64,000 nt of DNA. Source: Vitrella brassicaformis CCMP3155. Taxonomy: Eukaryota; Protista; Chromerida. The number at the start of each line of letters is the position of its first letter. Within the stretch, counting starts at the first letter, position 1. Location: contig CDMY01000322.1 of NCBI GenBank assembly GCA_001179505.1, forward strand, positions 1 through 64,000. The letters run 5' to 3'. The notes below the pieces were generated by a model. It ran no database searches and was not told the origin of the DNA. It saw only the letters and a list, made by a program, of their open reading frames with translations. This document shows positions 1-64,000 of this stretch, piece after piece. A program made the translations under genes and the position numbers.

Positions 1-790
1 ATGGGTGGCTGCGTGCTCGTTTGTCTGTTGCATTGGTGCGGGCTGCTAGCCTGTGTTTGAGGGGCGGGAGGCAGTCATGGCGTGGTGTTGGGGCGATGGA
101 CGGGGCTGGGGTGTTCTCATCGGATGAGTGAGCGTGCCCTTTGTGCATAGGCATATGTGGAAGATTCATGGAGGCGATTTGGACAAGCGAGTGCATGGAT
201 GCCATCTGTCAATTATCTCTTCTTCCTCCTGAGGCTGGGGGACAAACAAAAGCCAGAGTGAGGCCGACCGCTCTTCGGATGGGCGTGTGCCTGTGCAAGG
301 GGGGACTGAAGCTCGGAGGATGAGTGTTTTATCCTGCAGACTGAGTGGCCTTGTGGTGAGCTGGGCTGCTGGGGCATATTAATTATTAGCCGGTCATTTA
401 TCGATGTGCGTATGATCATTTGTCGGTGCACCCTGTGCTGTGCTGGTCGGTCATTTGTCAAGTGAGAGCTTCGGTGCTTGCTTGCTCTGTCCTGCATGCG
501 CGTTCGTTCTATAGATCTGCCTGCCTGACTCAGCCAGCCATAGTGCCGTGTGTAAGTAGATGAAGAATGACCACGTCGGTCCGCTTGTGTACCACGGAAA
601 CCCCATCACACAACCATTTTCACACGCGTCAACGGCCCGGCCCGCACAGACACATCCACACACACCATCATCCCTCGTCATGCACACGTCGATCCGGTCC
701 ATCGACAGGGAGGCGTCTCGCCAGCCAGCGGTATTCACACAGACAGACAGCCACAGTGAGTGCGATAGAGACCGACCAACGGGGAGTAAG

Positions 791-2256
791 TCACACAGCA
801 GCGAGGAAGGGGTGGCTGAGGGCATCGGTGGGCGAAATGCGCTCGTCGGGCTGCCACGCCAACATCCGCTGCACCAGCTCTCACACCACAGGGCGATCAG
901 GGATCGTGTTGGCATCCAGCCGTCCCATTTGCTCACCGTGAGGAGGTCCATCCCGTCGGTGTCTTTGTGCAGCGGAATGCCGGGCGACTCCTGTGAGTGA
1001 GGCGACAGACACACCCAACGAACCATGGTGTAATTCTCGTCGTTGTTGGCCTTGATATGATCCATCCACTCAGACAATCGCACCGACGTACCGAAATGCT
1101 TTTCCTGAGGTGTGCGACGACGTCCCGCTGCTTCTGGACCATCTTGTCGTTGTCCCTGACAGACAGACAACCATGAGAGCAATCGCCATGACATGAGAGT
1201 CGTCCAGTCCCCCCGTCCGTTCGTTGGATGGCCTGCTTAGCTTCCTTACTTGCCGGTGACGGCGAAGTGGCCCATGCCCATGAAGGGCCGACGGCCGCCC
1301 TGGCCATACTCCTGCACACACACGACAGACAGACACCAAATGTCAGTGTCTGTCATGGAGAGAGGGTGGTCCCAGCCCACCACTCTGGCTTTGTACGAGA
1401 GCCACAGGGGCACCCCCACACACAGCTCGAGCGTGATGGCCCCCACCGCCCACGTGTCGAAGCTCCAGGGCGTCGACTGGTCCACCAAACCTGACAACCG
1501 ATGCTGCAGCTCATCCTGGCCAGGCAGGCACCATGACAGACAGACATCAAAAGCAAGGCACCACGGCAGGCAGTATTCTCTCTCCGTGTGTGCCTTCCTG
1601 TGCATCCAGCACCGCACCCTAGATTTGCCGCTGTGTCGTTTGCCCATTGCCTGTAGGGCTTCCGGCGGCATGTACTCTGGCGTGGCCATGCCCACCTGGT
1701 GGCTCTCGTGGTACCGATACGCTGCCCACACACAGAGAACCAACCAACCAGCCCACCGACCCACCATAGCCCATTCATTGGTGTGTTGCGTGTGCCGACC
1801 GACGCACAGCAGGCAGGCACCTCACCTGAGCCAAAGTCGATGATTCTGACGCCCTGGTACACAAAGTCCCTCTGGCTGTCACCCTGCACACCACACAGCA
1901 GAAGCATGCACGAACTTGCTGGGTTTGTGCATTCTGATTGTGTGGGTGTGCATTCTGATTGAGTACATCGGGTGTGATGAGCAGGATATTGTCCGGCTTG
2001 AGGTCGCCGTGCACCAGACCGGAACGCCAGAAGAGCTCCAGCGCCTCTGAAGAGACACCACACCACTGTGAATGGGTGAAGGCGTGTGAGGTGAGGGCGT
2101 GTGCCTTGCGTGTGAGTGGGTTGCTTACGGAAGATGTCCCTCAGGAGCCTCTTGAGCACTCGTATGTCGCGCTGGAGAGACTGCAGTGCACACAGACACA
2201 CACGCACACACACACTGAGTAGGGTATCGGTGTCACGCTGCTCGCACTCTCTCTCT

Positions 2257-2309
<53 letters not shown>

Positions 2310-4824
2310 TGACCTTGTAGAATGGCATGTGTATGACGTTGTAGATCCTCTCCCCGTGGAAGAAGGTCCCCTGAATCTTGAACGACACCTTGCTCATCGA
2401 CGCACCTGTGCACACACACACATACGTTCATGAGCCGCATTCTGCTGTGTGTGTGAGTGCCACTCTCGCCCTCTAGAGCACCGGCGAAGTCGAAGACGAG
2501 CCACAGGTCTCTCTTCAGGTCATGGTACTCCAACAGACGGGCTATGTGCACCACACCTGCACAGGCATCGCACCTCACACCACAGTCACAGCTGGAGCAC
2601 AAGAACACGTGTGTGTGTGTGGTTGGGTACCAGGGTACTGGAGGGGGTCAATCTTGAAGCCCCCGCGGCCACTCAGATCAAAGTACATGGCTGCACCCAT
2701 TGCACACAGACACACAGACAGACAGGGAGTGGTGGTAAAAGTGGTGTTGAATGTGTGTGTGCGCGTGTGTGCTGTGCCCACCAGCAACGTTGATCTCTCG
2801 CCACGCCGACTCTATGTCAGCCCGCCCCTTGGCGCCGCAGCACTTGGCCACCTGCACACACAGACACACACTCACATCCATGTGTCTGTCTGTGTGTGTC
2901 GTGGTGGTGGTCTTTGTGCGCTCCTCCACCTGTTTGATGGCCACTTTGTCGCCCGTGGGCCGTCTCTCGGCCAGCCACACAACGGCACACCCGCCCCTGC
3001 CCAGCATCTTCACGCGACTGTAGCCGTCCAGCCAACGATTCCCATACACAGCAACATCTGCACACACACGCACGCACACACACACACACACACAGCACAC
3101 TCAGAGCGTCACACTCTCCCTCCCTCCCTCCCTCCCTCAGTGTGTTGGTGTGTCATTTCGACCTTCGTGTGTGAGCCCGTCTACACTAGGCATGTTCATG
3201 ATCATTTCCTCAGTGGACATCCGCCCCCCCAGAGTGCCCCGAAAGGTGTGCGCGCTGCGGCTCGTCGACGGCGTGGCGCACACAGCCGGCCGCCGACGGG
3301 CAGGCGTCCGCGCCACGGTCGACGGGGCAGCTGCAGACAGACACCACCCATGCCATGTGCGACGACAATCCATCGTTTCGTTGTTGACGTCTTGCCGTGC
3401 ACTCGTACCTTTGGTCATCGACGTGTCGGTCTTGTTGTTGTGTGTGTGTGTCGTGGCGGTGGCGGTGGCGGTGGCAGTCTTTTTGCTCCTGACGCGCCTC
3501 ATCTCCTCCGCCTCGCCAGCCCCCTCCTCGACGCGACTCGCGCCGGGAGGGGGCACCTTCCTGGGCCCACCCCCTCCCCCTCCCCTCCTGCCGCCACCAC
3601 ATCTCAAGGCGCTCTCGAACGGTGCCCTGCCGTCGTGCACTGACACATGGTCGACCGACAGATCCACCGACGCGTACAGCAGCCCCTTGACAGGCACTGG
3701 TCTGTCGTCGGTGGTGACCGTCGACATGCGGCTGATGGCGTGGCCCAGGGGGGCGGTGGTGGCTGTGTCTGCTACGGTGAGGGGGGAGGTGAGGGGGCTG
3801 TCGAAGGATAAAGGGCGGGACGGGTTCGGCTCGTGGTTTGGCGTGGGCAGCTCGGAATGCAGCGGGCCCCCTGAAGGAGCGAGAAGGGACAAAGGGGAGA
3901 AGATGGTCGCATCGGAGGGTGCGCGCCTACATGCGTCAGGAGATGCGTAGTCCCTCAGCTGCGACACCGCCTTGCCCTCGACCCTCCGCCGCCTATACTG
4001 ACCCGACACGCCACTCTCACGCTCATCCTGACAGCCAACACCCCCAGCAGCAGCAGACGATGAGTTGCCCCCAAGCGTCCTTCTAGCCACCTGACCAATC
4101 CAGATGGACACAACAAAACAAAACCTCGCCGCTTTGTCAGTCAGTCCATTCTCCATCCGTCCATTCTCCTCTCTCAACTACCTGCGATAGCTGCGCCGCA
4201 AAACACGCCTTCAGCGGCGGATGAAAAGACGCCGACGGGTGGGGGCCCAGCCTTTCCCTCTCGTCATAGGCAGACAGGTCCGTGTGTGTGGAGGAAGGTG
4301 CGATGGCATCGGGCCCTTTCGATGGCATCGGCCGTGGGGGCCGCTTCCGAGTGCTGGGGGGAGGGTTGCAGGGGCGGGGGGAGGGCGCAAGGGCCAGGCG
4401 AGAACGGGAGCCAGTCACTGACAACACAAGGCCAGCAGAGAGCCATACAAACGACACACAGCAATATAAGGCGTCATGCGCGTGGCTCCCACCCATCCAC
4501 CAATCCATCTATCTCACCCTTTTCGGTCAGCACGGGCGAGAGTTGCAGCGCTAGGCTTCCCCTCCTATCTTCCGCCGCCAGCACGCCAATGCCGCCTCGG
4601 CCGTGCCGTGTGTTGTACGGCGGCGGCTGGGTGCTGGTGCTGGCGGCGGCCGATGGCGGTGCTGGAGGTCCGATGCGCAGACGGCGAGGGGGGTAGGGGG
4701 ACCGACGAGAGTCGATGCGGGAAGGAACTGACGGCACAGTTGCAATGGCATGCAATCGTCTGATTGTCCAGCGCCGCTGCCGGCGTGTCTGTGTGTTGTC
4801 CGCCTGCGTACCTACCTTGGTCAT
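791..4824 (-). CDS. Multi-exon Ser/Thr protein kinase with long low-complexity N-terminus (5' end uncertain)
   Basis: Exons give kinase subdomains in order: MLGRGGCAVVWLA..VAIK (~2930-3030), HGDLKPDNILL (~1975-2012), RIIDFGS (~1830-1850), ATPEYMPPE (~1660-1690), DTWAVGAI (~1430-1460), QPDERISPTDALSHPF then TGA at 791-793. Confidence 0.9.
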
Positions 4825-5106
4825 AGTTGTTGAATGAGACGGCCCGTGCTGTCATGCCTGATCGGGACCGCTGACCTCGACTTGACATCACTCACTCACC
4901 AGCAGAGCATGCAGCCCCCTGTCCAGCAGAGCAGCGCTCTGTGCGGAAGTGTCTCAATCAGGGCCCTTAATGGGTCGATCGCCGCTTGCTGCATCCTCGA
5001 GGGCTCCAAATGGGTTTCTAACGAGCTGTGTTGCCATTCAAGCTCGCAATCTAAGCTCGCGCACTGAAGCGAAAGAGAGAAGACGAAAAGGGCGTCACTT
5101 GGAGTC

Positions 5107-6792
5107 ATGTCGGGCGGCGGCTCATCCTCGATCAGTGTGGAGGAGAAGCGGCGCATCGTCCGCTACATCATGCTCAACAGCCCGCCGGGGCAGACGCAAG
5201 AAGTCCTCACAGGTACGTCTGTGCACTCAATCAGAGAGATCTGCCGCCTAGCCTGTCTGAGCCGCGACGTGCAGAATTCAGTCATCGAAGAGTGTGTGGC
5301 ATGTGCATGTGTTGGTTCGAACAGACTGCCGAAAGCTGCTTCAGAATGACCCCGAGGTGCTGAGTGAGAGTGCGTTGTCGGAGATCCTCGCAGAGCACAA
5401 CGAGCAGAAGCTGCTCGCCGTCCGACTTCCCCAATCCAACTTGCCCAAGGTGAGGTGACCCGCACACCGCGGGGAATGCAATACAATAAATCTGAGTATG
5501 GAATGGCTCATGTGGTGTGGTGTGGTGTGGTGCAGGGCATTGTGTGTCGGCAGGGGAGGCTGGCTGATCGTCTGTATCTGGAGCCGCGAACCAAGCATGT
5601 CTTCGAGGTGGCACACATCACACAGGTAAGGCCGAAAGAAACGCCCATAGAGAGCATGGGCATCCTTGCCATGTACCATTCGTCTCTTCAGACGGTGGCG
5701 GGCAGCGTGACCGCTGCAGAGCCAAGCCAGCTGCCAACGAGGGCCGAGCCATACCGGTGCACACCACACACATAAACCGCCAGACACACAACACATGCTC
5801 TTGGTGCGCGGTGGGTGCAGCGCTGCCCTGGACACAGCGATGGACGGCTACATCGCCACCCACTACTACCCCGATGAGCAGCCCTTGCCCACTGCATCCG
5901 GCGGCACGTCCGGCGTGGCGCATGCCGTCTACGGCGTGGACGAGGGCAAGGATGCCGTCACGCTGCATGTCGTCATATCAGCCAAGAACCAAAACCTCAA
6001 GAACTACTGGTACGCGACGACGGGAGAGCCGGAGGGTTTTCTTATTTCGTGTGGCTCATGTGTGTCGCTTGTATCCTCTTGTGTGAGTAGGGCTGGTGGC
6101 TGGGCGTCTCAGTGGAGTATCACGTTCACACCCAACCAAACCACATCTGCGAAGCTCAAGGTGCGGGAGCTCGATGCTCACAGTCGCACATGCCATTCGG
6201 CTGTCTCTCTCCCTGTGTGTGTGTGTGTGTGTACGTTCCTCTCAGGGCAGTGCGTCAGTGTTGACGCATTTCTTCGAGGAGGGCAACGTGCAGATGCACG
6301 CAGACAACGACATGCAGGCAGACATACAACCACCAGACCTCAAGGTCACCACACCCCCTCCCCCCTCCCCTGCCCCCCTCCACACACATCGACTGCAGAT
6401 GAATGTCTGTTTGTGTGTCTGTCTGTCTGCAGTCGGCGGAGTCGTTGTCATCAGCGGTGGCCAAGGCCATCTCCACCCTCGAGGGCGCCTTCCACCAGTC
6501 CATGGAAGACAAATACGCCGCATGCGGTAAACACGCACAGCGAACAACGAGTCGACTCCCCTCTCTTGACGACTGCATGCGCCTGTCTGTGTGCTTATGT
6601 GTGCTTATATGTGGTGTGTCAGCCGACCGTGCCTTCAAGAGTTTGCGCCGCACGCTGCCGATAACGATGGAGAAGTTCGACTGGAGCCCCCTCAAACACG
6701 TCATCAGGAAGGACCTCACCGAGAGGACACACCCACAAGCCACACACGCGACAGCTGCTGCTCCTGTGGCCGGTGGCGGCAAAGGCACATAG
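5107..6792 (+). CDS. CAPZA: F-actin capping protein subunit alpha
   Basis: EEKRRIVRYIMLNSPPGQTQEVL; VISAKNQNLKNYW-AGGWASQW; THFFEEGNVQMH; FKSLRRTLPITMEKFDW. These are the characteristic CapZ-alpha motifs across about 9 exons. Confidence 0.93.
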
Positions 6793-7462
6793 CCCAGATA
6801 GGGAGACAGACCTGTTTATAGTCTAGCTACTAGTGTATGATCTGTCAATAGCAGAGAGGTGCCTGCAGATGTTTTTCCATGTGCTTCGTCCTTTGGAGCA
6901 TCTTTGCAACTAACTGGTGGTTGATCTCTTTCTCTCTGGCTTGTCGTCTTTCTACGTGTGTCATCACGCTGACGACGGTGTACTGATCACGGCTGGCGTG
7001 AAGAGCAAACCGTCGTGATCATGGTGACACACGAAGAAAGACGATGCCGGCCATTCCATGATCCATCGTCTATGATCAAGTGTAAGACAAGTCTGCCTGT
7101 CTGTCTGTCTGGCTCATGGTCCTCGCATGTCTCATTGCTCCCGCCTCATGGGTGGCCTGCTCGTCGCTGCTGAACAGATCGCGATGGACAAACCACTTGA
7201 GGAGCGGGGCCAATGAGACTGTGAAGTGAACCAGATTGCCGTGATGAATGCTTGTGCAGGGTCCGAAACCCTTCAACCCCTCATACCCTGAAACCCGTCT
7301 TACCCTGCAGACTTCCAAGCCGCCGTGTTGTCCTCCCTTGTTTGCAGCTCATCGGGCGTCATCTGTCGTGTTGTTTCCGGTTTCCCTCCTCTTGCCCACC
7401 TCAGCCTCTCCCGCCCCTCCCTCCGTCCCTGCAAGTGGCAAGTTACAGTTGCATTTCTGAGA

Positions 7463-9480
<2,018 letters not shown>

Positions 9481-9683
9481 TTGGATGGGTGGGGTGGGGT
9501 GGGTTAGGGAAGGGAGCGATGCAGAGCCTCACAGGGTGATTGTTTATTGTCTTGTACAGTAGGCAGTGAGTGACACACACGGGTTGGTTGATGGGGCAGG
9601 GTATATATATAGCTCTGTCCGTCTTTTTGGAGCAGAAGTGACTGACTGGCTGCGAATGCACAAGTGTTCGGGCGTGGATAAGA

Positions 9684-9714
<31 letters not shown>

Positions 9715-10202
9715 GAGTCAGCCTGTCTATGGGTCGGTGTGCACACATGCATCTGCCGATGGGAGAGGGAGAGACGTCCGTGTGCAAACCTCACAAGTGA
9801 GTGACATTCAGCTTCATCCACATATTCTTGACCAGCTACACCGGCAGAAAATCATGCCAACACACGCGTGGTGCTTTGACGCCACCACCCATCGTCCACT
9901 ATGTTCGACACCACCAACACAAAGCACTTTGCGCACTTGGCGAGAATTCTCGTCGGGAGACTTTACTTGAAAAGACAAAACACAAACAACACATTCGCCC
10001 CCGTGTGATGCGTAATCTCGTTCTACTCTTTCTCCTCGTTGGCTTAATGGCGTCCCACGCACCTCATCCTCATCATCCCGCCCCTCCCTCCCTTCCCAAC
10101 ACACACAGCGGGCCACTTATCGCCCGCCATTTCTGTCTGTCTGTCTGCCCGCCCCCACCCCCCCCGGCTCTCCGCACCGTATCCCACTAGTCTGTCTCCC
10201 TA

Positions 10203-10823
10203 TCACAGGGCTCCCTCCCCGATGAACAGTCGGAAGTCAGTGAAGGTCACCCTCCCCGCCCTCCCCCTGTCCATGGCGGCAAACACCTCCGCCGCGCTGA
10301 TCTTGACGGCCGGGCACACCTCGCCCATCGCACACTCGATGTCGTCCAGCAGCAGGAAGCCGCGGGAGTGCCGGTCAAGAGCAGAGAAGGCCCGGAAGGA
10401 CCGGTCAAACGATGAGATCAGCCGCTCCCGACGCCTCACCTGCACCCACGGGCAACACACTCCCTGATCCGTCGGTGAGAGAGAACCGTTGCTTACGATG
10501 GCTCTGAAGACCTCTTTTGAGAGGCCTGGCGGCGTGAAGGGCGGCCGCTGGTGACTGAGCCCCTCCTCCCACAAGTGCTGATGCACAGCACCACACCACA
10601 CCACACCAGCAGCCATACCCTTGTGCCTTGTTTGTTTGTGTCCATCGATCCCTTTCTGCCGACCCACCTGAATGTCACTCTTGACGAATGGGAAGCCGAA
10701 CACCGCCAGCAGGGCGCTCTTGAGCTCTGCGCGCGTCAGCACGCCCTTGGAGCCGTGGTCAAAGCGGCAGAAGATCCTATCCACGTCGCCATCGGACACA
10801 CTGCCAAAACGAGGCTCAGCCAT
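10203..10823 (-). CDS. Small EF-hand calcium-binding protein (EFCAB11-like)
   Basis: EF-hand-like loops FDHGSKGVLTRAEL, LDRHSRGFLLLDDI and MDRGRAGRVTFTDF in about 3 exons. Confidence 0.75.
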   Translation of the reverse strand: MAEPRFGSVSDGDVDRIFCRFDHGSKGVLTRAELKSALLAVFGFPFVKSDIQVGRQKGIDGHKQTRHKGMAAGVVWCGAVHQHLWEEGLSHQRPPFTPPGLSKEVFRAIVSNGSLSPTDQGVCCPWVQVRRRERLISSFDRSFRAFSALDRHSRGFLLLDDIECAMGEVCPAVKISAAEVFAAMDRGRAGRVTFTDFRLFIGEGAL

Positions 10824-11481
10824 GATTCGCTGATGAGAGCACCTGAATGAACGAAACAATGCCATACACACAACACACAGAGAGTGACCTGACGGAGGGA
10901 TGATCTGTGTCTGTCCTTCATTCAGCTGACCTTTTTTCGGCGGCTCAGTCATCGCACCTCGTCAGCTGCTATCGACGCCGGCGATGAATGGAAACGCCAT
11001 TGCTGAAGAGATTGAAGTTGTGAAGGTGCCTGTGAGGATGCTGCAGGCTGCCCAAGGGACGTGAGAGAAGGGAAAGATCCTCCCTCAGTTTCCAAGCTCG
11101 CATTGACGTGAGGCTGGTCGGACATCATGGCTTTCCCCTCTCGCCCGAAAAGAGGGCCCCAAATGAGCACGCACGGGCTGGCACCCAGGAGGCGAGGTAC
11201 GTGGATCTTCCCCCGCCCTCATGCGTTCCTCGAATCAATCACTCTGAATCTGGTGTGTGTGTGGATGTGTGTGTAGATGTCAGTAAGACCCCTCTGAATG
11301 GACCCCGTGTGTTGGCGCTGTTTAGTGTAGAGGTGTCTGACATTGCTGAGGGCGAATCAGGTGAGCGGATGGAAAGAGAAAGGAGTACCCACCGCCCACT
11401 TGCAGCTGCCCCGGCCGGCTTGCTTGTGTTCCATCTGTGCGTGCAGTTGCCCTTGTGCTTGGCACTCGAGAACCCATCGCC

Positions 11482-13615
11482 ATGAGTCCCCCGTCGCCGA
11501 CTTGCCCGAGGTGGTCTCTGTCTGTGGTACTCCCTTCAGCAAGTAGGAAGCTTCGTGAAGGGGGGTACAGCCGCAGCGACTTCGTAGTGAGGTGCAACTA
11601 CAGCTACGGCATCATCGGAGCCGACGGACAGCTCAAGCGCCGCGAAGATGAAGAAATGGGTGACGGCGAGGAGGAATGGGGCGAAGAGAGCGAGGGATGG
11701 GAGTGGCAAGTGGAGGGAGAGGGAGAGGAAGAGGAAGTGATAGAGATAGAGGATGAAGAAGAAGAGCCGGCGGCTGAAGAGGGAGGAGGGCGGCGGCTGA
11801 TGGCGGACGACACGCCTCATCTGGTCTTCTTCAAGGACACATATGGGATGTGGGAGGACGAGACGGATGGGGTGTCGCTGAGGCCAGCTGAGGGCTCCAC
11901 ACCGGTGAGTGATGAGGCAACCACACACCAATGAGGCAGAGAAGACACAACAACTGTGGTGCGCGTGTGTGTCGATCAATCAGGGGCCGTCCGAGTCGTT
12001 CGTCTTTGGGTCATCCCCTCCTCCAGCGCTCTACGCCACTGTGCCGCCCGACCAGCCCCCCACCTTCCCGGACCGAGTGAAGATCTGGCGACCCTCCAGT
12101 GCTTGGTCGGATGGCACCCCTAACGTCATCGATTTCCGCGGCGCGAGCCAGCTGACGAGGCAGCTGGTTGTCCACATCGCCTGCAATGCCATCAGTGAGG
12201 GGTCAGCCCGAGACCTCCTCCACCGAGGCGCCGAGGCCGACCAGATCGTCAAGACCGACCGGTGCGGCCCCCTCGACGACATGAGCCTGCCCCAGCTTGC
12301 CGCAGAGCACCTGGACGAGCCCGAGGCCGTCGGCGTGATGCGCGTGCTGCTGGACGCTGGCGCCCCGATCCTCCCACCAAACAGACGCAGCGACCACGAC
12401 AGCGCACTTCACACGGCCGCGCTGGCCGGCAAGTGGGGTGTGCTGGACGTCATGCTGGAGCCGCAGTACGGCATCTCAGTTGCCGGACAGTGTTTGCTGG
12501 CGGCGGTGTGTCGCAGCGAGTCGGGCTCTGCCGACAAGCTGCGTGTGGTCAAGATGCTCGGCGAGCGGGACGTGACAGTGCTGTCGGAGAAGGGCGACGA
12601 CGGGTGGCGGCCCATCCATCACTTCAGTTCAAGGCCACTGAGCGAGGAGAAGCTGCAGGAGCAGCTCATCGACTACTTGGCCGAGAAGCTGGGGACCGAT
12701 GTCGTCAACACGCCCGTCCAGCACCCTCCCCCACTTGGCCCAGGCAACATCGGGACCAGGGACGGCAAGCGGCCCCTCTCCCTAGCTCATCTGACGTACG
12801 GCACATACCGGAGCTCAGCGGATGCGACCATTGAGCGTCTCTATCGGTATGGGGCGGCGCGGCACATCAACACGCCCGACAGGCAGGGCAACACGGTCCT
12901 CAGGAATGCGGCATCGAACCGAGACTGCCCTAGCGAAGCCCTCGTCAGTCTGCTCGAACACGGCGCGTCTGTGGCGACTGCCGGGCTCACACAGCAGGGT
13001 GGCGGGATCACACAGCAGGGTGGCGGGATCACACAGCAGGGTAGACGAGCCAGGCTGCTCACGGCATACTCGTCCTTCCTCAACGAGTCCATCCCCCGCG
13101 GAGCCCTGCAGACCATCAACGAGGCCCTCCGCCCATCACGCAGCCTCATGGCGTCCCTCAGCCAGCCCATCCCCCTCCGCAGCCGCACCATCGCCCTGCC
13201 GTCTGGCGTCCTGACGACCATCAACGGCTATCTCGCCCCCACCGACCAGACCGACAGCCCGCCCCCTCCCATCACCATCGGCGATGAGCCCATCGGCACA
13301 CAAATCAACCAAGCCGTGCGCCAGTACGTCACGGCCGCAGCGCGTGTGATCTGCCAGCCGGTGCCGCAGCAGCAGGAGGGCAGCCAGGAGCGGCCGCAGA
13401 GGCACGGCAACGTTCGTGTGGTGGGGGGTGACGGCGTCGCTGCGCTGCGATGCTTCGCCATAGGCGGCGCCGCCCAGCCGCGGCAGCGCATTGGTGTGTG
13501 CGAGATCATCGCACGGGCAGTGCGGCTGGAGGCGTCGCGATACGACATCGGCGTGACCCTCCGCCACAACATCTTCGATGACACCCACGTGCTGGGCGCA
13601 TTGGCGGTCGTGTAA
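11482..13615 (+). CDS. Ankyrin-repeat protein with acidic N-terminal region and lineage-specific C-terminal domain
   Basis: 1.6-kb uninterrupted exon (ORF 11909-13615) with ankyrin-like units SALHTAALAGKWGVLDVML, GWRPIHHF, GNTVLRNAA..LVSLLEHGA. The upstream exon is Glu-rich. The start codon is tentative. Confidence 0.75.
12987..13042 (+). repeat. In-frame 21-bp tandem repeat (about 2.6 copies) encoding TQQGGGI
   Basis: cacacagcagggtggcgggat twice plus a partial copy; protein TQQGGGITQQGGGITQQG. Confidence 0.95.
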
Positions 13616-14371
13616 GTAGCGAAAGACCGATAGACCAGACAGGGTGGTGTCGGGCGATCTTTCGGTAGGTAGAGGGACTGATTGGGTTCGTTTGCCCGAA
13701 GGGTTCCTTCCTGGTGTGTGTAGATACATACGTTGCATATATATGTGTGTGGGTCTGACGTGTGTGCGCATGTGAGCTCTGGATGAGCCGAGTACCCACT
13801 GAGCGGATGGATATGGCTGAGCGCTCTGCGGGCGCGAAACAAGGAGGGTCGTTTAAGTGCATGCGTGGCACTGCATAGATGGGGTGGGTGGCGCTTTCAT
13901 TGGCAGGCAGGCAGGCTTGTTTTGTTCGGTGGGATGTGTGTCTGCGGGTGGGAGGCGAGAGAGAGTGAAGGCATGCGTTTTGTTGTGTACTCGGTGTCTG
14001 TGTGTGTGTCTGACGACATGCCGTCAGGAAAGCCTTTTGTGTGCATGTGCATAGAACACGCCGAGAGTGTAAGTGACAGTGGATCTTTGATGTCAATGGT
14101 GATGGTCAGTGGCCGTTAAATCTCTCAATCTGCTGACATCTCTCAAGCAAAAGACGGCGTTTCGAGACCCCGGGACACTGGCCCCCATCTGTCTCGAAAA
14201 CGCCGTAACAGTTGCACTTGGATATCAGCCCTTTGTGTACCATTTTCTCTTCAAACGAGCCCATCGACCCCCCGCACTGAGGAGCGTGGTTGTCCCCCAC
14301 CGCCCTCTGCTCTCGTCTGCCCTTCTTCGCCTCTTCTCTGCTCTTTTCTCTTCCTCTCTCCCCCCGCCGTC

Positions 14372-15707
14372 ATGCCGGCCATGCCGGAGGAGATCTTCGG
14401 CCTGGACGCTGCCCTGCTGATGGGCCTGGTGACCATCATAGTCACTGAGTGCCCACGCGCCGCGGTAAGCTGCATGCATGGGCTCTTCTTCTGTATTGGA
14501 TGCTTTTGCCATTGCAGACCGCCAGCCAGTGGCTGTGGGGCGGTCTCTGGAAAAGCGTCAAGTATGCGGCACACATGCGGTAAGTACCTAAAGCAGGACG
14601 GCTGCAACACTTACAAATTGCATGGCATTCCTTCGTGTGGCCCTCTCCGTTGCCTTTCAGTAAGTCCATCACCCCGAGGTCCATCGCCGACACCATCACG
14701 GCGGCCATCACGATGTATGCCGCGGGCAGCATCGTTCTGGACGCCTTCAGCGGCGTGGGAGGCCAGAGTGTCTCCCTCGCCGTGGCAGGGCTGACGGTGT
14801 TTGCATGCGACATCAACCAAACCAATGTCGACCACACCATGCACAACGCCCGCGTCCACGGTAAGCGGGAGAAGCGGCGGCTCCTCTTGATCAGAATGCA
14901 CTCATTGAGTTGCTGTCGCTCTGAATGCAGGTGTGGCTGAGAGGCTCCGGATGGTGTGCGGCGATTACTTCGCCCGCATCGCCGGCCTCGCCGCCAAGTG
15001 GATTCCCATCGGCAGGAAATTCGGCGCCATTCACGTCGACATGCCCTGGGGGAAGGCCTATGAAGAGGAGATATACCCACTCCACCGCATGGGCGACGGC
15101 ACACTGGTCCGCACTGCACTAATCTAATGGATGACAAACATGCATTTCTCATTTCCTTTATGGCGTGTTGGTGTCTGTGGCTTCACTGCAGAGTGCCTAT
15201 GATGTGTTGGAGGCGGTGGCGCCGCTGAGTGACAGCTTCGTGTTCAAATGCCCCCGAAATGTGGCCATCAGGGATGCCGTACGTCAGACGTCATTCGTGT
15301 GTGTGGATGGATGGATGGATGGATTGTTCCTCTGTGTGCCCTTGGTGCCTGCAGGTCAAATTGGCCTATCATGTGCAGTCCATCAAGGGCGGCGCGTCCA
15401 CACACACTGTCGCCATGCCGCTGGTAGAGGTATTCGTCAGCGGAGATAAGACCGTCATGGCGGTCATCTATATCGGCGACATCGCCGCTAAGTAAGACAG
15501 ACACAGACACAGACACAGAGACGCAACATCATGGACCATCTATGTGTGTGTGTGTGTGTGTGCAGGCGGCTGGAGGACATCGCGCCCCCTGCCCGTGTGG
15601 TGGACCTCACGCACAAGCGGTGGACAATCGAGCAGTGTGCCAAGAGTATGCTGTCTCGCGGCAAGCGGGTGGGCTGCGCTAACGTGGCCTTCGCCCCCTT
15701 CGCATAA
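14372..15707 (+). CDS. Trimethylguanosine synthase (TGS1)-like RNA cap guanine-N2 methyltransferase
   Basis: SITPRSIA; SAM motif VLDAFSGVGGQ; DINQ..HNARVHGVAERL..CGDY; DMPWG; FKCPRN. The order matches the Tgs1 catalytic domain. Last exon 15566-15707 joins in phase and ends in TAA. Confidence 0.8.
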
Positions 15708-16373
15708 GTAACGTCCAACGCGCCACGCCAAACGAGCGGCGACGCGACGAGACACTCCGTCGGCCGGTAGCGAGCGCGTCAACAGACAGGAGCGCATGCA
15801 TGTATCCGTGTGTGTGAAGGATTGGATTTTTCTGAATCGTCTCATGGGAGAAACAAGCATTTCTGTCGAAAGCATGAACGCACATGTCAAGTTGGCCGAG
15901 CCTGCACCATTTCTTCTGCACCGCCTGAGTTAGAATCCTTTCTGCACACACAAATTTCTTCTTCTGCACACACATGTCAAGTGCACCCATGTCAAGGTGC
16001 ACACATGTGCACTCACTTGAAATGCATGCTTGACCTGGGACGATAAGTGAGTGCATTGATTGATTCGCTTATGTCCCTGCCTGTATGTGATGTGTAGTCC
16101 GTTCAACTGGGCCAGGCACACACACTCAGACAGCCACTGATGATGATCGAGAAGCGGACAACGAGGGGGGGAGGAGACGACATCACGGCATCCATTCATC
16201 CATCAGCTGCTGACTGAAGATCCTCCTCGTGCCGATGTGCATAGAGGGAGGGAGCTGGCGATTTGTGATTCGTGCATGTGTGGATGTATTGTGGCCTGTG
16301 TGTATCAAATATGCACCATGGGGGGGAGGGGGAGGGAATCGACATCATGATTGTTCACACGACAATTCGCGTG

Positions 16374-16933
16374 CAGACATACGATGGATGCTGCAGATAT
16401 TGCACTGTGTCCCAAGGTGAGCGGGTACGAGCATTGCATCCTCAAGACGTATCCACCTTTTGGCCCCCGGCGAAGCCAGGTCAACAAAAACAAAAGAGGA
16501 GTAGTACTGCCCCTTCCCTGCAACTGGTGGGACAGAGCCAATCTTCACGTGCGATCCCGTGGACACGCACACTGTCTCCATCCGCGTGTGTGTCTGTAGC
16601 CGCTACTACTCGGGCGATCGCACCGAGCAGACGTCGGGAGAGAGGATGGCATGTGCGAGGAATACCTGGATCTTTGAATCGTAATTACATATGTAGTCAG
16701 ATCTGTCGACGACACAGGCAGCTGGAAGGAAGGATTCGCCTGTTGTGCAACCCACCTTATCTATACATGCCTCCACTCCGTGTGGCCTTCCAACATCCAA
16801 GGCTATCTCAGCTCGCATCTACCCATAACGGCCGAAACCGTTGGGGACAGTAGGACACATGTTCTCTCGTCTGTGTTGGTAAGAGCACATGTTGCCCATC
16901 AGTGCAATATCTGCAGCATCCATCGTATGTCTG
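16374..16933. repeat. Perfect 34-bp inverted repeat pair flanking about 490 bp (possible MITE remnant)
   Basis: 16374-16407 cagacatacgatggatgctgcagatattgcactg is the exact reverse complement of 16900-16933. No target-site duplication seen. Confidence 0.85.
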
Positions 16934-17562
16934 TCCTATCTGCACAATGTGCAGACCACGAACCTTCGTGGCAGATATTGCGAACCTTCGTTTCGTGTTA
17001 TACTTTCTTCTCTTTCTGTGTGGGTGTGTGAGGGGCCGGCCGTGGCTCATGGATGGACGGATGGATGGATGGACGGGCAACTAGCTGGATAAACTATGCG
17101 ATAAACCAAGCCACAATGTCTCATCGAGTGTGTCACATCTTTCTCTCTGTCGCGCGTGCGTGTGCGTCGATGACGGACGATGAAGACGCCTGAGATGGCA
17201 GCGACCAGCAGTCTCGGCAGCTGCCGGCCGCATCCATCTCAGGCACCTCCTGGGTTCGCCATCGAGAACACTGTCTGCACATCCTCCCCTCCGTCTCTCT
17301 CCGTCCATCGAGAGTGTCTCATTTCTTGTCTCGTTCTGTGTGCGTATGTGCTGACGACGGACAACGACGCCCCCGGTGACCTCAACAGTCAGCAGTCTAG
17401 CAACTGCTGACTGCAGATGTCTCCGCGTCGTCTATTGACCGTCATCAGCACATTCGCACATCGACCACTGAAGCCAAGCCAACAGGACCATCTCAGACAT
17501 GCAGACCATAAACAGACCCCAGGATTCCTTCTGCTTCGACACTCGGGCCAGGGCCAGGTCAG

Positions 17563-19610
17563 TCATCCGAGTGTCATCTGCCGCTTCTTGAGGTTGATGC
17601 CCCTCAGCCGCCGGTTCAGCTCGTCATACCGCTGCTTCACCGTCGACTGCTTCGTCTGCACACACAGCAACACACCAGATCCATCCATCCGTCCATCCAG
17701 GCCCTCTTTTGTCTTTTCTGCCTACCTCCAGCCGCGGCAGCTCTTCGTTGAGTCTCTTCTTGGCGGCCTGGAGGTCCTCATGCACACGACCGGGGTCACT
17801 GCGAAGAAAGATGTGACCCACCTACGCACACACACACACACACACACATCCACATAAACACTTCCACTCGTTGGGTCAGCTCATCGACGTGTGTGTTCCA
17901 TCCATCCATCCATCCATCCATCCATCCGCCCACACCTGCTTGTAGACAGGCCTCTCGCCGGGTCGTGTCGGCGCGTGCTCTGCCGGCACTGAGGGGCTGC
18001 GCTGCCATGTCAGCTCCTGCAGCGTCGCCTCGGCCTTGCGCAGAGACCTGCACACACACCGCAACAGAACAACAAGCATTCCATTCCACGAGGACTGAAG
18101 TCATTGCAATGCATTGTGCTCACAGCTGGTGTTGCCTTAGTGCCTGGTCGGCGGCCTCAAGCTGTGACGTCAGCTCGGCGAAACGCACGTGGAGATCTTG
18201 CAGCTGCAAATGGACACACACACACACACACACACACACGTACGGCTGCATGGGCGCGTTGTTGGGGTTGGAAGCCACTGACCTCTTCCTTTGAGGGTAT
18301 GACGACATCGGCCAGCTCCTCTGAGGTGATCTCGAAAGAGCCCTTGTCCTTCGACTCGCCGGCCGACTCGGCCTCCTGAGCCTGCACAACACACACGCAA
18401 GCACCGTCGTGGGCTGTGTCACTTGTGTGTGATGGCCCTTCTCTCTCTCTGTCACACCTTGATTCGGCTTTCCCTCAGGCGCATGAGCTTGTCGTTGGCG
18501 TGTTGGTGCAGTTTGAGGAGGTCCTGGTGCTCGGCGTCCATCCGCAGGCCGCTCTCGCAGAAGTCCACCGCCTGCTTGTAGAGATCCAGACCCAGGCTGC
18601 TCCGAGCGCCACGCCAGTAACTGCAGTGCAGTGGGTGGACGCGTGGCGTGTAGTATCACATCACATGCACAGGTCGGTCGACAGACAGGAGTGCAGGTGT
18701 GCACTGCATCTGGTCTGTCCCCTCACGCTTTGATGTTGGTCGGGTCGAGTGAAATGGACCGTTTGCAGTCCTCAACGCTCGCCACATACTCGCCTGCACA
18801 CACACACACACACACACGCACACACGAAAACATGCATGCAGCCACGAGCAACTACAAGCGCCGCCCTCTCCCNNNNNNNNNNNNNNNNNNNNNNNNNNNN
18901 NNNNNNNNNNNNNNNNNNNNNNNNNNNNNNNNNNNNNNNNNNNNNNNNNNNNNNNNNNNNNNNNNNNNNNNNNNNNNNNNNNNNNNNNNNNNNNNNNNNN
19001 NNNNNNNNNNNNNNNNNNNNNNNNNNNNNNNNNNNNNNNNNNNNNNNNNNNNNNNNNNNNNNNNNNNNNNNNNNNNNNNNNNNNNNNNNNNNNNNNNNNN
19101 NNNNNNNNNNNNNNNNNNNNNNNNNNNNNNNNNNNNNNNNNNNNNNNNNNNNNNNNNNNNNNNNNNNNNNNNCCCTCCCTCCCTCCCTCCAGGCACTCCC
19201 CACCTCTCTGAAACTGCACCGCCGCCCGGTTGCTCATGAGCACAGAGGCCAGCTTGACCCGCCGGGTGGCCGTGTCGCTGCCCTCGCCGCGCATCACCTT
19301 GTCGGCCTGGCCCAGGTCGCTGGCGTAGTGCTCGGTGAGCATGCGTATGGCCTTGGTGTAGCAGTCGACGGCGGCCTGCAGCCCCGGCGGCCCGCCCTTC
19401 TTGAAGGCCGCATTCCCCTGCTCCTTCAGACTCTCTGCCAGCCGCTCGTACGAGTCATCCTGATGACGCACAGACGATTGAATGGCCTCAACACAGCTTC
19501 TGCGCGTCACGATCTGTGCAGGGGATGGTGTGTGATCTCACCACGTCCACTGCGTTGGGCTTGGTCGTGCCGTCGTCGAAGAGCGGCGTCACAGACGGAC
19601 CTTCGCTCAT
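17563..19610 (-). CDS. TPR protein (TTC4/Cns1-like) with C-terminal prefoldin-beta-like coiled-coil domain
   Basis: SLKEQGNAAFKK..AVDCYTKAI..LMSNRAAVQ; EDCKRSISLDPTNIKAYWRGA. In-phase exons continue to ERPVYKQVGHIFLRSD..LQAAKKRLNEELPRLE. One intron contains a 300-N gap. Confidence 0.8.
18873..19172. other. Assembly gap 1 (300 N)
   Basis: Run of N inside a (CCCT)n-rich intron. Confidence 0.99.
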
Positions 19611-19864
19611 CTCTACGTCGCCCTCGCACACCACACCACCATTGTTTGACGTCGGTTTGTTCCCTCTTCCACCTCGAGATGAGCGAGCTTTGAGCTTGCG
19701 CCACTTCTTCTTCAAGAACAAGTCTTCTCGCTCACTCTGAGCTTAGGGCGACGCAGGAGCCACGCAGACGGGTACCTCTGTCGATATTCGTCGATTGTGA
19801 GAATCGGCACTCATCCGATCTGCCGCTGCTATACCTCTCTCGCCGGCAGATCATCACATCCGCC

Positions 19865-20843
19865 GTGAAGTGCCCGTCGGCCACCACCACGGCCACAGCA
19901 GACAGCCTCGACAAGCCAGCAGAGGAGATGAGCGGCCGGCCGATGCTGCTCAATGTGGGCGGCTTCGTCGTGGCGTTCCCTCGGGATGTGCTGCTGTGCG
20001 AGGGGCTGCGGGACACCTGCCTGGCGGTGCTGCTGAACCGCTTCGACAGCTGGATGATCACAGACGACAATCGCATTCACTTCATTGACGCCGACCCCTT
20101 CTACTTCATCTGGTGAGGGGGAGGGAGGGAAGCAACACGATGGCTGACAGGCAGCAGCACTCGCCGTGTGTGTGTTCAGGTTGACTGTGAAGCTTCGGCA
20201 CCTGAGCTGCAGCCGCATCGACGTGAGTGAGATCATCGAGGGCTGCCCCGCACTGGCCTTCTACCACGACCGATTCTTCGCCAAGACGGCCGTCACCATC
20301 GAGCCGCAACACGGTGACCACGACAGCGAGGCGTTCCGGGGCTTCATGGCCGTCATGGGGCCCTTCATCAGCTCATCGGTGGCGGGCGGGACGGGCGGCA
20401 GTGAGGTGCTGAGTGTGCNNNNNNNNNNNNNNNNNNNNNNNNNNNNNNNNNNNNNNNNNNNNNNNNNNNNNNNNNNNNNNNNNNNNNNNNNNNNNNNNNN
20501 NNNNNNNNNNNNNNNNNNNNNNNNNNNNNNNNNNNNNNNNNNNNNNNNNNNNNNNNNNNNNNNNNNNNNNNNNNNNNNNNNNNNNNNNNNNNNNNNNNNN
20601 NNNNNNNNNNNNNNNNNNNNNNNNNNNNNNNNNNNNNNNNNNNNNNNNNNNNNNNNNNNNNNNNNNNNNNNNNNNNNNNNNNNNNNNNNNNNNNNNNNNN
20701 NNNNNNNNNNNNNNNNNNTGTGGCGGATGGCGGTGTGGTGGCCACGACCGACGCGACGCTGGCCGACTACAGCATACTGCACGACCGATTCATCAAGTAG
20801 GTCGACAGGCGGAGATGAGATGGCGTGGCGGTCATCTTGGCAC

Positions 20844-20880
<37 letters not shown>

Positions 20881-22472
20881 GTATGGGCCCGTCGCGAATG
20901 TGTCGGCAGACACCTTCCACAAGTAACACACCACAGCAGCAGCCAGGCGGCACACGAAATCTCCATGTGTGTGTGGTGTGTGCAGGGTGGTGGATTACGT
21001 CCGCCGCATTCGGTTGGCCCCCGACGCCGCCACGCCGCTGCCGACGAGCAGTTGACCTGACGAGCTGCTGTATGCCTGTGACATGTACGGCCTCATGGAG
21101 CGGGTGTACCTCTCGATGATCGGCAAATCGCACAGCCACATCAAATGCCTCTTCAAGTGAGTCACAACACACATCAGAGGGGCGCAGGAGGGAGATGCCA
21201 TGTGTTGATTTGGATGCCTTTGTGTGTCAGGAGTTCGTCTGACGGTGGAGAGTTTGGCACTCTGGTAGAGCGAGTGGCGGGTGTGAGCGGCCTGCTGTTC
21301 GTCATCCAGGACGACAAGCAGCACACCATCGCCTGCCACATCGACGGGCCCCTCATCTCCCCGGTTGGGCCCACATCAGCACTGACCATCGGCTGCCCCG
21401 TGACCTTCTACTCCATCAGTGGGCCATTTGAGGAGGGCGGCATCGCCAAGATCACCCCGCCGCACTACTGGCAGCGTGTGGATGTCGCCGGCGTAGGGGG
21501 GGGGGTGCTGGGCAGCAAGGGCCTCGGCGGCAAGGTGTGCATCGGTGGCGGCCGCCTGTGGCTGGGGTATGGGGAGAGGATGCACGGCCGTCTGTGGCTG
21601 GGGTATGGGGATGATGGGCGGCCGGCTGGCGACCTGCGCAGCTGTCTCCAGTGGGTGTGGAGAGATGAGCTGCCCGACGACAAGTCATACGTGGGCAGCA
21701 TCAGCGAGCAGAGACGGACCACGTTAGCCGCCGGCATCGCCAAGATCGACGTGCCGCATGGCGAGCAGTGCGTGCAGGTCGCCGGCGCAGAGGGGGTGGT
21801 GAAGGACCGCAATGGAGCGACGCCTGGCAAGGTAGCCATCGGTGGCGGCCGTCTGTGGCCGGGGATGGGCAAGGGGCGGCCGGCTGGCGACCTCCACCGC
21901 TGCTGTCAGTTTGTGGAGGGGAGTGAGCTGCCCGACGACAAGACGTACGTGGGTGACATCGAAGCGGAGGGAGTGGCCACCCTTGCTGCCAGACACTGGT
22001 TCACCGCCCAGCGACTTGAGGTGTACCAGGTCAGACCGACACGTCAAGTGGACGGACGTCATCATGTCGATGTGACGTGTGTGTCCATGTGTCGATGTGT
22101 GTGTCTGTTTAGGTGTGGAGCACTCTCCCGGCTGACCCCATCCTCCCCGCTGATGACCTGCAGGCCCTCATCGACATGACACGCGGCGTTGGGATGACCG
22201 CCCAGCTGCTCCACAAGTGGGTCAGCCAGTGATTAGCGTCGAAGCTGTCGTATCAGCATGGCACTGTGTATCTCTCTCCTGTCTGTCCGGCTGTGTCAGG
22301 GGCGAGCGTGACGGCTGGGCAAACGAGACGATGCTGGCCAAGGCGGGCGGGGCGGCCGACCTGCTGCTGGTGGCCAAGGACACCGGCAGCCACACATTCG
22401 CCACCCACATCGAGGGACGGCTCAAGCAGCCAGCCGACCCCTTTGACATTAAGACGACATGCTGCCCCGTGA
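19865..22472 (+). CDS. BTB-BTB-TLDc-TLDc family gene, copy 1 (interrupted by gap 2, 3' part cut by gap 3)
   Basis: KCTD-type BTB MLLNVGG..FIDADPFYF; second BTB-like unit EVLSVRVADGGVVATTDATL..FHKVVDYVRRIR; TLDc-like units CLFK-SSSDG..HTIACHIDG..FTAQRLEVYQV and LLHK-GERDGW..HTFATHIEG. Confidence 0.8.
20419..20718. other. Assembly gap 2 (300 N)
   Basis: Run of N inside BTB exon 2. Confidence 0.99.
21523..22472 (+). repeat. 950-bp segment identical to 37549-38498
   Basis: Same sequence and identical six-frame ORF translations at a constant offset of 16026 bp. Both copies abut N gaps. Confidence 0.92.
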
Positions 22473-22772
22473 NNNNNNNNNNNNNNNNNNNNNNNNNNNN
22501 NNNNNNNNNNNNNNNNNNNNNNNNNNNNNNNNNNNNNNNNNNNNNNNNNNNNNNNNNNNNNNNNNNNNNNNNNNNNNNNNNNNNNNNNNNNNNNNNNNNN
22601 NNNNNNNNNNNNNNNNNNNNNNNNNNNNNNNNNNNNNNNNNNNNNNNNNNNNNNNNNNNNNNNNNNNNNNNNNNNNNNNNNNNNNNNNNNNNNNNNNNNN
22701 NNNNNNNNNNNNNNNNNNNNNNNNNNNNNNNNNNNNNNNNNNNNNNNNNNNNNNNNNNNNNNNNNNNNNNNN
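22473..22772. other. Assembly gap 3 (300 N)
   Basis: Run of N between BTB-TLDc copies 1 and 2. Confidence 0.99.
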
Positions 22773-24528
22773 GCAGACACCTTCCACAAGTAACCCACCA
22801 CAGCAGCAGCCAGGCGGCACACAAAATCTCCATGTGTGTGTGGTGTGTGCAGGGTGGTGGATTACGTCCGTCGCATTCGGTTGGCCTCCGACGCCGCCAC
22901 GCCGCTGCCGACGAGCAGTTCACCCGACGAGCTGCTGTATGCCTGTGACATGTACGGCCTCATGGAGCGGGTGTACCTCTCGACGATCGGCAAATCGCAC
23001 AGCCACATCAAATGCCTCTTCAAGTGAGTCACAACACACAACAGAGGGGCGCGGGAGGGAGATGCCATGTGTTGATTTGGATGCCTTTGTGTGTCAGGAG
23101 TTCGTCTGACGGTGGAGAGTTTGGCACTCTGGTAGAGCGAGTGGCGGGTGTGAGCGGCCTGCTGTTCGTCATCCAGGACGACAAGCAGCACACCATCGCC
23201 TGCCACATCGACGGGCCCCTCATCCCCCCGGCTGACCCCACATCAGCGCTGGGCAGCGGCTGCCCCGTGACCTTCTACTCCGTCAGTGGGCCATTCGAGG
23301 AGGGCGGCATCGCCAGGATCACCGTGCCACACCACTGGCAGTGGGTGGAGGTCGCCGGCACCGAGGGGACGTTGAACGCCGACAATGGAGTGACGGCTGG
23401 CAAGGTGTGCATCGGTGGCGGCCGCCTGTGGCTGGGCTATGGGAGGCGTGGGCGGCCGGCTGGCGACCTCCGCCTTTGCCATCAGTGGTTGTGGAGAGAT
23501 GAGCTGCCCGACGACAAGACGTACGTGGGGACCTTCGACGAGGAGGGATGCGCCACGTTAGCCTCCAGCGACTATTTCACAGCCCAGCGACTCGAGGTGT
23601 ACCAGGTCAGACCGACAAAGTAGATGGCATCACGTGGTTGTGATAAATGAGTGTGTGTCTGTTTAGGTGTGGAGCACTCTCCCGGCAGACCCCATCCTCC
23701 CCGCCGATGACCTGCAGGCGCTTATCGACACGACACGCCACATAGGGATGACCGCACAGCTGCTCTACAAGTGATGAGGCATTGATGAGCTGGGGGCCGT
23801 GGTCGCATAATCGTGTTATTTCCCTTGTGTGTGCGTGCGTGTGTGCGTGTGTGTCAGGGGTGAGCGTGACGGCTGGGCGCACGAGACCATGTTGGCCAAG
23901 GTGGGCGAGGCGGCCGATCTGCTGCTGGTGGCCAAGGACACCGGCAGCCATACCTTCGCCTGTCACATCGAGGGACAGCTCAAGCAGCCCGCCGACCCCA
24001 CTGGAGTGGCGGCAGTACGCTGCGCCGTGACCTTCTGCTCCATCAGCGGCGCATTCATCGAGGGCGGCATCACCAAGATCACCGTGCCACATGACGAGCA
24101 GCATGTGCAAGTCGCTGGCACAGAGGGGGCGGTGATGGCCAGCAACACGGGCGTGGCCGGCAAGGTAGCCATCGCTGCCGGCCGGCTGTGGCTGGGTTAC
24201 GGGGAGGATGAGCGGCCGCCTGGCGACCTCCGCAGCTGCCATCAGTGGGTGTGGAGAGATGAGCTGCCCGACGACAAGACACACGTGGGCAAGGTGAGCG
24301 AGCAGGGACGGGCCACCCTGGCCGCCAGCCTCTTCTTCACGTGTGTCGATTTGGAGATCTACACGCTGCAGGTCAGCACAGAAGGGCCAGGGAGAGGACG
24401 GGGGCATATATTAGTGTTTTGCCCGTGGTGATTGTGCTGTGCTGTTTCTGTCTGTGTGTGTTCAGGTGCCGGATGGCTGGCAGTGGCTGAGTGCGGTCGC
24501 GGACATCATGCTCTCACAATCGACGTGA
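22773..24528 (+). CDS. BTB-BTB-TLDc-TLDc family gene, copy 2 (5' part lost in gap 3)
   Basis: Exons VVDYVRRIRL..KCLFK, TLDc-A (~23098-23590), linker VWSTLPADPILP, TLDc-B (~23858-24372), last exon VPDGWQWLSAVADIMLSQST-TGA at 24526-24528. Confidence 0.82.
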
Positions 24529-25476
24529 GAGCTGTCTGTCGAGGGGCGGAGGGAGCGGGGAGAGTAGCCAGTGAGTGCGTTGGGATGGTCGGCACGTGCG
24601 GGACATCAGATTTTGCCATCGCTTATAATTATGCTCGCGTGTGTCCATACTGTCCGTCCTCTGTATGTATTTGTCTATCGTCTGTCTAGTGTGGGCATAC
24701 ATATCGGCGGACATATCTGCAGTGAACGTGACTGAATGCATGTCACGCTGCGTGTCTTTTATCGCCTCGTGTGCTACGTGTCATCATGTATTTGTCGCCA
24801 TCTTCTTCCTTGGTCCACTCTCCCATCTGGGTCACGGATGTGGTCTCTCCCATCTGGTGCATCTGATGCATAGATATGTCCCGACTCCATCCCGTCTCAC
24901 GAGGCTGCGATGAATCGTTCTCCTCCATCATCCGAACTGTGCGTTGAGAGAGATCAAGTTTGAACGCTTCTTCGTCGCCCCACGACAGCATATATATTTG
25001 TGGCTTGATGATCCATCCATCCGTCCATTCCTCCATCCGTGAAGCCACAGTCCGATGTCTGCCTATGCACTGCAGGCCATCGATGGCTGCAGCTGTGTCA
25101 GTCAGCAATGCCACGCAGAGAGAGTCACATGCAGAAGACATGACGACACCCTCTGCCCTCATCGCAACACTCCACCTCTCTGTCTGTCTGGCCCTCTGTC
25201 CCTGTCTGGCCCTCTTTCTGGCTCCTCGCACCAGCCGCCTCGGTGGCCGAGCTTGTGGCCGAGTGCCGCTCCCTTCGTGCCAATCGTCCGCAGGGCCGTG
25301 TGGCTTGCTGTTAGCAGCTGCATGTGACTTCGTCCGTGTCGGACCTCCTCTCTTGCAAGACCCATCCAAGAGAGGGAGAGGAGAGGAAAAGTGAGAGCCG
25401 GGGGGGCCAAGACGGGCCGTTTCGATCCTCGCCAAAGCTCGCCGAAAGGGAAAGATGGTTTGATGGGCGATGACAG

Positions 25477-28400
25477 AGGAGATTCTGCAGCGCAAGTTCG
25501 CCAACCAACTGAGCCTCCTCCAGGTGGGAAAACGACAAACGAATCCAGTGGTGCACTCGAAGCACTTCTGATGCATTCATTTGCCTGATGGCAGTTTGAG
25601 CACGAAAAGAAGCTCCAGGGCTTCAATCTGGAGATTACACGCTCAAGACCAGCCCCAATCTCACGAGGTAGCCACAAACGACCACAAAATAACGGCGCCG
25701 ATGATGCATTCTTCTCATCCATCTTGAATGCTTTCCATGTGTGTATTCCTTCGTGTAGGCGCATCTGCAGCAGCTGGGCATCCGCCATCACCTCCCCAGA
25801 CCGCCCCTCTGCACGCCTCATCTCGCCCACCCGCCCGCACACCACCTCTCGACTCAAGCCCCATCGCGCCCAGGCCACATGCGCTGCACACATCTCTCGA
25901 CCACCACGACAGAGGGCGGGCTTCAGCCATGCAAAGGAGCGGGCCGGGCGTGTTCGTGACGGCTGATCGCGATGTGAATGTGATGGACGCAGAGAGGGCG
26001 GGCGAGAGGGCGATGAGGCGCCATGGTGGCGGGATGGGTGTTGAGGACGATAGGGATGATGGCGGGGAGAGGGAGGGGGAGGGCAGTGTGGTGAGTGACC
26101 AGTATATCGCCCAGCTGGAGGCCCATAACCAGAGGCTGCTGGACTTTCTCCAGCAGCAGGGCGAGGTGAGTGACGAGATCATTGACGACATCATTGCAAT
26201 CGACGCAGCGGCCATTGTGTTCTCCTCTTTTGTGGATGTGCCTGCAGAGCGTATCTAGCGTTGAGAAGAAGGTTGATAGCGTCCGATCGGACCTGTTGAA
26301 TGAGTTGTCGACCCTCCGCACGCAGAACCGCCAGCACTTCTCAAAGTACACGGCTCCACACGAGGAGGCCATCGCAGGTGGGAGGGCGGGATGATGAGGG
26401 TGAATGGGACGCTGCACACGGCTGGCTTCCAAATGCGTCCTGCTGTGTGTGTGTGGTGTTCTGCAGAGGTCCGTGAGGGCATGAAGGTGCTCTCGAGTGA
26501 CATCAGAAAGCTGGCACAAGTGAGCTACGCGCGAAAAGCCACCAACACACACCATTTTGCCATTCCTTGCTGTCGGGGTACAGGATGTGGAGGAGTCACG
26601 GCGGCATGCGGGCGAGGGCAATGACACCTCTGCCCAGCTGGAGGAGCTGCGCTCCCACCTGCAGACCCTGCAGCACCAAGTCCGACAGATCGAAACACAG
26701 CAGGGCCATTCGTGCAAAGACAAGCCACAGACATCGGTAGGAAAAAGAAAAGGACGAGCCGCTCCAGGTCTCATAGGTTGTCAAGGCTGCTCTGGGCTGG
26801 GTGCAGGATTGGCTGGGTGCTCTCCTGAGGCATGGCGAGGGCAGCGAGGAGGGTGACACATCTGGCCCGTCTGGCCGGAGAGTGGCCGAACTCATGACTA
26901 ACATCGCCAAACTACGGCAGGGTGAGGTGAACACGCAACTACACACCAGATACCCTACAGGTCCATACGATCTGCCTGCGTTCCCCAGAGGCCGAGGCTC
27001 GCATCGGCACGCCCAAGTTGGCTGTTATCGGCGATGGTGACGAGCCCAGCCAGGGCCTGACAGAGGTGCTGTGCCACTTTCTCCAGCTGCTGGAATCCAC
27101 AGTCGAAATCACATCGGACGTCTGCCTACAGAACCAAGGTGAGAGACCGTAGGAAAAAGGACGGAACCTTGTGGCGTCAACCTACTTGCCCTTCATGTCA
27201 TGTGCCCATGCAGCTATCCGTGCGGTGCTCCTTCATTCCACGATGCAGCAGGGGTCGAGGGACGACAGCCGCGATGCTGGGCCGTATGGGCTGGCTCTCC
27301 CGTCCGGCGGGTCGGTTCCTCTCGAGCGGATCGGCAAGGCTCTGCGCCAGCTGGCTGATGCGCCGGGCGAGACACGGGAGGTGGCCCAGCTGCGGGAGAG
27401 GCTGCAGCTGCTGGAGGGTAGGAAATGGGATGCCGGGCCGGAGGCGGCACGCGGACCAAATGACGGCGCTTTTTGTTTGTGGTTCGATTTGCAGGCAGAG
27501 TTGAGAAGGGGGGTGGCGACGAGTCGAGGGAGAGGCTGCACGACCAAATCAGACACCTCAGGGAGAAAATCAAAGGTAGAGACACGAATCCTCTTTGCAG
27601 GGCTGCTGGATGGATGGATGGATGCCTTATGCAGGCGTTGAGGATGCGTATCGTGGTGAGCTTCGCGAGCTGCAGGACCAGATACGCCACCAACGAGACT
27701 ATGCCAGAGACCAGCGGACCATCACAGAAGGCCAAAAGTACCCACGCAAATCCTCCACCCCTCCCCCCTATGCTGCCTTTGCGTTTTCCATAGGCCAGTG
27801 GATCTGACGTGGGTGCGTGAGGAGCTCGCCTTCCTGCGCAGGGGCGTCAAGGACCTGCTGCGTGAGCCCCCACACGAGCCTTCACAGCCCGAAGCGGAGC
27901 AGGAGAACCTGCAGCCGGTGCTGTCACAGCTGCAGGCCGAGGTCAATGGTAAGCAGATGACAGGAATTTCCGCAACGAGGGCGGGTGACTGGGCAGTTTC
28001 TTCTCTTCTCTTATGTCAGATTTGCGTGAGCGTTGGAGTGAGGAGATCCAGGCGCTGAGCAAGGCGGGCGACAGCAGGGTGGAGACGCGGGGGCCAAAGG
28101 ACCGGCCAGACGAGGACAGTTGGACCAGAACCACCACGGCCGACACCGCCATCAACCCACGCCTCACAGGTGCAGAGCAAAAAGCAAACACATGGATGCG
28201 CTCTTTCATTACTAAACCTATCTCACATCAGAGCGGGACACCATGGCGGCCACCGGCGCATTCCACCCCCTCCTTAGGTCCCAGCCGAGCCATGCGAGTG
28301 GTGCCCAGGACCCCAAGGGCTCCCATTCGGCCGCCGAGGTGTGCCGGGCCATCAGCCATCCCCCATATCGACGGACGAGCATCCCGCCTGCTGATCGTGA

Positions 28401-29512
28401 AGAGGAGCAGCCAGGGGGCCGGAGCCGAGGGGGGACGGCATCGCCCGCTGCTTCGTCTGTGACGGGCCCCAAGAGGGTGGAATGGCGAATCGACCGACTC
28501 CACGAGGTGGGTGACTAGAAGGTATCACAATGGTTGCCATGACTGCGTATGTGGTGCGCGTGTGTGTCACTGCAGCAGCTGCGGCGTTGTGCGGTGGGTC
28601 AGGCGATATGGAGCCCTCGGTTCAAGGCGGGAGGCATCGACGGACTGCAGTTCCAGGTCAGTGAGACAGACAAAGGCCACCAGTGCAGTGATCCATCAGA
28701 GTGCATTTAGTGCGTTTTTTCTTTTTGTTACCTTCTGACTGCAGTTCTTCCCTCGCGGTGGCATCCCTTCCAACAAGCTGGGACAGGCGCTGATCGGGTA
28801 GGGTAACACACATGTCTGTGTGTCTCACTCACAGCTTAAGAGAGAGAAGAAGAGGCCGGTGTGGTGTTGGCTGGATCGTGTCCGTTTCTTTGCTGTTTTC
28901 CTTTCTGTCGTGCAGGGCGACTCTGGTGTCCTCTCTGCCGGACTTCACTGCCTGCAACACTCGCGGGGCGCCCGTGGCCGCACTCTACCTCTGGACACCT
29001 CCTGGACATGAACTTAGGTGACAACCGCAACCAAACTCCCGCCCGCCATTGTGACTGACGCACGTGTGTGTGTGTGCGTGTGCAGGTGTCAGCTGTTCAT
29101 CGGTCCGCAGCGGTGTCGCATTGAGGTCCACGCCTCCACCGACAGAGTAAGTTCGTCTCGTCAATATGCAAAGCCCCTTCCTTCACACATGTCTCTGGTG
29201 GCCTTGCATGGTTTGTCCTGGATGCAGGCCGTGAGCGCCCCCTGCCTGGCCAGCCTCAACACCCTCCTGCGCGACTCGCCGTCCGACGAGGATGGCTTCC
29301 TGGTCGGCATGGAGGAAATCGAGAGTGACTCACAGCTGCCCTCACCAGCCATGCGGCCCGCAGAGGCCACCTCTTCCCTTCCTGCGTTTGGGAGGGACGA
29401 TGTGCGTGGGGGCGGTGAGAGGGGAGAGAGTGAGGGTGGCTCAGGGGCGTTCCCTGTGCGGCCCACACTGACTAAGCTGTCTGACTTGGCGCGAAGGAGG
29501 GGCAGTGGGTGA
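25477..29512 (+). CDS. Large multi-exon coiled-coil protein with C-terminal MATH/TRAF-like domain (5' end uncertain)
   Basis: Heptad-rich exons (QLEELRSHLQTLQHQVRQIE, ELRELQDQIRHQ), then VEWRIDRLHE-..IWSPRFKAGGIDGLQFQ-FFPRG..AALYLWTPPGHELR-CQLFIG, resembling a MATH beta-sandwich. Confidence 0.6.
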
Positions 29513-29846
29513 GAACCTGGGTGTCATGCATGGGTGTGTTGTGTGTTGTGGGTGAGAGTGACGGCGGTGGCTGCGCTGTGCTGTGAACGGACAGCCAGCA
29601 CGAGATCAGATCTATCAAGCGGTCTCTACTATACAGTCAATTGATTGCCATATATACCAAATCGGTGTCTGCATGTCTGGCATGCACACACACACACAAG
29701 TTGACACCATCATGAATGAAACACAGGCAGCAGCAGCAGCAGCAGCAAAACCAGCAGCAAGAGAAACCAGTCAGCCAACAGAGAGAGGGGAAGAACCTCC
29801 ATCGGCCAGGCCATCCCCCACCCCTCCCTCCCCCATCTACACCCAT

Positions 29847-30755
29847 CTAGCAGCTGCACGTCTTCTTGCCGGCGATCTCCTCGCCGGTCTTCTGGAGCGT
29901 TTCGCCGTGCTGCTCCTGCTCCTCCGCCCCCGCACTCACCAACCTCGCCGCGATGTGCTTGAACATCTCCTTGACGCCGGCGCCTGTCTTGGCAGACGTC
30001 TCGAAGTACATGACGGGCGCCTCGGGGTCGCTGGTGAGGTCGGCCACTTTGTTGGTGGCCTCCTCCTCGGTGACCTGCCTCTTGTCATCGAGGTCGATCT
30101 TGTTGCCGCACACCGTCACCACCACCGAGGACCCCCTCTCCTTGCGCACCTCCGCCACCCAGGAGTCCACCTTGTTAAAGGACGTCCGGCTGGTCACGTC
30201 AAAACACACCACCCCCACTGAGGCATCGCGAAAGTACGACGGAATCAACGCCCTAAACCTGCGTAAGAAACGCCCACCATTTGTGTGTGCGGCGGCCTTG
30301 GTATATACGTATCATTCTGCGGCGGCGGACCTTTCTTGTCCTGCGGTGTCCCATAGCTGCAGCCGCACAGGCTTGTCGCTGACGTAGATGGTCTTGGACA
30401 GCAAATCCATGCCCACCGTGGCCGCGTAGTTGTCCTACAGGCAGGAAGGCGGACAGGCAACACATACAATCCAATCACCACCTATGAGTGCGTGCCGTGC
30501 GTGACTCGCAATGCTCGACTCTGTGCGCCTCTGTGTACCTCAAATGTGTCGTAGACAAACCTGCAGCCCAGCCGACAATCATCACAAACAGCAGCCAAGA
30601 CGTGTCGGCTCATGTCATGTGTGTGTGTTGGGCGACGCTTCTTGAGTCACATCTCACCCCACCCACCTTGTAATGAGTGCGCTCTTGCCGACGGTCTGTT
30701 CGCCCACGAAGATAAGCTTGAACTTGAGGGAGGCAGGGCCGCCCGGCGCGGACAT
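29847..30755 (-). CDS. RAB6: Rab6-like small GTPase
   Basis: [49 protein letters not shown]-terminal CSC prenylation motif; 4 exons in phase. Confidence 0.88.
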
Positions 30756-32310
30756 GTCGCACACACCACACGGACGGGCAGCTCAGCTCAGCTCAACCAG
30801 TCAGCCAAAGCGGGCCTGACACACACACATACACACACGCACACAGACCAGACGGATGGCAGTTCAGTTGGCAGAGGCACACGAATGGAATGGCCCCAGT
30901 GCACAAGAGAGGGGCTGTCTGTCTGCCTTTGCTGTCTGCGTCTGTCCTGTTCTGTCTGGGTGTTGTCTGCTCTGGTGTTTGGGTCATGTGTCAGAATCTA
31001 CTATCTATGCAGATTTGCTGCTTCACGGCCTCCCGTCAGCTGTGCGACAGGCATGGGCCACTCAGATGTCCCTATCTGAGCTATCATCATATCGACCCAA
31101 ACAACACCCTCCCTCCCTCCCGCCCTGTCTGTCTGTCTGTCTGGTGCTCTCCTCGTCTCTCTCTCTCTCTGTTGCTGACACGTGTGGCTGATCAGGCCTC
31201 GATAGGATCAGTGGGGCAGCGCATCGAGCCCCTCTTAGTTGCCTATCACGTCTTTCATCACCCCAGCCAATCAAATCGAGCTGTCTGTGCGGCGCTCAGT
31301 CCCATAAAGATGTGTCCATCACGGTGCGGTGCCCCAGGGGCGCCATCAGCAGCCAGAAATGATAGAATCCTCATCGCATCGCATCATACCACTGCCTGTC
31401 TGTCTTCCTGCCTGCCTTCGTGTGTCTGCCTGGCTGTCTGCCTGAGTGCTTAGCTCACTTATTACTGTGAAGCAGGCCCGTACCTTCTGCGTCAGCACGA
31501 GCGTGTCAATCAGCGGAGAAGAAAAGGGCTCTTCCTTCCTGCAGGAAAGGAGAGAAAAGTAACATCATTCATTCAGCAGGAAATGCTGTCTGTAGGCGTC
31601 CCACCCTCTGCTGACCTTTTTTCTGGGTGGGAGAGGTCTGCGAATTTAGCTCGCAACATCGCCCGGCCAAAAGGCAGGCTTCCCTTCCCGGCTTGAAAGC
31701 GTTGCTGCCTAGGCAGGTCGATACTTGACTGTACTTGGTGATACCATGGACATGGGCATGGTCGTTTTGCGACCCATTTCGCCTCCCGTCTCGCAATAGA
31801 TCTGCCGCTGACGTTGCTTTTGAGATGTGTCCCGGAAGCCAAGGATCAATACTTGATGATGCACGTGATGATGCTTGGGGCGAGATGTCTTGTCTTGTAT
31901 TGCTGTCGATAGCAGGTATTGGAACTGAGTTCTCAAGTTTGGTTGATACTGCCGGCCACAATACTTGCCAGTGATTGACTGCAGTGAGTGATACTGACTG
32001 ACAGATACAGTAGAAGTGCCGAGAGCACAACGATGCATTCGATATTCATGTATGATGAAGATCCATGTATGTATGGATGTATGTATGTAGCACACGAGGT
32101 GATAAAAGGATACACAGTGTAACACGCATTCACATTCTGTCTGTCTCTGCAGACAATGGCCCACACTAGCTAGACAAATACGTAGGCTGTCTGTATACAC
32201 ACATGGGAGCATAAGCGATGGCAGATGTTCCCGCGCCTGCCGACTATCCCAACGAACTCAGTTGCTACTCTCCCCGCTACTCCCCTCCGCCCCTCCACAG
32301 CTCTCACCAC

Positions 32311-32990
32311 TCACGGCGATTGTGAGAGCACGATATCCGCCACCGCCGCCAGCCACTGCCAGCCATCCGGCACCTGAACACAGAGAGGAAGCACAGCAGA
32401 GCACAATCACCGTGGTCGAAACACCCATGTGCTTCCCCTCCTCCCCCTGGCCCCTCTGTGCTGACCTGCAGTGTGTAGATCTCCAAATCGACACACGTGA
32501 AGCAGTGGCTGGCGGCTAACGTGGACCGTCCCTGCTCGTTGATGCTGCCCACGTACGTCTTGTCGTCGGGCAGCTCATCCCTCTCCACCCACTGTTGGCA
32601 GCGGCGCAGGTCGCCAGCCGGCGCATCCCCCCCAATCCCCAGCCACAGGCGGCCGCCAGCGATGGACACTTTGGCCCAGGGCAAGCCCTTGTGGTTCTTC
32701 ACCGCCCCCTCTGTGCCGGCGACCCCCATTCGCTGCTGCTCATTTGGCATGGTGATCTTGGCGATGTCCGGCTCCTCGAATGCGCCACTGATGGAGTAGA
32801 AGGTCACGGGGCACCGTCTCCACGCCACTCCGGTGGGGTCGGCAGGCTGCTTGAGCTGTCCACTGCAGTGGGTGGCGAATGTGTGGCTGCCGGTGTCCTT
32901 GGCCACCAGCAGCAGGTCGGCCGCCCCGCCCACCTTGGCCAGCATGGTCTCATACGCCCAGCCGTCACGCTCACCCCTGACACACACGCG

Positions 32991-33031
<41 letters not shown>

Positions 33032-34834
33032 GGTGATGCGACCACGGCCCCCGGTTCATCAATGCCTCACTCACTTGTAGAGCAGCTGTGCGGTCATCCC
33101 TATGTGGCGTGTCGTGTCGATGAGGGCCTGCAGGTCATCGGCGGGCAGTATGGGGTCAGCCGGGAGAGTGCTCCACACCTAAACAGACACACACGTAGAC
33201 ACACACTCATATTATCACATCGACATGATGACGTCCGTCCACTTGATGTGTCGGCCTGACCTGGTAGACCTCCAGCCGCTGGGCTGTGAAGTAGTAGTCG
33301 CTGGCGGCCAGGGTGGCCACTCCCTCCTCGATCATCTTGCCCACGTACGTCTTGTCGTCGGGCAGCTCATCCCTCTCTACCCACTGATGGCAGCGGCGGA
33401 GGTCGCCAGCCGGCCGCCCATCCTCCCCATAACCCAGCCACAGCCGGCCGGCAGCGATGCACACCTTGCCAGCCCCGCCCTGGTCGCTCTTCACCGTCCC
33501 CTCTGCGCCGGCGACCTCCACACACTGCTTGTTGTGTGGCACGGAAATCTTGGCGATGCCGCCCTCCTCGAATGGCCCATTGATGGAGTAGAGCGTCACG
33601 GGGCAGCCGATGGTCAGCGTCGATGTGGGGTCAGCCGGGGGGATGAGGGGCCCGTCGATGTGGCAGGCGATGGTGTGCTGCTTCTCGTCCTCGATGACGA
33701 ACAGCAGGCCGCTCACACCCGCCACTCGCTCTCCCAGACTACCAAACTCTCCACCGTCAGACGAACTCCTGACACACAAAGGCATCCAAATCAACACATG
33801 GCATCTCCCTCTTGTCCCCCTCTGTTGTGTGTTGTGACTCACTTGAAGAGGCATTTGATGTGGCTGTGCGATTTGCCGATCGTCGAGAGGTACACCCGCT
33901 CCATGAGGCCGTACATGTCACAGGCATACAGCAGCTCGTCAGGCCAACTGCTCGTCGGCAGCGGCGTGACGGCGTCGGGGGCCAACCGAATGCGACGGAC
34001 GTAATCCACCACCCTGCACACACCACACACACATGGAGATTTTGTGTGCCGCCTGGCTGCTGCTGTGGTGGGTTACTTGTGGAAGGTGTCTGCCGACACA
34101 TCCGCGACGGGCCCATACCTACACACACACACACAGAGTGCCCGAGATGACCACCATAATATCTCATCTCCGCCTGTAGACCTACTTGATGAATCGGTCG
34201 TGCAGTATGCTGTAGTCGGCCAGCGTCGCCTCGGTCGTGGCCACCACACCGCCATCCGCCACACGCACACTCAGCACCTCACTGCCGCCCGTCCTGCCCG
34301 CCACCGATGAGCTGATGAACGGCCCCATGACGGCCATGAAGCCGCGGAACGCCTCGCTGTCGTGGTCACCGTGTTGCGGCTCGATGGTGACGGCCGTCTT
34401 GGCGAAGAAGCGGTCGTGGTAGAAGGCCAGTGCGGGGCAGCCCTCGATGATCTCACTCACGTCGATGCGGTTGCAGCTCAGGCAGCGCAGCTTCTCAGCC
34501 AACCTGAACACACACACAGCGAGTGCTGCTGCCTGTCAGCCATCGTGTTGCTTCCCTCCCTCCCCCTCCACCAGATGAAGTAGAAGGGGTCTGCGTCAAC
34601 GAAGTGAATGCGATTGTCGTCTGTGATCATCCAGCTGTCGAAGCGGTTCAGCAGCACCGCCAGGCAGGTGTCCCGCAGCCCCTCGCACAGCAGCACATCC
34701 CGAGGGAAAGCCATGACGAAGCCGCCGACATTGAGCAGCATCGGCCGGCCGCTCATCTCCTCGGCTGGTGTTTGGTCTGCTTGTTTGTGGATGCCGTCTG
34801 CTGTGTCCGTGCTGCTGGACGCCGACGCCTTCAT
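32311..34834 (-). CDS. BTB-BTB-TLDc-TLDc family gene, copy 3 (complete, apparently intact)
   Basis: Same exon set as the other copies on the minus strand. ATG at 34834 (MKASASSS..EEMSGRPMLLNVGG); stop TGA at 32311-32313. Confidence 0.88.
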
Positions 34835-35057
34835 GGCGGATGCGGTGCTCCTATGGCGAGAGAGGGAAGCAGCAAGGAGATGGGATGAGTGGATGTGCTC
34901 CGAATCGATCGATATCGACAGATGCGGCACTCCGCTTCGCCCTCTCCTGCGAAGCCTCAAAGCCTCAAACGACGAAGCTCTCGAGCTGCAGCTCAGATTT
35001 GCCAATCTCCACGTGCCGCAGAGCGGAGGACAGCGGCGAACTGCCACAGCAGCAGAT

Positions 35058-37248
35058 ATGGCGGAGAGTGAAGATGTGGCTTTCGGCTGGATGGAAAATT
35101 CCTCGGCAGCACAGGTAATTCTCAGCTCTCAAGGTGCTCACCACCTCCGCAACCTACAAGATCTGTCTGTGCGGTGCTTCTCGTGCTCGTCTGCAGACGG
35201 TCTTCTACCTGCTGCCCATTCTCTTCCTCCTGGTGGTGACACTGAAGCCGAAAGGCATGGCCTCGCAGACCTCGCTGCCCCTCAGCGCCCTCCTGCTGTA
35301 CGCCATACGGCTCATCTTCATGCGGGGCATCGACTACGACAACCCCAATATCCTGCACGCCGCCATCGTGTATGGCTTTCTCGACACGCTCACCCCCGTC
35401 AGCATCATCTTTGGGGCAATCATGCTCTTCAGGACGATGAGCGAAACCAAATGCATGTACGCCCAGAGGAGCGGGAACCGCCCGAGGCGGCACACGGGAA
35501 GGCCTTTGTCTGCTTGGTGTGTGTGCAGGAGCTGGATGGTTGCGATGCTCAAGAGTCTGTCGAACCAGCATCCCGTTGCCGAGGTGATGCTCATTGCGTG
35601 GGCGTTCGGATACATCGTCGAGGGCGCATCGGGGTAGGCATGAGACTCTGGTGCTATCGTGTTTATTCGCTCTTCTCTTTGCCCATCTTAGTTTTGGTAC
35701 TCCCGTTGCCCTCGCCGCGCCCATTTTGGCGGAGCTTGGCCACGATCCCGTCAAGTCGATCGTCTGCTGCCTCATCATGGACGGAATACCAAGTCAGAGA
35801 GAGGACACGCAAACACCTGACCTGCATCTGAGAGGACTCATGTGATGTGACGATCCGCCTGGCCTGTGTGGACGCCATCGGTGCAGATATCTTTGGAGCG
35901 GTGGGTACGCCTGTGTGGTTCGGCTTCTCGACTGTGGAGGGCTTCGCACAGACCGGCGAGCTGTACTTCCCAATCATCGCGCAAAAGGCGCAGACACTCA
36001 TCCTGGCGTGTACCCTCGTCGTGCCTTTCCTCGCTGTGTGGGTGCTGGTAAGACAGACCGACAGGAAGGGAAAACAGGCGGGCGCATGGGAAGCTTGCAA
36101 GGTGAGCTGTGTGTGTGTGCAGGTGCCGTTCAACGTTTGCAGGAGGAACGTCGGCTTCATCCTGCTGTCTTCTCTCGCATGCGGCGTGCCCAGCTACGCC
36201 CTGACGTGGGGCCCAAGCCCGCTGTTCGAATTCGCCTCCCTCATCGGAGGACTCGTCGGTAGGAAGGATCGATGCATTCACGAATTCCCTCTCTTAAGAC
36301 CTGTGATCACTCTTTTCCCTTTGTAGGTTTCGCCATAACGATGCTTCTGATCTATTACAAGGTACTGCTGTTTCCCTACGAGCTGGCCAGCACCACAGCC
36401 ACCGAGGCCCCCACACAAGCAGTGACACCCCGCGGCCCCCGCAGCCGCCTCCCCAAGGGCGACTCCAGGCCCAGAATGGTCGTCAGGGACTCCAGCAGAG
36501 ATGCCGCCAACCAGAGGCCCAGCCACACGACCACCGGCAACGGAGGCGAGGGCTTCTCTGACCTGAGGACAGAAGAGACGGCCAACGGCGAGAAGAACAA
36601 CAACGATGCAAAGAACGACGAGGGGAAGGGCGATATCGAGGCGCCAACTGAGAGGAGGGACGCCATCGTGTTGCGCTTCATGTCGACGGAGATCAGCGCT
36701 CCTGGGCCAGTGACACAGGCAGCCTACGGCCGGCCGCCACACCAGCCACCAGACAGCAAAGAGTACGAAGTGACCACCATCTACACCATGGACGAGGGCG
36801 TGCAGGCCGGGGAGGGCCTCCATGCGGAAGGCCTCCCGGTGCTGTATGACCAGGCCCAGCTGGTGCGCATGCTGAGCGAGGGGCTGGAGAAAGAACTGCC
36901 CAAAGACGCATCGCTGATATCACTTGGCGCGAGCAAGTCGGTGTGGGGGAAGTTGTGGGTGGCGGCCGAGAACACCTTCACGATTTGGGGGACAGTTGTC
37001 GTTCTGATTCTCACGCGCATCAAGGAGATCGGTTTGAAGCAGGCCCTCACTGCCGAAGAGCCCTACGGAGAGGTGAGCAGCACACACAGGACAGCAATGC
37101 ACACACTGCACACACAGCAGGCTGCCCCTCATTCTGTTGCTCCCTTTCCTGTCAGTTGCCCTTGGGTGGCCTGGGCACGTTCCGCATCAGCGCATCCCTC
37201 TCGGTCTTCCTGCGGGACATATTCACCGAAACGGGCGTCAACTGGGGC
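35058..37248 (+). CDS. lctP: L-lactate permease (LctP family), 3' end truncated by gap 4
   Basis: Hydrophobic multi-exon protein with LctP motifs GYIVEGASG-FGTPVALAAPILAELG and FGAVGTPVWFG, plus a long hydrophilic loop (~36390-36900). Confidence 0.85.
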
Positions 37249-37548
37249 NNNNNNNNNNNNNNNNNNNNNNNNNNNNNNNNNNNNNNNNNNNNNNNNNNNN
37301 NNNNNNNNNNNNNNNNNNNNNNNNNNNNNNNNNNNNNNNNNNNNNNNNNNNNNNNNNNNNNNNNNNNNNNNNNNNNNNNNNNNNNNNNNNNNNNNNNNNN
37401 NNNNNNNNNNNNNNNNNNNNNNNNNNNNNNNNNNNNNNNNNNNNNNNNNNNNNNNNNNNNNNNNNNNNNNNNNNNNNNNNNNNNNNNNNNNNNNNNNNNN
37501 NNNNNNNNNNNNNNNNNNNNNNNNNNNNNNNNNNNNNNNNNNNNNNNN
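37249..37548. other. Assembly gap 4 (300 N)
   Basis: Run of N joining a lactate permease exon to a TLDc exon. Confidence 0.99.
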
Positions 37549-38995
37549 CTCGGCGGCAAGGTGTGCATCGGTGGCGGCCGCCTGTGGCTGGGGTATGGGG
37601 AGAGGATGCACGGCCGTCTGTGGCTGGGGTATGGGGATGATGGGCGGCCGGCTGGCGACCTGCGCAGCTGTCTCCAGTGGGTGTGGAGAGATGAGCTGCC
37701 CGACGACAAGTCATACGTGGGCAGCATCAGCGAGCAGAGACGGACCACGTTAGCCGCCGGCATCGCCAAGATCGACGTGCCGCATGGCGAGCAGTGCGTG
37801 CAGGTCGCCGGCGCAGAGGGGGTGGTGAAGGACCGCAATGGAGCGACGCCTGGCAAGGTAGCCATCGGTGGCGGCCGTCTGTGGCCGGGGATGGGCAAGG
37901 GGCGGCCGGCTGGCGACCTCCACCGCTGCTGTCAGTTTGTGGAGGGGAGTGAGCTGCCCGACGACAAGACGTACGTGGGTGACATCGAAGCGGAGGGAGT
38001 GGCCACCCTTGCTGCCAGACACTGGTTCACCGCCCAGCGACTTGAGGTGTACCAGGTCAGACCGACACGTCAAGTGGACGGACGTCATCATGTCGATGTG
38101 ACGTGTGTGTCCATGTGTCGATGTGTGTGTCTGTTTAGGTGTGGAGCACTCTCCCGGCTGACCCCATCCTCCCCGCTGATGACCTGCAGGCCCTCATCGA
38201 CATGACACGCGGCGTTGGGATGACCGCCCAGCTGCTCCACAAGTGGGTCAGCCAGTGATTAGCGTCGAAGCTGTCGTATCAGCATGGCACTGTGTATCTC
38301 TCTCCTGTCTGTCCGGCTGTGTCAGGGGCGAGCGTGACGGCTGGGCAAACGAGACGATGCTGGCCAAGGCGGGCGGGGCGGCCGACCTGCTGCTGGTGGC
38401 CAAGGACACCGGCAGCCACACATTCGCCACCCACATCGAGGGACGGCTCAAGCAGCCAGCCGACCCCTTTGACATTAAGACGACATGCTGCCCCGTGACC
38501 TTCTACTCCATCAGCGGCGCCTTCGAGGAGGGCGGCATCACCAAGGTCACCGTGCCGCGCACCTATGCCGACCACGGTGTGACGGTCGTCGACACAGAGG
38601 TGGAGCTGGTGGGCACAATGGGCAGCAAGGGCACGGCTGGCAAGGTGTGCATCGGTGGGCACCGGCTGTGGCTGGGGCTTGGGGGTCATAGGGAGCCGGC
38701 AAGCGACCTCCGCAGCTGCTGTCAGTTGGTGGGGAGGGATGAGCTGCCCGACGACAAGACGTACGTGGGCAGCATCAACAAGGAGGGATGGGCCACGTTA
38801 GCCGCCAGCCACTGCTTCACGTGTGTCGATTTGGAGATCTACACGCTGCAGGTCAGAGGGGCCAGCGGGAGGAGGGGGGCACATGAGTGTTTTGATTCCG
38901 TTGCCCTCCTGTTTCTGTCTGTGTGTGTGCAGGTGCCGGATGGCTGGCAGTGGCTGAGTGCGGTGGCCGATATCATTCTCGGCCAGTCGACATGA
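37549..38995 (+). CDS. 3' half of a BTB-TLDc gene (TLDc-A end, linker, TLDc-B, last exon); probably the true continuation of copy 1
   Basis: First 950 bp are identical to 21523-22472. The sequence then continues with unique TLDc-B sequence to VPDGWQWLSAVADIILGQST-TGA. Confidence 0.8.
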
Positions 38996-39907
38996 GAGCT
39001 GTAGAGGGGCTGAGGGGAGCGGGGCGACTAGCCAGTGGATTAGGACAGTCGGCCAGCTGCTCGAATGTGTTCTTACAGCCTATGTTTTTGTCTAGCTAGT
39101 GCCTTTGATGGCGCGCTGTGTGAATTTCATCGCCTCGTCACATGTAGTGTGTGAGACCCACGAAGAGTGAGCCGGGGCGGGAACGAAGCCCATAGTTGCA
39201 CGGATAGCACTGTGTGGCTTGCTGACTGTCTCGATGACGCACGCAGATTCGATAGCGTTTGATGGCAGATTGACAGAGATCCCAACATAGTCGTTGAGAT
39301 AGACAGACAGACAGACCGTCTATCCATCCATCCGTCCCCTGAGACAGACGTGTGTCTCTCGTTTACTTCTCCGCAGACGCCATGCAGCTACCATACACAG
39401 CGAGTCCTGGAAAACTGGTCAACGACGTTAAAATAAGTGTGCAGCGTCTGTTCATAGGGCAATCTGCCAGCGTCAGAGAGAGCCCTCCATGCTTAATACA
39501 GAGTTTCATTTGTCCCGAGTGGCTTGGACTGTAACGGAAACAGTGCGCTACCGTCCGATCCAGTCAAAACATTAAGAGGGAGAGCATCATGAGCTCATGA
39601 CACAATACAATACAATGACAGAACACAGCCTTGCTCCCACAGCCTCTCAAGCGCTTGCCGATCTGGCGCCCGTCCATGCCTGCATCACGAAGGACATCTT
39701 GCCCAACACGCCGATGAGTCCTCGGCCCCGTCGACAGGACCAGCACCCGTCGGCGAGTGTGAGCTCATGACTACCATGATGCAGGCACGACTTCTGCTCA
39801 TCCATCCATTGCTCACAGATGCATGCCACCACTCACAGCAGTCATGACGGAAAAATCTAGAGCCACTCAGTAGGTAAGTACAGCAAACCAGCCAATCAGT
39901 GAGTCGG

Positions 39908-40470
39908 CTAGAAGTAAGGGTTGATCTTCCTGACGCCCTCGTCGGCCCTCTCAAAGAGCTTCTTGTAAGTAGACTCCTCGCCCTTGGGCTGCACCACCAG
40001 CAGCACAGAGGCCGGTCGCTTGGACTTGGCGGCGCTGCCCAGCAGCCGACGCGAGGGGACGAAGCAGTAGGGGACGTCCTTCTTCTCACACAGGATGGGC
40101 AGGTGCGCCACGATGTCGACGGGAAACACATCAGCAGCGAGAAACACAACACCCTGACAGACACACACACTCAGCCGACACACGCACACGCATACAGAGG
40201 ACAGGCGATGAGTGCATTCACCAGCAACGTCGTTCGTGCATATATCCCGTCGCTCACCTTGGTGTCTTTGCGTATGGCCTTGGTGACCTCGGCCACGCCC
40301 CTCCGGAGTGATTTCTTCTCGCCGGCGGCCTTCCTCAGCAGCTTGAGGGACCGCTCCAGCAGTTTGGAGTTGATGTCGAGCAGCGGCTGGGCGATGGGCG
40401 AGATGAACGGCGACGACATGTCCTCATCGCCGCCAAAGGCGTCGTCAGCACCGCGAGCCTCGTCATCCAT
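39908..40470 (-). CDS. NHP2: H/ACA snoRNP subunit NHP2 (L7Ae family)
   Basis: FISPIAQPL..LRRGVAEVTKAIRK-GVVFLAADVFPVDIVAHLPILCEKKDVPYCFVPSRRLLGSAA; 2 exons. Confidence 0.92.
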
Positions 40471-40633
40471 GATCTGATCTTGGGCTTGTTAGTCAGATGC
40501 AGTCAGTCAATTCGCCTTTGAACGGACCAGAGCGACGGCCTCAAGAGGTACCAAAAGCGGATCTCTTTCATTTCTCGACTCGCAAAAGGTCGAGCTCGCA
40601 AGTGAGTCGAGAAGAAGAGGACTTGGTTGATAG
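40471..40633. promoter_or_regulatory. Probable compact bidirectional promoter between NHP2 and the HRD1-like gene
   Basis: Only about 163 bp between two divergent start codons (inference from arrangement only). Confidence 0.5.
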
Positions 40634-43600
40634 ATGTTGGCGCTGTACAGTGTTCTCACGTACGGGTCCTTCTACATATCGCTCCACAGACACGACTCCC
40701 TCACAGAGTGGATCAACGCAGAATGGTCGGTGGGCAGCACAAGAGAGGCAACAGCTGAGGCAGAACCACCGTCTGGACCTACATCTACTGCTGGTGTTTT
40801 GTGTGTGCCGTGTGTTTGGTGTTTGTGTGGCGCAGGACGCTGCTGGTGCTGCTGAACGTGCAGGTCAACACGTGCCTGCTGATCTTCCAAATCGCAAACA
40901 AACTCTTCCTCGGTACGCAGGACGCACAGCACACACAGGAGTGACTGAATCTGCATGATAGCGGTGCTCTTGCCGTCAGGCGGCATCCGGCCGTACGAGC
41001 GCAAGAAGATCGTTGAGAAGTCCATGAGCTACGTGGTGAGTGAGTGCGTCAGAGTGCGTCAGCTGGCCATCATACGGATGACACCCACGACGGATGGACC
41101 TTTGGTTTGCTGTTGGTCAGATGTGGCGGGTTTTGTTCATCGTCTACATGACCAATTTCTACCGGAAGGAGATGCTCATGTACCTCATCTGGTGCACCGT
41201 GCCGGCGTTCCTGCGCAACTCGCTGGAACTCATCAAAAGTAGGCGACAGCTCATCGGACACTCAGCAGCCAGCCATGAGCTGTCCATCTCATCTGTGTGT
41301 GTGTGTGTGTATGTGCGTGTGTGCTGGCTGGCAGGTCGGTTATTGAATCCCCCCGAGCACGCCACCGAGAAGCCATATAGGCGGCTGGTGGCCCTGCTGG
41401 CCTACTGGCTGTGTGTGGTCACGTGTGCGGCCCTGTGGATCATGCTGTCGAGGGTGCTGCTCTTCGATGTGGCCATTCCACTACAGCTCTGCCTCATCTA
41501 CGAGGTGAGCAGCCACACACGCGGATATAAAGAGGCCAACGATGTCATGATCTCATTCTGCCTGCCTTGTTGTGTCCATTCAGCCTGCCCTGGTGCTGCT
41601 GAGGTCGGCATCGGTGGGCTTCCAGGTCGTAATGCACTGCATCGACACGCAGGCACAGCAGAACAAGTGAGTGTGGGAGGCGGGGAGGGGGGGAGGGAGG
41701 GAGGGAGGGGAAGCAGCCATAAGTTTGCCGCGTCCCAAATTGGTCGGCTTTATGTGGACATCAATCGACTGACTGACCGCCGCACGACGCGAAGAGGGAG
41801 TGTTCGGGGGTCCATCAAGAGGGCTGCTCTCACACACACGCGATGGCAGCACCTAGAAGCTGACTCCTACACTCACATATATACGCTGCATCATCGACAG
41901 TGCATTGTCATGTGCCATTAATTCATTTGATATCGTCTGATGTGTAATGTGTGTTGTGTGTGTTGTGTGTGTCGTACGTGTGTGTGTCAGGTACACGTCG
42001 ATTTTCACGGTGAAGATGGTGGTTGAGCTGCTGATCAACGGCCTCATGGCGGCCCACGACATGTTCCTCTGGGCGGTCTTCGGCTCCTACTCAGCCATGG
42101 ATATATTCATCATGTGTAAGTAACCACAGCCACCTGAGAGAGCCGTGCAGACTCACACAGAGAGAGAGCCCAAGCAGACAGATCTTGGTAGGTACTTGCC
42201 TGGTGTGGCGTCTGGCGTGTATGCTCGCTGCAGGCTCTCTGCGGATATCAATCATGGCGCTGAGGCGACAAGTCAGTCAGCTGCCACGCCACACAGCCAG
42301 GCAGATGGACTCAGAGGCCGCTACAAAGGTTTGAATGCCTTATCACCTATGTGTGTGTGTGTGTGATGCAGTACAAGCGGCTGCGCAACTTTCGTGTGGT
42401 GAGCAGTCTGTTGGAGAAGAGCTTCCCACCGGCCACTGCGGACGAGATCAAGAGCCCCAACGAAATTTGCGTCATCTGCAGAGACGTAGGCACTGCACTG
42501 CACACAACCGAGCGACAGACAGGACAGCCTGTAGGGCAGGGAACGTGTTGGCGCTTCCCTATCTATCTGCAGACCATGAGCTCGGCGAGGAGGCTCCCGT
42601 GCGGCCACGTCTTTCACCTGTGAGTGAGAGGAGGACTCCTTCCCAGAATGAACACACAGTGCCACCCAGGACTGGTCCAATGGTCAACTTGTGCTGTGCT
42701 TGCTGGTGCTGTGGTTGTCTTGTCTTGTCTCAGGCACTGTCTGCGTCAGTGGCTGGAGAATGAGATCACATGCCCAATCTGCAGGGCCACCCTTCTGTCA
42801 GGCGATGACGCAAGGTCAGACAGACATGCACCAGAACAAACAGGGGAACAGCAGCCAGCATCAATCCATCGGTTGCTGTCTGTCAAATCAATCAGGTTGC
42901 TGTCCGACCACACACGAGCTCGCCGTCACGCCCCAGCTGGCGTGCACGTGCCGCCCCCAGACCCGCTCTTCCCCATGCCGCCGTTCGTCACACAGCAGCA
43001 GGGTGGCAACCAGGGTGGACAAACTAACAACAGGCCACCGGCGGCAGCGGCAGCACCACTGCCTAGAGGCAAGCTGACGAGAGGACGAGACAACGGATCC
43101 ACAGTCACATGACATACATCATTGCAATGTCTTGTGCGTGCGTGTGCGTGTGCAGTCCGGTTGGCGGTGTCCGTGGGCCGCCCCAATGGCGAGCGGGGCC
43201 TGCGGCTCTCGACAACCACAACTGTGCCGATTGACGCGGGCCAAAGGGGCACCACACAGGAGGCCGCCAACGGTCAGACAACGATGAATGGCGGAGGGGA
43301 CGGGCAGCCACCACAGCAGCAGCAGCAGCAGCAGGCGGCACCACAGCCGGCGCAGAGGCGGGTCATCACACGGGCCATTCATTTTACCATACCAGGTGCG
43401 GGCACATCGATGTAAGACATGCATCGCATCGACGGCTGAGTCGTATGCCATGTGATGTCTGTCTGTCTGTCTGTGTCCATAAATGTCAGCCCCCCATCGT
43501 GTGGAGCGCTTCTTCACCCTGGTGTCCTTCCACGTCATCCGACTCGTGGTAAGCAAGCAGCTGGCCAGCCAGGCCAGCCAACCAGCAATTGTGTCGACAT

Positions 43601-44008
43601 ATGTGTGTATGCCCTGCTCAGTTTTATTTTGTGTACTACGTCTCCCGCCTCTTTTCGGCGGCCGCAATCAACGAAGCCCCCCTGCTGCCGCCTGACCTCA
43701 CCAACTTGATCAACCAGCCACCGCCCACCGCCCCCACGACGCAGGACACGGGCCCAGCGGCACAGCAGCCAACACAGAACGGACACACCACCAACGGCCC
43801 TTCGACAGCCGAGCAGGAGACTCAGCCACTACACACAGACCAAGAGAGCATCGCTGCTGCTGGTGTTGGTGCTGATGGTTTGTCGCTATTGGGTGGCGAG
43901 GCTGCCGGTGCTGCTGGTGCTGCTGGAGATGAGGACTCATCGCAGGTGCGGTCGCGTGTGGGCCTGGTGCCGCCCACCGGGGACAGGGGGGAGGAGGCAA
44001 TCGATTGA
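40634..44008 (+). CDS. Polytopic RING-H2 E3 ubiquitin ligase (HRD1/gp78-like, ERAD)
   Basis: Several hydrophobic exons (LFLGGIRPYERKKIVEK), then CVICRD-..[27 protein letters not shown], then a P/Q-rich tail. Confidence 0.85.
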
Positions 44009-44700
44009 GGGCCAGAGCCACCTATCTAGCGTCTCAGTCAGCAAAAGGGCAGACATACAGAGGACGGGACGGGACACTGGGCGGACGGGAGGGACGTATC
44101 GAGAGTATTTGTTTTGACGCTGGCTGACATGCATGACACGGGATGAGTCAACGGGATGGGAATGGGGATGGGGGTCGTGGCTTTTTGACGAGCTCAGAGT
44201 GCATCCACGTCAATGCATGTCATGCATTCAGCCGGTACGTTGGTTGATACGATCGATGGATGTGTGATGTGTGCGACTGACTTGTCTGCATGAGGGCGGT
44301 GAGACATGAATGACATCATCCGTTCAAACGAGTCCCGCAACTAACGCAGGCGATTCTCTGGCGGAATATATAAGCAGGTGTGAGCGTAATCAGTGCCTAT
44401 CTCATGCACACACACACACACACACGGGAAATCTATGTTGTCCATTGATTGTACACCGAAACGCCGCACGCACCGCGGAAAGACAGAGAGAGGAGAACAC
44501 GCAGGCCATCTCAGAGACTCATTGTCTGCCCGCCCCACCAACCAAGAGAAGAGACACTATGTCTGTCTGTCTGTCTGTCTGTGTGAGAAGGACATAGCGT
44601 CTAGCCAGCCACCCACCCAAGACATGTCATGTATGTAAACGCAAAGGCGCAAAGGCGCAAAGGCAGTGAGTGTGTAAGAAAAATGGCCCTCACGCATGGT

Positions 44701-47294
44701 TTAGTCCTCGTCCATGTCGTCGTCGTCTTCTTCATCATCTTCATCGTCCTCCTCCTCATCGTCGTATCTCATGTGCAGTTTGCCCTTCTGCGTGTCGCTC
44801 ATCTTGATCTGGAGACAACAGACAGACAGACAGACAGACAGAAAGGCAGATGGAGATAGACGGCAGGTCACGGCTATGTCCTCGATAGACACGTACCATG
44901 CCCGTTGCCTTCCTCTCCCGCAGCTTCTTGGACCGCTTCGATTTCCGGTCGGAACGACCGAACTCCTCGTCCTCCTGCAGACAAACACGGAGACACACAT
45001 TCGTATGACCGCAAGTTAGTTGGTTGTGTGTGGGTGGGTCTGATGCTCACATCTTCATCCTCGATGTCGGTGTCGTGTCCAGTGAAGCCCACTCCCCTAT
45101 TGTTGGGCGAGTCGTCTTCCTCTCCGAACTCCTGCGACTGCTGGCCAGGAGTGTTGGGCTCGCTGTCGGCAGTCAGCAGCTTCTGCTGGGAGGCACTCAT
45201 TTTGATCTGTCCAGTGGGCCGGCGCGCGAAGAGCTTGGCCTTCCTTTCTGCTGCCCTTTTGCGAGAGTGGAAATGAACTTCGTCATCGGTTTCTTCGTCC
45301 TTGACCCTGCTGTCGAATTTGATGCGACCAACAGCCTGAGGCACTTCAGGCAAGTCATCCTCTTCGTCATCGTCTGGGCCGCCAAACTCCGATGGTGCCT
45401 CGCTGTCGCCAGCGTCGATGAGGGCCTTTTGCTGGGCCGGGGTGAGCTTCAGCTGACCAGTGGCCTGTAAGTAAAAGCGAAGAGGCGACAACCGATGTGT
45501 GTGTTCGGATGAGTTTGGTGGTCGTGCCGTAGTACTTTTCTGGCGAGGAGTTTGGTGTGTCTGGCTGTTTTCCTGTGTCTCTCGTTGAACGTATCATCGT
45601 CATCGTCTTCGACGTCGGTGTCATGTCCAGTGAAGGCCACGCCCTTCTTGTCACCTTCCTCCTCCTCCATGGCGAACCTCGCCGCCGTCGCCGGGAGTCG
45701 GAGGCTCGCCGCCCCACCTTTACCCTTGGCCTTTTGGCTACGGGCCGGGGCCGACTCCTCATCGTCAGCATCGCCATCCCACCACTCCTGTGGTTCATCC
45801 TGTCCGGGCGTGCTGGGCTCGCTATCAGCCGTCAGCAGCTTCTGCTGCGATGAAGTCATTTTGATCTGTCCGGTGGGCCGCCTCGCGCCAAGCTTGGCTT
45901 TCCTCTCCGCCGCTCTTTTGCGGCTGTGGAAATGAGCTTCGTCATCGGTTTCTTCGTCCTTGACCCTGCTGTCGAACTTGATGCGGCCGACGGCTTGCGG
46001 CACCTCAGGCAAGTCATCCTCCTCGTCCTCGTCTGGGTTGCCAAACTCCGATGGTGCCTCGCTGTCGCCAGCGTCGATGAGGGCCTTCTGCTGGGCCGGG
46101 GTGAGCTTCAGCTGACCAGTGGCCTGTAAATAAGGACGAAGACAGCAAAAAGTTTTGTGGTGAGGAGTTTCTGTTCTCTCAGGGATCGTGCTGCAGTACT
46201 TTTCTGGCGAGGAGTTTGGTGTGTCTGGCTGTTTTCCTGTGTCTCTCGTCGAAGGTATCATCGTCATTGTCGTCGACGTCCGTGTCGTGTCCGCTGAAAT
46301 TGACGTGTCCATGTGCCTTGGGGCTGATGGGGGACTCCTCGCCTGAGAAGACGATGAGACCGCTGCGAGTATCTCGGACACTGCATGAAATACCGCCCAC
46401 CTATGTCCATATGGTCCTCGTCAGTTTCATCCTCTACGTCTTTGCCCAGGGTTATCGGACCTGAATGCAATGCGCATCACCACATGCACATACCAGAGCC
46501 GGCGAGCCCTCAGTGATGCTCACCGGTCTTTTTCCTCTGCAGGAGTTTCTGCTTCCTCTTGACCCTCCTGCCTGTGTCATTGAATCCTTCGTCGGCATCT
46601 CCTTCCTCTACCACCTTGCCGCTGAACTTGACCCCTCCACTCTCCCTCACCGCACCCGGCAAAGGCGTCTCGCCGTCGCCGCCAGACGTCATCATGGGGT
46701 GGGTGAGCACCGACGGGTCCTCCACCAGGCCGGCTTTGTCCTTCTTGTCGATGACGATGCTGTCGAGATCACCCAGGGGAGGCGCCGACCTGGCGTTGGG
46801 TGTGTTGAGATTGCTGATCGGCGAGCCGACCTTGGCCGAGGGGCCCTTTGACGAGATGCGGAGGGCTGATTTGGGGGGAGACATGACACTGCCAGGCTGC
46901 TTCTTGACGGGAGCTGACGTGGATAGACGGAGAGACCACATGGACGTGAGGGCGAGGAAGCGCTTTTGTTCTGTGCGTTTATACCTTCTAGCTCTTCGCG
47001 GTCGAGCTGTCCTGAGCCCTTTTTGCTGTCGTTGGTGATGTCAAGCAGGCCCTTGCTTCCTGAACGAGACCCGACTCGAGACGCCCCTCGCGACGCCGCT
47101 GCTTCGGGAGCACAACGAAATGATGGAGGCACTAGCGCTGTCCAAGTGCTCATGTTACCGAAGCTTCTGATTCTGGACAACAAGTTGCCCTTTTCCCTGA
47201 GCTCCTGGACCTTGGCCTTGAGTCTGTCGACCATCCGCTCGCTCTTGCTGCGGCCTCGCTGGAGCTTATGCTTGTCCCTGAGCTCCTGAGTCAT
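44701..47294 (-). CDS. Acidic/basic low-complexity repeat protein with repeated V-x-F..RK/RR-x-TG modules (5' end uncertain)
   Basis: Open exons with repeated GHDTD(V/I)(E/D)D and KL(L/F)ARK/R-x-TGQ-x-K motifs; stop TAA at 44701-44703. Confidence 0.65.
45140..46298 (-). repeat. Intragenic tandem duplication, period about 660 bp (exon-intron-exon)
   Basis: ~45140-45632 versus ~45800-46298: exon parts are near-identical (ATGQLKLTPAQQKALIDAGDSEAPSEF..) while the intervening introns have diverged. Confidence 0.9.
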
Positions 47295-47629
47295 TGTCCG
47301 CGAGTCCCGAGAATCTTCCTCGTCAAGATTAGTCGTCTGATGAGAAGAAAGAAAGCGTAACACCTGTGTGCTCCGTTTTGGTGGTTGTACTGTCTTCTTG
47401 AGGATCTCCTTGTGGTGTGAGGGGCAGAAGGAGACGCGGAAGAACAGCCTGTTTTCAACAAAAGAAGGTACAGGCGCCACCTGCGTCACATGCGGGTGTC
47501 CCTCCCTTACTTTCCCGTGGGAATGATCTTCTTCTTTTTCCCTGCGCCGAGCTTGCCCAGCACCGATCCGAACGAACTGGAAGAGGATCGACATATATAC
47601 GCATTAATTACTTAGACGTCACCAACGGT

Positions 47630-50600
47630 TCACTTGCTGGCGTACATCCGCCTTTGCAGGCTTTGCAGGGCACTGAGTGAGCGTTGAGCGGTGGAGAGCA
47701 GGATGGGCTTCACAAGACTCTCGGAGGACACCATCTGTATGACAGAAGGTGCCAGCATTGTCAGAGCCGCAATTAATGCCTTGTCTAAATAAACGTTGCT
47801 GACCCCGCTTGCAAGTGTGCGAGAGAGATTGACGCGATCGCCCTCTGCGCCCCAGTAGGTCGGACAAGCGCGGAAATAGACCTGCGAGACACAATGTACA
47901 ATCAGTGAGTGCTCCATGATCATAAATCTGGCATTCCAATCTCCGTTAGTACGTCTCCAATGACGTAGTTTTTGAGGCTGGTCCTGCCTCTGTTCCAGGG
48001 CGACAATTGTCTGGTGGGCTCGGAGGCGATGACGGTAATGCGGATCAGCAGGTCGTTGGCTATCTCGTTGCCCACGTTGGCGAACTCAACACTCTGATTC
48101 GTTCAGAAGGAAGAGAGAGCATCTCCTCTGTGTGTCTCTCCTGTGTGTCACTTGTGTGCGGCTGACCTCGTTCCACACTGGGTTGCCGTACTCGACGGCG
48201 TGGGTGACTCGCGGCCTTCGGAAGTTTGGGTGAGCCTCGTTGTCCTCCTCGTCGCCCCTACACGCACCGACACTCAGACAATCTCACGAACCAACAAGAC
48301 AGACAGTTTGAATACTGTGTCTCTGTTTGTTTACCTGCAGAGCCTCACTTCGACGAATATGGTCATGTGGCTGTGGTCCTCGTCCTGCTTTGCGCCGGGG
48401 TGGAGCTTCAGCTGTGACTTAAGCTCAGCCTTCTCCAGCTTGATGCGGAGAGTGCCGAGGGGCAAGAAGACGGGCATCTCACCGTCCTCCATTAGATTGC
48501 CTGGCAGGCAGAGAAGAGGATCACATGAATGACACACACGTCTGGAGACGCACGTGTGTTGTCTGTCTGTGCTCTTGCTTACCTGACATCCGCTTGCCCT
48601 TTCTTGCCTGTGCGCTGTCCTTGAGCGCGCGGCTCGCGTGAGCGAAGGCACTCAAGGCAGACTGATAAAGGACACCCACAAGCAATGGCACAAATCGGTG
48701 CATTCTCGCGCCTGGCTCATCCTCACCTCCATGGTGCCGCTTGTGGATTTGTGCAGCCTGAGTCTGCCTGCCTCGGGTGAGAGCCACGAGAGGTCCCACT
48801 CGCAATACAGCTGACCTAGCGAATGCACCAAGGACTCTAACACCTGACAGGCGGCCAGAGACAGACAGCAAAATCGCTGGTCCGTCCACAGGAGGCTCCC
48901 TTGTCTGTTTGTCACCTCTTGTCTTGCTTGCTGCACGTTTTGGATTGCATGCTCCTGACACAGCCAGCGAGATCAACGCCGCATCGTTCGCGACACAAAC
49001 GACGTAGGCATCCCGCACTCGCTCACTCACCGCCCAGTCGAGGCCCTCGAGCTCTTCTTGACGCGACACACGCAGTCGCGTGAACGGACACTGATTCATC
49101 AACTGCACACACACACACACCACAGATACACAAACAAAAGGTGTGTGCAACGTCAGGTCTCCCTCTCTCTCACGGACAATGATGGTCCCGGCTGTGATGG
49201 CTGCCGTGGTGCTGATTACAGCGATCACGCCGTACACCTGTTCACCCAGCAGCTCAAGAGCCTACAATGCCAGGACAGGCAAGGATGGTTGTTCTGGGGT
49301 TGTGGATGGTTGTGTCTGAGTTAATACCTCTTCCAATTCGGTCGATCCGTCGGCCACCAGCAGCCCAACCTTGACGTAGTCACCGCATCGATTCGACTGC
49401 ACACACAGACAGAGAGCCGGAGACGAATTATTGCGGAGGGTCGGCCTCGCTAGCTCTTCGACATGATAGTACCCTGGCGAAGAGCCCGACGGCCACAGCG
49501 CCCCAAATGCCTGCGGCCCCATGGATGGGCCAGGCGCTAACCACATCTGATGGGACAGACATACACACAGAGTGTGAGCAATATGTGACTGGCATATCGA
49601 CGATGCTCTTCTGTCCAACCATCAATGTGTGCCCTGCACGAAAGACACGGAAAAAAGCGATGACGAAAGGCGGGAGCCGGCATGTGTCGATTGATTCATG
49701 TGTACCAACCATGCCAAGTGTCTCCTCGACAGGAACGCGCAGAATGCACCGATCAGCCCGATAAGCAGCCCATGAGATGGAGAAAAATACGATGCGCCTG
49801 TACATTGTGTACAGCCATGCGTGTTTGAACGGCACCATCGAGCACACGACGGCGCGTCTCTCACCACTGGTGACGCTCACAAGCCCCGCCAGTATGCCCA
49901 GCGACAGGTCGGCGACTTTGAACGGCCGAAAGGTGCTGAGGACGGCGGCAGACAGGCCGCCCCCGCACGCCCCTAGCACGGTGACGGCCGCCACTCTCGA
50001 CGCAACGTACCCCAGCTCGTGGCTGAGGCCGTGGGTGGAGCCCGGAATAATGCCAAACCTGCATAGCGGGGTCGATAATCTCCAATTCTTATGTCTCAAT
50101 CAAATCATAGTGTTTCATTGGCTTTGACATACCAGCCAAACCAGAGCAGGAATGTGCCGATGAGGAGCCAGAAGGGTTGTGTGACGAGCTGCAGCGGGGG
50201 CATGCCAAGTGGCAACACGTAGCACTCGGGGTCCGGTGATCGCCGCTGCAGCACCTCGTAGATGTGGGACCCATTCCAAGGCGTGTAGTCCTAGCGAAAA
50301 AAGAAAAGAACGCTGTCTGTCTGTCTGTCTGTCTGTCTGTTGATGGCCTTGGGTACCGCGAATCGTCCCACACGCGGGCCCAGAAAGATTGTCGTGACAA
50401 GGGCTGCAGTGCCGCCAACCACATGAACCGCCGTGCCACCCTGAAGCGACACACACCAACGACATGACCAGTTACAACCATCCAGAGGCTCGTGCGCCTG
50501 CGGACCGCAAAGTCGACAAAGCCCTCTTCATTGAGCCAGCCTGAACGAGACATTATTGGCAAAAGAGTGCCTCCTGCGCTGTCAGACCCAGATACGGCTC

Positions 50601-51329
50601 TGAGTGTTTGTGTACCATCGTGGCGCCATATCCAACCCTAGAGACGGGACACACACAGGACAAAGCAACAGCAATCGACCGGTGCTGCCGCCCTCCACGT
50701 GTGGATGTGATGTGGCTGACCGATATCAGCGGGTATGTGCATCCGGCCGTCACAAAGCAGAGAAGCCCGAAGCTACGAAGCGAGATGCGCTCAGCCACAG
50801 GGCCACTGAGAATCGTTGTCGCTGACCGACCATCACAGACACTTACTTGCCCAACGCAAACACATGTCGGTTGGTTGGTGGCATTTCTCACCGAGTCCGG
50901 CGAAGACAAGGTGGAAGAAGTAGAAGGCCAGGTCATCGGGGTCAGAAAACACGCTCAGAGAACGAAAGGCAAACGAATACCCTGCACACAACCGATACAG
51001 GACAGAACAGAAAAAGAAAGGCGAGCAAGGCCTTGCCACAATCCCCCTGGCGGCCACCCCCCGTACGCACCGATGTATGTGTAGCTGACGATGGTGATGA
51101 GGAAGTCGATTGTGTTCTTGACGAGGATGCTGTTGGCGTTCTTGCCGGCCACACATGCCGCTTCGACCATGGCGAATCCCGCCTGCATCAGGAAGATGAG
51201 GTAGGCCGACTGCAGGATGTACCCCTCGTTGACCGAGTTGCGAAACGCCGCATCCTCGCACCCGCCCGAGGTGACGACGAACGTGTCGAAACACTCACCG
51301 AACACACACGAAGTGCTGTTGGTGGCCAT
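47630..51329 (-). CDS. AMT: Ammonium transporter (Amt/Mep/Rh) with C-terminal C2 domain
   Basis: FLMQAGFAMVE, FVDFAGGTAVH, GTFLLWFGW, WPIHGAAGIWG, LRVSRQEELEGLD. In-phase exons then give GTLRIKLEKAEL..IFVEVRL..THAVEYGNPVWNE..YVIGDVYF. The last exon is less certain. Confidence 0.88.
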
Positions 51330-51789
51330 GGTCGCTCAGCAGGTCAGGGGGGAAAGGTGAAAGGGGTAACGCAAGAGGGGCAGAAGGGAAAGCCCCAATG
51401 CTCGTGTGTAGACGTAGACTGTCGTCCTCCTGCGCCCGTAGTCAGCGGCCTTCGACGTCAGGCTCCCGCGGCTGCTGGAGGCCTCATGGCACACATGCGC
51501 AGAAGAAAGTCAAAGGTGTGGTTCTCTGGAGCACTAGGAAAAGGCCTGAAGTGTTCGGAAACGCTCCCGCGTCTCGCATGGGTGGGGGCTTCTGGGGGCC
51601 AGCGACCCGTTTCACGCTTTTCCCAAACACAGAAAGAGTCATCCTCTCCAATTGAGCTTAGCGAGGCTAGCGAGAGCATCAGGGTGACACAGAAGGTCAC
51701 CTTTGTCGATATTCGCTGAGTTTGAGAATCGGCACTCATCCCATCTGCCGCTGCTATACCTCTGTCGCCAGCAGATCATCACATCCGCC

Positions 51790-54269
51790 GTGAAGTGCCC
51801 GTCGGCCACCACCACGGCCACAGCAGACGGTGCCGACAGACTAGCAGCGGAGATGAGCGGCCGGCCGATGCTGCTCAACGTGGGCGGCTTCGTCATGGCG
51901 TTCCCTCGGGATGTGCTGCTGCGCGAGGGGCTGCGGGACACCTGCCTGGCGGTGCTGCTGAACCGCTTCGACAGCTGGATGATCACAGACGACAATCGCA
52001 TTCACTTCATTGACGCAGACCCCTTCTACTTCATCTGGTGAGGGGGAGGGAGGGAAGCAACACGATGGCTGACAGGCAGCAGAACTCGCCGTGTGTGTGT
52101 TCAGGTTGGCTGTGAAGCTTCGGTACCTTAGCTGCAACCGCATCGACGTGAGTGAGATCATCGAGGGCTGCCCCGCACTGGCCTTCTACCACGACCGTTT
52201 CTTCGCCAAGACGGCCGTCACCATCGAGCCGCAACACGGTGACCACGACAGCGAGGCGTTCCGGGGCTTCACGGCCGTCGTGGCGCCGTTCATCAGCTCA
52301 TCGGTGGCGGGCGGGACGGGCGGCAGTGAGGTGCTGAGTGTGCGTGTGGCGGATGGCGGTGTGGTGGCCACGACCGACGCGACGCTGGCCGACTACAGCA
52401 TACTGCACGACCGATTCATCAAGTAGGTCTACAGGCGGAGATGAGATGGCCTGGTGGTCATCTTGGGCACCGTGTGTGTGTGTGCAGGTATGGGCCCGTC
52501 GCGAATGTGTCGGCAGACACCTTCCACAAGTAACACACCACAGCAGCAGCCAGGCGGCACACGAAATCTCCATGTGTGTGTGCTGTGTGCAGGGTGGTGG
52601 ATTACGTCCGTCGCATTCGGTTGGCCCCCGACGCCGCCACGCCGCTGCCGACGAGCACTTGGCCTGACGAGCTGCTGTATGCCTGTGACATGTACGGCCT
52701 CATGGAGCGGGTGTACCTCTCGATGATCGGCAAATCCCACAGCCACATCAAATGCCTCTTCAAGTGAGTCACAACACACATTAGAGGGGGACAAGAGGGA
52801 GATGCCATGTGTTGATTTGGATGCCTTTGTGTGTCAGGAATTCGTCTGACGGTGGAGAGTTTGGCACTCTGGTAGAGCGAGTGGCGGGTGTGAGCGGCCT
52901 GCTGTTCGTTATCGAGGACGAGAAGCAGCACACCATCGCCTGCCACATCGACGGCCCCCTCATCCCCCCAGCTGACCCCACATCGACGCTGACCATCGGC
53001 TGCCCCGTGACCTTCTACTCCATCAGTGGGCCATTCGAGGAGGGCGGCATCGCCGAGATGACCGTGCCGCACACCGAGCAGCGTGTGATAGTCGCTGGCA
53101 CAGAGGGGGCGGTGAAGAACCCCCAGGGCTTGCGCGTGGGCAAGGTAGCCATCGGTGGGGGCCGTCTGTGGCTAGGGGTCGGAGAGGATGGGCGGCCGTC
53201 TGGCGACCTCCGCAGCTGCTGTCAGTGGGTGGAGAGGGATGAGCTCCCCGACGACAAGGCATATGTGGGTGACATGAGTGAGGACGGCCGGGCCACCATA
53301 GCTGCCAGCCACTGGTTTACCGCCCAGCGACTGGAGGTCTACCAGGTCAGACCGACAGACACATCAAGTGGACTGACGTCATCATGTCGATGTGACGTCT
53401 CTGTCCATGTGCGTCTGTGTGTGTCTGTTCAGGTGTGGAGCACTCTCCCGGCCGACCCCATCCTCCCCGCCGATGACCTCCACGCCCTCATCGACATGAC
53501 ACGCGACATATAGATGACCGCCCAGCTGCTCTACAAGTGGGTCAGCCAAAGATGAGCCGGGGGCCGTGATGCTATCAGCGTATCTCTCTCCTGTCTGTCC
53601 GGCTGTGTCAGGGGCGAGCGTGACGGCTGGGCGCACGAGACCATGCTGGCCAAGGTGGGCGAGGCGGCCGACCTGCTGCTGGTGGCCAAGGACACCGGCA
53701 GCCACACATTCGCCAGCCACATCGAGGGACAGCTCAAGCAGCCGGCCGACCCCACTGGAGTGGAGACGACATTCTGCCCCGTGACCTTCTACTCCATCAG
53801 TGGCGCATTCGAGGAGGGCGGCATCGCCAAGATCACCGTGCCACATGTCGAGCAGCGTGTGACAGTTGCGGGCACAGAGGGGGCGGTGATGGCCAACAAC
53901 GGGTGCGGGAGCGGCAAGGTGTCCATCGGTGGCGGCCGCCTGTGGCTGGGTGGTGTGGGGGAGGGGCAGCCGGGCGGCGACCTGCGCAGCTGCCATCAGT
54001 TTGTGCGGAGGGGTGATCTTCCCGACGACAAGGCGTACGTGGGCACCTTCAGGGAGGGGGGACGGCCATCTTAGCCGCCAGCCACTGGTCCACATGTGTC
54101 GATTTGGAGATTTACACACTGCAGGTCAGAAAGGGCCAGCGGGAGGAGGGGGGCACATGAGTGTTTTGATTCCGTTGCCCTCCTGGTTCTGTCTGTGTGT
54201 GTGCAGGTGCCGGATGGCTGGCAGTGGCTGAGTGCGGTGGCCGACATCGTGCCCTCACAATCGCCGTGA
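51790..54269 (+). pseudogene. BTB-BTB-TLDc-TLDc family gene, copy 4: premature TAG in linker exon and frameshift in TLDc-B (truncated gene or pseudogene)
   Basis: GAC ATA TAG at 53511-53513 where other copies read GGG. One base is missing at ~54061-54067 (GGA CGG CCA TCT TAG versus GGA CGG GCC ATC TTA). Confidence 0.8.
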
Positions 54270-54916
54270 GAGCTGTCTGTAGAGGGGCGGAGGGCGGAGG
54301 GAGCGAGTAGCCAGTCCATTAGAGTAGTCGGCAGGACTGGGAGCACGTGCATGAGATGCCCTTGCTTGTTTAGTTACTGAGGGCTCGTCCCTTTGACATA
54401 CATACGGTTGGTGGTCGCTGTCATGCCGCCGCCAGGTGCTCTGTGGCTTCGCGTGGAAGTGTGTATCTCCACCTCTTTTATCCACCCTCTTGTTTGGTTC
54501 ATGTATGCGGTGTCTCAGGTGTGCTGCATACATGTTCCCGACAGTCCATCCCTTGATTGCAGTAGCCACGCGACGCACACTCACAGACGGCTCCCACATG
54601 TGCAGCAGGAATCCCACACTCTTTTCAGGGATCTTGACAGCCCCGAAAGGAATGTGGGCTTCTTGCGGGGCAGCACCCAAGTGACTGACACTGTGCAAGG
54701 CCATGATGGCAGCAGCTTGATAGACCTCAAAAGACACCCATCTGTTTCCTTCGGGCCACGTCCAGCTGCCGCAAGTGGGCGCCGCACAAGAAGCGGACAC
54801 CGATCACGAGGCAGAGCCTGGCGTGAAGGTCAGCTTGATGCCATTGCATCTTTGAGCGTTGAGCCTCATACCAGGACAGTCGGGCTTTGACGTCCAAGGG
54901 GTGTCCGCCTGCTGCG

Positions 54917-54945
54917 TTTGAGAAAAGCGGATTTGAGAAAAGCGG
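54917..54945 (+). repeat. Short direct repeat tttgagaaaagcgg x2, upstream of the CBM-RING gene
   Basis: tttgagaaaagcgg-a-tttgagaaaagcgg about 145 bp before ATG 55090. Confidence 0.8.
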
Positions 54946-55089
54946 GTTTGCTGTGTCTGCTGTTCTGCTCCTCGGCTCACCACCCGCACAAATTCCAGCC
55001 CTCAGCGAATCAATTCAATCCCTCCCTTTCTTTTTTGCGAGCTCGAAAGGCGACGATCGCTGATTGCTGTCGTTGCATTTCTAGAGGGG

Positions 55090-57784
55090 ATGCTGGTTGA
55101 GGTACGTTACCGCACTGGCTGGTCCGAGTGCATGATGCGCTACTCTTGCTCTAGTCAAGACAGATGGCTGGACGTCACCATGGAGGTCCGCAAGCATCGC
55201 ACACAGAAGGGCGTCCAAGACGATATCCCTCGATGCACATGGATGCGTGTGCGTATAATGCAGGCCGATGGGCGGCGTGCTGGCTGGTTGAAGGCGCGTG
55301 TAGAGGTGCCGGATGGCAGCGGCGGGATCATGGAGTTTGTCATGCACAACGGGCGAGGCACCTGGGACAACCCGCCAGACTGGTACATGCGATGCATGCA
55401 TTGCAATGCATCCAGTCCAGATTCATTCTTTCTTTCTCTCTCTGTTGCGTGTGTGTTTGGATGTTTCTAAGGTACGGGCATCGCAATTACCAGGTTCCTC
55501 TCCCCGCTGACAATTCGCCCGCCCTGCTGATCGTCACACTCAGCAACGGCACTATAGATGGTCAGCAGAGGCAACAAATGTAGTACAAATGTGACTGACT
55601 GACAACATTGTCTGCGAGTGTGTGTGTGTGTGTGTGTGTGGTGCAGCTGTCGACGTGCCGCAAGATCTCGCACCAGCTGTCGCTGAGACGTAGGGCACAT
55701 CACAGTGGTCGCACTCCTGTTCCTGTGATGGATGGATGCTGTGCAGGTCTGTGGGCGCGGTGGCGGGCCTTACCCAGTGTAGCGTGTGTTTCGGGGACTA
55801 CCATCACGAAGATCTCCACAGGCAGCCCCAAGTGCTTAGATGCGGTGAGCAGGAAGCGCACACCGACACACGCACGCACAAGGGGCGAAGAAGTCAGTGT
55901 CGGTATATATGTGTATGTGTTTTGTGTGCCATACGTCCGCCACCACCAGGACATTCGTTTTGCCTCAAGGTACAGTGGCTGCATGGCCGCATCCATCGGA
56001 CTGCAGGATTGTATCTATCACGCCTTCTTGTTTCGCTGACTGCCTGTGCAGTGTGTCAGGGGCTTCATCGACCACCACCCCCGTGGCCGTCGTAGAGCTG
56101 TCTGTCCCACATGCAGGTGTGCACGCCGCCACCCCACTAATGCACAATAGTGCGTGTGCATCTGTATGTGTGGGGCTTTCTGTCAATCAGGGTTGAGACT
56201 CCAGAGGCTGATGTGCACATCAACTACGGCCTCCGTGACATCCTGGAGAAGCTGCTGACGGCCACTGCGGCGGCAGCGCCGGCTTCGGCGACCAACAATA
56301 CAACGCACCCCCACCCGACCCCCCCTGCTCCTCCTATTCCCCCAAGCAGCCACGACGCACTTGTTCCTCCTCGCCAGCGCCAGCAGCAGGCCGACGGACA
56401 AGACGACACCAATGCTATAGCCCCGCCGAGTCGGACGTAAGCAGACCTCTGTCAGACTCACCTACCTCAAGCATAGGTGCTTATCGGCTTTGTGTCTGTT
56501 CTTTGTATGTGTGTGTTGTCGGCAGTCCTGCCAGCGGTGGCAGCGCTTCTGTGAGTCGTCGAGCCGGCACATTGCTGTCTGGTGTGGAGAAGGACGGGGT
56601 GGTGAGGGAGGGCATGGCTGGACCACAGCCGAGTGGCGCGCGGCAGCGGCAGCGGCAGCGGCAACAGGCCAACAGCAATCTCTTCATCATCGCAGCTGCA
56701 CATGGCGCACAGCAGGCCAGGTAAATCCTGCTGACTGCAGACAAGATGGTCATGAGTCTGTCCTCCTTGATCTGGCCATTTCAGCGTTTTGCGTCGCAGC
56801 GGCACACTGCCACTGTCGCCGTTCGTGTCCGACGGACAAGACCACCACCACCACCACCAGCACCAGCAGCGGCAGCAGCAGCAGCAGAGGGACGATAGAC
56901 ATGAGGGTACGGACAGAGCTTAAAAGAGACAGACATCACACGACACACACGCGGGGGTGGGTGCATGTCATGTGTGCAGGTGGTGTGCAGCGTGAGCGTC
57001 GCCCCCACAGATACTACCGCAACTATGGCGGCAGAGTCAGGTGCGCGTGCTTGCCGCTTGCGGGGTGTACTCTCCCTCTCCCTCTCTCTCTCTCTCTCTT
57101 TCGTTGGTGTCGCTGCGCACAGGGAGCGTGGGACTCCCCAGCGGCCGATAGCCGAGCAGACACCGACCAACCGGACGTGAGCAGCACCTCTCTCTCACTC
57201 ACCGACCTCCGTCATTGCTCAAAGGTTCTGCCTTTTCGTCTGTTCTGTGTACACAGTGGAGGCAGCGCTTCTCTGCATCGCGGAGTGCAATCCGAGGAGG
57301 TGGGGCGGGATGCCACCGCTGGACCACAGCCAAGTCGCACGCAGCGGCAAGGACCACAGGCCAATAACAACCCCCTAGCCATCGCGGCACATGGCACACA
57401 GCAGGCCAGGTAAATCTCGCTGCTTACAGACAAGATGGTCGGCCCTCGTCATGAGTCTGTCCTCCTTGATCCGGCCATTTCAGCGTTTCGCGTTGCAGCG
57501 GCACATTGCCATGTGGTGTCCCATACGAGGTAGTGCGGGAGGGCAGCGGCAGGACGCCGACAGCCTTCGAGCGCGTCACGTACGACGACATCGCGTGGAC
57601 TGATAGATTCGAAGGCAACCGCATAGCGTGGCGTAACAGTGGGGCGGAGTGTCGTGTGTCGGATTGGTCCGAGTGGATGCGGGAGGCGCTGCTCGAGATG
57701 CGGGAGGGGGAGGTGAGGCGGGTCAACGACGACAGATATGGGCGGTTTGTACAGCTGCAATTGGTCCGCATTTTGGATCGATGA
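55090..57784 (+). CDS. CBM-like + RING-HC + low-complexity linker + FKBP-like multidomain protein
   Basis: About 13 exons in consistent phase: VRYRTGW..W..MEFVMHNGRGTWDN..NY (CBM25/53-like); CSVC..CGHSFCLKC..CPTC (RING-HC); LPCGVPYEVVREGSGRTPT..EALLEMREGEVRRV (FKBP-like). Confidence 0.8.
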
Positions 57785-58255
57785 ATGACAGACACATGGC
57801 ATAGCGCTTCCCCTTTTGGCCGCGTGTGGGTGGCATGTATGGCTGAGCGGGGAGGGAGAGAGGGAGGGAGGGCAGTGTGGACGCACACAGACAGTCGGCC
57901 TCGGTCGCTTCGCGTCTGCCAACGGGTGTGTGAGGCACCTCCCTCCCTCCGCCCACCCCTGTTGAGGCTCTCTCTCCTCCTCTGCTATTTCACCCACACC
58001 GGCCAGCGTGTATATGATGTTTGTTTGTGAGGCTGTGAATAGCCGGGTGGGCGGGGCGGTGGAATGATATTATAGAAAATTCATGAAGGAAATGTATCGA
58101 TAAATCAATCACCTTGTACACACGTCCATCTCTCTATCTATCTCTACACACACAGCCACACCGCAGCGCCCGACGTCTCAACACATCTCATCTGCAAGGA
58201 CCAATGTTCTTCCATCGTCCATTGTCAGTCATCGCCTCACAGCCATCTGTCCAGC

Positions 58256-61200
58256 TCACTCCACCAGCCGTGCACTTTGCCTGTCGTCGCTGCCCATTGC
58301 CCTGCCCTCCCCTGTGCCGAGCCGTGACAATCGTCTCTTGAGTCGCCTACAGATGCGCTGGCACCAGGGGCAGCACACGCACAGCTCATCGCGATAGCCC
58401 GTCTCGAAGTCATCCTCCTGTCCGATACACCGGCACACGCAACACAAGACACACAGAGAGGGATTGTCTGCACGCTGAGGATGGCGCGGCTAGCTTACGG
58501 AATCCTCATCCTCGTCGGCAGCGACGACCTTCGAGCCTGCACACACACACACGCAGAGAGAGAGAGAGAGATCGTGTCGATGTCTGCGCCCAGCAGCTGG
58601 GGATGGGATGGGCCGCTTACTTCTGCCCCAGTTGGCTCCCAGGATGTCCCGCTTGACGTTGGCAATCAGCGGCGGCTCGAAGGGGTCCAGGAACAATATG
58701 CTGGTCGCTGGCGCCTCGTACAGACGGACAGTGTGCTGATCGTCCTGTAAGGGCAAGGCGGACAGGCAGGCAAATCCACGGAGAGCGTATGTATGTGTGT
58801 CGGTGTCTACCTCGTCAATGTCGTCCTCCTGTGTGTCTGCCATTTTGCCCTGGACGGCGTGGAAGGCGTCGAGCCACACCTGCCGGTGCTGCATGGTGGG
58901 GGCGTGGAAATCATACACACGCGGCGGCAACGTGGGGCCCGCGCGCTGCAGCTGCACACACACACACACACACACACAGAGGGGCGGAGGATTTATGCTG
59001 GCCATTGATTGCATCTGTCTGCCAGTGATGTGTTTCATCCATACGAGTTGGAATCTGAGGTGCTGCGGGTCGTCCTCAGGGTCCGGCAGCCGGACGTCGG
59101 TGACGAACTTGAGGTCCACACTCCCCTGAGTGCACTCAGTCATGTCATTCACGCAGCCATGATTGTGCCTGTCTGTCTGTCTGCCTGCCTGTCCATTTTG
59201 TGTGCCGTGCCTACCTGTGAGATGGGGTTGTCTCGTGAAGGGTACCAGTAGAGCCGGCCGTTCTTGATGGCGCACCAATGCAGCTGCCAGCTGATCGATT
59301 CCAGGGGGAGTGAGTGACACAACGAGGAGAGAAGGGTGTGTGAGTCACCGACCGACCGACATGAATGAATGAATGGCTGGCTGGCTGGCGGGGACTTGCC
59401 TTTGGTTGAGGTGGCGAAGGTCTGGCCCCGATGTGACGGCGAGGGCCTGACTCTTGGCCACGTCCGCCAAACCTGCAACCAACAATAGCAAGGCACATAC
59501 ACACACACACACACATGGTCAGGCAAGCATTCATTGCGCCCGTCTGACGTACCCCTCTTCTCGAAGTCTTTCTTGTACAAATGCCCCTCGCAGACCACGA
59601 CGGGCAGCGTGGACTCAGCCATGATGTACTCCTCCTCGATATCCACACCCTCCTGCAAACACCACACAAACGACGGCCGGTGCATCCATCATTCTCCCTC
59701 CCTCTCCCTCCCAAGGATCGGTGCTCACAAATGAGCTCGACAGCTTCTGCATCTCAATCTCCTCCGTCGACTCGCCCCCCCTGGACACTGGCGAGCTCCC
59801 CGTCACACTCACAGACGGCCGGCTGCCATCCCGCGTTGACATCTCGCCAATCGACCCCCGCTCCCTCGCCGTCCCTCCAAATGACGGAGTTGGGCATGGG
59901 TCAGGCGTGGGGCTCTCGCCGCCTGGCCGAGTGAGGGCGGCCGCCCTTCTCCTGCTGGCCTCTGTGGGTGTGGACGGCGAGGGGTATGGGGTGCGGATGA
60001 GTGCGGGGTGGGGGCTGACGTCACGGGCGCTGAGGAACCAGTCGAGGTTGTGCACCTGCGAGTCGGACTCTGCTCACACACACACAGAGAGAGAGAGAGA
60101 GGAGGGTGACTGGGTGTGTGTGTGTTGTGGGTGCTGGTACCTCCTGGCGGCAACGAGTCGGTGCTCTCCTGCCGCTCAGTCAGCCTGAAGAAACGACATT
60201 CAGACAAGAGTCGGGTACCTAGGTGGGTTGGGTGCTCTTCTTGTCGTCACATCTGACCTTTCCTCCCGTTGCTCTCCTATATCGGGCTCGGCTGCCGGCG
60301 GCGGCAGCGGTGGCGTGACGTGTCCCTTGCGCGGCACTGCGACCGTTTTGGACCTGCCTGCAGACTGCCGGCCCCCCCTGGTCTCTCGCTCCTCCCACAT
60401 GCGCCCCGAATGCTGCCAGACAGACAGACAGACAGACAGGTGTGGTGTGTGTGGATCGTTGCCTTTGTTTCTTCCTTTCGGCCTTGTGCGTACTCTTCTC
60501 AGCGTGGCGACTTTGGTCCAGTGGAGCTCCTCGAACACCGAGCCCGTTATCGACGGCAGCCGCTCGCGACCACCGTCGCTGCACACACACACACACACAC
60601 ACAAAACCGATTCCCTTGTTCATTTCCCACAAGCCCCTGCAGACGTACGATCTCAACTGCCTTCGCGATTCGGCGTCTTGTGGCCCCCTTGTGGGTGTCC
60701 GGGATGGCTGTGTCGATGCGTCCGGCGACCGTGGTCCGGTGAGGGGGACGAACCTGAGGAGGCCGCCGGTCGGGGATGAGGCTGCTGTGTCGGGTTCGGG
60801 TGGGGCGCCCTCTTCCTCGTTGATGGACGACAGGGCCTCCTGGCAGCTGCTCAACACCTGATAGAGAGAAGGGCAGAGTGAGGGGTGGGGGTGTTGGGGG
60901 GTGTGTGTGGTTGCTGACTTCGTCTTTTTCCATCTTGTTGATGTCGTCTCTGAGAGCCACCAGCTGGGTGACCACATACATGTCGAAGAAGGGCCCGTAC
61001 TTGCGCCGAAACTCGCACACCTGACACACACCACACACGACAAGAAAAGACAGACACCCTCTTCTCCTCTATGGGCCAAGCCACCTTGAAGGTGAGGAAG
61101 TCCGGCCGCTCCTGCAGCACGTCGCTCATGTCTTGCAGGATGGCCACTCGCCGCTTGGTGGCGGCCTCGCCCAGGAAGCTCTCGAAGAACTCACCCAACA

Positions 61201-63620
61201 CGCCATAGTCGTTCCGGATCTTGGTCACCAGACGGGGGCGATCGGGGCGAGGGACGGGGTACCTGCCAAACACCCGACACACACATTTGATGGATGGATG
61301 GATGGATGGAGCAGGGCGTATTATTACTTGATGAGGCCCTTGAGGTATATGACGAGTATGTGGTGGAGCAGCTGTGCGGCGATCCGCTGGACAAACACCC
61401 ATTGCAAGTCCTCCTGCAGACGCTCAAGGGACGACGCCAGCAGCTCTGGGGGTGGCAAAAGTCGGACAGGACAGGACAGGCACACAATGAGAGACGACCG
61501 TCCTGCCCTGCTGTTGTCGCTAGGCTGCTTTGCTTACGGATGGTCACGTGTCTAACGGGCATATCGATGACGTTCTTCCTCCTCAGCAACACAGCCGCAT
61601 TGTTCAGCAGCCTACAACACACCGCACACACCACACCAAGTCCGAGGAACAGACCTTTGTCTGCCCGTGTCGCGTGTCGAAGCGCACGGCCATCACCTGA
61701 TGGCCAGCAGCTCCTCGACGATGGACGCGAGCGCGGCGAACCGCCTGGCCTCCTCGCGCAGGCTCAGAGAGGCCACTCGGTCGTCGGCGTCCATCATCCC
61801 GCCACCGAGGGTCGACGAGGAAGCGGCTGCTGTGTCGGGCTGCTCCGTCTCATAATTCAGACCCATATACCGATCTATAGTATACACACAAAAGTGATCG
61901 ACCACAGCGGTGCGGCGGTTTCTGCCTCCTTGCTTCGCTCTTTCCTTCTCACCGGTCGCCGCGCATTTCTCGATGAAAAGTGAGGTGTTGTTGAGCTGTG
62001 CGGCAAGGAAGTCCAGCCTCAGGTAGCCCTCCACGCCGCCCTCCGCCAGCAGCAGCTCCCGCAAAGTGACCTGGTAGTGGAACACCACCGCCTTGGTGAT
62101 CTCCAGCACCTTCTCGCTCAGCACACGGATGCGGGCGTCACGCGCTTGGGCTGACAGGGGGAGAGAGAGAGAGGAATGGCCGTGGGTGTGTGTGTGTGTA
62201 CCGAGGTATGTGGTGACGAGATGGAAGAGGTCCACTGGGGCGGAGGTGTAGATCCAGTTCTCGATGGCGTGGCGGATGGGGCAGAAAATCGTCTCCTGAC
62301 ACACAGGGCACGAGTGTCGTCTTAGTGTCAATAGCGTCAGTCCCACCAACCACACCTGTTTGACAAGGTTGAAGACGAGCGGCACTGTGTTGGCGAGCAC
62401 CCGCCGCGCGTATGCCTCGGCGAGGGCCTCAATGGCGGCGGGGTAGCAGAGGTCGAACACACCATACTCCTCATACCCAGTGCTCAACACGTGCAGGAAC
62501 TCCAGAATCGACTAACACACACACACACACACACACAGACGGCTCTCTCTCTCTCTCTCTGTGTGCGTGTGTGTGTGTGTGTGTGCGGCTCACGAAGACT
62601 TTTGCAGGGGGCATGGCCATGGTGTTCCGGAGGTCCCCAATGTCAACTTCCCCCTGTCGCTCCACATCGTGCCGCACAGCCGCCGTCCAGAAGTCCGCCA
62701 GCCCCACCAGAATGGGCCGGAGGTACTGCTCCACGATGAAGGCACACACGTCCTTCCGGGGCGGCCGCACCGACGTGGCCGCCTGCAGCAATGCCCCACA
62801 CTCGTTGCTGAAGTCCTCGAGAAGCACCAGCAGCTGACATGGCCACCACAGAGACGGCCTCAGCTGCGTGTGAATGGAATGTGTTGGTGTGTGTACTTTG
62901 TCGATAGGGATGTCGGTAGCGTGGCTGGCGAGCAGCTGTGAGAGTGCGGGGAATGAGGTGGTGTCGGCGAGTGTCTTGGGGCTGGTCCCGCGCTCCTCGG
63001 CCACAGCCCACACAAACAACTACACACACATGAGGTCAGGGAGGGAGGAAGAGCCCAGCACCCACGTGACGACAGCGAAATGGACCGTTGAGTGCGTCTC
63101 TCCCGTCTCACCCGTGCAAGCTTGATTTTGATTGCGGCATCAGCCGCCCTCTTGCGCTCATCGGCCGGCGTCCTGTCGAACACCTGCAGCTGCTCCCTCA
63201 CCGTCATATCGCGGCCCTAGCCACACACAACACAAACACCAGTCGTCCGTCACTTACACACATGGACTCTGTCTGCTAGGGCGTTCATCGTTCACTCACC
63301 TGGTCAAGTGCCTCGGCGGCCTTCCTGGATGCCCGCAGTGCGTCGCGCCAGACGGTGGCTTCCTGCTGTGTGTCGGCCAGGATGCCCCGCAGGTAGTCGC
63401 CGCTGTGCAGGCGGACCTCAAAACCCTCGGCACGGGATATCACCTGAAGAACCGACGACCAGCCAGTGTGTGTGTTTGACTCGTTTCCTCTGTTTCTTCC
63501 TTGCCTACGTCAGATATGTCGATGCAGGAGCGCAGGTCGATGGCCCCCTTGGGACAGGAGCCGTCCATCTCTGCGGCGAAGTAGTACAGCGTGTCCGCCT
63601 GCACTCCCAGCGGAAACCTA

Positions 63621-63657
<37 letters not shown>

Positions 63658-64000
63658 GCATCCTTTGCCGACACCGTGTGTGTGGCTTCTGCATGCTCAC
63701 GTGGTCTCTGCAATGTGTCTGTTGATGGGCAGTGGCTGCGTGGCCCTCAGCGTGATGATGGGGCGGCTGGCGATGACCACGAAGTAGTAGCTGGTGGCGT
63801 ACTGGGCAGACGAGGGGTCCTGCGCAATGATGGTGTCGCGGCGGTTCTTCTTGAGCTGCCCGAACAGCACGGACTCGAGGAAGCCTTCCTCGTCAGATGC
63901 ACCCGCAGGCCCCTCCTCCTCTGCGGGTGGCTGCTCGCCTTCCGCTGATGATGCAGCCGGGCGGCTCTCGGCCCTTGACGCTTCCCACGCCTGCAGATGA
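58256..64000 (-). CDS. Large multi-exon protein: PH + Sec6/CATCHR-like helical region + PH (5' end beyond window)
   Basis: N-terminal PH-like (GQLKK..TLYYFAAEMDGSCPKGAIDL..EATVWRDAL). Long helical region (VIYLKGLIK..KIRNDYGVLGEFF..LQDMSDVL..EFRRKYG). C-terminal PH (CEGHLYKK..WCAIKNGRLYWY..GSVDL..RQVWLDAF). Cys-rich tail CVCCPWC. Confidence 0.65.

What the first reader, a model, noticed from the sequence alone, without database searches (positions are those of the whole stretch)
19771..54269. Dispersed BTB-BTB-TLDc-TLDc family with conserved scaffold and hypervariable TLDc segments: candidate diversifying receptor/adaptor repertoire
Seen: four copies (19.9-22.5, 22.8-24.5, 32.3-34.8 and 51.8-54.3 kb; the 37.5-39.0 kb piece appears to be the 3' end of the first). 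BTB exon 1 differs by about 2 of 62 residues between copies and intron 1 by 1-2 bases. The same TLDc positions vary wildly: KITPPHYWQRVDVAGVGGGVLGSKGLGGKV / RITVPHHWQWVEVAGTEGTLNADNGVTAGKV / KISVPHNKQCVEVAGAEGTVKSDQGGAGKV / EMTVPHTEQRVIVAGTEGAVKNPQGLRVGKV. Variation also follows RLWLG and YVG, between near-invariant anchors (PVTFYSISG, GGRLW, GDL, ELPDDK). Exon patches more divergent than introns suggest diversifying selection. Established: KCTD-type BTBs oligomerise and often recruit Cullin-3; conserved-adaptor/variable-recognition families (F-box, MATH-BTB) are implicated in anti-pathogen defence in plants and nematodes; TLDc domains bind V-ATPase. Inference: an uncharacterised immune-like ubiquitin-ligase adaptor repertoire using TLDc as the variable recognition domain.
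Basis: partly seen in the sequence, partly recalled or inferred. Interest (0 to 1): 0.85.

Follow-up and report, generated by a model that had tools for sequence, protein, structure and literature searches.

The report
Fast-evolving BTB-TLDc gene family in Vitrella
A coral-associated alga (Vitrella brassicaformis) carries dozens of copies of a gene whose front half is kept nearly identical between copies. A few matching surface positions in its two TLDc domains are under selection to differ, as expected for a recognition-protein repertoire, but the target is unknown.

Summary
The window is bases 1-64000 of Vitrella brassicaformis scaffold CDMY01000322.1. It holds four copies of an 8-exon gene encoding BTB (KCTD-like), a second BTB fold, and two TLDc domains.

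- **Copy state:** only copy C (CEM02265.1) is complete and intact. B is cut by a gap. A has a TGA stop and an extra in-frame cassette. D has a TAG stop and a 1-nt deletion.
- **Assembly:** 21523-22472 is 100% identical to 37549-38498, a contig overlap. Two public gene models spliced across gaps are chimeras.
- **Domains:** the architecture is confirmed by Pfam, a confident AlphaFold model and fold search.
- **Mosaic:** the 5' half, introns included, differs 3-8% between copies and the 3' half 15-21%. The switch point is shared and sits at the first hypervariable strand.
- **Selection:** codon site models still support positive selection in both TLDc domains (2dlnL 57 and 47) at homologous positions. 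The BTB control gives 0.
- **Family:** about 29 full-length paralogues, all in Vitrella, none described in the searched literature.
- **Untested:** Cullin-3 binding, an immune role and expression.

The scan noted this family three times before, on other scaffolds of this genome.

The parts
19771..20418 (+). Copy A, 5' piece: about 160 nt of upstream similarity, exon 1 (19928-20112), intron 1, and the first 239 nt of exon 2 (from 20180).
   Evidence: 95% identical to copy D 51695-52343; exon projection; open frame.
20419..20718 (.). Assembly gap inside exon 2 of copy A. Its true length is probably 1 nt.
   Evidence: The flanks align to adjacent positions of C and D with one base missing. 239+1+78 = 318 nt, which is the exon 2 length in C and D.
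20719..22472 (+). Copy A, middle: rest of exon 2, exon 3 (20881-20922), exon 4 (20986-21156), exon 5 (21231-22029), exon 6 (22113-22216) and the start of exon 7 (22300-22472).
   Evidence: The public model P0114 starts after the stop codon and splices across the next gap into copy B.
21053..21055 (+). In-frame TGA stop in exon 4 of copy A, in the second BTB fold. The other copies have TGG or TCA here.
21733..22026 (+). Second, diverged copy of the hypervariable cassette in exon 5 of copy A. It is in frame and 77-82% identical to the first unit, which starts at 21439. A 12-codon micro-duplication lies at 21553-21609.
   Evidence: Exon 5 is 799 nt in A against 508 nt in the other copies; internal repeats; coordinates.
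37549..38995 (+). Copy A, 3' end. The first 950 nt duplicate 21523-22472 exactly. It then holds the rest of exon 7 (38326-38851) and exon 8 (38933-38995).
   Evidence: 100% identity over 950 nt, from contig start to contig end. The public model P0001 fuses this piece to a lactate permease across the gap.
22773..24528 (+). Copy B. It begins inside exon 3 at the gap edge. Exons 4-8 are intact (458 codons, only the terminal stop).
32311..34834 (-). Copy C, the only complete intact copy. It equals P0116 / CEM02265.1 (659 aa). Exons: 34834-34572, 34503-34186, 34118-34077, 34013-33843, 33768-33261, 33178-33075, 32976-32466, 32373-32311.
   Evidence: Spliced translation has one terminal stop and matches P0116. 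Pfam TLD 44.4 bits. AlphaFold2 pLDDT 90.6.
33534..33651 (-). Shared switch point between the homogenised 5' block and the diverged 3' block, in exon 5. It lies just before the first hypervariable strand.
   Evidence: The maximum chi-square breakpoint of all 21 pairs among 7 paralogues falls in this 118-nt interval.
33318..33530 (-). TLDc1 sites with posterior above 0.9 for omega greater than 1 (P0116 residues 345, 347, 349, 363, 378, 396, 415). One more site, residue 268, lies outside this span at 33759-33761.
32532..32831 (-). TLDc2 sites with posterior above 0.9 for omega greater than 1 (P0116 residues 518, 523, 549, 551, 553, 567-569, 583, 596, 600, 617). They are homologous to the TLDc1 set.
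51695..54332 (+). Copy D. The coding part is 51853-54269. Exons end or start at 52037, 52105-52422, 52488-52529, 52593-52763, 52838-53345, 53433-53536, 53612-54124 and 54207-54269.
   Evidence: It is annotated in two pieces, P0125 (434 aa) and P0004 (152 aa).
53511..53513 (+). In-frame TAG stop in exon 6 of copy D, where the other copies have GGG. It ends the protein after TLDc1.
54060..54070 (+). 1-nt deletion in exon 7 of copy D, after 54065 in a G/C run. Exon 7 is 513 nt here, against 511, 514 and 526 nt in the other copies.

Best explanation
Shown:
- These are members of a multigene family specific to Vitrella brassicaformis. There are about 29 full-length paralogues, within a wider expansion of about 111 TLDc clusters.
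- Each gene has 8 exons. It encodes a KCTD/T1-like BTB domain, a second BTB-fold domain and two tandem TLDc domains, ending in a conserved C-terminal helix.
- The family turns over by birth and death: 3 of the 7 closest relatives carry stops or frameshifts.
- The 5' 1.2-1.3 kb, from exon 1 to mid exon 5 with its introns, is nearly identical between copies, even across scaffolds.
- From a fixed boundary at the first variable strand onwards, the copies are old and diverged.
- In each TLDc domain about 5-8% of codons evolve with omega of 3-4, at homologous positions in the two domains. Three of these positions in each domain are alternate residues of one beta-strand, separated by near-invariant residues.

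Inferred:
- Gene conversion is what homogenises the 5' block.
- The BTB part is a constant oligomerising or effector-docking module, possibly binding Cullin-3.
- The two TLDc domains are the recognition module for a changing partner. The changing partner could be a pathogen or mobile-element protein, or another party in a genetic conflict.
For: - **Organism and scaffold:**
- **Exon structure:** shared by 14 paralogues.
- **TLDc identity:** P0116 scores 44.4 bits on Pfam TLD against a 24.5-bit cut-off. Foldseek's top 15 hits are all TLDc, E 2e-7 to 4e-5. VIA-align gives Z 13.7-16.9 and rmsd 2.5-3.2 A over 151-163 residues to mEAK7, OXR2, NCOA7B, TBC1D24, Oxr1 and Rtc5p.
- **BTB identity:** residues 161-256 match BTB/T1/Elongin C folds at Z 7-9. 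The family profile hits only KCTD17, KCTD9, SHKBP1, KCTD5 and one Kelch BTB in the first domain.
- **Mosaic:** dS is 0.04-0.07 in the BTB part and 0.2-0.5 in the TLDc part. Introns 1, 3 and 4 differ 0-8% and introns 5-7 differ 9-35%. The breakpoint is shared.
- **Selection:** M2a against M1a gives 2dlnL 57.0 for TLDc1, 47.3 for TLDc2 and 0.0 for the BTB part. With intact genes and gap-free columns it is 37.6 and 16.3. The selected sites are homologous in the two domains.
- **Pairwise estimates:** variable patches have dN 0.37-0.40 and dS 0.27-0.34, while the rest of the TLDc part has omega 0.30-0.39.
- **Lesions:**
Against: - The site models are my own implementation. The topology is fixed and the branch lengths are held proportional to an M0 tree.
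- Gene conversion between paralogues is evident here and can inflate such likelihood-ratio tests. No recombination-aware test was run.
- Pairwise omega in the patches is only 1.2-1.5, and the patches were chosen because they vary.
- Two of the four window copies are broken, so part of the variation is decay.
- No transcript of any of the 29 full-length paralogues turned up in the protein collection, although other Vitrella TLDc proteins have MMETSP transcripts.
- BTB1 is below the Pfam threshold (13.6 against 21.4 bits).
- Cullin-3 binding, the oligomeric state and solvent exposure of the selected residues were not tested.
- Known TLDc proteins bind V-ATPase (PMC8608904, PMC9263379), not ubiquitination substrates.
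Confidence: 0.6

Rival explanations
1. The family and the selection are as described, but the proteins are BTB-oligomerised regulators of the V-ATPase or another fixed cellular machine. This is the canonical role of TLDc domains. They would not be ubiquitin-ligase adaptors, and the variable positions would tune or diversify that interaction.
For: All structurally characterised relatives found by fold search are V-ATPase binders (PMC8608904, PMC9263379). A conserved C-terminal helix follows TLDc2, and mEAK7 also has one (my own knowledge, not checked here). Not all KCTD-type BTBs bind Cullin-3 (my own knowledge).
Against: A fixed, highly conserved partner such as the V-ATPase does not obviously explain omega of 3-4 at surface-strand positions. 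It also does not explain about 29 paralogues with rapid turnover.
Confidence: 0.2
2. There is no adaptive diversification. The variable patches are unconstrained loops in a family that is largely decaying. The likelihood signal comes from gene conversion, loop misalignment and the inclusion of pseudogenes.
For: Three of the 7 closest paralogues have lesions. Pairwise patch omega is only 1.2-1.5, with one of five pairings not significant against local dS. The loops carry indels. Recombination is evident.
Against: The signal persists with intact genes and gap-free columns. It is absent from the BTB control run through the same pipeline. The selected sites are at homologous positions in two independently analysed domains, and they alternate with invariant residues in one strand. 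The non-patch part of the TLDc domains keeps omega 0.30-0.39.
Confidence: 0.12
3. The multiplicity is an assembly artefact, from collapsed or duplicated haplotigs or mis-scaffolding, rather than real paralogues.
For: The region has four 300-N gaps. One 950-nt stretch is present twice at 100% identity.
Against: Only that one stretch is duplicated. A, B, C and D differ 13-19% in the TLDc exons and have different flanking genes. Further paralogues lie on at least ten other loci.
Confidence: 0.02

Closest known systems
MATH-BTB (BATH) and F-box adaptor families of nematodes and grasses
   Same: These are lineage-specific expansions with a constant cullin-docking domain and a variable substrate-binding domain. 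They show birth-and-death turnover and positive selection limited to the recognition domain (PMC4091423, PMC8120010; the original work on nematode and plant families is cited from my own knowledge).
   Different: Here the variable domain is a tandem pair of TLDc domains, not MATH or FTH/FBA. The BTB is KCTD/T1-like and is followed by a second BTB fold. The host is a unicellular chromerid alga. Cullin binding is not shown.
TLDc proteins (OXR1, NCOA7, TBC1D24, mEAK7/TLDC1, TLDC2; yeast Oxr1p, Rtc5p)
   Same: They share the fold (Z 13.7-16.9) and the Pfam family. TLDc is a protein-protein interaction domain with no known catalytic activity (PMC8608904). NCOA7-AS is an interferon-induced antiviral factor (PMC8329711).
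   Different: Known members are single-copy and conserved, have one TLDc domain, and bind V-ATPase. Here the TLDc is duplicated in tandem, fused to BTB domains, massively expanded, and under positive selection in its C-terminal two thirds.
KCTD proteins and Kv channel T1 domains
   Same: The first domain gives its best sequence matches to KCTD17, KCTD9, KCTD5 and SHKBP1. The second domain superposes on KCTD and T1 domains.
   Different: There are two BTB folds in tandem. The C-terminal partner is TLDc rather than the KCTD C-terminal domain. The sequence score is below the Pfam BTB_2 threshold.

Membership tests
TLDc domain (Pfam PF07534) | Score above the Pfam gathering threshold | tested here: met
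   P0116 (copy C) scores 44.4 bits against a 24.5-bit cut-off, in two stretches. Single exons alone are below threshold, with a best E-value of 0.001.
TLDc domain (Pfam PF07534) | TLDc fold | tested here: met
   The model has pLDDT 90.6. Foldseek's top 15 hits are all TLDc. VIA-align gives Z 13.7-16.9 for residues 439-641. TLDc1 was matched only with the weaker single-domain model, at Z 3.7-5.7 with the top 6 hits all TLDc.
TLDc domain (Pfam PF07534) | Binding to V-ATPase V1 subunits | not testable with these tools
   This needs a pull-down or a complex prediction.
BTB/POZ, KCTD/T1 type (Pfam PF02214) | Score above the Pfam gathering threshold | tested here: not met
   BTB_2 scores 13.6 bits against a 21.4-bit cut-off on exon 1. 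There is no hit on P0116:1-130. The family profile against PDB hits only KCTD-type BTBs, but at E 0.04-1.7.
BTB/POZ, KCTD/T1 type (Pfam PF02214) | BTB fold | tested here: met
   Residues 161-256 match SLX4 BTB, Elongin C, KCTD15, KCTD9, KCTD17 and Kv T1 at Z 7-9.2 and rmsd 2.5-3.2 A. The first domain (about residues 30-125) was not searched alone. It has the same predicted strand-helix order.
BTB/POZ, KCTD/T1 type (Pfam PF02214) | Homo-oligomerisation and Cullin-3 binding | not tested
Adaptively evolving cullin-adaptor repertoires (MATH-BTB / F-box type) | Lineage-specific expansion with turnover | tested here: met
   There are 29 full-length paralogues and 111 clusters at 50% identity. All 20 representatives that were looked up carry Vitrella names or have Vitrella cluster members. 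Lesions are found in A, D and P0123.
Adaptively evolving cullin-adaptor repertoires (MATH-BTB / F-box type) | Positive selection confined to the recognition domain | tested here: met
   2dlnL is 57.0 and 47.3 for the two TLDc domains and 0.0 for the BTB part. It is robust to removing broken genes and gapped columns. No recombination-aware test was run.
Adaptively evolving cullin-adaptor repertoires (MATH-BTB / F-box type) | The adaptor bridges a cullin and its substrates | not tested
   This is inference from the domain type only.

The most novel reading that the evidence does not exclude
The TLDc domain, known only as a conserved V-ATPase-binding module, has been recruited in a chromerid alga as the hypervariable recognition domain of an oligomeric BTB adaptor repertoire used in a host-parasite or other genetic conflict. 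The hypervariable cassette, running from the 'GIAKI' strand to 'TLAAS', would be a recombination module. It would be protected from the gene conversion that homogenises the rest of the gene, and it is occasionally duplicated, as in copy A.
Probability: 0.25. Interest if true: 0.85.

Novelty: new variant of a known kind. Interest (0 to 1): 0.62.

Why it matters
- Innate-immunity-like recognition repertoires are barely known in unicellular algae, and unknown in the photosynthetic relatives of apicomplexan parasites.
- If these proteins are conflict-driven adaptors, they add TLDc to the short list of folds used as diversified recognition domains.
- They would also give a handle on what chromerids defend against in the coral holobiont.
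- For TLDc biology, the selected positions mark a candidate ligand-binding face that is not obvious from the conserved animal and yeast proteins.
- Practically, the work flags two chimeric public gene models and a mis-scaffolded stretch in the reference assembly.

Tried and rejected
- **Ancestral states:** a per-site substitution count on reconstructed ancestors was planned. I made no reconstruction by any other means and used likelihood site models that sum over internal states.
- **Single-exon searches:** these gave only sub-threshold TLD and BTB_2 hits, and an 8-sequence profile found no TLDc in PDB sequences. The single-domain model was poor, at pLDDT 61. The full-length protein and a 44-sequence alignment resolved this.
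- **Transposon carriage:** no terminal inverted repeats bound the roughly 2.6-kb duplication unit.
- **Literature:** searches for Vitrella with TLDc, Vitrella with BTB, and TLDc with KCTD found nothing relevant. A Symbiodinium paper that mentions TLDC2 and an RCC1-BTB gene concerns unrelated single genes.
- **IQ-TREE codon runs:** these gave trees, but I did not find omega in the report file. My M0 fit to the same trees gave a branch-scale factor of about 1.0, which I take as a consistency check.
Full report
**1. What the sequence is**

The window is GC-rich (about 58%) and has four 300-N gaps. Proteins encoded in it are exact or near-exact matches to Vitrella brassicaformis CCMP3155 entries. 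A look-up of copy C returns record CDMY01000322.1 (121,886 nt, GCA_001179505.1), positions 22311-44834, which are the same numbers as in the window. The window is therefore bases 1-64000 of that scaffold.

**2. Checking the observation**

A self-comparison gives four copies plus one special case. 21523-22472 is 100% identical to 37549-38498 over 950 nt. This match runs from the first base after the gap at 37249-37548 to the last base before the gap at 22473-22772. A very recent duplication hidden by the gaps cannot be excluded.

The gene has 8 exons with GT-AG introns that end in (TG)n-CAG. The same exon pattern (about 318, 42-45, 171, about 505, 104, about 511 and about 60 nt) recurs in ten paralogues on other loci.

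**3. The gaps**

- **Gap 20419-20718:** it lies inside exon 2 of A. Its flanks align to adjacent positions of C and D with exactly one base missing, and 239+1+78 = 318 nt is the exon length in C and D. The exon is in frame if the gap is really 1 nt, but this is not read.
- **Gap 22473-22772:** it separates exon 7 of A from exon 3 of B.
- **Gap 37249-37548:** it separates a lactate-permease gene from exon 5 of A.

Nothing may be read across the last two gaps. The public models do exactly that. P0114 (778 aa) joins A to B, and P0001 / CEM02266.1 (999 aa) joins the permease to the A 3' end.

**4. State of the copies**

| Copy | State |
|---|---|
| C (34834-32311, minus strand) | Intact. Equals P0116 / CEM02265.1, 659 aa. 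|
| B | Intact from mid exon 3 onwards. Its 5' end is lost in the gap. |
| A | TGA at 21053-21055 in exon 4, and exon 5 enlarged by an in-frame, diverged second copy of the variable cassette (units start at 21439 and 21733). |
| D | TAG at 53511-53513 in exon 6 and a 1-nt deletion after 54065 in exon 7. Annotated as two genes (P0125, P0004). |

Among the closest relatives elsewhere, P0123 also has a frameshift in exon 7.

**5. Domains**

- **Sequence:** single exons score below threshold. Full-length P0116 passes Pfam TLD at 44.4 bits against 24.5, in two stretches.
- **Model:** with a 44-sequence family alignment, AlphaFold2 gives pLDDT 90.6 and pTM 0.85.
- **TLDc fold:** Foldseek's 15 best PDB hits are all TLDc structures, at E 2e-7 to 4e-5. 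VIA-align gives Z 13.7-16.9 and rmsd 2.5-3.2 A over 151-163 residues for residues 439-641 against mEAK7, OXR2, NCOA7B, TBC1D24, Oxr1 and Rtc5p.
- **Second BTB fold:** in the same search every further row is a BTB/T1/Skp1/Elongin C fold on residues 161-256, at Z up to 9.2.
- **First BTB:** the first domain is recognised by sequence. Family profiles hit only KCTD17, KCTD9, KCTD5, SHKBP1 and one Kelch BTB in PDB, but weakly, at E 0.04-1.7.

The architecture BTB-BTB-TLDc-TLDc is therefore right. The 'KCTD-type' label for the first BTB is likely but sub-threshold.

**6. Family size and distribution**

A profile of the eight TLDc exons was scored against 1.84 billion cluster representatives. It finds 111 proteins at E up to 0.001. 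All 20 that I looked up are Vitrella proteins or cluster with one. A word-indexed search with a full-length paralogue lists 30 proteins. Twenty-nine carry Vitrella names, and the remaining unnamed JGI protein clusters with a Vitrella protein.

The copies are dispersed among unrelated genes. In the window these are an Arf GTPase, a lactate permease, ribosomal L7Ae, an HRD1-like RING ligase and an ammonium transporter. A fifth copy, CEM02285.1, lies at 100 kb on the same scaffold.

I found no paper on this family. UniProt gives only automatic domain names.

**7. The mosaic**

Segment by segment, exons 1-4 and introns 1, 3 and 4 differ 0-8% between copies. Exons 5-8 differ 8-19% and introns 5-7 differ 9-35%. 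Synonymous divergence is 0.04-0.07 in the BTB part among window copies and 0.2-0.5 in the TLDc part.

A maximum chi-square scan of all 21 pairs among seven close paralogues, two of them on other scaffolds, puts every breakpoint at 33534-33651 in copy C coordinates. This is immediately before the first hypervariable strand. Divergence is 3-8% on the 5' side and 15-21% on the 3' side.

Because silent sites and introns follow the same pattern, the conserved front half reflects homogenisation, most simply gene conversion, and not protein-level constraint alone. It also means intron 1 is the wrong neutral yardstick for the TLDc patches.

The extra cassette in copy A starts at the same boundary motif. 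This suggests the cassette edge is a recombination boundary, but that is inference.

**8. Selection**

*Pairwise counts.* I used Nei-Gojobori counts on three independent pairs, in five alternative pairings.

- Omega is 1.2-1.4 locally (p 0.014-0.19) and 1.3-1.5 against pooled 3' dS (p 0.0002-0.009).
- The remaining TLDc codons have omega 0.30-0.39.

This alone is compatible with neutral loops, given that the patches were chosen for being variable.

*Site models.* I therefore fitted GY94 F3x4 site models M0, M1a and M2a by maximum likelihood to 14 paralogues on IQ-TREE codon trees.

| Region | 2dlnL, M2a vs M1a | Share of sites in omega>1 class | Omega of that class |
|---|---|---|---|
| TLDc1 | 57.0 | 5.4% | 4.3 |
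| TLDc2 | 47.3 | 6.5% | 3.2 |
| BTB part (control) | 0.0 | none | none |

With the three broken genes removed and only gap-free columns kept, the values are 37.6 and 16.3.

*Selected sites.* Sites with posterior above 0.9 are P0116 residues 268, 345, 347, 349, 363, 378, 396 and 415 in TLDc1. In TLDc2 they are 518, 523, 549, 551, 553, 567-569, 583, 596, 600 and 617. The two lists, obtained independently, fall at homologous alignment positions. Residues 345/347/349 and 549/551/553 are alternate residues at or in predicted strands 347-351 and 551-555. The intervening Q346, V348 and V350 are more than 90% conserved across the family. That pattern is what one face of a surface strand would give, and is hard to get from misalignment or recombination.

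*Caveats.* The code is my own. The topology is fixed and branch lengths are proportional to M0. No recombination-aware test was run. Solvent exposure and clustering were not computed.

**9. Mechanism**

*Shown.* The architecture, the expansion, the turnover, the 5' homogenisation with a fixed boundary, and site-specific omega above 1 in both TLDc domains.

*Inferred.* The BTB pair is a constant oligomerising or docking module, and the TLDc pair is a recognition module that tracks a changing ligand. The Cullin-3 link rests only on the KCTD-like BTB. The 'immune-like' label rests on analogy with MATH-BTB and F-box families (PMC4091423, PMC8120010) and on NCOA7-AS being an antiviral TLDc protein (PMC8329711).

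Known TLDc domains bind V-ATPase (PMC8608904, PMC9263379). A V-ATPase-directed role is the main functional rival.

None of the 29 full-length paralogues has a transcript-derived member in the protein collection, whereas other Vitrella TLDc proteins do. This is weak evidence against expression, because only sequences at 90% identity or more from another strain would have clustered with them.

**10. Verdict**

It is a new variant of a known kind: an adaptively evolving BTB-adaptor-like family that uses TLDc as the variable domain. It occurs in an alveolate alga and is not described in the literature I could search. The scan's first readers noted the same family on three other pieces of this genome.

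Noticed in passing
window 34893-38995 and 21083-24528: Two public gene models are chimeras spliced across assembly gaps. CEM02266.1 (P0001, 999 aa) fuses a lactate permease to the 3' end of copy A. P0114 (778 aa) fuses copy A exons 4-6 to copy B exons 4-8.
   Followed up: yes
window 21523-22472 and 37549-38498: A 950-nt stretch is present twice at 100% identity, running from a contig start to a contig end. The contig 22773-37248 is probably misplaced between two overlapping contigs.
   Followed up: partly
proteins P0028, P0031, P0046, P0048, P0050 (other Vitrella scaffolds): There is a second expanded Vitrella architecture. A Tc5/pogo transposase DNA-binding domain (HTH_Tnp_Tc5) is fused to tandem TLDc domains, in proteins of 890-1190 aa.
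   Followed up: partly
L003:1-2598 (CDMY01000295.1): The gene next to paralogue P0113 carries an OAS1_C domain (C-terminal domain of 2'-5'-oligoadenylate synthetase). Ankyrin-repeat genes flank three other paralogues (L001, L002, L004).
   Followed up: no
window 34834-34927: Copy C (minus strand, start 34834) and the lactate-permease gene (plus strand, start 34893) diverge from a 58-nt spacer. A TCGATATCGA palindrome lies at 34900-34927. A related TGTCGATAT motif sits upstream of copies A and D.
   Followed up: no
window 34832-34834 compared with 19850-19852 and 51775-51777 (approximate): The upstream start codon used by copy C and by distant paralogues (N-terminus MK.S.S) is GTG in copies A and D. 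These two must start 26 codons later, if they are expressed at all.
   Followed up: partly
window 45141-45628 / 45800-46292 and 56598-56816 / 57299-57514: Two further direct repeats unrelated to this family, at 85% identity over 490 nt and 78% over 220 nt.
   Followed up: no

What the first reader, a model, noticed from the sequence alone, without database searches (positions are those of the whole stretch)
47630..51329. Ammonium transporter fused to a C-terminal C2 domain
Seen: a complete Amt core with both pore histidines (GGTAVH at ~50423, WPIHG at ~49521). After LRV..GLD..EH, four linker exons join in correct phase to a C2 signature (GTLRIKLEKAEL, IFVEVRL, NPVWNE, YVIGDVYF). Loop 1 is acidic (QDED) but the usual loop-3 Asp residues appear replaced. 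Established: Amt proteins are regulated through their C-terminal tails, and prokaryotic Amt fusions to signalling domains act as ammonium sensors; C2 domains bind phospholipids, with or without Ca2+. I do not recall a described Amt-C2 fusion. Inference: a lipid- or Ca2+-gated transporter, transceptor, or membrane-contact tether.
Basis: partly seen in the sequence, partly recalled or inferred. Interest (0 to 1): 0.75.

Follow-up and report, generated by a model that had tools for sequence, protein, structure and literature searches.

The report
Ammonium transporter fused to C2-like domain
One gene of the coral-associated alga Vitrella brassicaformis makes a single spliced mRNA that joins a sensor-type ammonium-transporter module to a C2-like membrane-binding domain and a long repetitive tail. 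We found this combination nowhere else in our searches, and it may couple ammonium sensing or uptake to membrane signalling.

Summary
The fusion is real. A single 3378-nt spliced cDNA contig (run X6) runs from the 5'UTR at 51574 through every Amt exon, three linker exons and the C2-like exons, using GT..AG introns only.

The stop at 47630 lies in an intron, and the gene continues to 44701. The public Vitrella brassicaformis model (P0001, 1399 aa) carries only an Amt Pfam hit.

That public model omits exon 49797-49710 and a 14-nt micro-exon (34 aa, one membrane helix). The cDNA contains both.

C2 identity rests on four concordant but individually weak tests:
- Pfam C2 is the only family hit, but below threshold (E 0.003).
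- 18 of 20 language-model neighbours are C2 families.
- Foldseek returns C2 in 50/50 and 48/50 top hits.
- A sequence-free structure search returns C2 at Z 7.9.

The Amt module is closest to the solved ammonium receptors Ks-Amt5 and Sd-Amt1 and keeps their N1/N2 ligand set. The invariant inner-gate Phe-Asn is replaced by Ile-Ile.

None of the 120 best long Amt fusions carries C2. No sequence relative of the C2-like region was found, and no paper describes the architecture.

The scan noted three further Amt-C2 loci on other pieces of this genome; I did not test them.

Verdict: a new variant of Amt fusion proteins. Function is inferred.

The parts
51330..51574 (-). 5'UTR present in the cDNA contig. 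It holds a short upstream ORF (MCAMRPPAAAGA).
   Evidence: record 21, piece 51070..51574; sequence.
49031..51329 (-). Amt/Mep-type module in 14 exons: 51329-51071, 50981-50892, 50821-50721, 50637-50616, 50540-50506, 50440-50357, 50290-50133, 50058-49865, 49797-49710, 49633-49620, 49546-49473, 49396-49328, 49261-49178, 49102-49031.
   Evidence: Exon lengths sum exactly to the cDNA contig coordinates. Pfam PF00909 E 1.1e-59. PDB best hits are 6EU6, 8QJ3 and 8QPF.
50616..50637 (-). 22-nt micro-exon encoding GWIWRHD, with the conserved Trp residues of the outer ammonium recruitment site.
   Evidence: Needed to keep the frame and present in P0001 at residues 151-157. Trp conservation 126/128 and 128/128.
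49710..49797 (-). Exon 9, encoding one membrane helix (the ninth by homology, not numbered here). It is absent from the public gene model.
   Evidence: In the cDNA contig by length arithmetic. Not found in P0001. Homologues have exactly 34 consensus residues in the P0001 gap. Hydrophobic, 1.64.
49620..49633 (-). 14-nt micro-exon encoding AHID, part of the conserved IDD motif. It is absent from the public gene model.
   Evidence: table 5c: 12 letters lie between 49547 and 49709 in X6. Flanking cag|..|gt sites.
48583..48954 (-). Three linker exons (48954-48916, 48843-48727, 48661-48583), about 80 aa, with no family match. By eye they look like helix-forming sequence; no fold covered them.
   Evidence: Junctions 49030/48953, 48913/48840, 48727/48661 and 48582/48499 in X6. 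No Pfam hit.
47804..48500 (-). C2-like core in four exons: 48500-48335, 48257-48167, 48093-47953, 47881-47804. This is P0001 residues about 494-651.
   Evidence: Junctions in X6 and X1. Pfam C2 is the only hit, E 0.0033. Atlas 18/20 C2. Foldseek and VIA-align top hits are C2.
47511..47734 (-). Insert in the C2-like domain, in two exons (47734-47646 and 47576-47511): a predicted helix plus a polybasic GKLGAGKKKK stretch.
   Evidence: Junctions 47804/47734, 47646/47576 and 47510/47447 in X6 and X1. Helix in the AF2 model, at low confidence.
47577..47645 (-).
   Evidence: the joint 47576/47646 skips 69 nt with CT..AC ends, in two runs.
47159..47448 (-). Exon starting (K)LFFRVSF, a probable last C2 strand, followed by the start of the tail with a coiled-coil-like RMVDRLKAKVQELREKG. 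The public model removes a further 54-nt in-frame intron, 47390-47337.
   Evidence: Acceptor at 47448 in the cDNA. P0001 residues 703-782. The strand assignment is inference.
44701..47059 (-). Charged C-terminal tail (P0001 783-1399) holding about three tandem units. Two full copies are about 196 aa and about 660 nt apart. The tail carries six [RK][RK]xTG motifs and two RIKF motifs. Stop at 44703-44701.
   Evidence: P0001 maps here. Repeats. Motifs and composition. cDNA support reaches only to about 46200, where the contig stops at the repeat.

Best explanation
What is shown: one Vitrella brassicaformis gene (window 51574 to 44701, minus strand) is transcribed and spliced into a single mRNA. 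Its product has four parts:
1. A complete Amt-family membrane module. It has the twin His, the pore Asp, the outer Trp/Ser site and the outer Phe. It also has every N1/N2 ligand position of the bacterial ammonium receptors.
2. A linker of about 80 aa.
3. A C2-fold domain.
4. A charged, repetitive tail of about 670 aa.

What is inferred: Amt proteins place their C-terminus in the cytoplasm, so three C2-like domains would hang under the Amt trimer against the inner leaflet. The domain appears to lack most Ca2+ ligands and carries a polybasic insert. I take it to dock constitutively, or in a phosphoinositide-dependent way, on anionic lipids.

Proposed mechanism: ammonium occupancy of the pore and N1/N2 sites moves the C-terminal regulatory helix, as it does in Ks-Amt5, Sd-Amt1, plant AMT1 and Mep2. 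That changes how the C2-like domains and the tail sit on the membrane, or lipid binding acts back on the pore. The tail, with repeated basophilic-kinase-type sites, would serve as a phospho-regulated docking scaffold.

Overall I read it as a regulated transporter/receptor (transceptor) with a non-enzymatic, membrane-binding output.
For: - Single mRNA: one 3378-nt contig, all joints GT..AG. Exon lengths sum exactly. A second study covers the C2 junctions.
- Public model of 1399 aa on the same exons.
- Amt module: PF00909 E 1.1e-59; conserved residues in a 128-sequence alignment.
- Receptor-like character: the PDB ranking is Ks-Amt5 6.6e-34, Sd-Amt1 7e-30, Af-Amt1 7e-25, Mep2 5e-21, AmtB 2e-8. 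The signature QX6EX15NX2DF is matched. Q49, F52, E56, K71, N72, D75 and F76 align to Sd-Amt1 Q22, F25, E29, K44, N45, D48 and F49, whose roles are given in PMC11152129.
- C2 fold.
- No hydrophobic segment after residue 430.
- Tail motifs.
Against: - C2 is below Pfam's gathering score, and both AF2 models are low confidence (pLDDT 45 and 48). The fold-search support could partly reflect sequence bias.
- No homologue of the C2-like region exists to build an alignment.
- The N1/N2 signature is also carried by plant AMT1 proteins, which are true transporters (PMC11152129), so it does not prove a sensing role. The T-x2-S element sits 42 residues after DF, not 54-60.
- Ile-Ile replaces the invariant Phe-Asn, with unknown effect. 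The inner Phe is essential in AmtB but dispensable in AtAMT1;2 (PMC6856177).
- No binding, transport or localisation data exist.
- cDNA support for the last 1.5 kb is lacking.
Confidence: 0.6

Rival explanations
1. It is an ordinary ammonium uptake transporter. The C2-like domain and tail serve only to sort, anchor or cluster the protein in a particular membrane, or to mediate its endocytic turnover. No ammonium signal passes through them.
For: Twin His, Asp, Trp/Ser and the outer Phe are all conserved. Cluster-2 Amts include proven transporters (PMC11152129). A single Phe suffices in AtAMT1;2 (PMC6856177). C2 domains commonly act as membrane-targeting modules (established knowledge).
Against: The closest solved relatives are the two receptors, not the assimilatory Amts. 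The invariant Phe-Asn is lost. A 1000-aa cytosolic extension is large for a sorting signal.
Confidence: 0.27
2. The region after the Amt core is not a true C2 domain. It is a lineage-specific, partly disordered extension that merely resembles a beta-sandwich.
For: Pfam gives 18.1 bits against a cut-off of 22. Single exons give nothing. There is no PDB sequence match. AF2 pLDDT is 45-48. Z is under 8, which the tool calls middling. No relatives were found.
Against: Four methods point to the same fold and to no other. C2 is the only Pfam hit. Of the Atlas hits, 18 of 20 are C2. Of the structure hits, 98 of 100 Foldseek rows and most of the 50 VIA-align rows are C2, covering 110-115 of about 125 residues at 3.0 A.
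Confidence: 0.1
3. The fusion is an artefact: two neighbouring genes were merged by the transcript assembler or by the gene predictor.
For: Only one run (X6) spans the Amt-to-C2 junctions, and contigs are not single molecules (tool caveat).
Against: There is no intergenic stretch. Each step from 49031 to 48500 is a canonical splice junction that keeps one open frame. The independent genome annotation joins the same exons.
Confidence: 0.03

Closest known systems
Ks-Amt5 (Kuenenia stuttgartiensis; PDB 6EU6), an ammonium sensor histidine kinase
   Same: Best solved sequence match of the Amt module (E 6.6e-34). The same buried acidic pair aligns (E31/D50 to E56/D75). A C-terminal cytosolic module is fused after the Amt core.
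   Different: The output there is a histidine kinase. Ks-Amt5 keeps both Phe-gate residues and has bulky F27/Y30/F34 blocking the pore; here those positions are F, V and C. It is bacterial.
Sd-Amt1 (Shewanella denitrificans; PDB 8QJ3/8QJ4/8QPF), an Amt-HAMP-GGDEF ammonium receptor
   Same: Second-best solved match. The equivalents of Q22, F25, E29, K44, N45, D48, F49, T104 and S107 are all present.
   Different: The output there is a diguanylate cyclase reached through a HAMP domain. Here it is a non-enzymatic C2-like domain. The T-x2-S spacing is 42 rather than 54-60. The inner Phe-Asn is lost here.
Plant AMT1 and fungal Mep2, transporters or transceptors regulated through the C-terminal region
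   Same: They are eukaryotic. Their C-terminal region after the last helix acts as an allosteric switch. AMT1 shares the N1/N2 signature cluster (PMC11152129). The LRV..E.E..GLD..EH motif is kept here.
   Different: Those tails are short (tens of residues) and regulated by phosphorylation. They have no folded lipid-binding domain and no repeat tail.
Diplonemid Amt fusions (Artemidia motanka, Namystynia karyoxenos transcriptome proteins P0151, P0102, P0004)
   Same: They are long eukaryotic Amt fusions to signalling modules. P0151 is the best non-self hit among long proteins (29% identity).
   Different: The partners are guanylate/adenylate cyclase and cNMP-binding domains. None has C2.
C2 domains (KIBRA, rabphilin C2A, PI3K-C2alpha, synaptotagmin)
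   Same: Best structural matches of the low-confidence model (Z 7.9-7.4, 112-114 residues, 3.0 A). The sequence hallmarks G.L.I...A.L, NPVWNE and IGD are present.
   Different: It falls below Pfam's threshold. Loop-3 Asp ligands appear replaced (by eye). Loop 1 is long and acidic. An insert of about 50 aa with a KKKK run lies before the putative last strand.

Membership tests
Amt/Mep/Rh (Pfam PF00909) | Profile match above the curated cut-off | tested here: met
   202.6 bits against a cut-off of 23.2, E 1.1e-59. Exon 1 alone scores 30.5 bits.
Amt/Mep/Rh (Pfam PF00909) | Twin pore histidines and the conserved Asp before the first His | tested here: met
   H175, H323 and D167 (P0001 numbering) sit in columns that are 128/128 conserved.
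Amt/Mep/Rh (Pfam PF00909) | Phe gate (two Phe residues) | tested here: not met
   The outer Phe (F113) is present. The inner Phe and the following Asn are Ile253-Ile254, where 128/128 homologues have F and N. Genome and cDNA agree, with no differing letters.
Amt/Mep/Rh (Pfam PF00909) | Eleven membrane helices with a cytoplasmic C-terminus | tested here: inconclusive
   Hydropathy peaks are consistent. The helix missing from the public model is supplied by the cDNA-supported exon 9. Orientation is inferred from homology only.
Ammonium receptors (AmR; Ks-Amt5 / Sd-Amt1 class) | N1/N2 signature QX6EX15NX2D[FT]X54-60TX2[ST] | tested here: inconclusive
   QX6EX15NX2DF is an exact match at residues 49-76. 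T119 and S122 align, but the spacing is 42. The signature is taken from PMC11152129.
Ammonium receptors (AmR; Ks-Amt5 / Sd-Amt1 class) | Binds ammonium without efficient translocation and modulates a fused transducer | not testable with these tools
   Needs electrophysiology or biochemistry as in PMC5764959.
C2 domain (Pfam PF00168) | Profile match above the curated cut-off | tested here: not met
   Best score is 18.1 bits, E 0.0033, against a cut-off of 22, covering profile positions 18-74 of 104. It is the only family hit.
C2 domain (Pfam PF00168) | Eight-stranded C2 beta-sandwich fold | tested here: inconclusive
   Model pLDDT is 45-48. Even so, top hits are C2 in 50/50 and 48/50 Foldseek rows and in most VIA-align rows, best Z 7.9.
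C2 domain (Pfam PF00168) | Five Asp Ca2+ ligands in loops 1 and 3 (Ca2+-dependent subclass only) | not tested
   Read by eye only: QDED in loop 1, and VIASE / NYVIGD where xDxD / DDxIG are usual. No residue-level alignment was available.

The most novel reading that the evidence does not exclude
Vitrella carries a small family of eukaryotic ammonium receptors. An AmR-type Amt trimer reports ammonium occupancy not through an enzyme but by repositioning three lipid-binding C2-like domains and a phospho-regulated scaffold tail on the inner leaflet. This would be a new output logic for nutrient transceptors. It may be tied to nitrogen exchange in a coral-associated alga.
Probability: 0.2. Interest if true: 0.75.

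Novelty: new variant of a known kind. Interest (0 to 1): 0.58.

Why it matters
Amt proteins fused to signalling modules are the only structurally understood ammonium receptors, and all characterised ones are bacterial with enzymatic outputs.

A transcribed eukaryotic gene that joins a receptor-type Amt module to a C2-like lipid-binding domain would extend that principle in two ways. It would reach eukaryotes, and it would add a non-enzymatic, membrane-directed output.

It also offers a natural variant of the invariant inner-gate Phe-Asn for the unsettled question of what the Phe gate does.

On the practical side, the public gene model is wrong in two respects. It lacks a membrane helix, which would invert the predicted topology. 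It also carries no C2 annotation.

Tried and rejected
- Exon-by-exon Pfam scans of the C2 exons, linker exons and tail gave nothing. The pieces are too short, so this says little.
- phmmer of the C2-like region and of the 64-aa Amt exon against PDB sequences found nothing.
- Two word-index searches for relatives of the C2-like region returned only the protein itself (length ranges 770-2450 and 399-1269 aa). No alignment could therefore be built, and both AF2 runs were single-sequence and low confidence.
- tblastn of nine homologues did not pick up exon 9. A local alignment of exon 9 to the homologues' consensus in the gap was weak (score 26; 18 of 500 shuffles reach it). The exact 34-residue gap length and the cDNA are the real evidence.
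- The Atlas search with one tail repeat gave no usable hit.
- The search of earlier findings by sequence was blank.
- My first hand-built exon model had phase errors until the two micro-exons and the GTCCGT and GTACTA donors were recognised.
- I considered a processed DNA copy and rejected it. The DNA-type contigs of X2 and X5 are collinear with the introns, and only X6 and X1 carry the joined form.
- Literature searches for Amt plus C2 domain, and for Vitrella plus ammonium transporter, found no description.
Full report
**What is in the sequence.** The interval holds a minus-strand eukaryotic gene with short GT..AG introns. I derived the exons from frame-consistent splice sites and then tested them against public reads.

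**Transcript evidence.** Six runs hold the stretch, and I laid four of them on 47400-51600.
- Runs X2 and X5 carry contigs collinear with the genome, introns included.
- Run X6, from the same sample, carries one 3378-nt contig in the spliced form. It starts at 51574 (a 245-nt 5'UTR) and passes through every Amt exon, three linker exons and the C2-like exons. It continues 872 nt past the left end of the laid stretch.
- Every joint has CT..AC ends on the plus strand, which is GT..AG on the gene strand.
- My exon lengths from 48727 to 51574 sum to 1745 nt, exactly the contig's span.
- Run X1, from a different study, carries the spliced junctions of the C2 exons and of exons 1-3.
- No letter differs between cDNA and genome.

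The Amt core and the C2-like region are one mRNA.

**Corrections to the observation.**
- The stop at 47632-47630 lies in an intron (47645-47577, donor GTACGC) that both X6 and X1 remove.
- The frame continues through a 66-nt exon (SFGSVLGKLGAGKKKKIIPTG) and then an exon beginning (K)LFFRVSF at 47448.
- There are three linker exons, not four.

**Public model and organism.** A search of 1.84 billion representatives with exon 1 returned one strong hit, P0001, 100% identical and 1399 aa long. It is an unnamed protein product of Vitrella brassicaformis CCMP3155, on contig CDMY01000322.1 of GCA_001179505.1. Its only precomputed Pfam family is PF00909.

P0001 contains all my exons downstream to a stop at 44701. 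That includes exons I had inferred beyond the read evidence.

P0001 lacks exon 49797-49710 and the 14-nt micro-exon 49633-49620. Together these encode 34 residues: a hydrophobic helix and the AHID(D) motif.
- The cDNA contig includes both. Table 5c shows 12 of the 14 letters.
- An alignment of 128 Amt homologues has exactly 34 consensus residues in the P0001 gap.
- Without that helix the predicted topology would place the tail outside the cell. The public model therefore needs correcting, unless it is a rare in-frame isoform.

**The Amt module.** PF00909 matches at E 1.1e-59.

In the 128-sequence alignment the following are all conserved: the twin His, the Asp of FVDFAG, both Trp residues of the recruitment site, the Ser, and the outer Phe. 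The motif GWFG-FN-xGS, whose F and N are invariant in 128/128 homologues, reads GWFG-II-PGS here.

The literature on the inner Phe is mixed. It is essential in E. coli AmtB, but its Ala mutant is fully active in AtAMT1;2 (PMC6856177). The consequence here is therefore open.

Against all solved structures the module ranks as follows:

| Structure | E-value |
|---|---|
| Ks-Amt5 (6EU6) | 6.6e-34 |
| Sd-Amt1 (8QJ3/8QPF) | 7e-30 |
| Af-Amt1 | 7e-25 |
| Mep2 | 5e-21 |
| AmtB | about 2e-8 |

The PDB identities were checked in PMC5764959 and PMC11152129. The top two are the two characterised ammonium receptors.

Their proposed signature QX6EX15NX2DF is matched exactly in exon 1. Q49, F52, E56, K71, N72, D75 and F76 align with Sd-Amt1 Q22, F25, E29, K44, N45, D48 and F49. 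T119 and S122 align with the T-x2-S element, though 42 rather than 54-60 residues downstream.

The same paper places plant AMT1 transporters in this signature cluster. The signature therefore marks receptor-capable Amts, not receptors only.

**The C2-like domain (P0001 about 494-712).** Single exons give no Pfam hit. On the contiguous database protein, C2 is the only family found. It scores E 0.0033 and 18.1 bits, under the cut-off of 22.

Further tests:
- Language-model neighbours in the ESM Atlas are C2 families in 18 of 20 hits, at score 0.93.
- No sequence relative of the region exists among 5.8 billion proteins in the length ranges searched. AF2 therefore had to run without an alignment and gave pLDDT 45 and 48.
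- Even so, Foldseek returned C2 domains in 50 of 50 and 48 of 50 top rows, with E between 0.01 and 0.8.
- A search of 48,161 chains by structural superposition returned mostly C2 domains. The best were KIBRA, rabphilin C2A and PI3K-C2, at Z 7.9-7.4 with 112-114 residues aligned at 3.0 A.

Each line is weak, but all agree. I put the C2 fold at about 0.85-0.9.

By eye, loop 1 is long and acidic, and the loop-3 Asp pair is replaced (VIASE). A roughly 50-aa insert, with a predicted helix and a KKKK run, precedes GKLFFRVSF, which looks like the last strand. These readings are inference.

**The tail.** Residues 726-1399 have no hydrophobic segment. They are 23% Asp/Glu and 17% Lys/Arg.

The tail holds about three tandem units. 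Two are full copies of about 196 aa, 660 nt apart and 87-91% identical at the DNA level. It carries six [RK][RK]xTG motifs and two RIKF motifs. No family or Atlas match was found.

The X6 contig ends at about 46200, where the repeats begin. The last 1.5 kb therefore rests on the annotation alone.

**Is the architecture known?** Among 1913 Amt-containing proteins of 605-1925 aa, the best 120 are fused to several partner types:
- histidine kinase with PAS and receiver domains
- GGDEF
- MCP signalling domains
- PII
- SpoIIE
- guanylate cyclase (in eukaryotes)

None is fused to C2. The nearest long relative is a diplonemid Amt-cyclase at 29% identity. Three literature searches found no Amt-C2 description.

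The scan's own notes list three more first-reader reports of Amt-C2 fusions on other pieces of this genome. I could not reach those loci, so they remain an untested lead towards a lineage-specific family.

**Mechanism.** This section is inference.
- By homology the Amt C-terminus is cytoplasmic.
- The conserved LRV..GLD..EH segment is the allosteric switch in AMT1 and Mep2, and the signal conduit in the bacterial receptors.
- A linker then leads to a C2-like domain that probably binds anionic lipid without Ca2+.
- I propose that ammonium occupancy and C2-membrane docking are coupled through that segment. The charged tail would act as a phospho-regulated scaffold.
- The main rival is a plain transporter whose C2 only targets or anchors it.

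**Limits.** Whole-protein analyses used the database model P0001, which lacks 34 residues. Scripts joined exons only to check phase and junction peptides.

Noticed in passing
window 49620-49797 (minus strand): The public gene model (P0001, GCA_001179505.1) skips an 88-nt exon and a 14-nt micro-exon that the cDNA contig contains. The 34 missing residues are one membrane helix plus the IDD motif, so the deposited protein has an inverted predicted topology.
   Followed up: yes
window 44870-46400 (minus strand): A tandem duplication with a period of about 660 nt (87-91% identity) lies inside the 3' coding part of the gene. Each unit encodes RIKF..(about 30 aa)..RRPTG and GV.FTGHDTD..RHRKTARHTKLLARKATG. 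From memory, the RIKF-then-RRPT arrangement recalls the PP1-docking plus PKA-site layout of phosphatase inhibitor-1/DARPP-32. This was not tested.
   Followed up: partly
window 51459-51494 (minus strand): A short upstream ORF (MCAMRPPAAAGA, then stop) lies in the cDNA-supported 5'UTR of the gene.
   Followed up: no
window 50304-50348: A (CAGA)n microsatellite sits inside an intron. The DNA contigs of X2 break here, and the reads tool skipped it as a repeat.
   Followed up: no
proteins P0151, P0102, P0004, P0053 (not in the window): Diplonemid transcriptomes (Artemidia motanka, Namystynia karyoxenos) encode proteins of 1500-2800 aa. They join one or two Amt modules to guanylate/adenylate cyclase or cNMP-binding domains, which makes them candidate eukaryotic ammonium receptors.
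   Followed up: partly
window 41701-44008 and 51853-53513 (plus strand): The annotated neighbours are a RING / TPR_SYVN1-type (HRD1-like) E3 ligase downstream and a 434-aa product without Pfam hits upstream. The start of the upstream product reads like a BTB/KCTD tetramerisation motif (LLNVGG..F). Neither has an evident link to the Amt gene.
   Followed up: no
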